64,000 nucleotides of DNA from a virus (IMGVR_UViG_3300042975_000096); one strand, 5' to 3'; shown: positions 1-64,000, counted from the stretch's first letter. The notes: generated from the sequence alone by a model not told the origin. Program-made: numbers and translations.

Positions 1-59
1 TCAGAATATCGTCTAATTACAAAATATCATAATTATTGGTTAATATTACTTTTGTTCAT

Positions 60-97
60 AAAAATGACCCTCAATTCCATTTTTGAGGGTCATTTTA
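60..97 (-). terminator. Rho-independent terminator after the sigma factor gene
   Basis: Inverted repeat aaaatgaccctcaa...ttgagggtcatttt just downstream of the ORF 107..769 stop. Confidence 0.75.
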
Positions 98-106
98 TCC
101 TTTATA

Positions 107-769
107 TTATTGATTGTCATTTTTTGACAATTTATCAAACAAATATTGCTTTAATTCTTCAATATGCATCTCTCGTTTTTCTTCATCAGAATGACTTTCG
201 TCCAATGCCATATATAAATCCCTTAATGCTTTTTTCTTAATAACCGAAACTCTACTTTGACTGATATTTAATTTCTTACCAATTTCTTGCTGTTTAAATC
301 CTTGTAAAGTTAATTTAACAACATCACATTGCCTATCTTTCAATAATGAATAAACATATTCTAGATACATTTCACTATCCACTTCTTTTGTATCATCTAC
401 TGTTTGATTCTGCAATAAATATTCACAGTATTCTGATGGCTTTTCTCTTTTTCCTTTAAAGTAATATCTTTGAATATAAGCTCTTAATTTCGTAATAAGA
501 TTCTTAAATAAATATCTATCAAACGGATAAAAATGTCCATTATGATACGGGTCATATTGGTCACATAAGGTTGAATAATAAATATATGCCTGTTGCAACA
601 AATCATCTTTAGAAAAGTTTTTCCACCATCCTAGCCAACCAACCAATTTATTTATTTTTGCTTCATAGTAAAACCAAACCTCATTTTTATTTGTTTTTAC
701 TAATTCATACAACGGTTCAAATGGGGCAACTGCATCGAAATCCTCTTTTGGAACTCTAGTATCTAACAA
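107..769 (-). CDS. Phage-encoded sigma-70 family RNA polymerase sigma factor (probably late/middle)
   Basis: Region-2-like DDLLQQAYIYY segment; region-4 HTH LKDRQCDVVKLTLQGFKQQEIGKKLNISQSRVSVIKKKAL; TTG start after AGGAG. Confidence 0.8.
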   Translation of the reverse strand: MLDTRVPKEDFDAVAPFEPLYELVKTNKNEVWFYYEAKINKLVGWLGWWKNFSKDDLLQQAYIYYSTLCDQYDPYHNGHFYPFDRYLFKNLITKLRAYIQRYYFKGKREKPSEYCEYLLQNQTVDDTKEVDSEMYLEYVYSLLKDRQCDVVKLTLQGFKQQEIGKKLNISQSRVSVIKKKALRDLYMALDESHSDEEKREMHIEELKQYLFDKLSKNDNQ

Positions 770-789
770 ATTATTTCACTCTCCTGAAA

Positions 790-2004
790 TCAAGCTTGTT
801 CAACTACAACAAACCCAATCTTATTAATAACATTACTATCAATAAATGTCTGTAAATCATTTTTTGTAATACTTTGCAATGTTTTTAAATTCTTTTTATT
901 GTCATATGGCATTTCATTAATAATTTGATTAATTTTATCCATATTATTATCTTCACAAAATATCTCTGCTTTTTTGAAATCAGACAATGTTCCAATCATA
1001 TTCGATTCGAATTCATTGTTAGTAATTCCTTCTTCTTTTACCTTGTTAAAATTCTCAATAATCAATTCTTTCGTTTTTTCAATATTATCTATATTTAATC
1101 CAACATAACAATACATAAGCGCAACATCATTAGGATAATAAATATAACTACATCCCAATGTATAAGCATAGCCATATTTTTCTCTTATTTCCATCAATCT
1201 TGAACCAAATCCATCGCCCATAATATCACAAAACATTTGTGCCATAAAATCGTCTTTCTCATTATCAATTTTTATTGGCAAATAAGCTACTAAATGAGAT
1301 TGTGAACCAACCAAACTTTGTGTAGCATTTGCAATCTTTATTTCTTTAGTATCAACCCTATAATTAACGGAAGAATTTTTAAATTCATAATCTTGCAAAT
1401 ATTCTTTCATGAACTTAACTACTTTTTCATGATTGATGTTACCAGTAATTACAATTTTAATATTTTTAGGAATAAAATAGTTTTCAATATATTCTGAAAC
1501 ATCTTCTCTTGTGATTTCACTAACTGTTTCAGGTGTACCGCCATTATTCCATCTATTTTCAATATCAGGAAAAATTGTTTTTGTCAATAAATCCAAAACA
1601 ACATGTTTTCCCTCATCTGAATACATTTTCAATTCTTCAACAACAACTGATTTTTCCAAATCAAATTCTTCTTCTGGTAATGTATTATTCCAAACAATAT
1701 CGGATAATACATCTAAAGCTTCTTCCCAATATTCTTTTAAAATTGTACAATAAAAAGCCGTGTGATTTTCTGCGGTATAAGCATTCATTGAACCACCAAA
1801 TTTTGAAACATCTTCCCAAATTTGGTCTTTATCACGATTAGCCGTTCCCTTAAATACCATATGCTCTGTCAAATGTGCAATACCTAATTTATCATCAGGT
1901 TCATCCATTGAACCTTTATCAATCATATATGCTATATTAACAAAATCTTCATTTCGCTTATCTGTAATTATTTCAAGACCATTATTCAATGTCGTACTTT
2001 TCAT
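790..2004 (-). CDS. M16 (insulinase/pitrilysin, M16B-like) zinc metallopeptidase
   Basis: Inverted zincin HxxEH in GIAHLTEHMVFKGT, NAYT motif, EKSVVVEE, C-terminal SRLMEIREKYGYAY; start moved to the ATG after GAGGGG. Confidence 0.92.
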   Translation of the reverse strand: MKSTTLNNGLEIITDKRNEDFVNIAYMIDKGSMDEPDDKLGIAHLTEHMVFKGTANRDKDQIWEDVSKFGGSMNAYTAENHTAFYCTILKEYWEEALDVLSDIVWNNTLPEEEFDLEKSVVVEELKMYSDEGKHVVLDLLTKTIFPDIENRWNNGGTPETVSEITREDVSEYIENYFIPKNIKIVITGNINHEKVVKFMKEYLQDYEFKNSSVNYRVDTKEIKIANATQSLVGSQSHLVAYLPIKIDNEKDDFMAQMFCDIMGDGFGSRLMEIREKYGYAYTLGCSYIYYPNDVALMYCYVGLNIDNIEKTKELIIENFNKVKEEGITNNEFESNMIGTLSDFKKAEIFCEDNNMDKINQIINEMPYDNKKNLKTLQSITKNDLQTFIDSNVINKIGFVVVEQA

Positions 2005-2080
2005 AATTTGCCCCCTCAATTCTTTTTTTATAATTTTATTATATTTATAACAAATTAAAATATTATATTATATTTGATAA

Positions 2081-3163
2081 TTATTTTTCAAAATCACTTA
2101 TAAATATTCCATTCGCAACATAATTATCTACATTTATTGTGTATGTTTTTTCATATCCACTATTATTTACTTCTATCACTTTTTCAAATCTTATATCCGT
2201 ATCTCGTATATCATCTTGTATTTTGCTATCATGATTTTTCAATACTTCATTTGATTTGTTTAATACTGACTGCTTATCTTCTACAATTGATTTCACCTTT
2301 TTAGACAAAAAAGTAAAATTCTCTTTTCCCCTAATCCAAACTATCCATAATGGATTTCTCAATCTACCGCTATCCTGTTTTCGTTTGCTCGTTCCTTGTC
2401 TTAATTCTATTTTGGAATGAACACCTATCTTTAAAAATGCAAATTGAAGTTCATTTGCCAAATCTTCTCCATTACATGTGAAATACATAACTGGTTTTCT
2501 CCCATCCTCAACATATGTATTTGCATCAGAATCAATAATTCCACCTAATAATTCACATAAACTATTTTCATTTAATTTATCCCAATCCTTTGGCAATGTC
2601 TTTTTTTCTTTTGATTGTTTATTGATTCCACTAGAAGATAATTTGTTTTCTATATCAACTAAGCTAATGATTTTACGTTTATTTCCTTTTTCATCTTCTT
2701 CATTTCTTATAATATTTGTTTTTATACCCTGTGATTCAATATATGATATTATTTTATCATCACATGATGATAATCTTATATTTGATGTTTCATAATCTCC
2801 TGCACCAATCATAATACCAATCAATCGTGCTTTAGATAATGTATTTTTTCCAAAGAAAGGCAATTCCTGAACAACGCCAATATTATCTCCCTTTTTTATG
2901 TTTTTTAATTGCTCCCATTTGGGAATTCTTGTACTTCTAGGTTTAACAATTACTTTTGTGGTTTCATTACCCTCACAAAACAATTGAGAGTCTAATACCA
3001 ATTTAATGGTATTAGACTCCGTTTCTTTTGTTGTCCCGTTTTGTTCTATCAATTGTTGTGTGTTATCAAAATCTATAGATATAACTTTACCTTCTGATAT
3101 TGATTTAATTGGTTTTAATTCTCCATTATATAATTGTATATTCGAATCTCCAATTACACCCAT
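2081..3163 (-). CDS. Free-standing degenerate intein (Hint + LAGLIDADG endonuclease domains), splicing residues lost
   Basis: N-terminus MGVIGDSNIQLYNGELKPIK resembles intein block A; LAGLIDADG-like LIGIMIGAG and LLGGIIDSD; C-terminus TYTINVDNYVANGIFISD resembles blocks F/G; own AGGAG RBS before ATG 3163. Confidence 0.8.
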   Translation of the reverse strand: MGVIGDSNIQLYNGELKPIKSISEGKVISIDFDNTQQLIEQNGTTKETESNTIKLVLDSQLFCEGNETTKVIVKPRSTRIPKWEQLKNIKKGDNIGVVQELPFFGKNTLSKARLIGIMIGAGDYETSNIRLSSCDDKIISYIESQGIKTNIIRNEEDEKGNKRKIISLVDIENKLSSSGINKQSKEKKTLPKDWDKLNENSLCELLGGIIDSDANTYVEDGRKPVMYFTCNGEDLANELQFAFLKIGVHSKIELRQGTSKRKQDSGRLRNPLWIVWIRGKENFTFLSKKVKSIVEDKQSVLNKSNEVLKNHDSKIQDDIRDTDIRFEKVIEVNNSGYEKTYTINVDNYVANGIFISDFEK

Positions 3164-3174
3164 TTTATTATCTC

Positions 3175-5259
3175 CTATATATTCTTGCATATGACGGTTT
3201 TCGGCATGTGTCCACGTCTACCACTTAATGCTGCAAAATTAGCCAATACATCCGCATCACAACAGTCATCATGATAACCTGCCGGTGCTTCAATTTTTTT
3301 ATTAACAGAAAAGCCAACTGTGAATTCCAAATCAGCCCATTCAGAAATCATTCTATGATAAAAACTTACATTATTTTTACCAGCACCTGGACCTTCTGAA
3401 CGCTCAAAATTCTCTTTTGTCATATATTTGAATTTATCATTTTCTAATTCTTGTCTCCATTTTGCATACATAATATTTTTCATATTCATACCACTATTAG
3501 TAAACCTATCGCGAGAATTAAAAATAATACCTTCCATATTCTGTATCCCATATTCCTCTTGCAATGTTTGAACTACTGCTGCTCCGCATCCTGTATAATC
3601 CGCAAATATTCTTCTCGTTTCAAATATTGGATGTGGGCCACCAAATAAATGGGAAATACAATACATTTGCTCTGGATAACTAGTATCCTTAAACTCCTTA
3701 CAAAATACTTTTTGTTTTACGCCATCTCTAGTTATTCTTAAAACAGTAATGTGCGTACTATCTCCCTCTGGATTACTTCCTGCAAAGTCGATTCCTGCCA
3801 CATAATTTTCACCAATTTTACCATGTTCCAACCATTCAAATTCGCCATCTGTTAATTTTTCGATGTGCTTACTATTCAAATATTTACCTGCACCATCTAT
3901 GAATTCCAACATATACTGAGTTCTAAAATCTTCTATATCCAAGTTTCCGTCTGTCCATACTTCAGGATTATTCGGGAACATTTCTTGTTTTAATGATTTT
4001 GGCATTGCCTGTTCTACAATGAACTTTGAATATGGTCTAACAATACCTGTATTAGGGTCAGGTAAATAAATTGCACCTAATGCCCATGATTGCGCACATT
4101 GTGTCCAATCTCTTTTTACAACTGTCCATTTTTCATGTGCTTTTCCCTCTACCGCATCATAAAAATGGTTTCTCGTTTTTGGCGTTCCTATTTTGATAAG
4201 CTTCGCATTTGTAGCACCGCCCATTGGAACTATACGCTCTGACCATGTATAATCAGATACCTTCTGTGCCTCATCTAAGCATATAATATCAAATGTCAAA
4301 CCTTCGATGTTTGACTGGTCACTTGCTGATACTGCTGCAACATAAGAACCATTATCCAACATAACTTTATCTTTTGTCAATTTCACTATTTTATGATTTA
4401 ACTTATCTTCATTCATTTGACAAAATGTACTTAATCGTCCAATACTAACCTCTGCCTGTTGTTGTCTAGGTGTAAAAATACCAACTCGCATTTGCGGAAA
4501 ATTATCTATTAAATATCCACTAAAACAAGCGATGCTTTCTGTATTATGCGTTACTGTGTAATCGCCTAATAAAAATAAATGGTCTTTACTATCAATAGTA
4601 AATCCATAATAGTTTCCTATTCCTTTATCTATCAATTTTATTTCATAAGATTCTCTTTTTTGAAAATCTCTAGACATTCTATATCCATATAATTTTTTAT
4701 TTGATTTAATATAATCTTCAACATTTATATTAATAACATTATTATTCTCATCTAATAATGATAGTATGTGGGATTTATTTACAGTATAACTTCCATTAAG
4801 ACTGTTTACTTCATACATACGTTCTGTTCCACGACCTAAAGAAGTAACAAGCACTCCTTCACCTTTTGGAGACATTACATAATTTCCAACCTCAACATCC
4901 TCGACATTTTTTGTTTTGCCATTTGCCATAAGAATTTTTGTTCCTTTTGCAAAACATTTTCCTGCCTGTCTAGACATCATTCCTGCAACCTGTTTCAATT
5001 TTGGATGACATACCGCACGTATTAATGCTGTTTGATTTTCATGTAATAACCTTCTGCTTTCAGGCAAATGTGCTCTTAAAACATTTTCACAATACTCTAT
5101 TGGGTCTAACCTGTTCAAAAACTGATGAAACATAAAATCTTGTAATGGTTGTCCATTTATCATATTTTCCTGTGACGTTGCAACAATATCATTTTTAATT
5201 AAATCGACATTGCTTTTTATACCTGCTGTTATTGCTTTTGTTAAGTCTTGTGAACTCAT
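3175..5259 (-). CDS. terL: Terminase large subunit, intein-containing
   Basis: Walker A SRQAGK/T split by an intein, Walker B FDIICLDEAQ, GTP coupling motif, RNase H-like nuclease motifs YVAGIDFAG and HDDCCDA. Confidence 0.92.
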   Translation of the reverse strand: MSSQDLTKAITAGIKSNVDLIKNDIVATSQENMINGQPLQDFMFHQFLNRLDPIEYCENVLRAHLPESRRLLHENQTALIRAVCHPKLKQVAGMMSRQAGKCFAKGTKILMANGKTKNVEDVEVGNYVMSPKGEGVLVTSLGRGTERMYEVNSLNGSYTVNKSHILSLLDENNNVININVEDYIKSNKKLYGYRMSRDFQKRESYEIKLIDKGIGNYYGFTIDSKDHLFLLGDYTVTHNTESIACFSGYLIDNFPQMRVGIFTPRQQQAEVSIGRLSTFCQMNEDKLNHKIVKLTKDKVMLDNGSYVAAVSASDQSNIEGLTFDIICLDEAQKVSDYTWSERIVPMGGATNAKLIKIGTPKTRNHFYDAVEGKAHEKWTVVKRDWTQCAQSWALGAIYLPDPNTGIVRPYSKFIVEQAMPKSLKQEMFPNNPEVWTDGNLDIEDFRTQYMLEFIDGAGKYLNSKHIEKLTDGEFEWLEHGKIGENYVAGIDFAGSNPEGDSTHITVLRITRDGVKQKVFCKEFKDTSYPEQMYCISHLFGGPHPIFETRRIFADYTGCGAAVVQTLQEEYGIQNMEGIIFNSRDRFTNSGMNMKNIMYAKWRQELENDKFKYMTKENFERSEGPGAGKNNVSFYHRMISEWADLEFTVGFSVNKKIEAPAGYHDDCCDADVLANFAALSGRRGHMPKTVICKNI
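4543..4956 (-). mobile_element. Mini-intein (138 aa, no endonuclease) in the terminase Walker A motif
   Basis: Starts CFAKGTKILMANG, block B VNKSHIL, ends LFLLGDYTVTHN followed by Thr(+1). Confidence 0.9.
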
Positions 5260-5951
5260 TTACACATTTTTCCTTTCCGTCTTGCTACTCGTTTTACTTC
5301 TTTGTTTTGCCAATCATAATCATACACTTTTTTAATATCACTTTTTTTCTTTCTTAAAGCGTTTATCACTTCTTCTTGATTACAATTTTCCAACGTTTCA
5401 ATAAAACATATTCCTTGCGCAACTTGACCAAATGCTAATTTTTCATTTCCCGTAAAATCATTTCCTGTTTCTTCCATATATTTATTCAATAATTGAGAAT
5501 GTGTATCTGTTCCCTTATTTCCTAAAATAATACTTCCATTAACATATACAAATGGATAATCTCTACCTGTATATTCAATGTCAAAATCCCTATTAATTTC
5601 CGTTTCTTCTCCAACTACATCCTTTTTATTTAACAATTCTTTTGGATTAGATATACCGAAAGATTCAAAAAACTTCTTATACTTATTTAATATTTTATTA
5701 CAATATGTGCTATTAATAAATTCTTCTGCTAATTCTTTACAAGATGATTCACTTAAATTATTTGATTGGGCAAACCCAGATAGATTTATCAATTGTTCAA
5801 AATTATTTTTACAATATTCTGTTTTTTCATCACTGGTTTTTCCTAACAATTCTTCTACAAAATTCGTATATTTGCTATCTGAAAAAGATTCATTGTTTAA
5901 ATAATTATATAATGAATTAACCATATTTGGATTTGCAACCAACCGTTTCAT
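5256..5951 (-). CDS. KRL-motif family protein, one copy of the repeated domain (putative head-packaged protein)
   Basis: Starts MKRLVA, ends VKRVARRK; RDYPFVYVNG...THSQLL...FGQV...ENC...KVYDYD domain shared with neighbours. Confidence 0.6.
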   Translation of the reverse strand: MKRLVANPNMVNSLYNYLNNESFSDSKYTNFVEELLGKTSDEKTEYCKNNFEQLINLSGFAQSNNLSESSCKELAEEFINSTYCNKILNKYKKFFESFGISNPKELLNKKDVVGEETEINRDFDIEYTGRDYPFVYVNGSIILGNKGTDTHSQLLNKYMEETGNDFTGNEKLAFGQVAQGICFIETLENCNQEEVINALRKKKSDIKKVYDYDWQNKEVKRVARRKGKMCK

Positions 5952-5953
5952 TA

Positions 5954-7582
5954 TTACCATCTCTTCTTTGCTAATCGTTTTACTTGTGACTTGCTAAATT
6001 GATAATCATATATTTTTACTAATTTATTATCGGCTTCTTTTAATGCTTTTACTACATCATCTAATGCACAATTTTCTGTCGTTTGTATAAATGCCATATT
6101 ATTTACAATGTGACCAAAAGAACACGGCTCATTTCCTTCCAATTCTTTTACCTGCTTAATCGTTCTTACACGTTCATTACCATAATCTTTTGTTTTGAAA
6201 TAACGATTCAATAAGCTTGTATGTGTATCTCCACTATTATAACCAAATACTACGTCTCCGTTAATATATAAATATGGATAATCTCTATTGTGTCCATCTA
6301 CACTGAATTTACTTGTCGTTTTAGTTGTTTCCCCTACTTCATCATCACTATTTAATAAATCTTCTGCATTATTTATCTCGCTAGTATCATCACTATTATT
6401 ATTTTTTTCTTCTAAACCAATAGCATTTTCTATTTTAGAAACAACTTTAGCAAATTGAGGATTCGTTTTATTGTTTTCCACAAAACCTTTTATGGAATTA
6501 TCAAAATTAGCTCCACAAGAATATTTATCATCTAAATTCAAGTTAGATAATATTAGATTTCCTAATCCACCATTTTTTATCATCTTATTAAATATTGCAT
6601 ATATATCTACAATGGTTAATCCATCATTTTTATCGTAAATGCTTTTTAATTCTTCTGCGTTTCCCATTCCTTCAAAAGCCATATCAATATTTTCCGCTAT
6701 GGTTTCAATTACTGAATCACTACAATTTTCTTTTTGAATTAAATCATTAATATTATTCAATTCTTCTTTTGCCAATCTTTTTAATGATGGCACTTCAAAA
6801 TCATAATCATATATTTTTTTGTAATTTCCTTTTTTCTTTAATGCGTTAACAACCTCTGATTCATCACAATTTTCTAATGTTTGAATAAATGCTATACCAT
6901 CCATAATGTGACCAAATGCTATTGGTTCTCCAGCTTCCAAATCATCAACTGAATCTACAGAACGAATACGTTTTCTAGGAACATTTTCATTTTTGAAATA
7001 TTTATTAATCAAATCACTGTGCGTTTCATTTTTATTTCCTACAATTATTCCCCCACGCATATACAAAAATGCACTATCTCTATTTCCTAAATCTATATCA
7101 AAATCCTTTGAACAAGATATGGTATCTCCTACTTTATCATCATTATCTGATAATTCTTTTACATCAGAAATACCCTCTGCTTCTGAATTGTTATGTAAAT
7201 ACATAGAATACGTTACTTTTAAATCGGCTTCTAATTTTTTCTTTACATCCGCATTTTTATTAATTACTGTATCAATAATATCAATTACATCAAAACTTTG
7301 GTCTTCTGCTTCATTTGCTAGATTTTCATCATCATTAAATTTAGCTACTGCCATTAAATCATACATGAAATTATCCTTGAATTCAAAATCATCCGATGCA
7401 AAATCAATCATATCCTCTACAGTAATTGATTTTGCATCTTTTTCTTCTGCCAAATCTGAAAATATATCAGAGTCTTGTAATTCACGACCAATTGTTTCTT
7501 CTACTGCATTTTTCATTTCTTCAGGCGTAAAATATTTTAATGCTTTTTCATATCCTAAATCTTCACCTGCTAATCGTTTCAT
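5954..7582 (-). CDS. KRL-motif family protein, two copies of the repeated domain
   Basis: Starts MKRLA; internal LKRLAK between the two domain copies; ends VKRLAKKRW. Confidence 0.6.
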   Translation of the reverse strand: MKRLAGEDLGYEKALKYFTPEEMKNAVEETIGRELQDSDIFSDLAEEKDAKSITVEDMIDFASDDFEFKDNFMYDLMAVAKFNDDENLANEAEDQSFDVIDIIDTVINKNADVKKKLEADLKVTYSMYLHNNSEAEGISDVKELSDNDDKVGDTISCSKDFDIDLGNRDSAFLYMRGGIIVGNKNETHSDLINKYFKNENVPRKRIRSVDSVDDLEAGEPIAFGHIMDGIAFIQTLENCDESEVVNALKKKGNYKKIYDYDFEVPSLKRLAKEELNNINDLIQKENCSDSVIETIAENIDMAFEGMGNAEELKSIYDKNDGLTIVDIYAIFNKMIKNGGLGNLILSNLNLDDKYSCGANFDNSIKGFVENNKTNPQFAKVVSKIENAIGLEEKNNNSDDTSEINNAEDLLNSDDEVGETTKTTSKFSVDGHNRDYPYLYINGDVVFGYNSGDTHTSLLNRYFKTKDYGNERVRTIKQVKELEGNEPCSFGHIVNNMAFIQTTENCALDDVVKALKEADNKLVKIYDYQFSKSQVKRLAKKRW

Positions 7583-7595
7583 TACACATGTCTCC

Positions 7596-8480
7596 TTATT
7601 TCATTCGCTTCATTTTTCTTTTTGCTAAACGTTTTACTTCAAATCCTTGATAATCATAATCATATATCTTGTCAAAACTATCTTCTGATTTTAATGCTTT
7701 TGCTACATCTTCTTTTGTACAATTATGACATTCATCAATAAACGCCATTCCATCGGCTATCTGTCCTACACCAAATGGCATATTCGGGTCTGCTCCATCT
7801 ACCTGTTTTAAGTTTCTAGTACGTATATTACTATCTTTATCTGTATTGAAATATTCATTGACTAAATCAGTGTGGCAAGAGCCTTTTCCACTACTTGACC
7901 CAATTAAAATATCTCCATTAATATACACAAATGGGGCTTCTCTGTTTCCTCTATCTATATCAAATCCAGAACTTAATTCAAGAACATCCCCTACTTTATC
8001 ATCATTATCTACTAAATCACCTGCTCCTTCAGGTAATCCTTCTTCTTCATCTTCCCCTTTTGAATTAACCAAATCATCATGAGTAAATTCATTATATGAC
8101 ATTTCTATATCACTATCAAATTGATTCTTTAATGATTCATCATTGCTAATAATATCTTCTATTAACATTTCTATATCGCATTCAATATCTAAATATCCAT
8201 AATATTTTTCGATTCCATCCATAAACATTTCAGTTATTTTCTCACCATTTAATTTAAATGCTTCAAATAACCAATCAGAATAATCAGGAGCACTATCAAT
8301 GTAATCCATATTTTCAAATATTTCATAATCGTAAAGCATGGAACTATTTCCTTCAATTAACTGCTTTACAATATCTTTTAATTCATCTTTAGATAAATAT
8401 TCTGTTAAATCACTATAATCGTCTACTATTGGGTCTACTTCTTCATCTTCTACTTCTTCAGCTATAACCAATCTTTTCAT
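7596..8480 (-). CDS. KRL-motif family protein, acidic N-terminus plus one copy of the repeated domain
   Basis: Starts MKRLVIA, ends VKRLAKRK; same domain as 5256 and 5954. Confidence 0.6.
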   Translation of the reverse strand: MKRLVIAEEVEDEEVDPIVDDYSDLTEYLSKDELKDIVKQLIEGNSSMLYDYEIFENMDYIDSAPDYSDWLFEAFKLNGEKITEMFMDGIEKYYGYLDIECDIEMLIEDIISNDESLKNQFDSDIEMSYNEFTHDDLVNSKGEDEEEGLPEGAGDLVDNDDKVGDVLELSSGFDIDRGNREAPFVYINGDILIGSSSGKGSCHTDLVNEYFNTDKDSNIRTRNLKQVDGADPNMPFGVGQIADGMAFIDECHNCTKEDVAKALKSEDSFDKIYDYDYQGFEVKRLAKRKMKRMK

Positions 8481-8499
8481 TTTTCCATCCCCAAATTCT

Positions 8500-9450
8500 T
8501 TAATTCTTAATCAATAATTTCATTAATCCATTGTCACGTACAACCTGTCCACTTTTCCATACATAATCCATAAAACATATCGGTGACATATTATAGATTG
8601 CAGGAGGTGAATATGTTAATACTGAATATTTTGCTTCGGTTTCGTTCGCATTATTTGATTCTATAAATTTCATAATATAATCTTCTAACATTTCTTCTTT
8701 TGTATCGTATTCATGAATTCCACGATTTGATTCCCACGATGATTCTATTACATAAACTTTATTATTTGTCTCGTAGCTTAACCATGTATGCGTTGGTTCT
8801 TCAGGTAATCCTGCCATTTCAATGTAATACAATTGACAGAAAATATTTTTGAAATATTCTTTGAAATATTCATATTCATAATTTGCATAATCCCAACATA
8901 CACCTATATGATATTTGCTAAAATCTATAGGTGATATTGTATGATAGTTGCTGAAATCATCTGTATATTTCTTTCCATTCCAAATAAATCCATATTCTTG
9001 ATTCTTATTTAAATATTTCAATAATTCATTCGGCGTATTCGCTACTTTTGGTAACGAAATTCTTGTCATTACATAAAATTTATCACCATGTTCAGGATTG
9101 TTATTTATATACGTTATTACAAAACCATGCTTTTTATATAATGACAACGCCTTGCTATTCGTTTGTAAAACATTTAATACTAATTTATGACTTCCATATT
9201 TATTAATCACAAATTCTAATAATTGTGTGCCAATCCCTTTATTCCTGAATTCATCCTTAATAAAAAATTTTGATAGTCCATAAAAATCTTCATCTTTACT
9301 ATGCGTTACTTTTATTCTACCAACTAATTCATCGTTAACAAAATACCCATATGGATAATTACCACTTTGATTATCATACATATTTGGATATTCTTCTCGA
9401 CTTAATAAACGTATATTGCTTTTTCCTCTTTTTATAAGACGTTTCTTCAT
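8500..9450 (-). CDS. GNAT acetyltransferase fused to a transglutaminase-like (Cys-His) domain
   Basis: GNAT motif A FRNKGIGTQLL and motif B NSKALSLYKKHGF; C-terminal GVCWDYA...THTW...IESSW. Confidence 0.75.
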   Translation of the reverse strand: MKKRLIKRGKSNIRLLSREEYPNMYDNQSGNYPYGYFVNDELVGRIKVTHSKDEDFYGLSKFFIKDEFRNKGIGTQLLEFVINKYGSHKLVLNVLQTNSKALSLYKKHGFVITYINNNPEHGDKFYVMTRISLPKVANTPNELLKYLNKNQEYGFIWNGKKYTDDFSNYHTISPIDFSKYHIGVCWDYANYEYEYFKEYFKNIFCQLYYIEMAGLPEEPTHTWLSYETNNKVYVIESSWESNRGIHEYDTKEEMLEDYIMKFIESNNANETEAKYSVLTYSPPAIYNMSPICFMDYVWKSGQVVRDNGLMKLLIKN

Positions 9451-9476
9451 TTCTTATATCCTTTTCAATAAACGAT

Positions 9477-10505
9477 TTATTCTAAATTTTTATTCCCAAA
9501 TGTTACATCATAACTGATATTTCCTTTATCAATCAGCTTTTTCGTTTCATTATCATATAACAATAGACTCATCGTATGATTTCCTGTATTATGGAACTTT
9601 AATGAAAATACTTCACTATATCCACTTTTCGTTAACTCTAAATTCTCTATCATAAATTCATTTTCTCTATATTGCGGTACGTAATTCGCGCCATATATCG
9701 TTGTGTCATTACAACGTAAAAATAATGTGCATTTCGCATTGTCATTTAAACTATCATATGATTTTATCTTTATCGCTACTTGTACAAAATCTTCTTCGCT
9801 TTCATTAACAATGTTTATCGTTTCATTGTTATATATGAATTTGTAATCTTTATGCGTATCTGTATCATCTTTCTTTGGATTGTCATCATAACCTACTCGC
9901 GTTATGTACGGTTCTCCACTATCTTTGAATCTTACTATATATTCTAATCCACTATCAGATAAAACATGATACTCTTTTTTCGGCTCTAATGCTAATTTAA
10001 TTTTATCTAATGCTAAATTTACTTCTTCATATTTATCATAAAATTCTTTTAACTGCTTTCTATCCGCTTCACTGAATCCTTGTTCCTCTAATGAACATTT
10101 ACAAGTGCACGTCGTATCATTATCGCCACTATATGTATAAATTTGTCTTAAATCATATATCATATCATTTGTTATCATCGCACTAGTAGCACTTACTTCT
10201 ATAATGCATAAATGAAAACAATTGTTCGGCAACGTCGGTATCATTTTTTGTTCCGTACTTTGCACCCCATAAGTATAAACTAATTCTCCTTTTTCATTGA
10301 TGGATAAAACAACTAGCCAACTACCAATTCTAGGTGCTGTTATTACTTCACTGTCTTGCTCACTAAAATTTATAATTTGATTTTTATAGATGATTGTTCC
10401 TTGATTAATATGTACCGTCATATCAGGACAATCTAATTGTTCTACTTTAAACATGTCTATTATTTTTGAAGCTTTAAAATATTTGTCTGAATTTAATATG
10501 CTCAT
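9477..10505 (-). CDS. Hypothetical, possible virion structural protein
   Basis: 342-aa ORF in the head/packaging operon; beta-rich N- and C-terminal parts. Confidence 0.45.
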   Translation of the reverse strand: MSILNSDKYFKASKIIDMFKVEQLDCPDMTVHINQGTIIYKNQIINFSEQDSEVITAPRIGSWLVVLSINEKGELVYTYGVQSTEQKMIPTLPNNCFHLCIIEVSATSAMITNDMIYDLRQIYTYSGDNDTTCTCKCSLEEQGFSEADRKQLKEFYDKYEEVNLALDKIKLALEPKKEYHVLSDSGLEYIVRFKDSGEPYITRVGYDDNPKKDDTDTHKDYKFIYNNETINIVNESEEDFVQVAIKIKSYDSLNDNAKCTLFLRCNDTTIYGANYVPQYRENEFMIENLELTKSGYSEVFSLKFHNTGNHTMSLLLYDNETKKLIDKGNISYDVTFGNKNLE

Positions 10506-10509
10506 TATT

Positions 10510-11196
10510 TCACTTCCTCATATCTACGCAATAACTACCAATTATTTTCCCTAGACTGCTAATTACTTTGTTCTTTTTTAAAATCGTCTTTAATCGGCTG
10601 AATACACTCTTTTTTCTTAAATCAATTATATTCTTCTTCATACGTAAATCAATAATTGCTTTTTTCTCTGTCCTTAAATCTGCTACTACTAAATTATGCC
10701 TTAAATCAATAACGTTTTTTTCTTCTTTTCTTAAGTCCGCAATTTTACATTCAATTACTTCACTTCTTAAATCCGCTACTACTAAATCTTTTCTTAAATC
10801 AATAACATGTGCTACAATTTCATTCGCATTAACTTCTTTTTCTTTGAATCCTTGCTCAATTTTATTGATTCTATTTATAATCCTAGTCGCATTATAATTT
10901 ACACAATGATATGCATCGGATGCTCTAGTCCCTTTATATTTGCTCAGTCTACCAAAATATTTGTCCTTACATCCTTCTCCACGCAAATACATCTTTCCAT
11001 TCATACAATCAATTACTATGCTATCATATTTATCTTCATATTTGCTTGATAAACACACTTTAACATAACTGTTATTTCTTTTGCTCTTTAATTCATGACT
11101 CTTAAATTCTTTGTCTAAATAATCTACCAATGCTAATACAAAGTTGTTTTGCTTCGTATCTGTTGGTAATACCGTTAATCTAGCTAAACGTTTCAT
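10510..11196 (-). CDS. KRL-motif protein with repeated (V/I)(I/A)DLR units
   Basis: Starts MKRLAR; seven DLR units plus a terminal VDMRK; first gene of the operon. Confidence 0.6.
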   Translation of the reverse strand: MKRLARLTVLPTDTKQNNFVLALVDYLDKEFKSHELKSKRNNSYVKVCLSSKYEDKYDSIVIDCMNGKMYLRGEGCKDKYFGRLSKYKGTRASDAYHCVNYNATRIINRINKIEQGFKEKEVNANEIVAHVIDLRKDLVVADLRSEVIECKIADLRKEEKNVIDLRHNLVVADLRTEKKAIIDLRMKKNIIDLRKKSVFSRLKTILKKNKVISSLGKIIGSYCVDMRK

Positions 11197-11370
11197 TATA
11201 CATCTTCCCTTTTATTTTTTTCGTTTCTATATATTTTAAATCGATTTCGATTTTTTCATCTAATAATAATATAAAATATGCTTACAAAAAAATAAGAACT
11301 ATATCTCTTTTCTTTCCTTATAAAAATACTGTTACATAAATGATATTTCCCTATAAAAAGTCCTTTTATT

Positions 11371-11458
11371 ATTTTACACATTTTTATAGTATAATTACGT
11401 GCCATTTTACACACTTTTATATATAATTACGTGATAATTTACACATTTTCTATATATA
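11371..11458. repeat. About 2.7 tandem copies of a 33-bp repeat
   Basis: attttacacatttttatagtataattacgtgcc / attttacacacttttatatataattacgtgata / atttacacattttctatatata. Confidence 0.8.
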
Positions 11459-11461
11459 AAA

Positions 11462-11488
11462 AACGCCTACTAATAAAAAGTAGGCGTT
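11462..11488 (-). terminator. Rho-independent terminator
   Basis: aacgcctact...agtaggcgtt hairpin after ORF 11500. Confidence 0.7.
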
Positions 11489-11499
11489 AATATCTTCAT

Positions 11500-11973
11500 C
11501 TATATTCCAAATCGTTTTTCCCATGTGATTCGTAATGCGTTTATATACTCTTTTATGAATTCTGCATTTATAATCTTTAATTCGTTTATGTATTTTTCTA
11601 CTACTATTTTTTCTTTACACGTTAGATTTGGTTCTTCTATTTTTACGTTGTTAATATGTGGTCTTATATATGCTGAAAGTATATGATAGCTTTTTGTATC
11701 TGAAGTGCACAATCCTATATCATAACTGATATACTCTGAACGTTTGTTTTTATTGTTTTCTTTGAAAAAAATTGATGCATAAAGAAAATCATCTTTATAA
11801 GATTCTATTTTTCCACATAAACTAAAGTCATTCCCTCTTATTGTATTCTCCATTATAATAAATCTCATTAATTTTGTTTCTTTATGTTCCGTCAACAAAC
11901 GTTCTACTATTATTTGTTTGCTGTTTAATGTGATTCCTAATATTTGTAGTTTTCCTTCCATTATTATCATCAT
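11500..11973 (-). CDS. Small hypothetical protein, isolated member of the G-[ILV]-tail family
   Basis: Ends WEKRFGI. Confidence 0.65.
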   Translation of the reverse strand: MMIIMEGKLQILGITLNSKQIIVERLLTEHKETKLMRFIIMENTIRGNDFSLCGKIESYKDDFLYASIFFKENNKNKRSEYISYDIGLCTSDTKSYHILSAYIRPHINNVKIEEPNLTCKEKIVVEKYINELKIINAEFIKEYINALRITWEKRFGI

Positions 11974-12004
11974 TTATTTCCTTTTTTTATCTTGATTTAT
12001 ATAT

Positions 12005-12330
12005 TATATGACTGAACTAAAAAATGGTTAATAGATGGATTTTCGCATGATATTATAAAAAGTGGAAGCCTATATGGAATTATATAAGAGAAAAAGTGGA
12101 ATACTTATATGGTTATATTAAAAAAGTGGAAGCTAATCGTAATATATTAAACTATATGGATGGATTTTGTTTTTAAAAAGCATATAGACTATATAAGGTT
12201 ATATAGTCTATATTAGTAAAAGTTGAAACACATATACTCTATAATAGAAAAAGTGGAATATATAAGTTTATATGCTTATAAAAAAGTGGACGGTAATTGT
12301 AATATATTAAAAAAGTGGACGGTAAAATGC
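12005..12330 (+). repeat. Non-coding AAAAAGTGGA iteron-like array 1
   Basis: GTGGA cores at about 12062, 12096, 12126, 12253, 12286 and 12315, each after an A-run; 29-34 bp spacing within clusters. Confidence 0.75.
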
Positions 12331-12331
12331 G

Positions 12332-12613
12332 TTATGGTTTCATTCCCATACCCTGAAGTATATTTGAAAGCTCACATACTGCTAGATGACTTTGAAAACG
12401 CATCTCACAAAGAACACCGCAGTCTGTATCTTGATATTCTTTACGAATCTTTTTACAAAAATCGTTATCACCATTAGGCTTTATTTCATCGTCAAAAATA
12501 ATGCCACGAACCTCACGAAAACGAACTAACATTTCGATTAGCTCTTTCAACCTTTCATCTTCTTCATCAATCACATCTACATTTTTTGACTTTTTTTGTT
12601 TGTGTTTTCTCAT
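12332..12613 (-). CDS. Hypothetical protein
   Basis: ATG MRKHKQ after AGGAGG, coupled to the upstream stop. Confidence 0.6.
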   Translation of the reverse strand: MRKHKQKKSKNVDVIDEEDERLKELIEMLVRFREVRGIIFDDEIKPNGDNDFCKKIRKEYQDTDCGVLCEMRFQSHLAVCELSNILQGMGMKP

Positions 12614-12614
12614 T

Positions 12615-13489
12615 TTATTTATCCTCCTGTTTTGATAAAGCAATTTTTGACACAACTTTTTTAATAATGCCAATATATGCCATCTTAAGTTTGGTGTCGG
12701 ATTCAATAGCATCCATTTTATTCAATTTATTAATAGACGTTTTAGAATAACCCATTGAAGCACAACGCTTTTTCAAATTCGTAAGCCGTGCATTTAATCG
12801 CACATTAGTTACAATTTCAAGTTCATGATATGTTTTTGCGCGTAAATCCTGATAAGAAATCCCATTGATTTTAACGCAACGATTAATCAATGTATTAATT
12901 TCTTGTCTCCAATTTTTATCACCAAGAACTAATACGTCTGATACTGCATTGAATTTCTTTTCAATGTTATCGTTTTTCTGTAGCAATTCTTCGTTATCCC
13001 TCTGTAACTTCGCCACGCTCATTTGGAGAGCTTTTTGACCATGTTCCATACTGACCATTGCCTGCGATATTTTAAGGCACAGTTCGACCGGTGAGAGAGC
13101 CACACTGTATTGTCCTGTTTTACGAATCTGTGGCAAAACAATACTAGTTACCCAATGTTTGAAATCTTTGGCATTAGGAAGCTTACTTCCAAAAATCAAA
13201 CTATACATACCAGACTCGTTGATGAATACTGGATATTGCTTGCGACCGAGGGTGTCAATGACAAAAAACTGCAGACATATCAATGGTTTGCGATGGGTGA
13301 CTGTTTTGTTCACCCCATCATTTTATCATCGTCATCAACATGCATTCTAATAGCTTTCTGTGGATTTTCGTATCCCAATGCAGTAGCTACATCTTTTCCG
13401 ACGAACCATGGATTTCCTTCATCATCAATAATGACACGGACATTACCAAAAACCTCATTTGTAAAAACCTTAATCATTTCATTATCCAC
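12615..13489 (-). pseudogene. BRO-N domain antirepressor-like protein, split by one frameshift (possibly a sequencing indel)
   Basis: Frame 1 from GTG 13489: FTNEVFGNVRVIIDDEGNPWFVGKDVATALGYENPQKAIRMHV, stop at 13310-13312. Frame 2: INESGMYSLIFGSKLPNAKDFKHWVTSIVLPQIRKTGQY. Break lies at a G4 run. Confidence 0.85.
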
Positions 13490-13538
13490 ATTAAAACCTC
13501 TTCCTATTAATAATAGTGAATTTTTATTTATAGTTTAC

Positions 13539-13567
13539 ATTATATCATCATGGAAAATATTTGTCAA
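13539..13567 (-). promoter_or_regulatory. Host sigma-A type early promoter
   Basis: TTGACA-N17-TATAAT with extended -10 TG. Confidence 0.85.
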
Positions 13568-13836
13568 TAAGTTTATAACAAATAAAAAATGAAACCTGTT
13601 TTTAATTAAAAAACAGTTTCATTTTATCAGTTTTTCTGTTGTCCCTCAACTTTGCCATTCTATATACATGGCTTCAAATTTAGCGTTTTTCTGTTGCGCT
13701 CCAACTACATTGCCCCATATGTGCAATTTCAATTTGAGATTTTATGTGGTGCTGATACACCATATTATTTTAATTACTCTTAATAATTTTTAATATATGG
13801 TCAACGCAATCATGAATAGATTCATTATATATACGA

Positions 13837-14352
13837 TTATCTTCTATTCCTAATTTTGCGAAGCTTTCTGGTGAAAAAGTCTTTACTATCTGTGACAAAT
13901 CGTCTACACATTTCCACAAAATCACGATTACCTGATTCTTCTCGTGCAAATGCTCTTAACAATCTTGATTCTTCATTTACACATATATGTAATACCATAA
14001 CTTTTTTTGGATATTCTTCCATCAACTTCTTTGCTCCATCCAAAGTATTAATCATGATATATACATTATCAGATTTTATATCGATTTGATTATCAATACA
14101 TGTATAATAAATCCATTTTCCATGAACTGTATTATAAGTTCTGCTTTCGATTACTTTACCTGCATTTTTTAATTGATTAAATCTTTTTTTTGTTGTAAAG
14201 TAATATTCTTTTCCGTTTTTTTCTCCAATACGCATTGGTCTGGTAGTATAAGTGGTTACAGGTACAAGCTTATTAGTACCTCCAATTAATGATTTGAATA
14301 TTGTATCTTTACCTGCACAAGATTCTCCCACTAAACATATGATTTTCGCCAT
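13837..14352 (-). CDS. gmk: Guanylate kinase-like nucleoside monophosphate kinase
   Basis: P-loop GESCAGKDT, TTRPMRIGEKNGKEYYF; C-terminus probably frameshifted at the A-run near 13876. Confidence 0.85.
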   Translation of the reverse strand: MAKIICLVGESCAGKDTIFKSLIGGTNKLVPVTTYTTRPMRIGEKNGKEYYFTTKKRFNQLKNAGKVIESRTYNTVHGKWIYYTCIDNQIDIKSDNVYIMINTLDGAKKLMEEYPKKVMVLHICVNEESRLLRAFAREESGNRDFVEMCRRFVTDSKDFFTRKLRKIRNRR

Positions 14353-14747
14353 TAATTAATTTCCTCCATTTTAATAATATTAATTCCCAATTCGCTAAAA
14401 TAATTTCCCAAAATATATCTATGGCAATGATTATCATGGCAATAACAAATCAATGCAATAGATGATTCTTCTAATTTATTATAAATAAAATCTAAAGCTC
14501 TTTTGTTATTTATCATTTCTTGTCTATATCTCCAGACATAATCTTTCCACGTAATATTTTTTTTAATTTTCATATCAACGAATAGTTTTTGTGATGGTGA
14601 TAATATTGACATGTGATGCATATCATATTTTTTCATATTTTTAATTGGTACTCGCGCAATAAAAACCTTTACTATTGACTTATCTAATCTTTTAATATCA
14701 GATAACGAGCATAAATACAAATCATGTTTCAAAAATAATTCACCCAC
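14352..14747 (-). CDS. DUF488-like protein
   Basis: LSPSQKLF...WKDYVWRYRQEM...IALICYCHDNHCHRYIL. Confidence 0.7.
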   Translation of the reverse strand: MGELFLKHDLYLCSLSDIKRLDKSIVKVFIARVPIKNMKKYDMHHMSILSPSQKLFVDMKIKKNITWKDYVWRYRQEMINNKRALDFIYNKLEESSIALICYCHDNHCHRYILGNYFSELGINIIKMEEIN

Positions 14748-14786
14748 TTTTTAAAAAAGGCTTGTATTAATACAAGCCTTGAAAAA

Positions 14787-15323
14787 CTAATCGTCATCAT
14801 CTTCATCTATTGATTCTTTGTCTTTTTCTTCGTAATATTTAAATCCAGGAACTAATTCCGCACAACGCATAAATTTAAATACCAAATCGTTTGTAATTGA
14901 ACGACAAGTATTTCTTAATGTTGTTTCAAATCTTGTTCTCAATTTTTTATTTTTAGTTGGACGTTGTATTACTGTTATTATATTATTTTCATCAACATAT
15001 AATAATCCAAATTCCTTTAAAACTTTATCTTTTGGAATAACATCTGTTGGACACATAATATAAAAATAATTACAATGTGGGAAATATGACTTATCCAATT
15101 TGAATAATTTAGAATCACGTATATAATCTTTATAGGTTGCTTTAACCTCAATGACTCTAACTTCTTTTCGTTTTAAGCTTATTCCACACGCATCTGCAAT
15201 TGACCTTAAATTTCTAAATTTAGTTTCCGTTGAAACTAAATCTGTACAGTTCTTTTTCAAAAAAGCCGCCGCAACTATTTTCAATCTTTTATGTACGTTA
15301 CCTTCTGCCATATTTATCACCAC
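14787..15323 (-). CDS. PD-(D/E)XK nuclease-fold protein (MmcB-like)
   Basis: IADACG...VIEVKATYKDYIRD...CNYFYIMCP...FGLLYV. Confidence 0.65.
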   Translation of the reverse strand: MVINMAEGNVHKRLKIVAAAFLKKNCTDLVSTETKFRNLRSIADACGISLKRKEVRVIEVKATYKDYIRDSKLFKLDKSYFPHCNYFYIMCPTDVIPKDKVLKEFGLLYVDENNIITVIQRPTKNKKLRTRFETTLRNTCRSITNDLVFKFMRCAELVPGFKYYEEKDKESIDEDDDD

Positions 15324-15329
15324 ACAATC

Positions 15330-15788
15330 TTATTTTAGCATATCTTTAACAATATCAATTTTTTTATTAAGCGTTCTAATATCATCTTTTAAATTATCCA
15401 TTGTTAATTTATATCTATTTCTTTCATTTGTATTGTTTGCATTATCAAACAAATTACCATACAATTTCAAATCAATTTCTTTTAATACAATTTGATTTTG
15501 AAAACGATTTAACGTTTCAACAATAATATCTTTTTTACTTTTCAACGTTTCTCTTTCAACTGATATATTGAAGTCTTTATTATTTATTTTCATTAATACA
15601 TCTATAATATCTGTTTTTAATGCCTTTATTTCTTTAATTAAATCTTCATTATTGATAGATTCTTTTTTTTCTGAATGAAAATCTTGAATCGTTTCCTCAA
15701 CATTCGATTCATCTTCAATAGACAAAACCACATTTTCGTTTTTTGTTTCTTTTTTTACAATATTACTTTCATCTAAAAATTTATTCAT
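15330..15788 (-). CDS. Hypothetical coiled-coil protein
   Basis: Helical, charged ORF within the operon. Confidence 0.55.
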   Translation of the reverse strand: MNKFLDESNIVKKETKNENVVLSIEDESNVEETIQDFHSEKKESINNEDLIKEIKALKTDIIDVLMKINNKDFNISVERETLKSKKDIIVETLNRFQNQIVLKEIDLKLYGNLFDNANNTNERNRYKLTMDNLKDDIRTLNKKIDIVKDMLK

Positions 15789-16021
15789 TTTTTATCACAA
15801 TCCATATTCAAAAAAATAACATCGTTTTCTATGGTAAATATATATTTGCCAAAACATTCATCGAGCACATTAAAAATGTTTTGTGCACTAGTTGAAACTA
15901 ATGCAACTTTTTTACAATTATCTGCCATTGTTACATCATTTTTTTCACAAGACTTCTTTATTCTTGTTATATCATTGTATTCAAACAAATTAGTTCTAAA
16001 ATATCCCATAAAAACAATCAC
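15785..16021 (-). CDS. Hypothetical protein
   Basis: Overlap-coupled to both neighbours. Confidence 0.5.
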   Translation of the reverse strand: MIVFMGYFRTNLFEYNDITRIKKSCEKNDVTMADNCKKVALVSTSAQNIFNVLDECFGKYIFTIENDVIFLNMDCDKK

Positions 16022-16797
16022 TCCGTTGGTAACTCATATTCCCAAATAACCTTTACTGGAGATTCATAAGCAATATAAGTTAAATTATAATTTTCAGTTG
16101 TTAATGCAACGGGGTCTGGTTTCGGAACATTTCCGCTTGAAGAACCTGATGAACTTGAACCACTTGAACCACCACTGGCAATCAATTTATTATATTTAGC
16201 AATTGTATCATCTGTGGTTATAACATTATTGTTAGTTGTTCTTGATAAATAAAATTCACCTGTTTTATAATTAACTGAACCACTAATCATTTCAGAATCA
16301 TTATTCAAAACAAACTGACCTAAATTTTCTTTTGCTCTAGAATCAGTCATTACATTTCCCTTAGTATCTTTTACAGATAAATTCTCTGGTTTTAAACAAT
16401 AATTCCAATAAAACATCATACTTGTTATAGGGTCTTGAACCCTTTTTGGTTCAAGTAATTTTGAATAAGATTTAAATTCAATATTGTTTAATGTACATGT
16501 CTTTTTATGTTCTGCAATTTTATATAGAAACACCTTATTAGCATAATCCCCACTACAAGTACCTAAAACTTCAATGCCTAGCATATCATGTCCTTTTTCG
16601 AATATGTTCTTAAATTTACTTTTCATATCGTCAGTAAACTGGTCAGTATCTTGTTCTTCCAAATGTTTTGAAAAAGCTGACTTTGCATTTACTCCTAATC
16701 TCCAACCGTATCCCCTACTATTAATATAATCAATGTTGATTTTGTTATTCGTTTTAAAATCATCATAAGATGAAATAAAATCACTAAATTTAGACAT
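16018..16797 (-). CDS. Hypothetical, possible baseplate/tail protein
   Basis: GSVNYKTGEFYL motif, Ser/Gly linker, close to the PAAR gene. Confidence 0.45.
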   Translation of the reverse strand: MSKFSDFISSYDDFKTNNKINIDYINSRGYGWRLGVNAKSAFSKHLEEQDTDQFTDDMKSKFKNIFEKGHDMLGIEVLGTCSGDYANKVFLYKIAEHKKTCTLNNIEFKSYSKLLEPKRVQDPITSMMFYWNYCLKPENLSVKDTKGNVMTDSRAKENLGQFVLNNDSEMISGSVNYKTGEFYLSRTTNNNVITTDDTIAKYNKLIASGGSSGSSSSGSSSGNVPKPDPVALTTENYNLTYIAYESPVKVIWEYELPTE

Positions 16798-16803
16798 ACG
16801 TTT

Positions 16804-17313
16804 TCACCTCAATCCAATATTTTTTATATCACTAATCACCATTTCCGCATCAAACGGTGTTATTTCTTTATATTCAATATTATCAATTAAGTTTCTAATT
16901 TGCATATCCACAGTCCTTGCAACTGATTCATCACCAACTCGACCATCCGATTGCCAAAAACCATCAATTCTAGTTAACATATATTCAAAATTAGAATACT
17001 TGTAATATTCTTCCCAAACCATTTTTTCAAAAGTCTTTCCTTCATTACCATAGATTAAATTCAACAATAAAGGACTATCGCTAACAGCAATTTCCACACC
17101 TGACTTTTCCAAAGCACGTAATCGATGTGCTTGATTAGCAAAAAGCCAAAGCTGGTCTTTTAATGCTTCTAAATTTTGTTGGAGAATTTGTTCCTTTGCA
17201 TATTCTCCAACCAACTCTGTTTTGTACCCTAGTTTTTTTAATTTAGCAAATACTTCTGCCGATATAGTTGATTTACCTGCTCCTGCCCCAGCAAAAAAAT
17301 TAATAACAATCAT
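16804..17313 (-). CDS. P-loop NTPase/kinase (AAA_28, NadR-like)
   Basis: INFFAGAGAGKST Walker A; VSDSPLLL; DGRV. Confidence 0.75.
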   Translation of the reverse strand: MIVINFFAGAGAGKSTISAEVFAKLKKLGYKTELVGEYAKEQILQQNLEALKDQLWLFANQAHRLRALEKSGVEIAVSDSPLLLNLIYGNEGKTFEKMVWEEYYKYSNFEYMLTRIDGFWQSDGRVGDESVARTVDMQIRNLIDNIEYKEITPFDAEMVISDIKNIGLR

Positions 17314-17317
17314 CTAA

Positions 17318-17647
17318 TCATTCCTTATATGTGAAATCGCTACCTGTTACAATTGTACCTGTTCTATCATGAGGACATGTTTTACATCCCAAATCGCAAG
17401 TTCCAACGCAGACATCTGTAACCCGTGCGCGTTTTAATCCATCTGCATATGAATATTCACTACCAGTTATTATTTGACCTGATTTACCACAGGCAGTACA
17501 AATAACCTTATCTGTTATACGTGCAACTTTTAATCCATCATCATAAGTAATGTCACTACCTGTAGTAATAATACCAACTTGTGGGCCGTGTGGACAATCA
17601 ATTTTTACGGTATCACCGATTCTAGCTTGTTTAGGCAATAAACTCAA
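17318..17647 (-). CDS. PAAR-repeat baseplate spike tip protein
   Basis: QARIGD, VARITD and RARVTD repeats with CPH/CTAC metal ligands and IITGS repeats. Confidence 0.85.
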   Translation of the reverse strand: MSLLPKQARIGDTVKIDCPHGPQVGIITTGSDITYDDGLKVARITDKVICTACGKSGQIITGSEYSYADGLKRARVTDVCVGTCDLGCKTCPHDRTGTIVTGSDFTYKE

Positions 17648-18236
17648 TCCTCAATTCTGTATGATTTTTCTCTGCCTTTTCTAAAGATAAAAGTAATTCA
17701 TCTATAACAGAGTTTATTTTTATTTGTTCCATTTTGTGCGCAGATAAACTATCATTGATTACACATAATAATTCGTTTTTTTTCTTTCTTGTGTTTTTCT
17801 TCACAGAATTTTTTCGTTTATCAACAAAATGTATAGTTGCTTTTGTGTTGAATAAATCTTCATTACCTGATAGTTGAACCAATAGTGCATCCGTTTTCTC
17901 CAACTTATCTTTTATATCCAATAGTTCCATTTTTATGTTTTCAATGCTTTCAAATTGAATTACGTTTTCTTCATCACAAGAAAACATAAAACATTTATAT
18001 GTCTTCCCAAAATCTTCTAACGTAGAACTATTATCTTTTCGTTCAAAATTGTACCATACCATGTCTTTTAATAAATTAAAATAAGATTCTTCTATTGATA
18101 CCGTAGTAACTATATTGTTCTTGCAGTCATGAAAAATATTAGACAATACGCTTAATAATTCATATTCTTGAATTCCATTTTGTTCTAATAAAGAAACAAC
18201 TTTATTGGCAATGGGTGTTAAATTATTTTTTATCAT
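17631..18236 (-). CDS. Hypothetical protein
   Basis: 201-aa ORF overlapping its neighbours. Confidence 0.55.
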   Translation of the reverse strand: MIKNNLTPIANKVVSLLEQNGIQEYELLSVLSNIFHDCKNNIVTTVSIEESYFNLLKDMVWYNFERKDNSSTLEDFGKTYKCFMFSCDEENVIQFESIENIKMELLDIKDKLEKTDALLVQLSGNEDLFNTKATIHFVDKRKNSVKKNTRKKKNELLCVINDSLSAHKMEQIKINSVIDELLLSLEKAEKNHTELRIEFIA

Positions 18237-18570
18237 CTTTTCCTATTCCTTCCACTTTTATATCAATTGGCATTGGTATTCCATTTGACACATAAGTTTT
18301 ATAAGCTAACGATACACAATCTTTACATATAAAATTTTTATTATCTACTGAAAATAATGGCGCATCAATTCCAGAAGGATGACCACAAAAAATACATGTT
18401 GGTACATTCACATCTTCTGGTAAATCAAATGGTTGACCGTTCAACTTTAATGTTGTATTGTTTTCAAAAAAAATTTCTGTATTTCCGTTGTTTACCTCTA
18501 TCTTTTTTACTTTTTGTTTTAACAAATCTTCAATATTATTCTCCATATACTTTTGCCTTTCCATTTTCAT
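18223..18570 (-). CDS. ClpX-type C4 zinc-finger protein
   Basis: CIFCG-x14-FICKDCV resembles the ClpX N-terminal zinc-binding domain. Confidence 0.6.
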   Translation of the reverse strand: MKMERQKYMENNIEDLLKQKVKKIEVNNGNTEIFFENNTTLKLNGQPFDLPEDVNVPTCIFCGHPSGIDAPLFSVDNKNFICKDCVSLAYKTYVSNGIPMPIDIKVEGIGKDDKK

Positions 18571-18823
18571 TTAATATAACATTAACAACAACGACATCAT
18601 CTTTTACTGTTTGTTTAGCAATATACATTGTGTTTGTTGCTTTTGAATATACAATATATTCTTCGTGTTTTAATTCATCGACAATAACATAATCCTCTTG
18701 AAACTTTTCCAATTTTTGTTGTGCGCAACTTTCTTTTCTTAATCCAAGACCTGCCAAAATCACAAACACAATAATTAATGGCCAGGTTGTTTTTATTAAA
18801 ATTTTCATAGCGTTATAATACAT
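18536..18823 (-). CDS. Small membrane-anchored protein
   Basis: N-terminal hydrophobic segment WPLIIVFVILAGLGL. Confidence 0.6.
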   Translation of the reverse strand: MYYNAMKILIKTTWPLIIVFVILAGLGLRKESCAQQKLEKFQEDYVIVDELKHEEYIVYSKATNTMYIAKQTVKDDVVVVNVILNENGKAKVYGE

Positions 18824-18899
18824 TTACTATCCCCCACAATCATATTTTTTTATCTATAAATCATATAATACTTTTCACTATATTTATTGTATTCAAACG

Positions 18900-18931
18900 A
18901 AAAAAGACTAGATTTAAATCTAGTCTTTTTT
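18900..18931 (-). terminator. Rho-independent terminator ending the tail operon
   Basis: aaaaagactagatttaaatctagtcttttt. Confidence 0.8.
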
Positions 18932-18932
18932 T

Positions 18933-20093
18933 TTATTTTTTCGTATCTTCATATGTTATGTGAACTAAATCATAAAAATCATACATTCGTCTAGTGTTTG
19001 TATAGTTTAACCATGAATTTTTCATCTTGTTTAACATTTTAAACTGAATATAGTTTTTATTATTAGCTGGAACAATTATACCTGAATCTCCAGTAGTACA
19101 ATACTCATTTGTATTAATTAATCTAGAATAGTTTGCACTTACTTCAGGTAGTTTTTCAACATCTCGACCAAAAACAATACATCCTTTTATTACTTCGTTT
19201 ACATCATAAGATATATTCATATATTTGTTATAAAATTGTATTTTATATTTTTTACGTGGTTCAAATTTTACTAACATTGCATTTGCTTTATATTTATTAT
19301 CTCCATCATAACTAGTATCGCATATACCATTGTTATGTGTTGTTAATGTTATACCATTATCCCAATCTTCAGAACCATCATTCGTCCATGTTATTCTTAA
19401 ATCAAGCCCAATCATAAACATTTTTGTAATGCCACATGTTTGTTGCGGTGTTGTTAAATAAATGCAATCTTCTCCCATTTCCACTCGGCTATCAAAAATA
19501 TTTCTCATAGCAGTATATAAATAATCATAATCTTTTACATTAATAAAGTAATTATCATTAATAAAATATTCATCAAAAATATTATAAGTAATCGTAGAGC
19601 AAATTTGCCATACTGTACCATCTTTATCTTCCGTGTATCTCATTCCACTATCATATTCAGACCCAACAGGAGCTAATGGCAAATATCCATATTCATTGTT
19701 ACTATCTAATTGAACTTTTACATATTTTGTGGGAAATGGAAATAATGATGTATTTTTAAATATTACACATTCTATTGGTTTCCCGTTAACTGCATGAACA
19801 TAAAAAGAATGATAATATACAGGTAAATTTGACTTAACCCTTCTCAATGTATCGTTTCTAGTTCCAATCTCTCTATTGATTTTTCTTAATGTTTCAAACT
19901 GTATATTTCTTTGATTGTGAACCAACCTAGCAGTATCATTTTTCAGAACTTCTGTTCTGTGTATTTCTCTTTCTGTATCATTTCTTAAATACGCACTACG
20001 ATTTACCTGTCTATTGGTATCAAAATCCAAAGTAACACGTATACCCTGATTTTTTCCTTTTACTATAAATATTTTAGGATTAGCATTTATCAT
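18933..20093 (-). CDS. Tail-fibre-associated protein, paralog of 23418..24839
   Basis: Shared GITKMF.IGL..RIT, LTT..NG...TS..GD and ANAML.K blocks. Confidence 0.6.
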   Translation of the reverse strand: MINANPKIFIVKGKNQGIRVTLDFDTNRQVNRSAYLRNDTEREIHRTEVLKNDTARLVHNQRNIQFETLRKINREIGTRNDTLRRVKSNLPVYYHSFYVHAVNGKPIECVIFKNTSLFPFPTKYVKVQLDSNNEYGYLPLAPVGSEYDSGMRYTEDKDGTVWQICSTITYNIFDEYFINDNYFINVKDYDYLYTAMRNIFDSRVEMGEDCIYLTTPQQTCGITKMFMIGLDLRITWTNDGSEDWDNGITLTTHNNGICDTSYDGDNKYKANAMLVKFEPRKKYKIQFYNKYMNISYDVNEVIKGCIVFGRDVEKLPEVSANYSRLINTNEYCTTGDSGIIVPANNKNYIQFKMLNKMKNSWLNYTNTRRMYDFYDLVHITYEDTKK

Positions 20094-21037
20094 TATTTAA
20101 CACCAGCCTTTATATTAAAATCATTAATGATATTATCATAATCCCAAAAAATCTTTTCTATTGGATGTAATTCCATTATGTCAGAAGTGGTTCCGACTTT
20201 AGTATTTCTGGTTAATTGATTTTTATTTATATATGTATCGTCAACAGAAAATTCCAATTCATCAATACTCTTATCTGCATAAGCAATATCAGAAGCAATT
20301 TCAATTGCATAAATCACGTCATTATTACTCTGCACATCTACTAATTTTGTTCTATCAATATCTTGAGTTAAGATACTCCCATCTGTATTTGTTTCATAAT
20401 CCGTCTTAGCTGATTTGTTCCAGTTTGTTTTTATAGTCGTATCCACAATATCACAAACAATATCACCTAACCTTGTATTTCCAATTATAAAATCAGAAAA
20501 CGCAATTCCATGGCGCAAAGAATCCTCATTAGGTATATAAATTATATTTTTACAATCAATTTTTGTTGGTGATTGACCATCAAAATAAACAACTGCCTTA
20601 CCTTGATTGGTGTATGCCAATTTATTGTCTATCCATAATTCAATCAATTCTTCCTTGCTGTTACTCTTTAAATGTAACTCATATGATGTTAATTTATCCA
20701 TCTGAATTGGTTTTCGATATACAACTGTATCCTTACAACATATGCATAAATTTGTTTCTTCATCTATACCCAAATATAAATTTCCACCTAACGTTTGAAC
20801 CTGAATGAAATCTTTTCGTCCATTCCAAACCTCATTAGTTAAATTAATATACATATCAAATCGAAAATATACACTAATCATACGATAATTACTATATATT
20901 CTATGCCAATTTTCATAATCCAAAGGGATAAAATATTGTTTACAGTTTGTATATTTACTATCTGTATTTTGATAATAATTAAATTGACTATCTTCAAATA
21001 AGGAAGGGAAACCGGGGTTAATATACAACAAACTCAT
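20093..21037 (-). CDS. Putative receptor-binding / lectin-like tail protein (YxNPG family)
   Basis: N-terminal YINPG; beta-rich, ELHL...IELWID; paralog of 24843 and 25877. Confidence 0.55.
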   Translation of the reverse strand: MSLLYINPGFPSLFEDSQFNYYQNTDSKYTNCKQYFIPLDYENWHRIYSNYRMISVYFRFDMYINLTNEVWNGRKDFIQVQTLGGNLYLGIDEETNLCICCKDTVVYRKPIQMDKLTSYELHLKSNSKEELIELWIDNKLAYTNQGKAVVYFDGQSPTKIDCKNIIYIPNEDSLRHGIAFSDFIIGNTRLGDIVCDIVDTTIKTNWNKSAKTDYETNTDGSILTQDIDRTKLVDVQSNNDVIYAIEIASDIAYADKSIDELEFSVDDTYINKNQLTRNTKVGTTSDIMELHPIEKIFWDYDNIINDFNIKAGVK

Positions 21038-21052
21038 ATTATTTCACTCCCC

Positions 21053-21472
21053 TTACATAGTAACAATATAACTATCCACCTTTACTGATACGGATATATC
21101 TCTCCTTGGTCTTTCATCTACTGATGAAGAAACCTGTAACCAAAAAATCGTATTTGTATCTGTAATATCATCTGTTATTACTAATTGCTTTTGAAAAATA
21201 CCTTTTGTTTTTGCTTCATCGCCATTCGCAAAATCCTCATCTTTAGCAACCATCCACTTTTCTTGCGTTAGTCCTAGAAATGATATTGAGGTTCTACTAC
21301 TCTTATATCCCTTTTCTGTTCTAATTGCACACTTAACATATTTAATTTCACTATTAGTTGCATCTAAAGAAACTGTTATTGGTGATGTTTGTACATCATT
21401 CTGACTAACAATATCTCCATCCTGTTTTCCTTTAGTTACATTTCCTGTATATAAATTTATATATTCGTTCAC
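21053..21472 (-). CDS. Tail-fibre-associated structural protein
   Basis: INLYTGNVTKGKQDGDIVS...SPITVSLDA...KCAIRTEKGY; resembles a family I recall from Negativicutes prophage tail regions. Confidence 0.6.
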   Translation of the reverse strand: MNEYINLYTGNVTKGKQDGDIVSQNDVQTSPITVSLDATNSEIKYVKCAIRTEKGYKSSRTSISFLGLTQEKWMVAKDEDFANGDEAKTKGIFQKQLVITDDITDTNTIFWLQVSSSVDERPRRDISVSVKVDSYIVTM

Positions 21473-21534
21473 TAATATTCACGTCCTTTTTATTTTAAAA
21501 GGAAGAAAACCTATATAAATTTTCTTCCTTTTTT

Positions 21535-23394
21535 TTACTTAATATATACTGCATATTGACTTGGTGTAAATACCAAATACGTTCCATCCATATATCCGAC
21601 TTTTTTATTATATAATTTACTTGTAGTTACAGACGTATATACATATTTTCCATTTTTATCTAAGAAGCAATCTTCTCCATCATGCGAATTATCCATTGTA
21701 TCATATATACCATATTCAATAATTCTCACTGTTCCATCAGTTTTACTATCCTCTATTGCCAAAACAATATTGGAACATGTATTAACAGCTCTATTATCTG
21801 CCAATCTATAACCGCCCTTAGAATAATACAATATATTACCTGCCGAACAAGAAACACCAGAAGCCATATTTCCAACATGCGTTATGGCAATACCTGATTG
21901 TGATTTTTTCAATGCATTAATATCATCTTGCATTTTAGCAATCTGTGCCAATGTCGTTGGATTAAATGAACTACCATCTATTGCTTTCGCGCTAGTATCA
22001 ATCCATACTCTGCCACCAGGAATGTGCATCATATCGGTTGCATGAATTACAGGAGAGGTTAAATCGTTATCCTGAACATAAGCATTATCATTATATTCTA
22101 ATTTATCTGAATCTCCTGAGTTCGTGACCAAATAACGTTTATCTTTATCATTTAACGTTACTTTAACATTTAATGCTGAACCATCAATTGCATCACTCAA
22201 TGCATATTTATGTTTATGATTATATAATGCATTGCTAGTAACTAAATCCTTACTCTTATCAGTTCCTTGTATACTAAAATCAACACCATGAGAACAAGCA
22301 TCTGCCAATGTATAACCCTCATATGTTTTATTAGTAATTGCTTGAATATCAGATTTATTAATAACTTCTTTATCATTAGAGTATAAAACACCATTAATCT
22401 CATAAGCATTTTTATTACTATACGTATATTCTTTTTCTTTTTGATTGTGCGCTCCAACCAAAAACATTTTTCCTGTATCTTGTGTAGCATTTGTTGTACC
22501 GCTTACTGCCTCATCAGGTAACGTATAGGTCTTGTTGTTAATGGCTGTTATTAATCCCTTTTCACTAACGGTTACTTGTGGAACAATAAAATCATCATTC
22601 ATGGCTAATATTGCATTCGCATTTGGGCCATAGGTGCCAGGAATTACACCATTATTTATTAATGATGCTTTTACCTGTATATTCTTTTGACTACCATCAA
22701 ATAAATATGAAGCAATAACATCTCCATAAAAAGAAATCATTGCAGGTGTAGTCAATCTATTTGCTGAATTGGCTTCACCATCTAAGTCACCATGAAATTT
22801 ATTAGCAGTTATTTCATTATTTTGCATAAATACATTGTCATTCTTTTTTAATGCATTTGAATCTGAACCTGCTAAAAACAATTTGCTTATATCGTCAACA
22901 ACAATTTTTACAGTATTTGCATCTCCACCGGGAATATCACTACCTGCATATTTATGTGTATGCGTTAACATGTCATTAATTAACTTATCAACATCTGCTC
23001 TTAGCTTATCTAATAAATTTTTATTTTTATCTTCTTCATCATTAACCACTTTTGTTAGGTCAGCCAAATCACTTTGTAATTTTCTAATATTATTACGTAT
23101 GTCTGAAAAATCTTTATCATTTTTATCATTTTGTTTTGCAATCGCATCTTTTAGATTTGCTATATCTGTAATAATATTCTCACAAGTTGTTTTCAAAAAT
23201 GCTGTTCGATTTGCCAATTGTTCATGAGGTATATTATCAAATCCATGTACCCCACCGTGAACATAATCTTGCTCATCGATTTCATATATTTTATCTTCCC
23301 ATTTGTTTTCTTCCGTAACATTTGAGTTTTCAGTCAACTGGTCTTGTTGTTGCGCTACCCCATCTATATTAATTATTTTTGGCAAAACTATCAC
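21535..23394 (-). CDS. Tail fibre protein B
   Basis: EQLANRTAFLK N-terminal fibre motif, coiled coil, HTHKYAGS and GDVIASYLFDGS fibre repeats. Confidence 0.8.
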   Translation of the reverse strand: MIVLPKIINIDGVAQQQDQLTENSNVTEENKWEDKIYEIDEQDYVHGGVHGFDNIPHEQLANRTAFLKTTCENIITDIANLKDAIAKQNDKNDKDFSDIRNNIRKLQSDLADLTKVVNDEEDKNKNLLDKLRADVDKLINDMLTHTHKYAGSDIPGGDANTVKIVVDDISKLFLAGSDSNALKKNDNVFMQNNEITANKFHGDLDGEANSANRLTTPAMISFYGDVIASYLFDGSQKNIQVKASLINNGVIPGTYGPNANAILAMNDDFIVPQVTVSEKGLITAINNKTYTLPDEAVSGTTNATQDTGKMFLVGAHNQKEKEYTYSNKNAYEINGVLYSNDKEVINKSDIQAITNKTYEGYTLADACSHGVDFSIQGTDKSKDLVTSNALYNHKHKYALSDAIDGSALNVKVTLNDKDKRYLVTNSGDSDKLEYNDNAYVQDNDLTSPVIHATDMMHIPGGRVWIDTSAKAIDGSSFNPTTLAQIAKMQDDINALKKSQSGIAITHVGNMASGVSCSAGNILYYSKGGYRLADNRAVNTCSNIVLAIEDSKTDGTVRIIEYGIYDTMDNSHDGEDCFLDKNGKYVYTSVTTSKLYNKKVGYMDGTYLVFTPSQYAVYIK

Positions 23395-23417
23395 CGCCTT
23401 TGATTATATATCTATTT

Positions 23418-24839
23418 CTACTTATTTAATACTTTGCCAAATTTATCGTATTCGTATTTCATTTTTTGCAAATCAAAATAATTATACATTTCTTTAGAAT
23501 TTGTATATTTCAAATAATTCTTCTTAAAATAAGAAACGATTTTATTTGTGGAATCAACAATGTTTATATAATTTGTTTCTGTGTTATATATAAACCATTT
23601 GTTGCTTCTAACCAACGCTATATAATTATCACACGACTCATTCAACGCTTCTACTGTAGTACCTAATACAATAGCATTTTTTACAGGCGCATCAGTAGGA
23701 TAAACCATTCCAGAATAATTATCATCAAATTCAATTTTAAATTTCTCTCTAGAATTCATTTTTATTAGCATAGCATTCGCTACTTTATGATAATCTCCAC
23801 CAAAACTAGTATGATTTAAACCATTATCATATGTTGTTAGCTCATAATCATATTCTGTAGTAATACGAATATTTAATCCAATCAAGAACATTTTAGTGAT
23901 TCCTGCCCTTGAAGATGGTGGCGAAAAATATACACTTTTTTTATCTTCTCCCATTGAAACACGTGCTGTTCCAAAAATACCAACTAAAATTGTATATAAA
24001 TTTTCATAACTATCTAAAGGAATTATCATATTACCAAATGGGAAATATTTATTAATAATACTATCTTGTCTACCAGTACAGATTTGAAAAATATGACCAA
24101 ATTTATCTTGGCATCTTGCTCCACTATCAAAATCTTCATTTACATGATTTAATGGTATATACCTATGTTTACCATCTGAACATGCCATTGTCAAATGAAC
24201 ATTTTGTATTGGAAATCCTTGTGTATCATCATACATTTTACATCTAACAATTTTATCCATGAATTTATTATACAAAACCAAATAGTATATTTTTTGTCTA
24301 TTTTTTCCACCAAAATCATAATCTATATAAGTTAAAAATGGAATATCATCAATAGTTATACCGTGAGAAACATTATATGTAATAAATGGATTGATTTTTA
24401 CATGTTCAGGACATGTAAAATTATAAGTCAAAAACGGATGTATTTCCGATGGATAACCAACTACAGTTGTATCCTTATCAATTCTTTTGCCTACTCGTTC
24501 CACTTGAATATCAGTCATTAGTGTATTATTAACATATTGTTTTTTGTGTACATCTATGTCTACATCAATTTGATTATGCAACTGTTTATTTGTTGGATTA
24601 TCAATAATACCAAACACAATAAAATCTGCTTCTGTTTTTGTAGCATAATCAACTATAGGCATAACATTGTTCAGTTTTGTTCCTATTTGAAAATTACTTG
24701 AAAGAATAATCATTGTTTTTGGATTTAAATTTGTCTGTGTTTCATTTGAAAACAATAATTCATTTTTTGGAACATAAGAACTGTCACCCACATTTGTAAC
24801 AGTTCCATACATTTTTGGATTATAATTTAATTTAGCCAT
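23418..24839 (-). CDS. Tail-fibre-associated protein, paralog of 18933..20093
   Basis: Shared GITKMF domain. Confidence 0.6.
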   Translation of the reverse strand: MAKLNYNPKMYGTVTNVGDSSYVPKNELLFSNETQTNLNPKTMIILSSNFQIGTKLNNVMPIVDYATKTEADFIVFGIIDNPTNKQLHNQIDVDIDVHKKQYVNNTLMTDIQVERVGKRIDKDTTVVGYPSEIHPFLTYNFTCPEHVKINPFITYNVSHGITIDDIPFLTYIDYDFGGKNRQKIYYLVLYNKFMDKIVRCKMYDDTQGFPIQNVHLTMACSDGKHRYIPLNHVNEDFDSGARCQDKFGHIFQICTGRQDSIINKYFPFGNMIIPLDSYENLYTILVGIFGTARVSMGEDKKSVYFSPPSSRAGITKMFLIGLNIRITTEYDYELTTYDNGLNHTSFGGDYHKVANAMLIKMNSREKFKIEFDDNYSGMVYPTDAPVKNAIVLGTTVEALNESCDNYIALVRSNKWFIYNTETNYINIVDSTNKIVSYFKKNYLKYTNSKEMYNYFDLQKMKYEYDKFGKVLNK

Positions 24840-24842
24840 ATA

Positions 24843-25859
24843 TTACACTTCTTCTTTTGAAGCACTCGTTACTGTAAATGTAGCATTTTGCAAACTTTCC
24901 TTACTCCAAAAATCATTTGTTGCAGGATTCTTAATCAATAACTTTGATTTTACACCATGATAGCTTTTGTTTGCTAAACTCTCAACATCAAAATCAGTTC
25001 CGCTAACTCCATATTTTATTACATTGTTAGTACCCTCACTATATGCAACATCGCTTCCCAACATAATTGCATCAAATTTTGTATTATCATATAATGGATT
25101 TATTTTATTTAATGCATCCATATCTATCTTTTGAATAATTGTCTGACCTACATTATCAGAAACATAACTATCACCATTTTGAACCCATGTACTATTAACA
25201 ACGGTGGTTGGTATAATTAAACACTTTTTATTTCCCAACCGTTCAGTACCAACAATAATATTAGAATAATAAGATTCTTCATTATATGCCTGTGTCATGG
25301 TTTCATTTACATTTGATGGCATTCCATGACCTATTTCAAAAGTCAATATTTGCGCTTTTTCAAAATATTTTGAATCTGCCGTACTGCCTTTTTTAACATT
25401 ATTAACCCACGCTTCAATAATATCAAATCCACTTTCCTGAGAGGTGTTTAAATGAATTTCAACCGTAAACAATTCATTATTATATTGTTCCATATGCGGA
25501 ACAACAAGAATTTCTGTAAATATATTCATCTTATCCAATCTTCCAATATATAACGATTCTTGTTTTAATATTCCGACTAAATATGGATATTTATCATTAT
25601 CCGTGCCAATTCTAAAAATTGGAGTTGTATTATCAGCGGTATTTATTCCAATATCATAATAATTCGTTCTTTTATAAGCATCAAATTTTACATATACGTC
25701 TTGTTGTCTTATATCATCACATACATGATATAAAGCTCCTTTATTTACAACAATTGCACTACCACTAATCGTATATTTATTATCAGAAATATTTTTTTTA
25801 TTACTTGTTAAATTCGGTAAAAACTGATAAAAACCTGGATTACCATATATAATACTCAA
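24843..25859 (-). CDS. Putative receptor-binding / lectin-like tail protein (YxNPG family)
   Basis: YGNPG, EIHL...IEAWVN; paralog of 20093. Confidence 0.55.
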   Translation of the reverse strand: MSIIYGNPGFYQFLPNLTSNKKNISDNKYTISGSAIVVNKGALYHVCDDIRQQDVYVKFDAYKRTNYYDIGINTADNTTPIFRIGTDNDKYPYLVGILKQESLYIGRLDKMNIFTEILVVPHMEQYNNELFTVEIHLNTSQESGFDIIEAWVNNVKKGSTADSKYFEKAQILTFEIGHGMPSNVNETMTQAYNEESYYSNIIVGTERLGNKKCLIIPTTVVNSTWVQNGDSYVSDNVGQTIIQKIDMDALNKINPLYDNTKFDAIMLGSDVAYSEGTNNVIKYGVSGTDFDVESLANKSYHGVKSKLLIKNPATNDFWSKESLQNATFTVTSASKEEV

Positions 25860-25876
25860 TTTTAATCACTCTCCTG

Positions 25877-26800
25877 TTAATTATTTTTTGCATTAATTAA
25901 AATTTTTCTATTTGTTATATCCGTTGACTTGAAATTTGAAGAAGTGTTTGGGTCTTTCTCCAAATAAGTGTTATTATATTTTGTCATATTTGGGTCAACA
26001 GAAAAAGAATCAATAATGTTATTACTCAAATATTCTTCAATATTTGTTTTATTAATATCACCATTTTCTATAATAGAAGCTACACCAAATCCAGTTATAT
26101 CTTTATATAGATTTTCATTTAATAATTCTGTTATCATAAATGTTTGTTGGCTTCCATTAGCAATAATAGCTTGGCTCATATTAGTTTTTAACATTTTTAT
26201 TCTTTCGTTTCCAATTTTATTTAAATCATTAAATATAATGTGAGATAAACAAACACTCATATTATCTCCATAATTACAATAAAAATTAAATCTATTAATT
26301 ATGTCATCACCAATTGTGTTGTCAATAATTGTTTGGTCTAATTTACAATTAACATAAACCTCAACATTTGTAATAACATTACGTGTTATATGCAATTCAA
26401 ATGTATTAATTTCATTAGCATTTACATACCAAACATTTCCAATTATATTGTTGGAATTAGTTAAAATAGCTAACTGAAACTTCGTCGGTTTATATTGTTT
26501 ATAACACAATTTCAAATTTTGATTTGGTGTTTTATCATTATAAAAATCAAAAACCTTTACCCAATTTGATATTACATTCGTTGAATCAACGTCTTTGCCT
26601 ATCATTAAATCAAACAAAATATAAAACTCTTTAACATTGTTCAGCATTTTATAAAACACATCTGAATCGTTGCTACTTAAATCAACGTAATATCCTGTTC
26701 TACTGTGTTCAAATTCATCTTCTATACCTACACTCAATTTATTTAACGTTTGATATTCAAATAATTGTGGCATTCCTGGATTTACATATTTCACTATCAA
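25877..26800 (-). CDS. Putative receptor-binding / lectin-like tail protein (YxNPG family)
   Basis: YVNPG, FELHI...VEVYVN. Confidence 0.55.
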   Translation of the reverse strand: MIVKYVNPGMPQLFEYQTLNKLSVGIEDEFEHSRTGYYVDLSSNDSDVFYKMLNNVKEFYILFDLMIGKDVDSTNVISNWVKVFDFYNDKTPNQNLKLCYKQYKPTKFQLAILTNSNNIIGNVWYVNANEINTFELHITRNVITNVEVYVNCKLDQTIIDNTIGDDIINRFNFYCNYGDNMSVCLSHIIFNDLNKIGNERIKMLKTNMSQAIIANGSQQTFMITELLNENLYKDITGFGVASIIENGDINKTNIEEYLSNNIIDSFSVDPNMTKYNNTYLEKDPNTSSNFKSTDITNRKILINAKNN

Positions 26801-26870
26801 TCACCCACCATTTAAAAATGAGAAGAAATATTTATTTTGTTTTCTTCTCATTTTCATTATATTCTGAAAT

Positions 26871-28616
26871 TTACTTAATATATATTGCAAACTGACTTGG
26901 ACGGAACACTAAATAACTTCCCTCAACAAATCCAATCTTTTTACTATATAGTCCTGAAGTTGTAATCGCACCAAAAACAATTTTTCCATTTTCTCCTACA
27001 TAACAATTTTCACCATCATGTGTCGAATCACCTAAATTATATACGCCAACATCAATAACACTAACTGTGCCGGATATTCCGTCTGTAGCTGATATTACAA
27101 CGTTTTCACATGTTTCAACAGATTTATTATTCGCCAAAACATATCCATTTTTTTGATATACCAATAATGTTCCTTCAAACACACTCAATCCTGAAGCCAA
27201 TGGAACAACTCGAGTCTTTTTAGCATAACTACCTGTATCCTCTGCAATATCTGCTTTTCCTGACCATGCATTATCATCAACAGGAACTTCTACAGAATCT
27301 ATCCAAATTTTACCACCAGGAATATACATATTTTCAGTGGCAGTTAAATCTTCTGAAAATAATCCTTTTCCCTTGACATAAATATTTGTGTTTTTAGTTA
27401 ATTTTCCTTGTTCATCATTATTATTAACTAAAAAAGTTTTATTTGCATTATCAACAGAAATATTTACATATAATGATTTACCATCAATAGAATCACTAAT
27501 TGCATAATTGTGTTTATGTCTAGCCAAACTATTACTTGTTACAAGTCGATTATCATCCTTTGTTCCACCAACTTTTTCATCAACACCACGTGCACAAGCA
27601 TCTGCTAATTCATATCCTTCATATGTTTTGTTGGTTAAAGATTGAAAATCACTTAAATTAACAACCTCTTTATCATTGGAATATAAACTGTGTTCATCAA
27701 TATAAACACCATTTTGAGAATATACAGAAGACTTTTCTGCCTGTTCGGAAGCACCTAAAACAAAAATCTTTTTATCAGTATTCTTAGAACTAGTAATACC
27801 ATTAATGCCCATATTATTAGGTAATGTAATTGTTCTATTTCTGATTTTTGTAATAATACCTAATGTATTTACTGTAATATCAGGAACAGTAAATGAACCT
27901 GTGCTAGACAACGTATAGTTACCTACCGCTCCATATTCACCAGGAGATACACTCTGCTCTTTAATTGAAGTATTAATAATAACGTCCTTATCTCCATCAA
28001 AATCAATACTACCAACAACATCTCCACTTAATGTTATTTTTGGCTTATAATACAATTTCTTTGCATTATTTGCCGTTCCTGTTAAGTCACCTATAAACTC
28101 TTGTGCAGTTAATGAACCATTTTCCATACTAATATTAGAATTTCTTCTAATTTTATTCGCAGTTAATGCATTTGTGCCTATTAAAAAATTCTTTGATATG
28201 CTATCTTCAACAATATCAACAGTAGATGCATCTCCACTTGGTTTTGCACTACCTGCATAATTGTGAGTGTGCGATAACATACTTGCTTGTAAAGCAGTTA
28301 CCGATGTTGTTAAACTATCCAATTCATTAACGATTTTCTTTTCATCCATAGCACTACTGGTTTTACTAAGATTATCAACCTCGTCCTGTAATGATTTAAT
28401 TACTCTTTGAAAATCATTCATATCTTTTGTCGTATCTGTCTTAAACGTATTTATATAACTCTGCAACGTATCTAATGTTGTTTTTAAATATAACGTTCTG
28501 TTTGCTAATTGCTGATTTGCTATATCATTATTCGGGTCAACTTTAGATATACTAGGAGAATATGTGTTTATTTCTGTTACTGAAGCCAATGTATCATCAC
28601 CCCTTATGGCATCCAA
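26871..28616 (-). CDS. Tail fibre protein A
   Basis: QQLANRTLYLK, HTHNYAGS, SGDVVGSIDFDG; full-length paralog of 21535..23394. Confidence 0.8.
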   Translation of the reverse strand: MDAIRGDDTLASVTEINTYSPSISKVDPNNDIANQQLANRTLYLKTTLDTLQSYINTFKTDTTKDMNDFQRVIKSLQDEVDNLSKTSSAMDEKKIVNELDSLTTSVTALQASMLSHTHNYAGSAKPSGDASTVDIVEDSISKNFLIGTNALTANKIRRNSNISMENGSLTAQEFIGDLTGTANNAKKLYYKPKITLSGDVVGSIDFDGDKDVIINTSIKEQSVSPGEYGAVGNYTLSSTGSFTVPDITVNTLGIITKIRNRTITLPNNMGINGITSSKNTDKKIFVLGASEQAEKSSVYSQNGVYIDEHSLYSNDKEVVNLSDFQSLTNKTYEGYELADACARGVDEKVGGTKDDNRLVTSNSLARHKHNYAISDSIDGKSLYVNISVDNANKTFLVNNNDEQGKLTKNTNIYVKGKGLFSEDLTATENMYIPGGKIWIDSVEVPVDDNAWSGKADIAEDTGSYAKKTRVVPLASGLSVFEGTLLVYQKNGYVLANNKSVETCENVVISATDGISGTVSVIDVGVYNLGDSTHDGENCYVGENGKIVFGAITTSGLYSKKIGFVEGSYLVFRPSQFAIYIK

Positions 28617-30745
28617 CTAAAGTTTTCATCTGGATTACCAACTACAATCATTTCTTTATCATCAGGTATACCATTACCATCTTTATCTAAATAATTCTTA
28701 TCATAATATGGATTTATCACAATATCTGAACTAAAATATTTTTTTGGTGTATGCTGATATAACGCATTGTGTTTTATTGTTCGATTATAATAATGATAAT
28801 CTTTAAACTTAATTGTATCTTTTCTTGTAAAATTATTAGTGTCTGTATCAACAACTGTTTCATTGTGAACGTGAACATTATCAACAAACGTACACGTCCA
28901 TTTTGTATCTGCAAATTTCATTTGTTCCCATCTTATAATCATATATTCATAATTATAATAACTACGTTCAAATGACATCCATTTATCATACGTATCTACC
29001 ACTTTTAATTGAGGTTGGAAGTTTACCCAATTATGTAATCTATCCTGTCTTGTTTTTGCAATCATTTTAAAATCAAAATTTAATGTAAAACATTCCGAAC
29101 AATCATCATCATGTATCAATAATACCGCTACATCTTTCATTTTGATTTTATCGCACATCATAACATTTTTCTTCCTACAATCAGCCAAACTTATTTTATC
29201 CCACGTTGGAATATTGTATTTATCAAAATCTTTATCAGAATACCATTTCCCCACATAATAAAAATCTAATGGATTTCTGTACCATTTATCTTTATCAAAC
29301 CATGGTCTTATTTTTACAATGGTTTGATATTCCAATCTAATGTCAGGGTCACTATTTTCATATACAGGAAATGCACCAAATACCCAATAACTATTACTTG
29401 CCAATCCTGTAATATTTACTTCATAATCATACATCGCATGAATTGCAGGTATATCCACGACTTTATATGTTCCGTCATCATCATCTGTGATATATTTATT
29501 ATCTTGTTTAAACATAATTCTAACATATTTAACTTTATTTCTAACTTTCAAATTGAAAGTTATTTTCATACTTCGTTTTCCGTCCTCAAATTTTACATTA
29601 TATATATCATCACCAAATGGTTCATATTGAAAAAATTGAGCTGGCATTGATGTATTCCAAAAATATAAATCAGGATAAATATCATGGTCATTTATCCAAT
29701 CTTTTTTAAATAGTTTGCTTTTTATATATGGTTTAAGGAAAAACCTTTTTTTATCATCTGCAAAATGATATGTTTCATGATTTTTAAATTCTTCATCTTC
29801 ATACCAATAATCAATCGAAGGTACGTGGTCTTCATTTAATTTAAAAATCACTTCTCCAAAATCTTTATCTTCTTTGTCTACATCATATTCCGCACGAAAT
29901 GTATCATATGTCTTATAAGTTAAATCATTTTCTTTTATTAGTTTTCTATGTTTTATAAATTTTAAATTAGTAATGTTTTTTGGAATATGGTCAAAATAAC
30001 ATGGAACTAATATATTTGTTTTCATCTCTTTAAAAACCATACCAAACTCATTCAGATATTGTAATTTGTAATAAAAACCTCTACCATCACCCAATTCAGT
30101 ATCTTTTGTTTCAAAATACTTATCTGTTTCAAAAAATAGTTTATATCCTTCTGCATCTGTTGTTTCATCTACAATACTATTGTCTGCTTTTTTCCAAATT
30201 CTCATTGTATATGGAAAATCATAATCTAATGAATCCCATTTCAGATATATATACTGTTTGTGCATAGGGTCAATTGGTATTTTTAAGTCAACCAATTCAC
30301 TAGTAAAAGTCGCTCCCTTAAAATCCTTTAAACATTCTGTATCAAAAATATCAGGCTTCCTTGAACCACAATCTCTACAAAATCTACTAAAAATTAACGT
30401 TGGGTCTTTTGCTACATATTCATTAAACTTCAGAGTTCCTTTATCCTTACCAAATATATTTAATGCCGATTTTACAAAATCATCAGTATAACTAGGCATT
30501 TTTTGTATTTTATCAAATATCAATTTATGCTGAATATGATTTGCTTCATATACATCAATCAAACCATAGCCATTAATCATCATGTGTTCTAATACATGTA
30601 ATTCATGCTGAATGGCTTCTTTATTTATTGTTTTTTCTTTTGCTAGTTTTGATATGTATTCATATTCTTTATCAATAGCGGTACATAAAGGACATTTATC
30701 ATTATGCTCCCAATATTTACCAATATCTAATATGTATTTAGACAC
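28604..30745 (-). CDS. Large putative baseplate/tail protein
   Basis: First gene of the tail-fibre operon; N-terminal CPLC/CRDC, FN3-like beta segments. Confidence 0.5.
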   Translation of the reverse strand: MSKYILDIGKYWEHNDKCPLCTAIDKEYEYISKLAKEKTINKEAIQHELHVLEHMMINGYGLIDVYEANHIQHKLIFDKIQKMPSYTDDFVKSALNIFGKDKGTLKFNEYVAKDPTLIFSRFCRDCGSRKPDIFDTECLKDFKGATFTSELVDLKIPIDPMHKQYIYLKWDSLDYDFPYTMRIWKKADNSIVDETTDAEGYKLFFETDKYFETKDTELGDGRGFYYKLQYLNEFGMVFKEMKTNILVPCYFDHIPKNITNLKFIKHRKLIKENDLTYKTYDTFRAEYDVDKEDKDFGEVIFKLNEDHVPSIDYWYEDEEFKNHETYHFADDKKRFFLKPYIKSKLFKKDWINDHDIYPDLYFWNTSMPAQFFQYEPFGDDIYNVKFEDGKRSMKITFNLKVRNKVKYVRIMFKQDNKYITDDDDGTYKVVDIPAIHAMYDYEVNITGLASNSYWVFGAFPVYENSDPDIRLEYQTIVKIRPWFDKDKWYRNPLDFYYVGKWYSDKDFDKYNIPTWDKISLADCRKKNVMMCDKIKMKDVAVLLIHDDDCSECFTLNFDFKMIAKTRQDRLHNWVNFQPQLKVVDTYDKWMSFERSYYNYEYMIIRWEQMKFADTKWTCTFVDNVHVHNETVVDTDTNNFTRKDTIKFKDYHYYNRTIKHNALYQHTPKKYFSSDIVINPYYDKNYLDKDGNGIPDDKEMIVVGNPDENFSWMP

Positions 30746-30821
30746 AATTCACACCATCCTTTACGTTAAATCTTTTCTAATAATAGAATAGCTTTGCCTA
30801 AACAAAGTATAATTTAACAAA

Positions 30822-30848
30822 AAAAATAAGCACAGTTGTGCTTATTTT
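30822..30848 (-). terminator. Rho-independent terminator between early and tail operons
   Basis: aaaataagcac...gtgcttatttt. Confidence 0.75.
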
Positions 30849-31308
30849 ATAATCCTTCTTGTAAAAATATATATTGTTTCATTTGTTTTATATTAGCATA
30901 ACCCTCAAAAAACATCACTATTTTATCAATTAATGTTTTTGGAATTTTTTCAAACATTCCATATGCATGTTCCCTTAAATTATATGTTTCCTTAATCGAA
31001 AATGTTTTTTCAAAAATAACTTTATGCGTTTTATCATATGCTATTATTTTACAATCAAAATTTTTTGATGCTTCTATATTTTTTATTTTATATGCTATTC
31101 GTATAAAGGTTGTTTTATTTATAAAATAAAAGTAACAATTATACGTTGCATACATATCATATTTCCACGTTTTAAAACAATGCACTCCATATGTATTCCC
31201 CTTTTTATCTGTATAAGAAGTGTTTTCTTTTATCTCCATGTCTTGTGTCAAACTCAAATTAAAATCAACCCTCTTTTTATTTTTATGCTCCCATAACATT
31301 AAAAACAA
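30847..31308 (-). CDS. G-[ILV]-tail family protein
   Basis: Ends IFLQEGL. Confidence 0.7.
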   Translation of the reverse strand: MFLMLWEHKNKKRVDFNLSLTQDMEIKENTSYTDKKGNTYGVHCFKTWKYDMYATYNCYFYFINKTTFIRIAYKIKNIEASKNFDCKIIAYDKTHKVIFEKTFSIKETYNLREHAYGMFEKIPKTLIDKIVMFFEGYANIKQMKQYIFLQEGL

Positions 31309-31702
31309 AATGCCTTAATCCATTCCATGTTTTCTTATCTTTATAAAAATAATCAATCATTGGTGGGAAATATTCATCAAACTTTTTATATATCTTTAAT
31401 CGTTTATCCATTTTATATCGTCCTATATGATTTAATAATCGCATATATTCATATTTTACTTCTGCCAAATTATTTAAATTTGGTCTTTGGTGTTCCAGGT
31501 AAAATAATCCTCGTTTATTAATATTCCCATACTTATCTGTCGTGCCTTTGTAACACGTATACCCTAATGTTAAAACTGTATCGCTATACATTTTAATACT
31601 AGCAATTATTTCAAAATATAAAATGCAATCACCATAATCTATTTTATATCTAATTACTTTTCCTGTCAAATTTGTTTGTTCAAAATCTTTTGTTACCTTC
31701 AT
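31283..31702 (-). CDS. G-[ILV]-tail family protein
   Basis: Ends VFNVMGA; paralog of 31736 (DKRLKIY..FDE.FPP.ID). Confidence 0.7.
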   Translation of the reverse strand: MKVTKDFEQTNLTGKVIRYKIDYGDCILYFEIIASIKMYSDTVLTLGYTCYKGTTDKYGNINKRGLFYLEHQRPNLNNLAEVKYEYMRLLNHIGRYKMDKRLKIYKKFDEYFPPMIDYFYKDKKTWNGLRHFVFNVMGA

Positions 31703-31735
31703 GATTCCTCCAAATGATTATAGCAATTCCATTTT

Positions 31736-32149
31736 CTATATACTTCTTCGATTAAATAATTCATGTCTTAGTATATCCCATGTTTTTGTGTCTGAACAAA
31801 ACTCATCAATAATAGGTGGGAAAATTTCATCAAAATATTGATATATCTTTAATCGTTTATCAATATGCGTTTTCTTTTGAACTTCTAATTTTTTCAAAAA
31901 TTTTTTCTTTATTAATTCCTTATTGCATAATTCCATATTTCTAGTTTGAATAAGAAAAATCGACCTATGAATATATTTTTCATTATCTAATTGATAACAA
32001 ATATATTGAATATCAAACAACTGATTACATTTTTTACTTATTGTTACTTTTATATCCAACATTAAATCAAATTGGTTTTTTTTAAAATCATAATATATAA
32101 ATACATCATTTAATTGTGGCTTTATTTTTACCAAATCCATCTTGTTCAC
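31736..32149 (-). CDS. G-[ILV]-tail family protein (variant tail)
   Basis: Ends LFNRRSI; paralog of 31283. Confidence 0.7.
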   Translation of the reverse strand: MNKMDLVKIKPQLNDVFIYYDFKKNQFDLMLDIKVTISKKCNQLFDIQYICYQLDNEKYIHRSIFLIQTRNMELCNKELIKKKFLKKLEVQKKTHIDKRLKIYQYFDEIFPPIIDEFCSDTKTWDILRHELFNRRSI

Positions 32150-32168
32150 TCTCCTAAAAAAACGGGGA

Positions 32169-33365
32169 TTAATCCCCGTTTTTCATCGCAATAACTACAC
32201 CATTTTTGGATTTTCCTGAAAGCTTCGCCATCGCAGTAAGTCTTTTATCTACTTTTTCCCTCAATTCCTTACTTCTCTTTAAAACATCGAAGTCATCCTC
32301 GCTATATCCTCTATATTCTTTTGTAATCCTCACCATACCCAATTCTGTATTAATAAATACAGCCATATCATTTGCATCAGAACAGTTAACAAATACATAA
32401 TCATCTTCCATTTTCATGGTTAAAAAATTAGACTCTTTACTCATGTATTCATGTAATGGCAGATTTTTGTGAATAATATCTTCTAGAATTCTAGAAGCAA
32501 TCAATCTGTTTTCTGAAGTATTGTTCTTCAAAACAATTGTATAGCAATGCCTAGTATCATCATTATACCAAATATTATCATTATGCACCATATTATAATG
32601 ATAATTCATTCCCAATACAGTATAGAGCTGAATTGTAACGTTTTTATGCTTATAAATAGGTGTAAATATGCGTTCAGATTCCTTTCCCAAAAATATTTTC
32701 AAATCTTTCTTGTTTTCTTCTGTGAGTTTATTCATGTTTTTAAATAACAGAAGAATCTTTTTCTTAAGCTTGATTATTTCTTCGTTTTCACAATCTTTCA
32801 GCATCTTAAAAACATTCGTTCTGTTAATCAAAAAACACTGTTCATTATCATAAATAATAAACTTAGCCGTAGGAATGCTTTCTGTCGTTCTTTCGCTTGT
32901 TGAAATAACAGGAGATGTCAATACTACTGCAAATGCCTGATTACCATTCCTTACAATTACCTTATTATAAATAACGTCTTTTTCTGATTCTGAATCAACT
33001 ACATGTTTCGTTACGGAAAGACCATCCTTTCCCTTGCGTTTCATTTTTTTAATAACGTCTTCCCCATGATAATACGTTGGCATCGAATCCATATCGTAAT
33101 TTTCTCCATAAAAAGAAACTTTTTTTCCAAAAAAATTCTTTAAACAAAATACGGTACGAGAATATTTTGTACTAACTTTTCCTGTCATTAAATCAATTAC
33201 CATAATATTATAACATTCAATCTGATTGTCATTTTTGCTACCTTTAAAAATAACAATTATATCATAGGTATAATACGTATAAATTTTGTGATATATTGTG
33301 TTATCAAAACTATTTTCTCTAACCTCTTCTTGTACTTCTTGTAGGATTTTATTCAATGCTTTCAT
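32169..33365 (-). CDS. Hypothetical early protein
   Basis: 398-aa ORF directly behind a consensus promoter. Confidence 0.65.
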   Translation of the reverse strand: MKALNKILQEVQEEVRENSFDNTIYHKIYTYYTYDIIVIFKGSKNDNQIECYNIMVIDLMTGKVSTKYSRTVFCLKNFFGKKVSFYGENYDMDSMPTYYHGEDVIKKMKRKGKDGLSVTKHVVDSESEKDVIYNKVIVRNGNQAFAVVLTSPVISTSERTTESIPTAKFIIYDNEQCFLINRTNVFKMLKDCENEEIIKLKKKILLLFKNMNKLTEENKKDLKIFLGKESERIFTPIYKHKNVTIQLYTVLGMNYHYNMVHNDNIWYNDDTRHCYTIVLKNNTSENRLIASRILEDIIHKNLPLHEYMSKESNFLTMKMEDDYVFVNCSDANDMAVFINTELGMVRITKEYRGYSEDDFDVLKRSKELREKVDKRLTAMAKLSGKSKNGVVIAMKNGD

Positions 33366-33390
33366 AACTCTGCCCCTCTCTTTTGATTTT

Positions 33391-33419
33391 ATTATAACAC
33401 AATATATTCATAATGTCAA
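33391..33419 (-). promoter_or_regulatory. Sigma-A type early promoter
   Basis: TTGACA-N17-TATAAT with TG. Confidence 0.85.
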
Positions 33420-33634
33420 CAACTTTTTAACTTCATTATCATAATATTCTTTTTCGCAATCTTTACAATCCTTTTCGAAAACATATATGGCGTTTCATTT
33501 TCTAATCTTTCCACAGGAAACTCATATATATTTTTACCCAAATATTTAAAATAAAAATTTTCATTTTGAGTATAAGAATTTGATACCTCTAATATATTAA
33601 CGCCAAACCTATCATATGTAATTAAAACTACCAT
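33416..33634 (-). CDS. Hypothetical protein
   Basis: 72-aa ORF coupled to the upstream gene. Confidence 0.55.
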   Translation of the reverse strand: MVVLITYDRFGVNILEVSNSYTQNENFYFKYLGKNIYEFPVERLENETPYMFSKRIVKIAKKNIMIMKLKSC

Positions 33635-33636
33635 TT

Positions 33637-34035
33637 TTATATTCCTTTCATTAAAAATATTTTATTTAATAAATACCACTTATATTTTGTTTCCATATAT
33701 TGAACCAAATATTGTCTCAATTCATTATTTATATTTATTTTCGTTCCACGTAACATTGAATTTATATTTATAATAAATTCCTCATAAGTCATTTCATCGC
33801 TATTGAACCTATAATAGGATAAACCTTTTTTCTTTTTATTTGTAAGATTTGAAAAAGAAAAACGTATGAGAGTTGATTCAGAACCATATTCATTTAAATA
33901 CCCAAAAACATATGAAGCAATACAAACGCTATATAATGATTGTTTTGTTTGTATCTTTAATGTCAATTCATGTAATGCCCTATCATCATAGCTTACAGAA
34001 TAGCTATATAGTTCTTCACAAACACCATACTTCAT
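33637..34035 (-). CDS. G-[ILV]-tail family protein
   Basis: Ends IFLMKGI; paralog of 34919 (MKYG.C.E). Confidence 0.7.
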   Translation of the reverse strand: MKYGVCEELYSYSVSYDDRALHELTLKIQTKQSLYSVCIASYVFGYLNEYGSESTLIRFSFSNLTNKKKKGLSYYRFNSDEMTYEEFIININSMLRGTKININNELRQYLVQYMETKYKWYLLNKIFLMKGI

Positions 34036-34038
34036 TTC

Positions 34039-34479
34039 TTATATCCCTACTTTTTTAAATAACGACCCTTTTATTTTATCCTTCGTAAAATACATATCCA
34101 TTATTTGTTCTACTTCTTTTCTAATTTCATTTTTGGTTTCATCATTAATAATGATATCATCTATATATTTATGAATGTTCTTTCTGAATTCTAAATCTTC
34201 AAATTCATTATTTTCTTCGTCATTAAATGCATAACTTCTTTTGTGCTCATAATAATAATTCGTCTTATTCTCTTTAGAAAAAGATTCATGGTTTGAATTA
34301 GTGTAAAACTGATAATAATTTATCTCTACACAATAATCTTTACTTAAATCTAAAGTGGAATCTTCAAAATAATATGCCAAATATAATTCCATAGTTATTT
34401 CAATTAATCCATTAAAATCGAAATAAAATGTTAAATGTCTATCATCATCTTCGGATTTCTTTGATAAATACATGCTCAT
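34039..34479 (-). CDS. G-[ILV]-tail family protein
   Basis: Ends LFKKVGI. Confidence 0.7.
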   Translation of the reverse strand: MSMYLSKKSEDDDRHLTFYFDFNGLIEITMELYLAYYFEDSTLDLSKDYCVEINYYQFYTNSNHESFSKENKTNYYYEHKRSYAFNDEENNEFEDLEFRKNIHKYIDDIIINDETKNEIRKEVEQIMDMYFTKDKIKGSLFKKVGI

Positions 34480-34500
34480 ATTTTTCTCCCCTTTTATTTA

Positions 34501-34529
34501 ATTATATCATAACTTTTCATTTTTGTCAA
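34501..34529 (-). promoter_or_regulatory. Sigma-A type early promoter
   Basis: TTGACA-N17-TATAAT, next to a terminator hairpin at 34539-34567. Confidence 0.85.
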
Positions 34530-34566
34530 TAAAAATAAAAAAGCTAACCATAATTGTGGTTAGCTT

Positions 34567-34913
34567 TTAAACACCATCTGCCAAAAACAATATATGATTT
34601 ATTTTATTCTGATTCAATAATATCTGTTTCGCCAAATGTTTATCTCTCGAATCAAATAAATCTATTACCGTTTCTATAATATCACTCATAATATCATCTC
34701 TTACTGTTGATATCCATTCTGTCGTAAATGGGGCTTTGAATTCATTTTTATAATCAATATACCACATTAATCTTAATCGCCCTCGCAAATCAGATTTCTG
34801 TACATTATAAATGATATGTAATTCAATTCTTCTTTATAATTATTATTTTTCGGATTAGAATAAATAATGTTTACAATGTGTTCCTTGAAATCTTTTTTTG
34901 AATAGTAATACAT
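34567..34913 (-). pseudogene. G-[ILV]-tail family protein with one frameshift
   Basis: ATG 34913 MYYYSKKDFKEH... and a second frame RIELHIIYNVQKSDLRGRLRL...LFLADGV; break near 34833. Confidence 0.55.
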
Positions 34914-34918
34914 TTTTA

Positions 34919-35317
34919 TTAAACCCCACTTTGTAAAAATATTTTATGATACATTAATCCCTTATATTTTTCTTTTACATATTGTGTTAAATGTTCTCGT
35001 AATTCACTTTCAATATCTATTTTTTCTCTGCTTAATATTTTTTCTAAATTCAAATCTAATTCTTTATCAATGAGCCTTTCTTGAAAAAAACTATAGTATA
35101 CAGATGTTATAACTCTTTTTGTTTTATCATCTTGAAAATAAAAACGTAAAAATACTAGTTTTTCACAAGTATTAATATACGAATTAATATTTAATTCAAT
35201 AATAACGTTATATGACATTTTTTTCGTTTTAATTAGTAATGTCGATTTATTATATATATTACTATCTTTATATTTGCAATCCTCTTGCTTTTCATCACAT
35301 ATTCCATATTTCATCAT
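34919..35317 (-). CDS. G-[ILV]-tail family protein
   Basis: Ends IFLQSGV. Confidence 0.7.
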   Translation of the reverse strand: MMKYGICDEKQEDCKYKDSNIYNKSTLLIKTKKMSYNVIIELNINSYINTCEKLVFLRFYFQDDKTKRVITSVYYSFFQERLIDKELDLNLEKILSREKIDIESELREHLTQYVKEKYKGLMYHKIFLQSGV

Positions 35318-35324
35318 ATTTCCT

Positions 35325-35705
35325 CTAAATTCCTACTTGTTGAATAATATATTTACGAGCTTGATTAATATAATTTTTTCCATAAATGTAATTGATGGTG
35401 GCATTAAAACATTTATCATATGTTTTATCCCATGCATGAATCATATTTTCCCATTTTTTCTTCTGCCTTAATTTAATTACAATGCTTTTTGTATCAAACC
35501 CTAGTTCCGTTTCTATAAACGTTTCTACCAAAGAATCCTTTTCACCATCATTCATTATAATGGTTAATGTGATTAATGCTAATCCTGGCTTAATTGAAAT
35601 TAATGTTACTTTCATTTTATTATCATTTTTTAATGGTACATATATTTCCATTTTCTCCATATCTTCGTTAATGCGTTCTTCCAAATCTTGCCTCACTGTT
35701 TTCAT
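35325..35705 (-). CDS. G-[ILV]-tail family protein
   Basis: Ends YIIQQVGI. Confidence 0.7.
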   Translation of the reverse strand: MKTVRQDLEERINEDMEKMEIYVPLKNDNKMKVTLISIKPGLALITLTIIMNDGEKDSLVETFIETELGFDTKSIVIKLRQKKKWENMIHAWDKTYDKCFNATINYIYGKNYINQARKYIIQQVGI

Positions 35706-35951
35706 CTCTTTTCTTTTCGCATTAATATACTTTGGAACAATCCTTATTTTTTTCTTCCATCAGTAAGAAAATATAGTTTTTGGATTATTTCTCATACTTT
35801 AATGTGTATGTCCTAGTAACAGTAGCGGTTTTTTCCTACTGCTTATCTTCTACTTACACAATATATTGCAACTATCAATCTTACTCTTAGTAGTATATCA
35901 AAAAAATCTTTCTCTCTAACAACAAGAAAATATATTTCGTTTTCTTCTCTA

Positions 35952-36383
35952 TTAAATACCTATTTCTTTTTTGACTTCTTCCTCTATCATTCTTGTTAAA
36001 TAATCTAGGTTTTTGGTGATTGCTTTATCTTCAAATTGATTATATAATTTTTCCTTATCTTGCTCATTCATTTTATTTAGTATTTTGTGTATTTCATCTT
36101 CCCTATATTTAATGGTGGATGGCAATTGCTCCCAATTATTAAAATCTTCTCTCGCACGTCTTAATAATCTTTGGATATTATTGTTATATACAATATCCCC
36201 ATAAGCCCACATATCGTTATTTTTATAACTAAAATACATACATATGGATTTCGTTTTTAGGTCATATATGCTTAAAGTTAAATATATACAAAATGTCATT
36301 GTCTTATTTATTTCAATGGATATTTTTTTTGTGCATTCTTCTTTTGTTAATATTTTGTTTACATCCCAAAAGTTATTTCCCAT
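35952..36383 (-). CDS. G-[ILV]-tail family protein
   Basis: Ends VKKEIGI. Confidence 0.7.
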   Translation of the reverse strand: MGNNFWDVNKILTKEECTKKISIEINKTMTFCIYLTLSIYDLKTKSICMYFSYKNNDMWAYGDIVYNNNIQRLLRRAREDFNNWEQLPSTIKYREDEIHKILNKMNEQDKEKLYNQFEDKAITKNLDYLTRMIEEEVKKEIGI

Positions 36384-36751
36384 TTCCTTCGCTCCCCTTT
36401 CATCATATCAGAATATTCTTCTTCCGTCGTTCTAGAACATAATTCTATGAATCGCTCTCTTTCTGCTTTCCTTAATATCGTTATATCATTTATCGCAGTT
36501 CGTATATCTTCAAATGATTCATAATTAAAAAACTTGCTTAAAAAATTATTATGCGCAGTAAATATTAATAAACGTACTTTTGGAGAAAATCCAAAAGTAG
36601 TATATATGTTCATATATATGTATTTCGTTCCTTCTGAAATAATTAACGTTGATTGTATCGTAAACTCTCCATCTTCTATATAGTCACTTACTGTTTTTAA
36701 ATGCCTATAATAATAAATTTCTTTTTTTATATGTACCCATTTCGTTTCCAT
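36359..36751 (-). CDS. G-[ILV]-tail family protein
   Basis: Ends WEITFGM. Confidence 0.7.
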   Translation of the reverse strand: METKWVHIKKEIYYYRHLKTVSDYIEDGEFTIQSTLIISEGTKYIYMNIYTTFGFSPKVRLLIFTAHNNFLSKFFNYESFEDIRTAINDITILRKAERERFIELCSRTTEEEYSDMMKGERRKWEITFGM

Positions 36752-36781
36752 TTTTCTTGCCCCTTATTTGGAGATGAAGAA

Positions 36782-37255
36782 CTAATTGCCATGAAGTAAA
36801 AAAATTTCATGCATTAATGCTTTTACTGTGTTTTCATAATCTAAGTTCATTAATAGCTTTTTCGTTTCTCTTATCATATTATAAAAATGCTCTTGCTTTA
36901 CAATTCCTTTTTCTATTAGACCTTTATGTAATCTTTTCCTGGTTAAAATTAAACTCGTTATATCCCCTATCAGTTGAATCGGTAATAATTCTTCCTTTAC
37001 TTGATATTCTATTTTACTTTCTTCTATACTGTAATTAAATGTGCTCATCATTTCATGTATTTTTTTATCACCTATAATTACTCGTATCATTAATCCTTTA
37101 TATTCATAATAACGAATATAAATTTTTATTTCCCATTCTTCATATTGATATGATTTGCATGATTCTATTATGCTCCATCCTAATGGCTTTGAAGGTGTAA
37201 ATAATGTCGGCATAAGGTTCATATCCTCCGTTCTAGGGGTTATTTTATATCCCAT
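36782..37255 (-). CDS. G-[ILV]-tail family protein (variant tail)
   Basis: Ends IFLLHGN. Confidence 0.7.
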   Translation of the reverse strand: MGYKITPRTEDMNLMPTLFTPSKPLGWSIIESCKSYQYEEWEIKIYIRYYEYKGLMIRVIIGDKKIHEMMSTFNYSIEESKIEYQVKEELLPIQLIGDITSLILTRKRLHKGLIEKGIVKQEHFYNMIRETKKLLMNLDYENTVKALMHEIFLLHGN

Positions 37256-37655
37256 ACTTTTTTATATAGGATTTTTTAACTGATTCATGTATGGATTTTA
37301 ATCTTCGTATTTCATTCTTTTTTTCTGTGGTTAATAAATCATTTAATTTCATCGTTCCTATAGTTTGCCCATTGGTCACTTCTAAATTCCATAACTCATT
37401 GAAATTAAATGGTTTTCCTTCTTTATCTAATGATGACAAAATTATCTTCTCTATTAGACTACTATCATATCTTTCATTCTTATATATAATTATAGAAGTG
37501 GATAATATACCTTCTTTCGGTGTTACTATACTTTCTATTAATATAGTATAATTCTCTCTTGCTTTCCATCCATCTATAATATAAAATCGTTCCCCATTCC
37601 ATACTTCTGTCCAATTGTTTTTGTTTACATTATATGTCGATATTCCAAATGCCAT
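37245..37655 (-). CDS. G-[ILV]-tail family protein
   Basis: Ends YIKKYGI. Confidence 0.7.
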   Translation of the reverse strand: MAFGISTYNVNKNNWTEVWNGERFYIIDGWKARENYTILIESIVTPKEGILSTSIIIYKNERYDSSLIEKIILSSLDKEGKPFNFNELWNLEVTNGQTIGTMKLNDLLTTEKKNEIRRLKSIHESVKKSYIKKYGI

Positions 37656-37738
37656 TCGTTACACCCCATATCGTTATATATATGCTATATAGATAATCCT
37701 ATATAATGTTCTTTTTTTGACCGGATTTTACTATATTT

Positions 37739-37767
37739 ATTATAACATTTATAATGATTTTTGTCAA
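37739..37767 (-). promoter_or_regulatory. Sigma-A type early promoter
   Basis: TTGACA-N17-TATAAT with TG. Confidence 0.85.
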
Positions 37768-37983
37768 CTAATTTTTAAAAATAATTGTTGACTTACTTAG
37801 ACCTTCATAGAGCGATTTTGTTTTATAGGGTATATAGTTGTATGGATTGTGTGCTTAAATGCTCTCTATGCTAATTCCTCGAAGTATTATCGCTATAGTA
37901 CGATTAATAAAAAAGAGAACTGATTCAAAAAGTTCTCTTTTCTTTGTATATTTATTTTTCTTCCCCATGTCGCAAAAATAAAT

Positions 37984-38009
37984 GAATTAGTATATATATA
38001 TACTAATTC
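37984..38009. repeat. Perfect 26-bp palindrome with a TA-repeat centre
   Basis: gaattagtatatatatatactaattc. Confidence 0.8.
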
Positions 38010-38410
38010 TAAAATAGTGGATGATTGTTATAAAGTATATTTAGTGACTGAAAAATGGTTCTTATATATAAGTGAAATTATAAAGTACATGGATTCAAAA
38101 AGTGGAAGTACATAAGTAGCTGATTATATAAATAGAGAAGTATATAGACATAAAATAAAAAAGTGGAGGCAGATGGTAATATATTAAACTATATAGATTG
38201 ATTAATTTGTTTTGCATTATTTATAAAAGTATATAGAGTAAAAAATTCTATATAGAAGTGGATGATAAAAAAGTGGAGGTATATAAGCAAATAGATATAG
38301 GTTTATTAACCATGGATTCAAAAAAGTGTATAAGTGGAGAAGTATGAAGTGGATATGTATAAAGTAGAAGTGTATAAAAAAGTGGAGGATAATTGTAATA
38401 TATCAAGTAT
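38010..38410 (+). repeat. Non-coding AAAAAGTGGA iteron-like array 2, homologous to array 1
   Basis: GTGGA cores at about 38017, 38102, 38163, 38258, 38273, 38334, 38349 and 38382; shares tgactgaa..aaatggtt and gtaatatattaaactatat with 12005-12330. Confidence 0.75.
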
Positions 38411-38418
38411 AGGTAAAT

Positions 38419-39069
38419 TCATTTTTCATATATAGATATTACCTTATCATAATTAATTTCCCAAAAAACGGCTTGTATATTCTTTTCTTTATATCGGCAA
38501 TAAGGATTGTTATCATTCAAATCAAAAACCTTATCCCATGAATTTACTATTTCTTGTTGAAACATTTTAGCCATTCCTTTTTCCTGTGGCGTTAAAGTTT
38601 CTATATATTGTGGATTAAATATATCCAGCTCTTTTAATCCACATTTTTTTATTGCATCGCTAAAGTCATCATCTTCTTTTTGCGAATCAGAAATATATGC
38701 GCCATTTAATACAATTGTCCATATATCTGCATCAGACAATAAAACCTCATTGTCATTTTTGATTAATTCCAATAAAACATTATTTTTTCCTATTGAGTAA
38801 TTTGGTATTGTATCTATCCATCCTTGACCTTTTTGTTTGCTATTAACACCATCTATTGCATACCATGCCCAGCGAGGATATTTAATGGAAAATTTTGGTT
38901 TTGTTTTTTCTTCTAATTTTGATGCCATAAAATCATATGCCATTTCAAATTTATAATATTCATTTGCCATACAGTTTTTATTTTTATCATCGCATACGAG
39001 CCTAGATTCTCGCTCTAACGTGTTTAATTCATCTTTAGTAATAACTGTCCATAGGTTCAAATAAATCAC
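38419..39069 (-). CDS. DUF3841 family protein
   Basis: LWTV...AYDFMA...YPRWAWY...EVLLSDADIWTIVLN...IQAVFWEI. Confidence 0.8.
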   Translation of the reverse strand: MIYLNLWTVITKDELNTLERESRLVCDDKNKNCMANEYYKFEMAYDFMASKLEEKTKPKFSIKYPRWAWYAIDGVNSKQKGQGWIDTIPNYSIGKNNVLLELIKNDNEVLLSDADIWTIVLNGAYISDSQKEDDDFSDAIKKCGLKELDIFNPQYIETLTPQEKGMAKMFQQEIVNSWDKVFDLNDNNPYCRYKEKNIQAVFWEINYDKVISIYEK

Positions 39070-39102
39070 CTTACAATCAATATACGGCTAGATAAAGGCA
39101 TG

Positions 39103-39495
39103 TTATAATCCATAATTGATAAATGTTTCATGTTCTGAACATTTTGGAACAGATTCAAAAATATAATCAATTATATCATCGATTGTATTAAAAATTAAGT
39201 TATTGTATTTTTCTTCTAATACATTGCTTTTATCCGTTATTTTAGAATGAATTATTTTATAAAGCATATCTTTTTGTGCCAAAACAACCAATGGATTATA
39301 TATAAGATTGAGCATTACTCTGGTTTTATTTGGTAACATTATGGTTGTTTTAATTTTGATGCTATGACGTTCATTTAATGGTTCTTGAAAATGAATTTTA
39401 TCAATAATAACATCTATGCATTCCTTTTTATAATGAAATCCACAGCGTTTATAAACATCAATATTTGATTTTTCCTCTCTAATTATTTCATTCAT
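39103..39495 (-). CDS. G-[ILV]-tail family protein
   Basis: Ends TFINYGL. Confidence 0.7.
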   Translation of the reverse strand: MNEIIREEKSNIDVYKRCGFHYKKECIDVIIDKIHFQEPLNERHSIKIKTTIMLPNKTRVMLNLIYNPLVVLAQKDMLYKIIHSKITDKSNVLEEKYNNLIFNTIDDIIDYIFESVPKCSEHETFINYGL

Positions 39496-39893
39496 TATAA
39501 TCCAACCTTACGTAAATATTTTTGTTTAGCTTCTTCTATTAAAAATTCTTTATTCTTTTTCCATGTCGGAAATGCAAAATTGTAAATAAGATTATTAAAT
39601 TCTTGTTTGCTACCGAAATTATTTTGATGGTTATAATACATGAAACTTTTATATAATTCTTTTTCCAATTCGTTTTCATCTTTATTTATTTTTTTATAAG
39701 AAGTATATGATTGTTCAATGTCATTAACTTTTAATACCATTTTCATTGTCATTATGTTATTGGATACTCTCATTTTAATTAAAAGTCCAGCAACAACAGG
39801 AATCTTTATGTTTTTTTGAAAAAACGCAGAATGTTTTATTTCTTTTCTAAAAAATTTTTTAACAACAACGGTATAACAATTCAATCCAATCAC
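39495..39893 (-). CDS. G-[ILV]-tail family protein
   Basis: Ends YLRKVGL. Confidence 0.7.
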   Translation of the reverse strand: MIGLNCYTVVVKKFFRKEIKHSAFFQKNIKIPVVAGLLIKMRVSNNIMTMKMVLKVNDIEQSYTSYKKINKDENELEKELYKSFMYYNHQNNFGSKQEFNNLIYNFAFPTWKKNKEFLIEEAKQKYLRKVGL

Positions 39894-39905
39894 CCTTTCA
39901 TTTAT

Positions 39906-39934
39906 ATTATATCATAACTTTATGTTATTGTCAA
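39906..39934 (-). promoter_or_regulatory. Sigma-A type early promoter
   Basis: TTGACA-N17-TATAAT with TG. Confidence 0.85.
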
Positions 39935-39960
39935 TAATATAAAAAAATGGATTGTATAAA

Positions 39961-40371
39961 TTACAATCCATTGGTTATAAATATTTTTCGTTTCCATTCA
40001 AAAAAAGAAATATTATTAAACAATTCATTCATAAAAAGTTTAATGTCATTCTCTATTTGATGTTCTTCTAGTATTATTGTGGGTTTTATTTGGTTAAAAT
40101 CATCAAATAGTTGTTGCTGAAGATTGCAAATGGCATTAAAGTCAATCATGTTTCTATTAGCATCTGTAGAATTATGATTATGAATACGGTTATACAATAA
40201 ATATCTACTCATACGTGATACCGTTTTGAAAACACTTATAGAAATATTAAATCTTTTGTCAAACAATTCAATTTTATATATAAACAATCTGTCTATATTG
40301 TTTATTGTTACGATACCAGTTAAGGTATATTCATTTTTGCTTTCAGATTTCATTATTTGTTTTATTTTCAT
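39961..40371 (-). CDS. G-[ILV]-tail family protein
   Basis: Ends IFITNGL. Confidence 0.7.
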   Translation of the reverse strand: MKIKQIMKSESKNEYTLTGIVTINNIDRLFIYKIELFDKRFNISISVFKTVSRMSRYLLYNRIHNHNSTDANRNMIDFNAICNLQQQLFDDFNQIKPTIILEEHQIENDIKLFMNELFNNISFFEWKRKIFITNGL

Positions 40372-40373
40372 TA

Positions 40374-40835
40374 TTAGATGCCTACATATTGTGAAATAAG
40401 TTTTTTTAATTTTTTTTCATCATAATATTTTGTCATCAATTCTAAAAAACAATTATAGACAACAAAACCAATAAATTTAGAACTCATACAAGTTTTTTCA
40501 TTACAGTTTTTTACATTGAAAGACTGTAATGAATAATCAATGAATTTCAATAGGCTTTTATAATCAAAATCACTCAAATAATTAAACTCGTATCCATGTC
40601 CTTTATATTGCACCCGGTTTTTATCTAATACATTTGGTGTTACTTCAAAATAACATTGATAATGTTCTAATTCAACAAAATAAATAATAGAATACCCAAT
40701 TGTGAATTGAACTTCATCATTTTGTTTTATCTTACCTGTATATTTCACTCCAATATGGGTTAATTCATTTGGGTCAAATCCCATATATTTTTTTATTTTT
40801 CTAGTTCTAACGTTGGAAATATAAGTTCCATCCAT
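40374..40835 (-). CDS. G-[ILV]-tail family protein
   Basis: Ends ISQYVGI. Confidence 0.7.
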   Translation of the reverse strand: MDGTYISNVRTRKIKKYMGFDPNELTHIGVKYTGKIKQNDEVQFTIGYSIIYFVELEHYQCYFEVTPNVLDKNRVQYKGHGYEFNYLSDFDYKSLLKFIDYSLQSFNVKNCNEKTCMSSKFIGFVVYNCFLELMTKYYDEKKLKKLISQYVGI

Positions 40836-40844
40836 AATTACACC

Positions 40845-41306
40845 TCAAATTCCGTTCATTCTTCGCTCATATGTTCTAAACTTTTTAATATCCCAAAATT
40901 TAGTATACCATTCGGACATTATTCTTTTTAATTCTAACTTCAGTGATTCACTAGAAAAACTTTCAGAAATTAAAGATTGGCTAGTTAAATATATATCGTT
41001 ATCTTTACATAACTCGCAAACGATGTTCATTAGATTGTCTATATTAATATTATCGCCATAATTAAATTTAATTGAAATCCACGCAACTGGATTGTCATTA
41101 TCTTCTTCAAAAAAATTAAAGTCTATCAGGTTTTGTGAACGATTTGCATCTATCATTAATATTGTTGTTTCTAATTTCATTTTTTTTCGTTCAGCCATTA
41201 TATCATTCATATCAGCATAATATAAATAAAATGTATATTCTTCTTTGATTATATTCGGAAAATGTTTAGAATTAACGTTTTTGTTTCTTTTTAGCATAAA
41301 TATCAC
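40845..41306 (-). CDS. G-[ILV]-tail family protein
   Basis: Ends YERRMNGI. Confidence 0.7.
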   Translation of the reverse strand: MIFMLKRNKNVNSKHFPNIIKEEYTFYLYYADMNDIMAERKKMKLETTILMIDANRSQNLIDFNFFEEDNDNPVAWISIKFNYGDNINIDNLMNIVCELCKDNDIYLTSQSLISESFSSESLKLELKRIMSEWYTKFWDIKKFRTYERRMNGI

Positions 41307-41364
41307 CTGTATTTGTTAAATATATTTATTCATTACTATGTATTATGCGCTTTTACTATTATAT

Positions 41365-41393
41365 AGTATATCATATAATTATTCTTTTGTCAA
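41365..41393 (-). promoter_or_regulatory. Sigma-A type early promoter
   Basis: TTGACA-N17-TATACT with TG; terminator hairpin at 41405-41434. Confidence 0.75.
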
Positions 41394-41437
41394 TAACATT
41401 AAAAAAAAGGCTATTGGAAAAACCAATAGCCTTTTCA

Positions 41438-42229
41438 TTAGAAATCAGAACTACAGTCACAATTACAATCGCAATTACAATCACAGTCACAATTGCAGTC
41501 ACAATCCGTATGACAATCACAGTCGCAGTTACAGTCGCAGTCGCAATCAGTATTGCAATCGCAGTCAACATTACAATCAGTGTTTATATCTTCCGTTCCC
41601 CAATCATTAGAAGCACCTGCTCCACCGCTAGACCCATCATCAAAACCCATTGACATGTCATTATTTTCTCGGTCAAATTCAGATATTTGTTGCTGATTTT
41701 CTTCTTCATTCATACGATTAATATCTTCTTGTTCTCGTTGGTGTCTTGCCATATCATCAAGCATGGTATCATCGTCACGATTATGGTTATTCAGCATTTC
41801 ATTTGCAACCGCACCTGCAATTGCTCCACCTGCAATTCCTGCCATCATGCTACCAGTTCCATATCCACTATGTGAACTACTATCATTATGATTCTGATTG
41901 CGATAACTCGAATGATTATTATTAGTATTAGATTTATTGTGTCCATTAAATGATAAAGTATTACGTCTTGCTTCATCATATTGAATCTGAGAATAGTATT
42001 TTTTGTGTTGTAATTCCTCTTGAATTTGTTTATCTCTAGCATAATAAAATGTATCTCTATTGATTGGTTTTTGCATATCTTCTGGACTAAAAAATGATGG
42101 ATATTCACCATATTTCAAATAAGAATCTAAAATTCCATTTTCAATCTTATCCAAATATGTAGATTCAGGTTCTTTCTGTCCAGTAGCATTATACCAAATA
42201 CGTTTTAACCAATTAAACATTAAAAACAC
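41438..42229 (-). CDS. Low-complexity protein with a glycine-zipper segment and a C-terminal Cys-Asp/Asn repeat tail
   Basis: GSMMAGIAGGAIAGAVA; tail DCNVDCDCNTDCDCDCNCDCDCHTDCDCNCDCDCNCDCNCDCSSDF. Confidence 0.7.
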   Translation of the reverse strand: MFLMFNWLKRIWYNATGQKEPESTYLDKIENGILDSYLKYGEYPSFFSPEDMQKPINRDTFYYARDKQIQEELQHKKYYSQIQYDEARRNTLSFNGHNKSNTNNNHSSYRNQNHNDSSSHSGYGTGSMMAGIAGGAIAGAVANEMLNNHNRDDDTMLDDMARHQREQEDINRMNEEENQQQISEFDRENNDMSMGFDDGSSGGAGASNDWGTEDINTDCNVDCDCNTDCDCDCNCDCDCHTDCDCNCDCDCNCDCNCDCSSDF

Positions 42230-42252
42230 TTCTTTCTTTTTTTTCTATTATA

Positions 42253-44166
42253 TTAGTTATTAAGGTAATTAATTAAATCATTTTCATTCATAATGGTTAT
42301 TTTTAATTCCCTCGCTTTTTTGGCTTTCGATGAATTTGAATCAGGATTATCAGTTACTAATGCAAATGTTGATTTACTAATAGCACTAGCCACTTTATCT
42401 CCATTATCTTCAATTAGTTTCTTAAAATAACTTCTAGGATGAGATAGTTCTCCTGTAATTACAAAACTATTTGATGTTTTATCATACTTCTTTATATTTA
42501 CATCAATAGGTGTTATATATTTTTTTAACTCCTTATATGCAGATATAAATTTATCCGATGTTAATTTCTCTGCATATGTTTTTCCTATACCTTTTATTTC
42601 AACAAATTCATTTACATTCTTTTTTTCTAAGGCTAATAATAGATTGGTATAGTTCATGTATTTATTGGCAAGCATATTTCCAACATCTTCACCGATACCT
42701 ATAACGCCACATGAAGCAATGAATTTGTTCAAAGGAACATCTTTTCGCGAACCTTGTATTGACTCGTATGTTGATTTTGATTTCTTATCTGAAAATCCTT
42801 CCAGCTCTTTAAAATCTTCAATAACTAAATTAAACATATCCGTAATACAATTTACCTTACCTTGATTGATTAGTTTTTCAATTGCTTTTATACTTAATCC
42901 TTTTGCGTTAAGACATTTCTTTGAAAACACATAATTAATATTTGCAATTAATTTTCCTTGACAATTTGGATTATCACAATACAACTCAAAACCGTTTTGC
43001 TTATCAGATATTCCTTTAGTATTGATTAACATTCGTTTCTTTAATGGTTCATGACAAGAAGGGCATGTGGTTGGAGGTTTTAGCTCATAGCCATTTTCGT
43101 TATGCTTAATAACGTTTGCAATATGAGGGATGATTTGATTCCTTTTTTCAACAAGGATTGTATCTCCAATCATTAGTCCCAAACTTTTAATGATTGCCCA
43201 ATTACTTAATGATGCTTCTTGAACTAATGTTCCATCAATAATTACACCTTCAAATTTGGCAACGGGAGAAATTATTTCACGTCCTACACTCCAATTTACT
43301 TGTTTTAATGTAGTAACGTGTTGTTCCTCTTGTGATTTCCATGCAAAAGCATTTAATGGATGGTGTCTTGTTGACCCAAATTTTTTTAAGCTTCCATCAA
43401 TATTAGATTTGATTACAACGCCATCAATGGGAATGTCCTGTTTCGTATTCTCTTTGTAAAATTCAGGAATAAAATCTTCTGCATCTTTATCTTTAATAAC
43501 ATAATTAATTGTATCAAAACAGGTATGAGATTTAATATAATTCAATTTATTTTCTTCTGATAAATCCAATCCAATTACATCATATGCAATAAATTTAATG
43601 TAATTGATATATGGATTATCATCCAATCGTCTTAAAATGCCACTAGCAGCATTTCTTTCGTTTGCAAATAATTCTAATCCTTGTTCTTTTCTTTCTGCAT
43701 TGATTTTTATTAATGCGCTTTTTGGTAAAAATGCTTCTCCGCGAATAGGATATTCTGAATTATTTTCTCCCATATATTGTTTTGGAAATTTATTTAATAT
43801 TTCACCCTCTGTACCGTTTCCGCGAGTTACAAACATTGATTTTTTGTTTTTTGGATAAACAACAATTGTTAATCCATCAATTTTCTTTTCAATTGCTACA
43901 GGATATAATTTATTTAACATTTTGTGCAATTTATTTGTATCAGAATGTTTAACTTTATCTAATGAGTTCATATTTGCCGTATGCGTGAATGGTTTCAAAC
44001 TTTCTACACGTTTTCCTGCAACAAAGTTTAAATCGCATTCTCCATACAAATCAATATAATCATAGTACAAATTATCATATTCCAAATCAGACATAATTGG
44101 ATTATCCAATTCATAATAAGCTTTGTTTGCATCTTTGATTAATTGTAAATGTTCATTCTTTGTCAT
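42253..44166 (-). CDS. ligA: NAD+-dependent DNA ligase
   Basis: AYYELDNPIMSDLEYD, KIDG adenylation motif, TRGNG, RGE, RNAASG, DGVVIK, C4 zinc finger, HhH motifs, C-terminal BRCT; start moved to ATG 44166 after GAGGTG. Confidence 0.95.
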   Translation of the reverse strand: MTKNEHLQLIKDANKAYYELDNPIMSDLEYDNLYYDYIDLYGECDLNFVAGKRVESLKPFTHTANMNSLDKVKHSDTNKLHKMLNKLYPVAIEKKIDGLTIVVYPKNKKSMFVTRGNGTEGEILNKFPKQYMGENNSEYPIRGEAFLPKSALIKINAERKEQGLELFANERNAASGILRRLDDNPYINYIKFIAYDVIGLDLSEENKLNYIKSHTCFDTINYVIKDKDAEDFIPEFYKENTKQDIPIDGVVIKSNIDGSLKKFGSTRHHPLNAFAWKSQEEQHVTTLKQVNWSVGREIISPVAKFEGVIIDGTLVQEASLSNWAIIKSLGLMIGDTILVEKRNQIIPHIANVIKHNENGYELKPPTTCPSCHEPLKKRMLINTKGISDKQNGFELYCDNPNCQGKLIANINYVFSKKCLNAKGLSIKAIEKLINQGKVNCITDMFNLVIEDFKELEGFSDKKSKSTYESIQGSRKDVPLNKFIASCGVIGIGEDVGNMLANKYMNYTNLLLALEKKNVNEFVEIKGIGKTYAEKLTSDKFISAYKELKKYITPIDVNIKKYDKTSNSFVITGELSHPRSYFKKLIEDNGDKVASAISKSTFALVTDNPDSNSSKAKKARELKITIMNENDLINYLNN

Positions 44167-44190
44167 TTTTTTTGCACCTCTCTTTAATAA

Positions 44191-44219
44191 ATAATAACAT
44201 ATTTTTAGCAAAAAGTCAA
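44191..44219 (-). promoter_or_regulatory. Sigma-A type promoter for ligA
   Basis: TTGACT-N17-TATTAT with TG. Confidence 0.65.
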
Positions 44220-44260
44220 ATGTTAAAAAATTCGCTATGTTTTTTATAGCGAATTTTTTG

Positions 44261-44557
44261 TTAATATTTATATGGTATTTTGGTTATTACATGAAATCCT
44301 TTGATGGTTATTAAGGAACGATTAGTTGTACAATTTATTGGATGAACTAAAACTTCACAATCTTTGTTTATTTGTACAACTTGACCTTCCATAACCTCGC
44401 CGTTTCCCCATTTAAATAATATGAAATCATTCATTTTTATACCATGTAGTGCGTGTTTGCTTCTTAAGCATTCAATGAAATAATTACAAAATTTAACAAT
44501 ACACCACAGCACAATGATAATTAGAGCTATTAGTATGAGCAACATGAATGTATCCAT
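44261..44557 (-). CDS. Small membrane-anchored protein
   Basis: N-terminal TM LLILIALIIIVLWCIV. Confidence 0.65.
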   Translation of the reverse strand: MDTFMLLILIALIIIVLWCIVKFCNYFIECLRSKHALHGIKMNDFILFKWGNGEVMEGQVVQINKDCEVLVHPINCTTNRSLITIKGFHVITKIPYKY

Positions 44558-44569
44558 TTTAATTTCACC

Positions 44570-44743
44570 TTATTCAACCTTTAATTCATTTAAATGATTT
44601 TTGATAGATTCGGCTTCTTCTTTTGTATCGAATTTCCCCATCTCAGGTATTTTTAAATCACCTTTGCATAAAAGATATTTTCCATCCTCATCTTTAACAA
44701 CTGAAAAGTCATAATTTTGATAATCATCTACAATTTTACCCAT
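44570..44743 (-). CDS. Hypothetical protein
   Basis: ATG MGKIVD after a GGGGG RBS. Confidence 0.55.
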   Translation of the reverse strand: MGKIVDDYQNYDFSVVKDEDGKYLLCKGDLKIPEMGKFDTKEEAESIKNHLNELKVE

Positions 44744-44969
44744 AGTTAAATCCCCCTTAATCAAATTCCAATGGCTTTAAATATTTTGCTAATTGACCAT
44801 TACTTGAAACAAATACTAAATCGTTTTCAAGTAATTCATAATTGAAATATTTCTTGTATACCTGTGGCATAATACTGTTTTCTACACATTTAAACTCAAC
44901 ATTGCCATTATCCATTTTCTCTTTCATATTCATCATGTTCTTCTATGGCATTATCTAAGAAATCTTTGT

Positions 44970-45401
44970 TCATTTTTCTTTCTCCTTTTTCAATACCCAT
45001 TCTAATGTTTCTATTTTTATTGAATCTTCATTGATTGTTTTATCGAATTGTTTATCGTCAATTTCCCCATTGTCGATTTTCTTACAACAATCTTTCACTT
45101 CTTCTTTGAATTTGTTGATTTCTAGTTCAATTAATTCCTTGCTTTTTACTAATTCAGATAACTGCTTATAATGATTTGCTATATCTTCATTCTTTTTATC
45201 TACTGTTCTTAATCCAAAATGAAGTGTGCTACATGCATAAATCATGTTTAAAGATTGTATCGCTAATATAACATAACTGGAAGTAAATAAAAAAATACAA
45301 TAGGTTGGTTTGTCATTTCCAATACAAACTATTGCCATAACAAAAAATAAAACAGATATACTTATGAGAACTAAATTGATTCGATTCATTAATCTTATCA
45401 C
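44970..45401 (-). CDS. Two-TM membrane protein with a coiled coil
   Basis: Two hydrophobic segments followed by a charged helix; C-terminus may be frameshifted. Confidence 0.6.
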   Translation of the reverse strand: MIRLMNRINLVLISISVLFFVMAIVCIGNDKPTYCIFLFTSSYVILAIQSLNMIYACSTLHFGLRTVDKKNEDIANHYKQLSELVKSKELIELEINKFKEEVKDCCKKIDNGEIDDKQFDKTINEDSIKIETLEWVLKKEKEK

Positions 45402-45418
45402 TCATCATCCATCCTTTT

Positions 45419-45661
45419 TTATTTATTTTGTTGCAAATGATATAATCTTATAACCAACAAAAATCCATATAACAACGTAGCAAGACAAACAAACTCATTC
45501 ATGTTTATTAAATATGAATGAAATATTTGCAAAAATAACATTGGTAACATGGAACAACAGCCAATAACAAATAATTTAATTATTGATAAAATGAGCATTA
45601 TTACTACAGCCACATAAGCATCTGTTATGGTTGTGAATATTTCTTTAATAACATTTTTCAT
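45419..45661 (-). CDS. Small membrane protein
   Basis: Hydrophobic; C-terminus LLYGFLLVIRLYHLQQNK similar to 46097. Confidence 0.6.
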   Translation of the reverse strand: MKNVIKEIFTTITDAYVAVVIMLILSIIKLFVIGCCSMLPMLFLQIFHSYLINMNEFVCLATLLYGFLLVIRLYHLQQNK

Positions 45662-45663
45662 TT

Positions 45664-46086
45664 TTATCCTTTCATTGACAATAAACTAGAGTTTTCATGG
45701 GAATTACCAATTACCTCAATAATTTCTAGGCTTTCAGCAATCAGAGCATCATCATCGCCCCATGTCCAACCACCAATTTTATCATTCCAAATTACAACAT
45801 TGATTAATTGACCAACATCATAACCATACGAATTATCTAAAATAATATCATTCTCATATATTTTATTACCTTTTTTATCACAAAATCCCGTATATTGTCC
45901 AATTGTTTTTGGGTCAATTAATACAGGTTCGTCTGTTGGGTCGTAGTATGAAAGATGATGACCATCAGCACTGAAAAATTTAGGTTCAATAATATATTTA
46001 TTGTTGTTTTCATCTGTAATTAAATTACCATAAACCCATGTCTTTTTGTTAATATTGAATCCTCTAAATTCAATTCTTCTCATCAT
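45664..46086 (-). CDS. YopX family protein
   Basis: RIEFRG...WVYGNL...TIGQYTGFCDKKGNKIYENDII...EVIGNSHEN. Confidence 0.9.
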   Translation of the reverse strand: MMRRIEFRGFNINKKTWVYGNLITDENNNKYIIEPKFFSADGHHLSYYDPTDEPVLIDPKTIGQYTGFCDKKGNKIYENDIILDNSYGYDVGQLINVVIWNDKIGGWTWGDDDALIAESLEIIEVIGNSHENSSLLSMKG

Positions 46087-46096
46087 CTTACACCCC

Positions 46097-46390
46097 TTAG
46101 TTGTTCTTTTGTATAATATAAATACGCAATATTAACAATAAACCATATACAAGTAACAAAACATACATAAGTTGCTCTATTATAATGTTATAAATCCCAT
46201 ATGTATGAATTGTATTTGTATTGCCATTTTCAACAAGACGTTTTATTACATATACATTTAATGATTTAATACTATAATTTATAATAAAAAACCATACTGC
46301 AAATTTAACTTTTGTTACCGCCAATGTCAACTTAAATGTTTGTTTTTTTAATTCTTTCAAAAATAAATTTTTATCGAACAAATAATTCAC
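46097..46390 (-). CDS. Small membrane protein
   Basis: Hydrophobic; C-terminus LVYGLLLILRIYIIQKNN. Confidence 0.6.
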   Translation of the reverse strand: MNYLFDKNLFLKELKKQTFKLTLAVTKVKFAVWFFIINYSIKSLNVYVIKRLVENGNTNTIHTYGIYNIIIEQLMYVLLLVYGLLLILRIYIIQKNN

Positions 46391-46785
46391 TCCCGTTTAT
46401 TCCATATTTTTATGGCTTCTTTTGTTATTGTATGCATTGTCTGCGGATTTATTTTACAGTTAAAATTTCCACATTTAATTCTACAATATTCATTACCTTC
46501 TGCATCAAGTGTTACATCTTCCTTGATAGGTTCTGACCCACAAAACGGGCATTTTTTTATTTGTCTTTTTTTTGGCAATTCACTTACCAAAAAAGATAAA
46601 TTTAATTTATTTTTCAAAAAACGTATAACCAACCCACAAAACGAAATTGTGGCAATCCATATTCCTGCAATAAAAACGAAACTCATTGGCTCTATTATCG
46701 GTTTTGCAAGACCAAACGGCGCAACCATATAATAGAATAATGGAAATACAACCAAAAATAAACCAAACATAAATAATGAGGTCAA
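46387..46785 (-). CDS. Two-TM protein fused to a Lar (restriction alleviation)-like zinc ribbon
   Basis: IKKCPFCGS...IKCGNFNC...EAIKIWNKR preceded by two TM helices. Confidence 0.7.
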   Translation of the reverse strand: MTSLFMFGLFLVVFPLFYYMVAPFGLAKPIIEPMSFVFIAGIWIATISFCGLVIRFLKNKLNLSFLVSELPKKRQIKKCPFCGSEPIKEDVTLDAEGNEYCRIKCGNFNCKINPQTMHTITKEAIKIWNKRE

Positions 46786-46798
46786 TTCAATTCCTTCT

Positions 46799-47170
46799 TT
46801 AATCTAATTTTCCCATCATGAACTGATAATATATATTCCTATAATTGAATTCCGATAACCACTGAATGAAATGTTCTCGAATGGGCCAGAAATACCTAGA
46901 TTCATCCATGGTTAGTTTTTTCATCTCTCCAAGTTCACTATAAGCTAAGTCTTTCAGCATCTTGTATTTATTGGGAGCATTCATCATAAATTCCCAATTT
47001 ACCTCTACGTTTATTTTCTTCGTTTTTGCCGTTTTAGTATTACAAACCACACAACGTGCATGAACAATAAAATTTTTATCAATCGTTAACTCAATGATAC
47101 TCGTTACTTTTCCTGATTTTCCTTCTCCGATTAATTGAGTAATATCATTTTCAAATTTTTTATTATACAT
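46799..47170 (-). CDS. Hypothetical protein (possibly a degenerate G-[ILV]-tail member)
   Basis: Similar size and pattern; ends QFMMGKLD. Confidence 0.6.
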   Translation of the reverse strand: MYNKKFENDITQLIGEGKSGKVTSIIELTIDKNFIVHARCVVCNTKTAKTKKINVEVNWEFMMNAPNKYKMLKDLAYSELGEMKKLTMDESRYFWPIREHFIQWLSEFNYRNIYYQFMMGKLD

Positions 47171-47193
47171 TATATTTTGCCTCTAAATATTTT

Positions 47194-47403
47194 TTATCGT
47201 CTTGCTACTACAATCATAAACATGGTGCTTAAAAGAAATAGAATAACCATTCCGCAAAACATCAATCCAATAAAAAACATATTGTGTGCCATATATAACT
47301 CGGCTGAAGGATAGATTATAAATCTACCGATAAATGGCGAAACAGATAGCATAACTCCTGCTACATAGGCAATTAATGATACAATCTTAATAAAAACATT
47401 CAT
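47194..47403 (-). CDS. Small two-TM membrane protein
   Basis: Two hydrophobic helices; AGGAG RBS. Confidence 0.65.
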   Translation of the reverse strand: MNVFIKIVSLIAYVAGVMLSVSPFIGRFIIYPSAELYMAHNMFFIGLMFCGMVILFLLSTMFMIVVARR

Positions 47404-47460
47404 AATAATTCTCCTTTTTTAATAACATTTTTCAGGTTTTTGTTTTCTTACAATATAGAT

Positions 47461-47489
47461 ATTATACAACATAATATCTATATTGTCAA
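47461..47489 (-). promoter_or_regulatory. Sigma-A type early promoter
   Basis: TTGACA-N17-TATAAT. Confidence 0.8.
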
Positions 47490-47542
47490 CACTTTTTTTC
47501 AAAAAAACATTAATGAACTCATATTTTATAACGTTTATTCAG

Positions 47543-48049
47543 TTATACTCCAAAAGTGTTGAAAAATTTGCGCCTTACATTATAAATCAATCGTCCTTCG
47601 TTAATATCTTTCATTAAATGCGTTCTTACAGTTTTTGCAACAGTATACATTCGCGCATAAAACTTTTCTGTCATTCTTTTTGTCAGAGTAATCGAATCAA
47701 TAAAAATATAATCCCTTAATGATTCGGAAATAAATGGAACTAGAGCATCTTCTTTCATCTTAAATAATTGAAATTTATCAACTTCACGTCTGCCCTCAAA
47801 TTTATATTTACATACTTTATCATCTTTCCATGTATTAATTAACCCATTTACTATAAAACTTGATTCATTGAATTTTAAATAAATACTATATATGTATTTT
47901 ACATCCGATTGATAAATTGTGTTTTTTATATATATAACATATCCTTCTTTGGTTTTTTTCACTCCATGTGTGCAATGGGGAAAATATTGTACAATAATAC
48001 CATGTTTATTTTCCTTTAATGTGTCTGACATTTCATTCTCACCTCTCAA
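47543..48049 (-). CDS. G-[ILV]-tail family protein
   Basis: Ends FFNTFGV; related to 48090 (YK.EG.R, MTE). Confidence 0.7.
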   Translation of the reverse strand: MRGENEMSDTLKENKHGIIVQYFPHCTHGVKKTKEGYVIYIKNTIYQSDVKYIYSIYLKFNESSFIVNGLINTWKDDKVCKYKFEGRREVDKFQLFKMKEDALVPFISESLRDYIFIDSITLTKRMTEKFYARMYTVAKTVRTHLMKDINEGRLIYNVRRKFFNTFGV

Positions 48050-48054
48050 TTTAT

Positions 48055-48083
48055 ATTATATCATATAATTGATATATTGTCAA
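48055..48083 (-). promoter_or_regulatory. Sigma-A type early promoter
   Basis: TTGACA-N17-TATAAT with TG. Confidence 0.85.
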
Positions 48084-48089
48084 CACTTT

Positions 48090-48584
48090 TCAAATTCCAT
48101 ATTTTTTAATAAATTCGCTTTTAGCAACATTTATTAGATTTTTCCCCTTAATGTTTTTTATTAAATCTTGTTTTATTAAACCAATAAGAAAACACATTCT
48201 ACTGATTTCTTGCTCAGTCATTTTTGTCGGCATCATATTTTTTATTTCTATATCTTCATAGAATGAATGTTCTATGTTTTTTATTAATTCTGAAGACGTT
48301 AGTCTATATGGATTTTTATTTCCTTTCATCAATCTAGTTCCTTCAATTTTATATATAATGCTTTGATTATCCGTTAATTCTCCTTTTGTATCAAACAGTG
48401 AACATCCACCACTAAATGTTAATGCCGTAGTGCTTAGTTGAATTTCATAACGATATCTTAATTCTATGCTTTTTTTAATAATTCTATTATACAATTCAAT
48501 TTTAATAATTGTAATATTACTAAAATAACCTCCGTTTAATGTTGAGAATTTTATGTTTGATTCAAATTCACTAGTATGCTTCAT
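48090..48584 (-). CDS. G-[ILV]-tail family protein
   Basis: Ends FIKKYGI. Confidence 0.7.
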   Translation of the reverse strand: MKHTSEFESNIKFSTLNGGYFSNITIIKIELYNRIIKKSIELRYRYEIQLSTTALTFSGGCSLFDTKGELTDNQSIIYKIEGTRLMKGNKNPYRLTSSELIKNIEHSFYEDIEIKNMMPTKMTEQEISRMCFLIGLIKQDLIKNIKGKNLINVAKSEFIKKYGI

Positions 48585-48599
48585 GATTATCCCCTTCTT

Positions 48600-49067
48600 T
48601 TAAATTCCATACGCAAGGAATTTATAATGTAAATATTCTTTTATTGCAGAATCACTTTCAAACATTTTTTCTATCTGGTTGATTATGAAATCTTCAGCAT
48701 TCATTATTTCTATTGCTGAATTAACACGTGCTATTTCTATGCAATTTTCAGAAGAAATTAATTGATTTCCTGTATGTACAGGAATTATTTTTTCTTTTTT
48801 TAAAAAATGTATTTTTGGAAAAACCATATCTGTAGAAGATAAAACTATTTTTGACCCCTTGATAACAAAATCAATAACATTTATTTTGATAACATCCTCT
48901 AAATTATATATGTCAAATTTTTCCATACTCGTTGAAACTGATGATAAACTGCATCGAAGTATTCCTGCATAATAATCATTATCAATAACTATACGGAATT
49001 TATCTTTTGGCTTTATAAAATTGTTATCACAAATAGAATTTTTATTTAGCCTTACTCTAGTTATCAT
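48600..49067 (-). CDS. G-[ILV]-tail family protein, EYLHYKF subfamily
   Basis: Ends EYLHYKFLAYGI. Confidence 0.7.
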   Translation of the reverse strand: MITRVRLNKNSICDNNFIKPKDKFRIVIDNDYYAGILRCSLSSVSTSMEKFDIYNLEDVIKINVIDFVIKGSKIVLSSTDMVFPKIHFLKKEKIIPVHTGNQLISSENCIEIARVNSAIEIMNAEDFIINQIEKMFESDSAIKEYLHYKFLAYGI

Positions 49068-49069
49068 TT

Positions 49070-49600
49070 TTATATACCTCTTATTTTAAATATGTTTTTC
49101 TTAATATGACCAAATAATTCTTCGCTATTATTAATAAAAATAAACATATTTTGAATTTCTCTATATGCATATTCTAAACATTCTTTGCTTATTTCATTTT
49201 TTGCTTCATGATTGTCATTTAAATAATTGGAATATTGAACGCTTTTTTTTGATTCATTAATACGCTTATTCAAATAATTTTTGAATCGGTTTTTGTATTC
49301 TTCTTCTGTTTCTGTTTCCACTTTCCAAACATCAGTTGCATCTACTTTTATTTGATATTTATAATTGCTATCATCTTCATTAACAAGATTGTATGCATGT
49401 AAACTGAAATTGATATAAGGATTTGTCTTATTAATACCTAGTAGCCAATCAACATCATCAGCAAAACAAGTATAAGTTGTCATCCTAGTGTATAATTGAA
49501 TATTATCTTTTCCAATTTCTTGATTGTTAGGGAAAATTAAAAAATGCATATCTGTATTTGTTTCTTTTAATATGCGTATTTTGAATTTATTTGCATACAT
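49070..49600 (-). CDS. G-[ILV]-tail family protein
   Basis: Ends IFKIRGI. Confidence 0.7.
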   Translation of the reverse strand: MYANKFKIRILKETNTDMHFLIFPNNQEIGKDNIQLYTRMTTYTCFADDVDWLLGINKTNPYINFSLHAYNLVNEDDSNYKYQIKVDATDVWKVETETEEEYKNRFKNYLNKRINESKKSVQYSNYLNDNHEAKNEISKECLEYAYREIQNMFIFINNSEELFGHIKKNIFKIRGI

Positions 49601-49604
49601 ATGT

Positions 49605-50042
49605 TTATATCCCCTTTATCATGAAACTCTTTCGTTTCATTGTTTGTACGATTTTATCTTCATATACAATTTTAATTACTTCTTGTTTTTCAGATATTAT
49701 CTTTTTTGAAATTGATTCTCGTAAATGTTTTGGTTCTAATGATTTTAATAATAAATGTGATTCAAAAGATAAATCGGATGCTTTAATTAAATTTTCTATT
49801 TCTTTTTCTGTTACATTATTCGTTCCTTTGTTTGACATCGCATATTCTAATTTTAATTCTATATCTTTACTAAAAATACTTTTGCCAAAAACTCTCAATG
49901 TGATTATCATTATCATACAAATCCAAGTGTTATTAATTCCAATATAACATACAACATCTTCATTAAAATCATCATAAGTTATTTTTGTTGTCATAACATT
50001 TTTATTGCGTGTGACATTATATGTTATATTTTTATTTCGCAT
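49605..50042 (-). CDS. G-[ILV]-tail family protein
   Basis: Ends SFMIKGI. Confidence 0.7.
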   Translation of the reverse strand: MRNKNITYNVTRNKNVMTTKITYDDFNEDVVCYIGINNTWICMIMIITLRVFGKSIFSKDIELKLEYAMSNKGTNNVTEKEIENLIKASDLSFESHLLLKSLEPKHLRESISKKIISEKQEVIKIVYEDKIVQTMKRKSFMIKGI

Positions 50043-50063
50043 TTAATAATACCTTCTTTGAAA

Positions 50064-50573
50064 TTATAGTCCTTCTCTTAAAAATATCTTTTTTTGTATT
50101 TCTCTATTAACAATTTCAGAAAACATTGCCACATTTAATACTTGTTTAATATTATCATGTAATAACATATATACTGTACTTGATTTATCAGTTTCTTTAC
50201 TTTTTGTTTCGTAATCTGAACGATAAATTAACGATTCGCAATCATTAATCATAGTATCTACTTGCCATGAAAAATGAGCTTTACAAGCATTACAATCTAA
50301 GTAGTTTTTGATTATTTGCTTATCATATGTCATTAATTCAATCCCTCGCAAAGGATATGCTTTATTCTGTATCCCTTGTTTTATCATTGTTAAATCGCAT
50401 TTTACATATGACATCGTTATACGTGTAATTAGATGAAATTCTTCTATCACTTCTACATTAAAATTAATGTGTCCACTACACCATTCATTTGAAAACATGA
50501 CTTTAAAATTAAATCTAGCAAAATAATCATGAATATTTGTTTTTGAATCTTCAGGCATTATTTTTAATATCAT
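50064..50573 (-). CDS. G-[ILV]-tail family protein
   Basis: Ends IFLREGL. Confidence 0.7.
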   Translation of the reverse strand: MILKIMPEDSKTNIHDYFARFNFKVMFSNEWCSGHINFNVEVIEEFHLITRITMSYVKCDLTMIKQGIQNKAYPLRGIELMTYDKQIIKNYLDCNACKAHFSWQVDTMINDCESLIYRSDYETKSKETDKSSTVYMLLHDNIKQVLNVAMFSEIVNREIQKKIFLREGL

Positions 50574-50574
50574 A

Positions 50575-51015
50575 TTATAATCCTCGAATGTTAAATTCCT
50601 TTTTCCTTATAATCGTTTGTATACAATCATTTTGATAAAAATCAGTTAACATGTCTTTTGTTCTATAAAATGCGTTCCTTGCTAAACGCTTGTTTTTTGT
50701 TTTCTTATATCCTATATAAGAACGAAAAAAGCTATCGATTTTATCATTAATCATTATTTTTGATATATGTCTCCTACGTTCGTCTGTATCATTCCGAAGA
50801 AATGAAAAAAATAATGTCGTATTTGTTGAAAATGCTGTTGTTGAATAATATGATTTCGGCTCATATTCTGTTTTAATAGTAATTTGTGTGCTCGTATTAT
50901 CGATTTTTATAACTACTGAAGCTTTCAACTTTGAATCATCCAAACTAATTAAAGTTAATCTTGTATATCCATAGTCTTCATATTCTGTGTTTATCTTAAA
51001 ACAGCCGTTTTTCAT
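50575..51015 (-). CDS. G-[ILV]-tail family protein, KEF subfamily
   Basis: Ends KEFNIRGL; start moved to the ATG after GAGGTG because the longer ORF overlaps the promoter. Confidence 0.7.
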   Translation of the reverse strand: MKNGCFKINTEYEDYGYTRLTLISLDDSKLKASVVIKIDNTSTQITIKTEYEPKSYYSTTAFSTNTTLFFSFLRNDTDERRRHISKIMINDKIDSFFRSYIGYKKTKNKRLARNAFYRTKDMLTDFYQNDCIQTIIRKKEFNIRGL

Positions 51016-51051
51016 TTCTTTCACCTCTAAGCATACTTCTCTATAATTAAA

Positions 51052-51080
51052 ATGATACCACATTTTTTTCATTTTGTCAA
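51052..51080 (-). promoter_or_regulatory. Sigma-A type early promoter
   Basis: TTGACA-N17-TATCAT with TG; flanked by the inverted repeat aaaatgatacca/tggtatcatttt. Confidence 0.7.
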
Positions 51081-51116
51081 TGATTTTTAAAATATGGTAT
51101 CATTTTTGCTTCTATA

Positions 51117-51695
51117 TTAAATTGCTTCTTTAAAAAAGATTCTATGTTTCACGGTTTCAACTATTTTCTTGTTTTCAAATAAATCAATCAGCATTAGTTT
51201 TATGGTTTTTATGTCATTATTGATTTCATCTTCTTTCTTATTAAAATAATAATAGTCTTCATTCATTCTTCTTTCGCTTATTTTTGTTTGTGCTATGTTT
51301 TTAATGGTATCAATAATATGATTGTTCGTTAGTTCACTGTCATAATGATTATCATTCGTAAATGTTAATAAAAGCGGACTCATATCATTTAAGTCTACAT
51401 TATACCATTCTCGCTCTTGTTCATGATAAATTAGTTCATAATTTAAAAATATTTTGAATCGATTACGACTAATTAATATAGGACAAAAAAATGAACTATA
51501 TCTTGCAGTTCCTTCTATATTCATAACTAATTCTTTGCATAAATCTTTCGCAAAATGATTTGATTTGTCATTAACATAATAATCATGTAATGAAAAATCA
51601 GGTTCTTCATATCCACTATCAAAATGTATTAATATGTCATAATCTTTCGCAGCTAATGTAATGTTGTTATTCATGTTCATCATGTTCAATACCAC
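51117..51695 (-). CDS. G-[ILV]-tail family protein (Ala variant)
   Basis: Ends IFFKEAI. Confidence 0.7.
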   Translation of the reverse strand: MVLNMMNMNNNITLAAKDYDILIHFDSGYEEPDFSLHDYYVNDKSNHFAKDLCKELVMNIEGTARYSSFFCPILISRNRFKIFLNYELIYHEQEREWYNVDLNDMSPLLLTFTNDNHYDSELTNNHIIDTIKNIAQTKISERRMNEDYYYFNKKEDEINNDIKTIKLMLIDLFENKKIVETVKHRIFFKEAI

Positions 51696-51697
51696 CT

Positions 51698-52111
51698 TTA
51701 TAATCCATATCTTAAAAATTTATAATGTAAATATTCATTTATACTAGATTCTTTCCCAAATATACTTGCAATAAGTGCTGTGATTTCAATTTTAGCACGA
51801 ATACCTACATCTATATGCGATTCTTTTGAAACAGTCTTCTTTGATAATTCAAAAAAGCTTTTTCTCATAAATTTAAATCTAGGAAATACTTGACCTGCAT
51901 ATAAAAACGCCTGTTCCTTTCTTAAATAAAATGCGTTTTTATCTATCGTAATGGTTAATTCATCATCTTTAGTGAAAATATCATCGCTTGGCTTTAATAT
52001 GCATTCAATTCCTCCTAAATATAATGAATCATTGACTGTAATGAAAAATTTACTGTAGGGACTTATTTTTTTATGACCTTTTAAAGGAATTATTTTTACT
52101 GATTTAATCAT
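51698..52111 (-). CDS. G-[ILV]-tail family protein, EYLHYKF subfamily
   Basis: Ends EYLHYKFLRYGL. Confidence 0.7.
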   Translation of the reverse strand: MIKSVKIIPLKGHKKISPYSKFFITVNDSLYLGGIECILKPSDDIFTKDDELTITIDKNAFYLRKEQAFLYAGQVFPRFKFMRKSFFELSKKTVSKESHIDVGIRAKIEITALIASIFGKESSINEYLHYKFLRYGL

Positions 52112-52114
52112 TGT

Positions 52115-52570
52115 TTACAACCCCTTTAAATTAAATTCCTTTCGTTTGATTATATTCATTATCTTTTCGCCAATTATTTCATGATACAAACGACCTATTT
52201 CATCAAATGCTTGATTTGCAATGGCTTTATATTCAGTACGCGAAAATTTAGAGTTTACATAATGCTTTAATTCTAATGCATCATTTCCTAGCACCTTGTT
52301 AAATATATCATAATTATCATTGTCTCCATCACTTAATTCTAGCATTAATGTTGATATTTTGTTTAATAGATAATTGTTCTTGGACATTTCAAACTGATTC
52401 ATTACATGTATTTTAATGAAAATTCGATTGTATTCATATTTCTTATAATCATATGGATTTATAATTATAGTTATTCTTCCTACTAATTTGGGATGCTCTT
52501 TTGACTGCAATAATATCTCTATTTGCTTTTTATTATTGCTAAAAACATTCCAATCAAACGTTTCTTTCAT
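52115..52570 (-). CDS. G-[ILV]-tail family protein
   Basis: Ends EFNLKGL; paralog of 53597. Confidence 0.7.
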   Translation of the reverse strand: MKETFDWNVFSNNKKQIEILLQSKEHPKLVGRITIIINPYDYKKYEYNRIFIKIHVMNQFEMSKNNYLLNKISTLMLELSDGDNDNYDIFNKVLGNDALELKHYVNSKFSRTEYKAIANQAFDEIGRLYHEIIGEKIMNIIKRKEFNLKGL

Positions 52571-52571
52571 T

Positions 52572-53021
52572 TTATAAACCCCTAACTCTAAATTCTTTAT
52601 TTCTTATAATTTTCACCAATTCTTTATTAGTACATATATAGTTTAATATGTCTTTCATCATTTTTATCGTTTTTTTCGCTTCTGATTCGCTTTTCGTTCC
52701 ATCATATCTACTTAAATACCGTCTTAAATTGTCAATGCTATTATTTATTTTTTCTTTCGTAATCTTTTTTCGTTCTTCTAAATCATTTTCTATGGAAAAA
52801 AATAATGATACTTCTGAACCAATCGAAATTGTATTTTCTTCATTTGTAAATGGAACATCAATATTAATAAAAGTCCTATTTCCATGCGCAAAAATTTTTA
52901 CATTTATATATGCACATGAATTAATTTTATCCATACTAGTCACATGCATTTGTAAATTGTTTTTAACTTCAAATTCTTTTTCGATTTTAAATTCCCTAGA
53001 AATCATTTTTTTCACCACCAC
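52572..53021 (-). CDS. G-[ILV]-tail family protein, KEF subfamily
   Basis: Ends KEFRVRGL; paralog of 54061. Confidence 0.7.
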   Translation of the reverse strand: MVVKKMISREFKIEKEFEVKNNLQMHVTSMDKINSCAYINVKIFAHGNRTFINIDVPFTNEENTISIGSEVSLFFSIENDLEERKKITKEKINNSIDNLRRYLSRYDGTKSESEAKKTIKMMKDILNYICTNKELVKIIRNKEFRVRGL

Positions 53022-53040
53022 TATATTTATTCATGATATA

Positions 53041-53069
53041 ATTATATCATTTTTTATTCCTTTTGTCAA
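53041..53069 (-). promoter_or_regulatory. Sigma-A type early promoter
   Basis: TTGACA-N17-TATAAT with TG. Confidence 0.85.
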
Positions 53070-53162
53070 TGATTTTTAAAAAATAAAAGCTAACAAAACT
53101 TTTAAAAACTAACATAATTTATGTTAATTAATAAAACCTTTGTTAGCTAAATTTCACAACAA

Positions 53163-53594
53163 TTACAATCCGTATTTGGTAAATTTATAATGTAAGTATT
53201 CTTTTATGCTTTCTTCTTTTCCAAATATACTCGCTACTAATGTTAGAATTTCAATCCACGCACGAGTCCTTGGTGATGTTTCTGAATCTTTCGGCGGTTT
53301 CCTTTTCGATAATTCAAAAAAACTCTTTGCCATAAATAGAAGGGGCGGTATTGCTTGACGGTCTGATAAAAACATTTTTTCCCTCTTTAAATAAAACGAT
53401 TCTGGCTCTACTGTTATGGTTATCGAATCTTCTTTTAGAAAACGTTCGTCAATATTAGATTCTGGTTGTAATACACAATCTATTCTGCCTTTATATTTAG
53501 AATCATTTACCATAATCATAAAATGGCTATATGGTTTTATCTTCTTATCACAACACCCACTATAAAAATCTACTATCTTTTCTACCTTTATCAT
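53163..53594 (-). CDS. G-[ILV]-tail family protein, EYLHYKF subfamily
   Basis: Ends EYLHYKFTKYGL. Confidence 0.7.
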   Translation of the reverse strand: MIKVEKIVDFYSGCCDKKIKPYSHFMIMVNDSKYKGRIDCVLQPESNIDERFLKEDSITITVEPESFYLKREKMFLSDRQAIPPLLFMAKSFFELSKRKPPKDSETSPRTRAWIEILTLVASIFGKEESIKEYLHYKFTKYGL

Positions 53595-53596
53595 TT

Positions 53597-54058
53597 TTAT
53601 AGCCCCTTTAATTGAAACATCTTTTTTTGGATTACATTAATTATTTTGTTTCCAATTATTTCAGAATATAATTCTTTCACCTCGTTAAGTGCTTCTTCTG
53701 CAATGTATTCTGATGCCGTATGCGAAAATCTAACGGTTGTATTGCTTTCTAATTCTGACATATCATCTTGAGTCACTTGTTTCAATACACCAATGTTATC
53801 GTCATAACCGTTATTTAGTTCCAATATTAATGTCGAATGTTTACTTAATACATTCTTTTTTTTATAACCAACATTTTCAAATTGATTTGTTGTTTGAATC
53901 TTCATAAGTACATGATTATATGTATTGTCTATATTATAGGGGTCAAATTTTAGGTTTATCGTTCCAATTAAATCTTTATATGCTTTTGATTTCAATGTAA
54001 TTGTCATTTCATAATTACTGTTATAATATAAAATGCTCCAATGAAACTTTCTTTCCAT
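53597..54058 (-). CDS. G-[ILV]-tail family protein
   Basis: Ends MFQLKGL. Confidence 0.7.
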   Translation of the reverse strand: MERKFHWSILYYNSNYEMTITLKSKAYKDLIGTINLKFDPYNIDNTYNHVLMKIQTTNQFENVGYKKKNVLSKHSTLILELNNGYDDNIGVLKQVTQDDMSELESNTTVRFSHTASEYIAEEALNEVKELYSEIIGNKIINVIQKKMFQLKGL

Positions 54059-54060
54059 TG

Positions 54061-54504
54061 TTATAATCCCCTTAATCTAAATTCTTTGTCATTTAATATT
54101 TGCCATATTTTTTTGCTGACGTATATTTCATCTAACATGATTTTTATATTATTCATAACTTTTTTTGATTCTGCTTCTTTTTTCGTTTTTTCAAATCGCA
54201 ACAATGATTCTTTTAATTCTATTGTATTTTTTCTAATTTGTTTGCTCATGATTTCTTTTCGCATTTTTGAATCTTGTTCTTGATTGAAAAATAACCACAG
54301 TTGCGTACTTATTAAGGTTCTGTGACTTTCGCCTAAAAACGTGAAGTAGTTTTGTATGTCAATCGATATTGTTATCGTTTCATCATGAGAAAATTTCATA
54401 TTTATATATCCACATAAATTGTCTTTCGCCATACTATCAATACGTATTCTCGCACGATGTTTCTTTTCAAACTCTACATCGATTTTAATCTTTTCACATT
54501 CCAT
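54061..54504 (-). CDS. G-[ILV]-tail family protein, KEF subfamily
   Basis: Ends KEFRLRGL. Confidence 0.7.
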   Translation of the reverse strand: MECEKIKIDVEFEKKHRARIRIDSMAKDNLCGYINMKFSHDETITISIDIQNYFTFLGESHRTLISTQLWLFFNQEQDSKMRKEIMSKQIRKNTIELKESLLRFEKTKKEAESKKVMNNIKIMLDEIYVSKKIWQILNDKEFRLRGL

Positions 54505-54538
54505 TCGCTACTCACCTCACTTGCTTATTCATAATATA

Positions 54539-54567
54539 AGTATACTATATTTTATGACATTTGTCAA
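54539..54567 (-). promoter_or_regulatory. Sigma-A type early promoter
   Basis: TTGACA-N17-TATACT. Confidence 0.75.
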
Positions 54568-54727
54568 CAAATTTTAAAAAAATATAATAAAAAAACTAAC
54601 ATGATTCTTAACAATGCTAGTTTATGGTTAGTGTGTAGTTTTATATTATATTTTTATGCAAGTCGCGATGAAATATAAAGTGTAAAATTTTCGTTGTTCA
54701 GCAAAAGTAACCGGGTTCCGGTGGGTT

Positions 54728-55000
54728 TGATATTTTACTTATTTTTTAATTATAATTGGATGATATTTTACTTATTTTTTAATTATATTCAGATGTTTTT
54801 TAAACTTGATATTGAAAGGTTTTTTATATGTTTTTTAGATAATTTTTAAACTTGATATTTTACTTATTTTTTAATTATAATTGGATGATATTAAAAGACT
54901 TTTTTAAAAAATTTTATACTGTTTTTTATAATTATATTTGGATTGATATTAGATGTTTTTTAGATAATTTTTATATGTTTTTTAAACTTGATTTTATACT
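54728..55000. repeat. Non-coding mosaic of short direct repeats
   Basis: gatattttacttattttttaattata x3, ttttaaacttgat x3, atgttttttagataattttt x2. Confidence 0.8.
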
Positions 55001-55085
55001 ATATGATAATTTTAATTAAGATATAGTTTTCTATGTTCCATTTTTTGTATAATACACATCATTATATGTTCTAATTTTTGTATTC

Positions 55086-55535
55086 TTATATTCCTATATA
55101 GGATTGAATTAAATATTTCAATTCCAATATAAAATCATTTTTATGTTTATAAATAAAATCACTATAATTACAAAGCAACATTCTTTTCATATTCTTATCT
55201 TCTGTATTAAGTCCTAAATAAGATTCTTTTATATCTGCCTGGATATTACTTAATTGTTTATTTATATTCCCCTTAATCTTTTCTATAGGTTTATAACAAT
55301 CCACACATATAATAGCATCATAAGAATATATATGATACTTTTTTTCCCTAGTAATATTATCTCCCAAAAATATAGCAGACATAATAGTATCATTATCAGA
55401 ATTATATATATAGTCAATATGAATAAAGTTATTATTCTCATATACGATTAAATCTTCATTCAGCAAAACAAAAGATTTATTTATGAGTGATTCATGAATA
55501 AACATTTTTTCCAACAGGTATTTTTTATCTTCCAT
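55086..55535 (-). CDS. G-[ILV]-tail family protein
   Basis: Ends IQSYIGI. Confidence 0.7.
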   Translation of the reverse strand: MEDKKYLLEKMFIHESLINKSFVLLNEDLIVYENNNFIHIDYIYNSDNDTIMSAIFLGDNITREKKYHIYSYDAIICVDCYKPIEKIKGNINKQLSNIQADIKESYLGLNTEDKNMKRMLLCNYSDFIYKHKNDFILELKYLIQSYIGI

Positions 55536-55859
55536 TTTTTATTTTTTCCTTTCTAGTCATTTTTCACTTTTAAAAAAATGACAAATATTTTTTTCATCTT
55601 CTACGTTTTCTAAGACAAAAAATCGTTTTTACTTAGAATATTTGCTCCATCAAACTGTAAAAGATTATAATTTACACTCACGGTTCTTACATTTATTACA
55701 GGAACTATATAATTAAGATATAGTTCCTTTTTACAGTCTATGTTCTTTGATGGTTGATAATTAGCGGATAAGTGCAAATATGAATAAAAAAATAAAAAAT
55801 AGGTTATTTTTTACTAAAATAATCATTTTACAATCCTTACGGGCGGTAAATAATTTTTA

Positions 55860-56408
55860 TTATAAAGCATTTAAATTAAACAAATCTTTCTTTACACGTG
55901 CCATATCAAAATACGCAATTTTATCACAAATCATTGCGCATAATGATTTAACTATCCATGCAGGTGGCAATTGTATACTGCTTTTATTTAATAATGACTC
56001 ATTATAATAAAACTCATGATTCATTTGCGTTGTATAATAGTTGAATAACGTATTACTATCCATTGTGTATTTATGAAAGGATTGTTCATCAGCGAATCCG
56101 ACATAAAATATATATTTTTTATTAAGATGATTTCTATAAAAAAAGGAATAAATATGGATTGTATTTCCTTTTTTCTTTTTCGTTTCCCAATAGAATATTG
56201 TTTCTACGTCCGCATGATAACGTTTAAGGCATTTCGGTTCAAAATATTTACCTGTAGCGTGTAACTCTCTATAAAAGGTCATATCAATGTCTTTTTCCGT
56301 ACACATATAACCTTCATAACGAATACAGGATTTATTTGTTATGAATCCCGTATTTAATACAGTCATTTTCAATTGATTTGTTTCTATATGACCCTCTAAA
56401 TTTAACAT
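55860..56408 (-). CDS. G-[ILV]-tail family protein (Ala variant)
   Basis: Ends LFNLNAL; paralog of 56429. Confidence 0.7.
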   Translation of the reverse strand: MLNLEGHIETNQLKMTVLNTGFITNKSCIRYEGYMCTEKDIDMTFYRELHATGKYFEPKCLKRYHADVETIFYWETKKKKGNTIHIYSFFYRNHLNKKYIFYVGFADEQSFHKYTMDSNTLFNYYTTQMNHEFYYNESLLNKSSIQLPPAWIVKSLCAMICDKIAYFDMARVKKDLFNLNAL

Positions 56409-56428
56409 GATGATTATTCCCTCTTTAA

Positions 56429-56995
56429 TTATAATGCATTATGATTAAACAATTCCTTCTTTATATTATCCACATCAAAACGAGATGATTTATCATAAAT
56501 GACTCCACACATTAATTTTACTAGCCATATCGGTGGCACGTCAAATTGTTTTAATGGAGAATTATATATAGATGATTTATTATAATAAGAAGGTTCAATA
56601 TTTACCTCTTTATCGCGCTGATTCATATAATAATTGAATATTGCCTTAGTGCTCACCATATTATCATAGAACACTTGTTTGTTAGGGAAAGAAAAAGAAA
56701 TATGATATGTTTTATTTAGATAATCCCTATGAAAAAGGGCATCTAGGCGAATAGAATTTATATTGTGGTCTTGTTCTGTTGGTTCATAGACAAATTTCAA
56801 GGTCATGTGAGTACGATACTGCTTAAATTGTCTAGGTTCAATATAGTTAATAGATATTTGCAAAATCTTACTGAAAGCCGTATCTAATGAATTTTTCGCA
56901 TTAATTTTCAATTCATTATAAACACGTTCTTTATCGGTAATGAATTTTGTTTCTGTGACCGTTACATTACTAGGATTAAGTTCTATATTTCTCAT
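56429..56995 (-). CDS. G-[ILV]-tail family protein (Ala variant)
   Basis: Ends LFNHNAL. Confidence 0.7.
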   Translation of the reverse strand: MRNIELNPSNVTVTETKFITDKERVYNELKINAKNSLDTAFSKILQISINYIEPRQFKQYRTHMTLKFVYEPTEQDHNINSIRLDALFHRDYLNKTYHISFSFPNKQVFYDNMVSTKAIFNYYMNQRDKEVNIEPSYYNKSSIYNSPLKQFDVPPIWLVKLMCGVIYDKSSRFDVDNIKKELFNHNAL

Positions 56996-57010
56996 TTATC
57001 TGCTCCATTT

Positions 57011-57412
57011 CTAAATAATACCGATATTTAAAAAAGCATAATGCTTTAATTCTTCTATAGGAAATGTTTGAAATATACGAATCAATTTATGAACAAAATC
57101 GGCATCAAATAACGGATTTGATGCATCGATTAAATGATTTCTAAATTCCTTTTGAAATGCAGAATCACAATCACAATAATTAAGGGAACACCAATGTGTA
57201 ATCCATTTTTCATTATATGGATGGATTAATGCAAAATACGATTGAGAAAACATTTTTTTTCGTGTAACGGGAGATAATTGATGAAATATATTTATATTGT
57301 TTTCAAATAGAACATCTATTCTGTATGGCATATGATTAATTCTAATTTGAAAAGATAAATCTATCACCAATTCGCTAGAATCACTAATCTCACATGAATA
57401 AATTTCAATCAT
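57011..57412 (-). CDS. G-[ILV]-tail family protein
   Basis: Ends AFLNIGII. Confidence 0.7.
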   Translation of the reverse strand: MIEIYSCEISDSSELVIDLSFQIRINHMPYRIDVLFENNINIFHQLSPVTRKKMFSQSYFALIHPYNEKWITHWCSLNYCDCDSAFQKEFRNHLIDASNPLFDADFVHKLIRIFQTFPIEELKHYAFLNIGII

Positions 57413-57429
57413 GAATTAATTCCCTTCTG

Positions 57430-57855
57430 TCACATCACGATAATGCCTAAATTCATAAAAAAATCATGTTTGAATTTTTTCAATGAGAATTTCATTAATT
57501 CCAATCGAAGTTCTTCTGCAAAAAACTCTGCTTCTTTGCACTCCAAATTTTTTACATACATGCTATGCTTGCAATTTTCCAAAAACATTTTTTTATTTTC
57601 TAGATTTTCTAGTGATAAATACGGAATAATAACAGAAACAACGGGTGCTTCAACATCATTATCATTAACTTTATTTAAGGATATATGTGAAACAAAAAGC
57701 GGATTTTCTAGTATACGATTTTGATTCAATAGAAAAAGGTTATAATTAAAATCCAAACGATAATGATAGTTGTGATTCATAATTGTTATTTTTGAACCTA
57801 TCGCACAAGAAAAAATGCCATTATGATTCATTTTAAATGAAGCAATATGATACAT
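57430..57855 (-). CDS. G-[ILV]-tail family protein (extended tail)
   Basis: Ends FFMNLGIIVM. Confidence 0.7.
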   Translation of the reverse strand: MYHIASFKMNHNGIFSCAIGSKITIMNHNYHYRLDFNYNLFLLNQNRILENPLFVSHISLNKVNDNDVEAPVVSVIIPYLSLENLENKKMFLENCKHSMYVKNLECKEAEFFAEELRLELMKFSLKKFKHDFFMNLGIIVM

Positions 57856-58632
57856 TCAAACCCCTTCTCTCGAAAACAATAATCGAATATAATTTTGTTC
57901 CAATGTGGGGATTTTTGTTTTTAAATATTCAATCAAATCTAATTTTACACGATTCAATATACGCATTTTGAAATCCCTTTTTGGCAGATAGGGATTATCT
58001 GAACCAATCGTAAATTGGTTATTTTCTATAGTGGAATGAATGAAATCATTTAAGGCAATAGAAAAATTCATATCTTCAAAAATAGGAAATGCTTGTTGTG
58101 AGGACTTAGATGGAAATCTAAGAAATTTATGTTGATAATCAAAAACAGAAGCATTTATCTCTCTATCATATAAAATGTAAAATAATTTTTTATATCGTTC
58201 ATTTCGACTAAAATGATGATTAGAACTTTTTTCCACAATATTTGCAAATGAGCTAACATCAAATCCATATGAACCATTTGATTGATAAAGAAAAGGGTCT
58301 TTAATTAAGTCCTGCAATTCGTCAAAATCTTCTTCATGATGCAAATTGATGTTCAGTATATCCATGCTTATTCTGCCCTCTGCAAATGCATATTTCTGTA
58401 CGTTTTTGTTTTTACCATCCTTACAATATGCTTTCAAGCTGTTTATAATAGATACAACATCTGAAAAATTTAAATAACTAGGATATTCGTTATATTTCAT
58501 GTTTTCCGCATACGCTATGTTTTCTGAAAACAGACTGTTGTTCTTATATAAGAAACCTTCATTGATTACGGCTAACATGGTATAGCCTTTATCTCGAAAC
58601 AAAAACATTTGTTGTGATATATATGAACTCAT
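57856..58632 (-). CDS. G-[ILV]-tail family protein (long)
   Basis: Ends LFSREGV. Confidence 0.7.
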   Translation of the reverse strand: MSSYISQQMFLFRDKGYTMLAVINEGFLYKNNSLFSENIAYAENMKYNEYPSYLNFSDVVSIINSLKAYCKDGKNKNVQKYAFAEGRISMDILNINLHHEEDFDELQDLIKDPFLYQSNGSYGFDVSSFANIVEKSSNHHFSRNERYKKLFYILYDREINASVFDYQHKFLRFPSKSSQQAFPIFEDMNFSIALNDFIHSTIENNQFTIGSDNPYLPKRDFKMRILNRVKLDLIEYLKTKIPTLEQNYIRLLFSREGV

Positions 58633-58647
58633 AACATTAAATTCTCC

Positions 58648-59298
58648 TTAAATTCCATTTGTTTTTCGATATTGTTTCAAAATCACTTGTTGCAGGGATG
58701 GCATTTTCGATTCTAAAAAAGCAGACATCTCTTTGTTGATTTGATTCAATCTATGTATTTTAAAACTATTTTCCATAAGTAATGCATCGTGATTCAATAA
58801 TGTTTCGGAATGGGTTTTACCTGTCAAACAATTATTTAGTGAGCTATTCATTTTTCGGCTTATTTTATACAATATATCCATAAGGTTAGTTGCTCCCTCA
58901 TATAATGAATAGGATTCATTTATTATTGTCCATGATAGTTTTTTTTGATAGGACTTTAATGATTCACAATTAAATGAATTTGTAAAGAAATTTGCAATAG
59001 TATCCCAACGCAAGGACTGATTTTTTGTGCTATTATAATTAATAAAAATTGCATTGTTTGATAATTCCAATACTCGTTTTTCTGTATATGCATTACAGAC
59101 CACATCATAACGATAACAGTCACATCGAATAGCTAATTTATGAGAACGAATAGGTAGTTTTTCATTTGTCCAAAAAGAAGAATAGGTTGTATCTACACGT
59201 GCTATACTATCATAAGTTATAAAAAACACAAACAGATATTTATATCCTAATGATTGATAAGGAACGCATTGTATAATAAGGTGCTCACTCGGTTTCAT
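58648..59298 (-). CDS. G-[ILV]-tail family protein (long)
   Basis: Ends YRKTNGI; paralog of 59998. Confidence 0.7.
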   Translation of the reverse strand: MKPSEHLIIQCVPYQSLGYKYLFVFFITYDSIARVDTTYSSFWTNEKLPIRSHKLAIRCDCYRYDVVCNAYTEKRVLELSNNAIFINYNSTKNQSLRWDTIANFFTNSFNCESLKSYQKKLSWTIINESYSLYEGATNLMDILYKISRKMNSSLNNCLTGKTHSETLLNHDALLMENSFKIHRLNQINKEMSAFLESKMPSLQQVILKQYRKTNGI

Positions 59299-59301
59299 TT
59301 T

Positions 59302-59739
59302 TTATAATCCTCCCACTAAAAACCAACTATGCATAAGCATTTTTCCTCGATTTTTATTGCAAATGAAAGACATTATCATTTTTATAAAATCGTGTTTATA
59401 TTTATATTCTCTCATTCGTTTATCAAAAACGAAACAGTTATATTTTTCTTTATTTTTAAATTTACATTTTTCTGTCTTAAAATCAATTAGTTTATTTTCC
59501 CAAATAACAGGCATATGGAGTGTATGCATACACAAAGATTGCTTCCGATTCTGACGTTTTTTTAAGGAATATAAAGATACTGTACCGGAAGCAAGAGACA
59601 TGTTTGAAAATATATTATATACTAATATATATCTATCATTCAATTCTTCTAATGCATTAATAATAACCTTGTAGTGTATGGATATATATTCACCATGTAT
59701 TAATTTAATGTTAGGCATGTTATTTTTTTCAATAAACAC
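59302..59739 (-). CDS. G-[ILV]-tail family protein
   Basis: Ends WFLVGGL; paralog of 60716 (FDKR..E.KYK..FI). Confidence 0.7.
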   Translation of the reverse strand: MFIEKNNMPNIKLIHGEYISIHYKVIINALEELNDRYILVYNIFSNMSLASGTVSLYSLKKRQNRKQSLCMHTLHMPVIWENKLIDFKTEKCKFKNKEKYNCFVFDKRMREYKYKHDFIKMIMSFICNKNRGKMLMHSWFLVGGL

Positions 59740-59741
59740 AA

Positions 59742-59873
59742 TTACAATCCTTCTTCTGTAAATAATATATGATGAAAAAAAGATGCATTATAGACTGAAC
59801 TCAAAAATATATAGATACCGTCTAATACTAAATGCAAAGATTCCAACCGCTTATTAACTATATAATAGCACAT
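59742..59873 (-). pseudogene. Tail-only mini-ORF or relic (43 aa), homologous to the C-terminus of 62088..62621
   Basis: MCYYIVNKRLESLHLVLDGIYIFLSSVYNASFFHHILFTEEGL*; below the ORF-track size cut-off. Confidence 0.6.
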
Positions 59874-59890
59874 TTTTTAAAAATTGTCAA
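59862..59890 (-). promoter_or_regulatory. Sigma-A type early promoter
   Basis: TTGACA-N17-TATTAT with TG; nearly identical to 62656-62684. Confidence 0.75.
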
Positions 59891-59997
59891 CAAATAAAAA
59901 ACAAACCTGTGTTCTGAGCGAATGGAGGTTTGTTTTTTTATTATTCATTTTTTCAAGTTCGTTATCTAACACTTTTTCAAATGCTGAATTATCATAA

Positions 59998-60711
59998 TTA
60001 AATTCCATTTGTATTTCGATATCGTTTTTTGAATAAATCAACTATCACAGGTATTTGATTCAATACGAATTGATTTACGGTATCTTGAATTTTAATGAAC
60101 GCTTTATCTCTAGCACAAAGTTCAAAACTCAAAATATTATTATAATTGATAGGGTTAATTAAAGTATATGGTCTACATTTAATTTCATCTTCTATGTGTT
60201 TTTGAAATTCATTTACATCAATTAATCCATGTTCCAATCGACTTTCCAACATATCAAAAAAACAATATTTTAGGTGTTCTTTTGTAACAGAAGAAACACT
60301 ATTTTTTCCATTAAAAACATCCTTAAAATTTAATAGGAAATCACGTATTATATTTAGTCGTTCCATATCAGATTTTGTTCCTAGAGTAAATGACTCTATG
60401 TGTTCAAATCCATTATAATCTCCAAACATAGGTTCTTTTATTAAATTTAATAAACGTTTCTTTAATGTAACGTTTTTAATTATATCCACGCGATAAATAA
60501 TACATGACGTTTGAACCAAATGGGAATAATCATAAAAACCATCATGATGGTTTTTAAGAAGTCGAAGTTTATTGAAATAAGTCGGAAAACTACTATAACT
60601 AAGACAGCTATTATATGTCAATCGAAACATAACGACAAATTCATATCCTAATACTTTTAAATAATCGCATAAAAAAATCACATGTGCATTTGGTTGATAA
60701 AAACTTTTCAT
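59998..60711 (-). CDS. G-[ILV]-tail family protein (long)
   Basis: Ends YRNTNGI. Confidence 0.7.
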   Translation of the reverse strand: MKSFYQPNAHVIFLCDYLKVLGYEFVVMFRLTYNSCLSYSSFPTYFNKLRLLKNHHDGFYDYSHLVQTSCIIYRVDIIKNVTLKKRLLNLIKEPMFGDYNGFEHIESFTLGTKSDMERLNIIRDFLLNFKDVFNGKNSVSSVTKEHLKYCFFDMLESRLEHGLIDVNEFQKHIEDEIKCRPYTLINPINYNNILSFELCARDKAFIKIQDTVNQFVLNQIPVIVDLFKKRYRNTNGI

Positions 60712-60715
60712 TGTT

Positions 60716-61165
60716 TTATAATCCTCGATTCAAAAAGAATAATCGTGCTACTTGTTTTCGTCGTTCCTCATTATTTATAAAATTATCAATTATATCAATA
60801 AATTCGTTTTTATATTTAAATTCTTTTCTCCGTTTATCGAATTTTAATTTGTTATACTCTATTGCTAATTGAAATGATTGCATTTCTTGACTGTTATCCA
60901 TCATTCTATTTCTCCAAAATGCGTGCATATATAATGGACATAGTAACACCTGTTGTTTACTTGTATAGTCATAAATTAAAATTTCAGCAGGAATAATAAC
61001 GCTATTTTCAATACAGTCCACATATTTATTTCTGTTTTTTATATAGATGATTACTGCATATGTTCGGTTCAATTTTTCTGAAGAAAAATATCCAGCACAT
61101 TTAACGTTAAAATAAAAACCGTCTAAAATGCTATAAGGAACGATTCTCATACCTTCAATAACCAT
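60716..61165 (-). CDS. G-[ILV]-tail family protein
   Basis: Ends FFLNRGL. Confidence 0.7.
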   Translation of the reverse strand: MVIEGMRIVPYSILDGFYFNVKCAGYFSSEKLNRTYAVIIYIKNRNKYVDCIENSVIIPAEILIYDYTSKQQVLLCPLYMHAFWRNRMMDNSQEMQSFQLAIEYNKLKFDKRRKEFKYKNEFIDIIDNFINNEERRKQVARLFFLNRGL

Positions 61166-61168
61166 TTA

Positions 61169-61627
61169 TCATGCTCCTATTTGTTTGAATAACGCAGACC
61201 TGAAATCTTCTAAATCATCCCTATAAAAAAATGCTTTATCTTTTCTCATTAGTTTAATCGCGTTATAAAAATCATTAACAGATATGTTGAAATCTATATG
61301 TGAATATAAATTATGTTTGCCAAAGAAGCAATTGATAACTGTTTCACCGATATATTTTACATCTTCAATTTCAAACAATTTAACATCGTAACCGCCTTGT
61401 ATTTTCTTATCGGATATATACTGATTTTGTACATCATCGTCTATGAATTTTTCAATATTTCCATCATCAAACGCTGAATCTACATATTTAAAAACAAATG
61501 TTTTAATCACTAAATCGTCATTCTTTAATTTGTTTAATATGGCTATCGTGATAATATATATCCACTTTTCATTTTTTACGTTTACTGTTCCATAATAATC
61601 AGCTAATTTATCCTTCATAACCTTCAC
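61169..61627 (-). CDS. G-[ILV]-tail family protein
   Basis: Ends LFKQIGA; paralog of 61624 (FDDG..EKF). Confidence 0.7.
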   Translation of the reverse strand: MKVMKDKLADYYGTVNVKNEKWIYIITIAILNKLKNDDLVIKTFVFKYVDSAFDDGNIEKFIDDDVQNQYISDKKIQGGYDVKLFEIEDVKYIGETVINCFFGKHNLYSHIDFNISVNDFYNAIKLMRKDKAFFYRDDLEDFRSALFKQIGA

Positions 61628-62091
61628 ACCCCACTTCTTTTGAATTGTGCAGTTTTAAGTTTTTCTAAATCATTTCTATAAAGGAATTCCTTATGTTTTC
61701 GCAATTCCTTAATCACTTGACAAAGACTTGCATTGGAAAGATGAAAATTACTTGTGCGGTCAATAAGTTCATCATTTTCATCTAAAAAACAACTTATAGC
61801 TGTTTCTCCCACATTACGTATTTCTTCTGCTCTAAATATTTGTGAAGTGAATCCACCCAAAATTTTTTCATGTGCTATATTCCAACGACGAACATTATAA
61901 TCTGTGAATTTTTCAACATCGCCATCATCGAATGAAAATTCAATGTATCTAAATATAAGTGATTCAACGTTCAACAAATAATTTAATTTAGGATTGTTTA
62001 ATGCATTAACATTAATGACATACATCCATTTATCATGAAACATATCGATTGTTCCACAAAATGAAGCCAATTTATTATTCATGATAATCAC
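61624..62091 (-). CDS. G-[ILV]-tail family protein
   Basis: Ends QFKRSGV. Confidence 0.7.
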   Translation of the reverse strand: MIIMNNKLASFCGTIDMFHDKWMYVINVNALNNPKLNYLLNVESLIFRYIEFSFDDGDVEKFTDYNVRRWNIAHEKILGGFTSQIFRAEEIRNVGETAISCFLDENDELIDRTSNFHLSNASLCQVIKELRKHKEFLYRNDLEKLKTAQFKRSGV

Positions 62092-62621
62092 ACTCCATTC
62101 GTCATAAATGTAATATGACGAATTTTTTCATCATCATATACACGATTCAAAAAATTATCAACTCCGACCATTGCTAAATCCAAAGACTTTAATCGATTAT
62201 CAATAGCTTCTTTTGATGTTTTGTAAACATTTCTTTTACAAGCGGATTGTTTTGTGCGTTTGATACTACTACGAATCAATGATTTTTTGTTTCTTATCTT
62301 TTTCATTAAATCATAAGTATTACCTAAAAATGATAATTGATTCTCACTGTAATATGAAACATATCCTTTTTCAAATCCACCATGAGTAAAATTATAAGAT
62401 AAAAAAACGCTAGTTTTATTATAATCAATATATGCCTGTATGTGTCCATTATATAAAAAACCATCAAAATTAAATGAAAAGCTGAAATCAAAATAATCAA
62501 TACATTTCATTTCAATTAGTTTATCTATTCCGGTATGGTTATAGCACACACTACCTTCCTTCATTTTGTATGTTCTTTGTGTGTTTTCATGCATATTAGT
62601 GTTTCTCTCTATTCTTATCAT
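62088..62621 (-). CDS. G-[ILV]-tail family protein
   Basis: Ends TFMTNGV. Confidence 0.7.
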   Translation of the reverse strand: MIRIERNTNMHENTQRTYKMKEGSVCYNHTGIDKLIEMKCIDYFDFSFSFNFDGFLYNGHIQAYIDYNKTSVFLSYNFTHGGFEKGYVSYYSENQLSFLGNTYDLMKKIRNKKSLIRSSIKRTKQSACKRNVYKTSKEAIDNRLKSLDLAMVGVDNFLNRVYDDEKIRHITFMTNGV

Positions 62622-62655
62622 TTTAACTCCCTCTCTTTTTCAAAATCTTAATTAT

Positions 62656-62684
62656 ATAATAGCACATTTTTAAAAAATTGTCAA
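62656..62684 (-). promoter_or_regulatory. Sigma-A type early promoter
   Basis: TTGACA-N17-TATTAT with TG; terminator hairpin at 62695-62730. Confidence 0.75.
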
Positions 62685-62730
62685 TAAATATATAAAAAAT
62701 GGAATGTCTATTGCTAAACATTCCATTTTT

Positions 62731-62916
62731 TTATTTTCTTTTTTTTAATTCCGCATCCAATACTTTTTCAAATTCAGAATCTTCATAATTAAACATATCA
62801 CCATTATAATTATATTTAAAATTACTGATAAGCTGAAAAAATCTAGTATCAGGATAATCTTCCCATAAGATTTTAATTTTTTCTAAAATACGCTCAATAC
62901 GTTTTTCATCACGCAT
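62731..62916 (-). CDS. YihD/DUF1040-like small protein
   Basis: MRDEKRIERILEKIKILWEDYPDTRFFQLISN. Confidence 0.6.
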   Translation of the reverse strand: MRDEKRIERILEKIKILWEDYPDTRFFQLISNFKYNYNGDMFNYEDSEFEKVLDAELKKRK

Positions 62917-62918
62917 GA

Positions 62919-63218
62919 TTAAATTCCCTCCAATTTCTTATATTCAACATGCATATTATGAAGGTGTTTCTCAATAATTTTAATTAATGTTAGTTGTATC
63001 TCTGGTTCGGATATTACATGTTTAATATCGTCAAAAACTTTTTTTGTTTCCACTTCATCATAAATGGAAAACGTATATTCTTTAGAAGCCGAATTCAACA
63101 TTTCTTCTAATAAAATATTTACTTCTCCACTTCGCAATAATCTGAAAAACAATGCATACGTAAAATTTTGTTCCATTTTCATATAAACTACTTTATTTTT
63201 TTTGTTAACTGCATCCAT
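62919..63218 (-). CDS. G-[ILV]-tail family protein
   Basis: Ends YKKLEGI. Confidence 0.7.
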   Translation of the reverse strand: MDAVNKKNKVVYMKMEQNFTYALFFRLLRSGEVNILLEEMLNSASKEYTFSIYDEVETKKVFDDIKHVISEPEIQLTLIKIIEKHLHNMHVEYKKLEGI

Positions 63219-63235
63219 AATAACATCCTTTCTAA

Positions 63236-63661
63236 TTACACGCCATAAATGGAAAAGATAATATGATATATGTATTCCATCTGCTTCATAGCATATTTAT
63301 CAAAAAACAAGAAATTTATAATTTTGTGTTCTTTTTGAAATGCAAGTACGTTTTTTATCATACAATATAACAATTGATTTCTATCAAACACTTCATTAAA
63401 TAAAAGCGAATCTAATTTCAAACAATTACTCTTATTTATAAAATTGGACATTCTTAGGTGTATGACAAATATATTATATGTAAAACAATGAAACAAGGTT
63501 AAATTCAATGTATAACTGTTTGTATCATATCCTTCTATAATTATAAAATTGATGTGTAAAAAAATAGATAGTTGATAATAAAAATAATGTTTTCTAAACA
63601 ACTCATTTCCCGAAAACGAAAATGTTCTTTCATCAAAAATACCCGTATCTAAAAAGTTCAT
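63236..63661 (-). CDS. G-[ILV]-tail family protein
   Basis: Ends IFSIYGV. Confidence 0.7.
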   Translation of the reverse strand: MNFLDTGIFDERTFSFSGNELFRKHYFYYQLSIFLHINFIIIEGYDTNSYTLNLTLFHCFTYNIFVIHLRMSNFINKSNCLKLDSLLFNEVFDRNQLLYCMIKNVLAFQKEHKIINFLFFDKYAMKQMEYIYHIIFSIYGV

Positions 63662-63666
63662 AATAA

Positions 63667-64000
63667 CTATATCCCTCTCGCCATAAATAAATGATGTCGC
63701 AATTCACAATTAATGTTATTCATTTTGTGGTGCTTTAATTGATTGATAATGCTATTTATATGACCTTTATTAACATCAGTTAACGAATACGTGCTTTTGG
63801 CAAATAAATATAAGGACATGAGTTGTTCAAGCCATGCATGAAAATCACATGATGGAACAAAAGAATCAATATTTCTATCTTCATTATCCATATACGTTTG
63901 CCTATATATCCAGTTGGTTTCTTCTCCGTCTATATACAACTTATATACAAAAGTTATCCTGTTTTGAGGTTCAAAATACATACATGTGTATCGCAATAAA
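63667..64000 (-). CDS. G-[ILV]-tail family protein, probably 5'-truncated by the window edge
   Basis: Ends LFMARGI. Confidence 0.65.
   Translation of the reverse strand, partial: LLRYTCMYFEPQNRITFVYKLYIDGEETNWIYRQTYMDNEDRNIDSFVPSCDFHAWLEQLMSLYLFAKSTYSLTDVNKGHINSIINQLKHHKMNNINCELRHHLFMARGI

Follow-up and report, generated by a model that had tools for sequence, protein, structure and literature searches.

A candidate lineage-specific expansion of 48 small phage genes with a common C-terminal ending

Background

A close precedent for a Firmicute jumbo phage in which one small domain has multiplied into dozens of copies is Bacillus phage G, with a zinc-ribbon family that numbers approximately 35 members and whose expansion was called unprecedented (PMC7824862). 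Here we describe a comparable array in a 64,000 nucleotide stretch of DNA from the virus IMGVR_UViG_3300042975_000096, referred to throughout as the window, the carrier of which, a low-GC phage, would be of the jumbo class and infect a Gram-positive bacterium that is itself low in GC. Its family differs from that of phage G in comprising 48 copies of what is predicted to be an alpha+beta protein without metal ligands, in having diverged far more deeply, with most pairs being unalignable, and in the almost complete turnover of arrays between phages with structural proteins 50-79% identical. With 48 copies, relative to approximately 35, it is apparently larger than any other expansion of a single gene family that we found described for a phage.

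Kinship among small early phage proteins may be visible in predicted structure only, as for GoF, MotB.1 and Frd.2 of T4, for which a single LSm-like fold is predicted despite their dissimilar sequences (PMC12152347). The present, probably early, proteins are alike in this respect, although the T4 case involves three proteins rather than 48, a different fold and no conserved terminal motif. In layout, the array recalls the terminal-redundancy module of phage SPO1, an early host-takeover gene cluster behind strong sigma-A promoters: both group small genes of unknown function into short operons, which have terminators and promoters of the host consensus type and are set apart from the late module. 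The genes of SPO1, however, neither form one paralogous family nor share a terminal motif. Short C-terminal elements common to otherwise different proteins are also familiar as recognition tags, such as ssrA, ClpX C-motifs, PDZ ligands and encapsulin cargo-loading peptides, all of them flexible extensions with a known partner that reads them; by contrast, the tail of the present family is modelled as part of a packed helix, and extended variants of it exist.

Results and discussion

A C-terminal ending shared by 48 genes

A preliminary description of the window, made from the sequence alone, had proposed that about 48 open reading frames (ORFs) share a C-terminal ending despite most pairs being dissimilar elsewhere. 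Recounting gave the same total: 41 genes end exactly in G-[ILVMA], thus having Gly at position -2 and I, L, V, M or A at position -1, and seven further genes have variant ends (FNRRSI, FLLHGN, FFKEAI, FNLNAL, FNHNAL, ..GII and ..GIIVM), with one or three extra residues in two of them and replacement of the Gly (by A or S) or of the last residue in the other five. Members are 73-258 aa long, with a median of 149. Phe occupies position -6 in 33 of the 48, slightly fewer than the 35 or so originally estimated, the remainder having mostly I or L. The canonical ending is found in 41 of 101 de-nested minus-strand ORFs, against 1.3 expected from composition, and in only two of 329 frames on the plus strand, so the proposed enrichment is borne out; likewise, 28 of the 40 occurrences of F...G[ILVMA] in 19,783 residues lie at the extreme C-terminus. 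All but one of the 41 canonical genes fall within 30847-63996, and family genes cover 65% of the region from 30.8 to 64 kb, such that the expansion occupies two thirds of a probable 33 kb early region. As had been stated for the recognisable non-family genes, the tail is absent from ORFs at 1-30.7 kb, the sole exception being an outlying family-like gene of 157 aa within the structural module (11500-11973, ending EKRFGI), which is followed by a terminator at 11488-11462.

All members lie on the minus strand, mostly in tandem blocks. Block A (30847-32149) contains three genes (30847-31308, 31283-31702 and 31736-32149) ending in FLQEGL, FNVMGA and FNRRSI, of which the last two are BLAST paralogs. 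Block B (33637-37655) comprises nine genes of 73-157 aa, ending in FLMKGI, FKKVGI, FLADGV, FLQSGV, IQQVGI, KKEIGI, EITFGM, FLLHGN and IKKYGI, and block C (39103-41306) five genes of 130-153 aa, ending in FINYGL, LRKVGL, FITNGL, SQYVGI and RRMNGI. The largest, block D (47543-54504), has 14 genes of 137-192 aa, including a seven-member subfamily (alignment A1) and a three-member subfamily (A3). An isolated gene of 149 aa (55086-55535) is flanked by non-coding DNA and ends in QSYIGI, the G-I being kept despite 581 nt of non-coding sequence downstream. Block F (55860-62621) consists of 12 genes of 133-258 aa, among them four BLAST pairs and the variant ends NAL (two genes), GII and GIIVM, while block G (62919-63996) has three genes of 99, 141 and 109 aa ending in KKLEGI, FSIYGV and FMARGI.

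These genes are arranged as short operons behind sigma-A-like promoters. Between 30.8 and 64 kb there are seven perfect TTGACA-17-TATAAT sites and five matching at 11 of 12 positions (starting at 41393, 51080, 54567, 59890 and 62684), every one of them between genes and on the coding strand, against one perfect intergenic site in the 30.8 kb structural half, in agreement with the consensus host-type promoters originally reported. The perfect sites, again on the minus strand, lie ahead of a non-family gene of 398 aa (33391-33419), within block B directly past the terminator of the gene at 34567-34788 (34501-34529), upstream of block B (37739-37767), within block C (39906-39934), downstream of block D (47461-47489), between two family genes (48055-48083) and at 53041-53069, where the promoter also has a TG extension. 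Since transcription would proceed from host sigma-A-type promoters, the family genes are probably expressed early, a timing suggested by promoter consensus only.

Sequence similarity within and beyond the family

Outside the tail, BLAST and phmmer recovered only small subfamilies of at most five members, or seven after HMM iteration, with nine BLAST subfamilies among the family genes. Comparing the two largest with hhalign gave a probability of 0.1%, and neither phmmer with the tails trimmed nor hhalign between subfamilies revealed additional links, which upholds the dissimilarity of most pairs and means that sequence cannot prove a single family. With the tail taken away, the subfamilies are not joined by any sequence method, and common descent of the bodies is instead inferred from their architecture, their size and their arrangement in tandem. 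The tail is nevertheless the slowest-changing part: between paralogs, identity is 51% over the last 16 residues relative to 27% for the remainder, and between orthologs 81% relative to 70%. In A3, residues presumed to lie on the surface of the last helix, such as E-Y-L-H-Y-K, are invariant in paralogs otherwise 32-55% identical, which a structural cap alone does not account for.

The system could not be matched to any described one, as the preliminary description had anticipated: scanning all 48 members against Pfam and PHROG gave scattered sub-threshold matches and none above a curated threshold. An exhaustive HMMER search of the seven-member A1 profile against 1.84 billion protein cluster representatives found no members beyond the phage's own copies: this search and a second protein-homology lookup for A1 recovered window paralogs and their strain variants at 89-99% and, apart from these, a single stretch of 36 residues matching a protein of 1217 aa. 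There was no match for the A1 profile in five related IMG/VR records, for 27 kb of the window in 50,697 GenBank phages by megablast, for one family member by tblastn, or for the window in Rfam. A search of genome contigs with the conserved neighbour gene was likewise empty, and hence gave no clue to the host.

Predicted structure and the helix cap

AlphaFold2 (AF2) models were obtained for two of approximately 35 sequence-distinct lineages, from alignments of seven and three rows. The first (52572-53021, pLDDT 77.7) has strands to residue 73 followed by helices at 81-106, 112-131 and 133-148; the second (53163-53594, pLDDT 67.6) has strands to residue 87 followed by helices at 90-96, 108-124 and 127-141. 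Hence two subfamilies without detectable sequence similarity (hhalign probability 0.1%) are both modelled as a sheet of five to six strands followed by C-terminal helices. In a crude propensity profile, N-terminal halves were beta-prone and C-terminal halves alpha-prone throughout the family, a pattern that controls did not show. DSSP assignments place the motif at the end of an alpha-helix in both models, the last helix reaching residue 148 of 149 and 141 of 143.

In a Schellman cap (Aurora and Rose 1998), Gly at C' terminates a helix in a left-handed conformation with 6-to-1 and 5-to-2 backbone hydrogen bonds. A hydrophobic patch joins C3 and C''; such caps have been studied in a test peptide of the form ..X-A-A-X-G-X, and full burial was seen for 87% of the sampled hydrophobic triangles (PMC9951308). 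The family motif has exactly the spacing of such a cap, with F(-6) at C3, G(-2) at C' and the hydrophobic residue (-1) at C''; furthermore, the Ccap position (-3) is often hydrophobic (Tyr, Val or Ile), and the AF2 helix directly precedes the motif. It departs from the typical case in that the cap is also the end of the chain in 41 of the 48 paralogs and is the only element conserved throughout a multigene family. A Schellman cap is an intramolecular stability element and is usually buried, and the ending is best read as a candidate of this kind. A structural cap alone also fails to explain why the chain terminates exactly at C'' in 41 of the 48 members.

Fold searches with both models (PDB Foldseek, BFVD, ESM Atlas and VIA-align wide) returned nothing above background, and ESM Atlas look-ups of three members nothing usable. 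The levivirus coat-protein fold is a beta-meander plus C-terminal helices; comparisons with it gave Foldseek E values of 0.015 or worse, TM scores of 0.3-0.44 and VIA-align Z scores of 5-5.8, inside the background range, with Z of at most 3.4 for the second model. A homodimer prediction scored 0.00, which counts neither for nor against binding.

On balance, we favour, by a modest degree, the explanation that a single small, very fast-evolving, alpha+beta early protein, the ending of which is a helix cap, has undergone a lineage-specific expansion to 48 genes. The copies are tandem and on the same strand, subsets are demonstrably paralogous, and two unlinked subfamilies share a predicted architecture. 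The product would be a small, basic protein with an N-terminal antiparallel sheet of five to six strands followed by two or three helices, and divergence of the array would be so fast that the last helix alone remains recognisable. The hydrophobic(-7)-F(-6)-x-x-x-G(-2)-hydrophobic(-1) ending would form a Schellman C-cap with a C3/C'' hydrophobic staple, and its Gly would outlast drift elsewhere because the left-handed conformation it is predicted to adopt makes it hard to replace. Head-to-tail packing of the genes may be why the chain ends directly past the cap, and in approximately two thirds of genes the (K/R)-G codons would double as the Shine-Dalgarno sequence of the next gene, imposing a second constraint. 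A helix-capping glycine, reinforced by an overlapping ribosome-binding site, could in this way outlive all other sequence signal.

Turnover of the array in related phages

The proposed check for the same tail in related phages found syntenic arrays in two metagenomic phages, with 32 genes in G004 and at least nine in L042; these 32 and nine were chosen by their G-hydrophobic ending, all having Gly at -2. They end in a hydrophobic-hydrophobic-x-x-x-G-hydrophobic pattern, [YF][IVL]xxxG[LIMV], with I, V or T at -6 in G004. The arrays of G004, L042 and a further relative, L043, lie directly upstream of an ortholog of the window gene encoding 713 aa at 28604-30745. L040 has one family member and G002 a different array of small genes, while the sampled parts of G001, G003 and G005 had no such array, although these may lie outside the syntenic region, synteny not being demonstrable because the neighbour gene was undetectable there.

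Between G004 and L043 the ligase is 98% and the neighbour gene 95% identical, but family orthologs only 53-82%, matching the very fast evolution expected of a repertoire for takeover or anti-defence. When the window or L042 is compared with G004, flanking genes are 46-79% identical and one family member in all has a BLAST match. Such near-complete replacement of the array between phages with virion proteins 50-79% identical is the pattern expected for a direct arms race with the host. The array probably functions in host takeover or anti-defence, its copies being, we infer, binders or inhibitors of host targets diversified by arms-race selection, and would therefore represent a ready-made, naturally diversified panel for finding such activities.

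Alternative explanations for the ending

The tail could instead be a true C-terminal recognition tag of all members, read by one common partner such as a host ClpX-type unfoldase or tail-specific protease (making it a degron), a hub protein or a phage factor, which would give the repertoire the same fate or address; we think this unlikely, and less parsimonious than a helix cap. The chain does end one residue past the Gly, both in 41 of the 48 members and in a further 41 genes from two other phages, and the last helix is the slowest-evolving part, presumed surface positions included. The tail of this phage is also basic and then non-polar (mean net charge of the last 16 residues +1.7), loosely recalling ClpX C-motif 2 (MuA ..RRKKAI). 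However, this basic character, part of the original description, holds only for the window phage, the mean in G004 being +0.3. Seven of the 48 members have G replaced by A or S, an altered last residue or one to three extra residues, which may argue against a strict requirement for a free C-terminus, and an intramolecular helix cap fully accounts for the motif spacing. Among the scanned window proteins there is no PDZ, S41 or Clp candidate reader, and the only peptidase found is an M16 enzyme located in the late module. The analyses gave no sign for or against docking, a degron, sorting or Atg8-like trimming. The broader proposal, that the helix and G-hydrophobic end are an address label by which one host or phage factor docks approximately 48 effectors or clears them on schedule, the array being a plug-in effector library sharing one adaptor across a clade of Firmicute jumbo phages, is similarly doubtful; if it held, phage effectors would have a shared address of a new kind.

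Improbable for other reasons is a modular library, in which unrelated N-terminal domains have been recombined onto one C-terminal helix cassette, with the cassette and the stop/Shine-Dalgarno/start junction serving as a module for recombination and translational coupling. The unalignable bodies with common tails fit such a library, the junction does double as a Shine-Dalgarno sequence, and a natural variant contig, L039 (Logan SRR23702487), includes an in-frame chimera of two different subfamilies, formed by a 714 bp deletion with 4 bp microhomology, but this chimera is known from one short contig. Tail codons vary freely (TTT or TTC for Phe; GGA, GGG, GGT or GGC for Gly; at least six codons for the last residue), leaving no conserved DNA cassette on which to recombine. 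The two modelled subfamilies, moreover, are predicted to share their overall architecture rather than to differ in their N-terminal domains. The original proposal of variable N-terminal domains joined to a constant docking tail is thus not sustained, given that two dissimilar subfamilies model alike and that the spacing is that of a textbook Schellman cap.

That the ending merely results from tight gene packing and the ribosome-binding site downstream is largely refuted, and very improbable, as the preliminary description had argued: 14 genes with gaps of more than 12 nt to the next start, before terminators, promoters or long spacers, keep the G-hydrophobic ending, with F(-6) as frequent (10/14) as in coupled genes (18/26); it is absent from 24 coupled non-family genes (gaps of at most 12 nt) with an embedded Shine-Dalgarno sequence; and such a sequence cannot produce Phe at -6 or the hydrophobic periodicity at -7, -11 and -14. 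The overlap itself is real, in that 26 of 40 canonical genes lie at most 12 nt from the next start, and in 23 of these (88%) the Gly codon is GGA or GGG, GGG making up 35% of their Gly codons relative to 8% across the window, a fourfold enrichment; the Gly codon of coupled genes therefore doubles as the Shine-Dalgarno sequence of the next gene. In L042, the last residue is V in eight of nine genes (Fisher p = 6e-6), and this G-V ending is mostly encoded by GGAGT, a core Shine-Dalgarno sequence. Co-evolution with a partner was set aside as the cause of this preference, as GGAGT is simply the best Shine-Dalgarno sequence. Ribosome binding thus biases the choice of Gly codon in coupled genes, although it does not make the motif itself.

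A family of small genes with a common C-terminal ending

All genes in the window, which has a G+C content of 27%, are on the minus strand, with a late module at 1-30.7 kb and, from 30.8 to 64 kb, small genes along with an NAD-dependent DNA ligase. Translation of the minus-strand ORFs of at least 50 aa, with nested ones dropped, gave a set of 101, of which 41 end in G-[ILVMA], against 1.3 predicted from composition; in the plus-strand control, this ending is found in only 2 of 329 frames. Forty of the 41 are located at 30847-63996 and the other at 11500-11973. The same arrays contain seven near-variants, in which the Gly is replaced by Ala (three) or Ser (one), the final residue is Asn (one), or one or three extra residues follow G-I (two). 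The total is therefore 48 'tail family' genes, as the preliminary description had estimated; these are 73-258 aa long (median 149) and make up 65% of the 33 kb region. Phe occupies position -6, counted back from the C-terminus, in 33 of the 48, slightly fewer than the 35 or so originally credited with a Phe four residues before the Gly.

The sequence leading up to the motif tends to be hydrophobic at -7, -11 and -14/-15 and basic at -8 to -10, which, judged from sequence, is how an amphipathic helix would be spaced. The proteins are also basic overall (median pI 8.6-8.8, versus 6.1 for other ORFs). The preliminary description had the motif capping a basic amphipathic helix; a surplus of positive charge in the tail is particular to this phage, being +1.7 here versus +0.3 in the related IMG/VR contig G004.

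BLAST, phmmer and HMM iteration linked the proteins only into a subfamily with 5-7 members, another with three and seven pairs, leaving the remainder as singletons, and hhalign gave a probability of 0.1% for the two largest subfamilies, in keeping with the earlier statement that most pairs lack similarity outside the tail. None of the 48 exceeded the thresholds of Pfam or PHROG, and no description of the family or its terminal signature was found in the literature, in line with the view that this is not a described system. A profile of the seven-member subfamily, run against an index of 5.8 billion proteins and, by exhaustive HMMER, over 1.84 billion representatives, retrieved only its own copies and strain variants of 89-99% identity; alleles in this range exist in public reads. 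Among described cases, the nearest is the zinc-ribbon expansion of phage G, with around 35 copies, which was called unprecedented (PMC7824862); the tail-family array exceeds it in size and has diverged much further. The same principle is evident on a small scale in the T4 early proteins GoF, MotB.1 and Frd.2, which are akin by fold alone (PMC12152347).

Expression signals and non-coding gaps

The preliminary description's consensus host-type promoters were recovered as seven perfect and five 11/12 matches to TTGACA-17-TATAAT on the coding strand between 30.8 and 64 kb, all of them intergenic; a single perfect intergenic match occurs in the 30.8 kb late half. Terminator hairpins are present 3' of several tail-family genes. 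Together, these promoter sites and hairpins support transcription by the host RNA polymerase in putative operons of about 1-8 genes, and the tail-family genes are probably expressed early. Two gaps in the array are non-coding: that at 37656-38418 has at least three copies of repeats that contain AAAAAAGTGGAGG, at intervals of about 90-110 nt, and that at 54505-55085 includes a 122 nt unit repeated with overlaps. Neither gap had a match in Rfam. Plus-strand promoter-like sites were observed in the latter at 54727 and 54852.

Arrays in related phages

Related IMG/VR contigs were reached via the terminase, and three further contigs (L043, L042 and L040) through a metagenome scan with a conserved neighbour, the 713 aa gene at 28604-30745 that adjoins the array. 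The late module of the 281 kb G004 is syntenic with that of the window, at 30-79% protein identity, and directly upstream of its ortholog of the 713 aa gene lies an array of 32 genes (65-219 aa) ending [YF]-[IV]-x-x-x-G-[LIM]. L043 is closely related to G004; in L042, which represents a third lineage, nine genes in a row end in [YF]-[IL]-x-x-x-G-V, and L040 has only one gene with such an ending.

No BLAST match at E < 0.01 was found between the tail family of the window and G004, whereas flanking genes are 48-79% identical. A single one of the nine L042 members matches G004, at 30% identity, and between G004 and L043 the tail-family orthologs are only 53-82% identical, compared with 98% for the ligase and 95% for the neighbour gene. 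With identities so high in the flanks and so low, or undetectable, in the tail family, the arrays evidently evolve several-fold faster than their surroundings, yet keep their position and ending. In the more distant relative G002, the syntenic place (contig 3-26.6 kb) holds about 30 genes of 80-110 aa with a different C-terminal helix pattern, namely three hydrophobic residues, x, K, a hydrophobic residue and then K or G, with a Gly 1-7 residues from the end; this array may be a sister expansion.

Predicted structure and the proposed helix cap

AlphaFold2 modelled the seven-member subfamily from a seven-row alignment (gene 52572-53021; 149 residues, mean pLDDT 77.7, pTM 0.66) as six strands within residues 5-73 followed by helices at 81-106, 112-131 and 133-148. 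The three-member subfamily, which has no visible kinship to it, was modelled from three rows (gene 53163-53594; 143 residues, pLDDT 67.6, pTM 0.68) as five strands within residues 4-87 and then helices at 90-96, 108-124 and 127-141. Both models share the same predicted architecture. A rough propensity profile across the family found the N-terminal half to be beta-prone and the C-terminal half alpha-prone, a polarity absent from control ORFs. Neither model matched solved, viral or Atlas structures above background; the best VIA-align Z scores were 6.7 and 4.3. Weak matches recurred to levivirus coat proteins and to further folds in which helices lie on one face of a sheet.

In the register of a helix C-terminus, positions -6 to -1 correspond to C3, C2, C1, Ccap, C' and C''. 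In the Schellman loop, the commonest helix C-cap, C' is Gly, and C3 and C'' make a hydrophobic contact in which Ccap often takes part; a test peptide for this cap has the form ..X-A-A-X-G-X, and among the sampled hydrophobic triangles 87% were fully buried (PMC9951308). The tail family's F-x-x-(Y/V/I/polar)-G-(I/L/V) fits the cap spacing exactly, as does the (I/V)-x-x-x-G-(L/I/M/V) of its relatives. A Gly obliged to be left-handed is harder to substitute than any other residue, which would explain why the Gly outlasts all other sequence. Constraint is strongest over the last helix: paralog pairs are 51% identical over their last 16 residues versus 27% elsewhere, and orthologs 81% versus 70%, which would fit a role in core packing or an interface alike.

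Origin of the family

We lean towards the view that one small alpha+beta protein, probably early, has undergone a lineage-specific expansion and that the conserved ending is its terminal helix cap. The copies would have diversified through conflict with the host, and the chain would stop right at the cap because of tight gene packing and overlap with the Shine-Dalgarno (SD) sequence. The architecture, cap spacing, SD overlay, synteny and rates on which this expansion is based are tool results. Common descent of all tail-family bodies appears likely, and the proteins may act in takeover or anti-defence.

That the ending is a docking or degron tag, as the preliminary description proposed, is unlikely: the exact point at which the chain terminates and the invariant surface residues of the last helix would accord with a tag, but it would require a reader protein and have to tolerate the seven off-register or substituted members. 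An origin through cassette shuffling is more doubtful still, there being no conserved DNA at the tail, though a naturally occurring in-frame fusion between two subfamilies, on one short public contig, L039 (Logan SRR23702487), lends it slight support. Relative to window 51274-53062, this contig is a strain variant with a clean 714 bp deletion (51986-52699) at a 4 bp microhomology, which removes gene 52115-52570 and joins residues 6-107 of gene 52572-53021 in frame to residues 39-137 of gene 51698-52111; with just one short contig showing it, the chimera may have arisen during assembly.

An SD artefact alone is all but excluded as the source of the ending. Some overlay is real, as in the 26 canonical genes within 12 nt of the next start codon (K/R)-G codons (for example AAG GGG, AGG GGA and AGA GGT) lie 7-9 nt before the next ATG, and GGG accounts for 35% of the terminal Gly codons of these coupled genes versus 8% of all Gly codons. 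However, the 14 genes with terminators, promoters or long spacers downstream keep G-hydrophobic and have F(-6) equally often, 24 coupled non-family genes place an SD without this ending, and each of the four Gly codons and the two Phe codons is used in the tails. The constraint therefore acts on the protein, with translational coupling overlaid; the preliminary description had likewise held that the ending is not just an SD by-product.

Other genes of the array and late module

A second fast-evolving family, of 390-490 aa, is interleaved with the tail family, with one copy in the window (32169-33365), two in G004 (138817-141765, in L015/L016), two in L042 (7307-9919) and at least three in L040 (1062-6262), in which it seems to stand in for the small-gene array. 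Its members are 19-30% identical between phages and had no match in Pfam or PHROG. A 263 aa protein with the Cys-rich C-terminal repeat CDCNCDCNCDC is encoded at 41438-42229 on the minus strand. Two small paralogous minus-strand ORFs of 80 and 97 aa (45419-45661 and 46097-46390), among the non-family genes beside the ligase, have the hydrophobic look-alike C-termini YGFLLVIRLY.. and YGLLLILRIY...

The late module encodes a large terminase, accompanied by Hint and LAGLIDADG intein parts, as well as an M16 peptidase and large structural proteins whose genes are duplicated. The terminase, with its Hint intein parts, and a separate ORF lie at 2081-5259 (minus strand); the 369 aa ORF after the terminase overlaps it by 16 nt and has an intein-splicing and a LAGLIDADG domain, and in G004 the terminase and inteins form a single 1569 aa ORF. 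The adjoining M16 (insulinase-type) peptidase (790-2019, minus strand) has both halves and is 53% identical to its G004 counterpart. Megablast of 27 kb of the window against 50,697 GenBank phages found no close relative. A three-gene structural block is tandemly duplicated at 18933-28616 (minus strand), as paralog pairs 18933/23418, 20093/24843 and 21535/26871; the last pair is nearly identical over its final 16 residues, and the same tandem duplication is found in G004.
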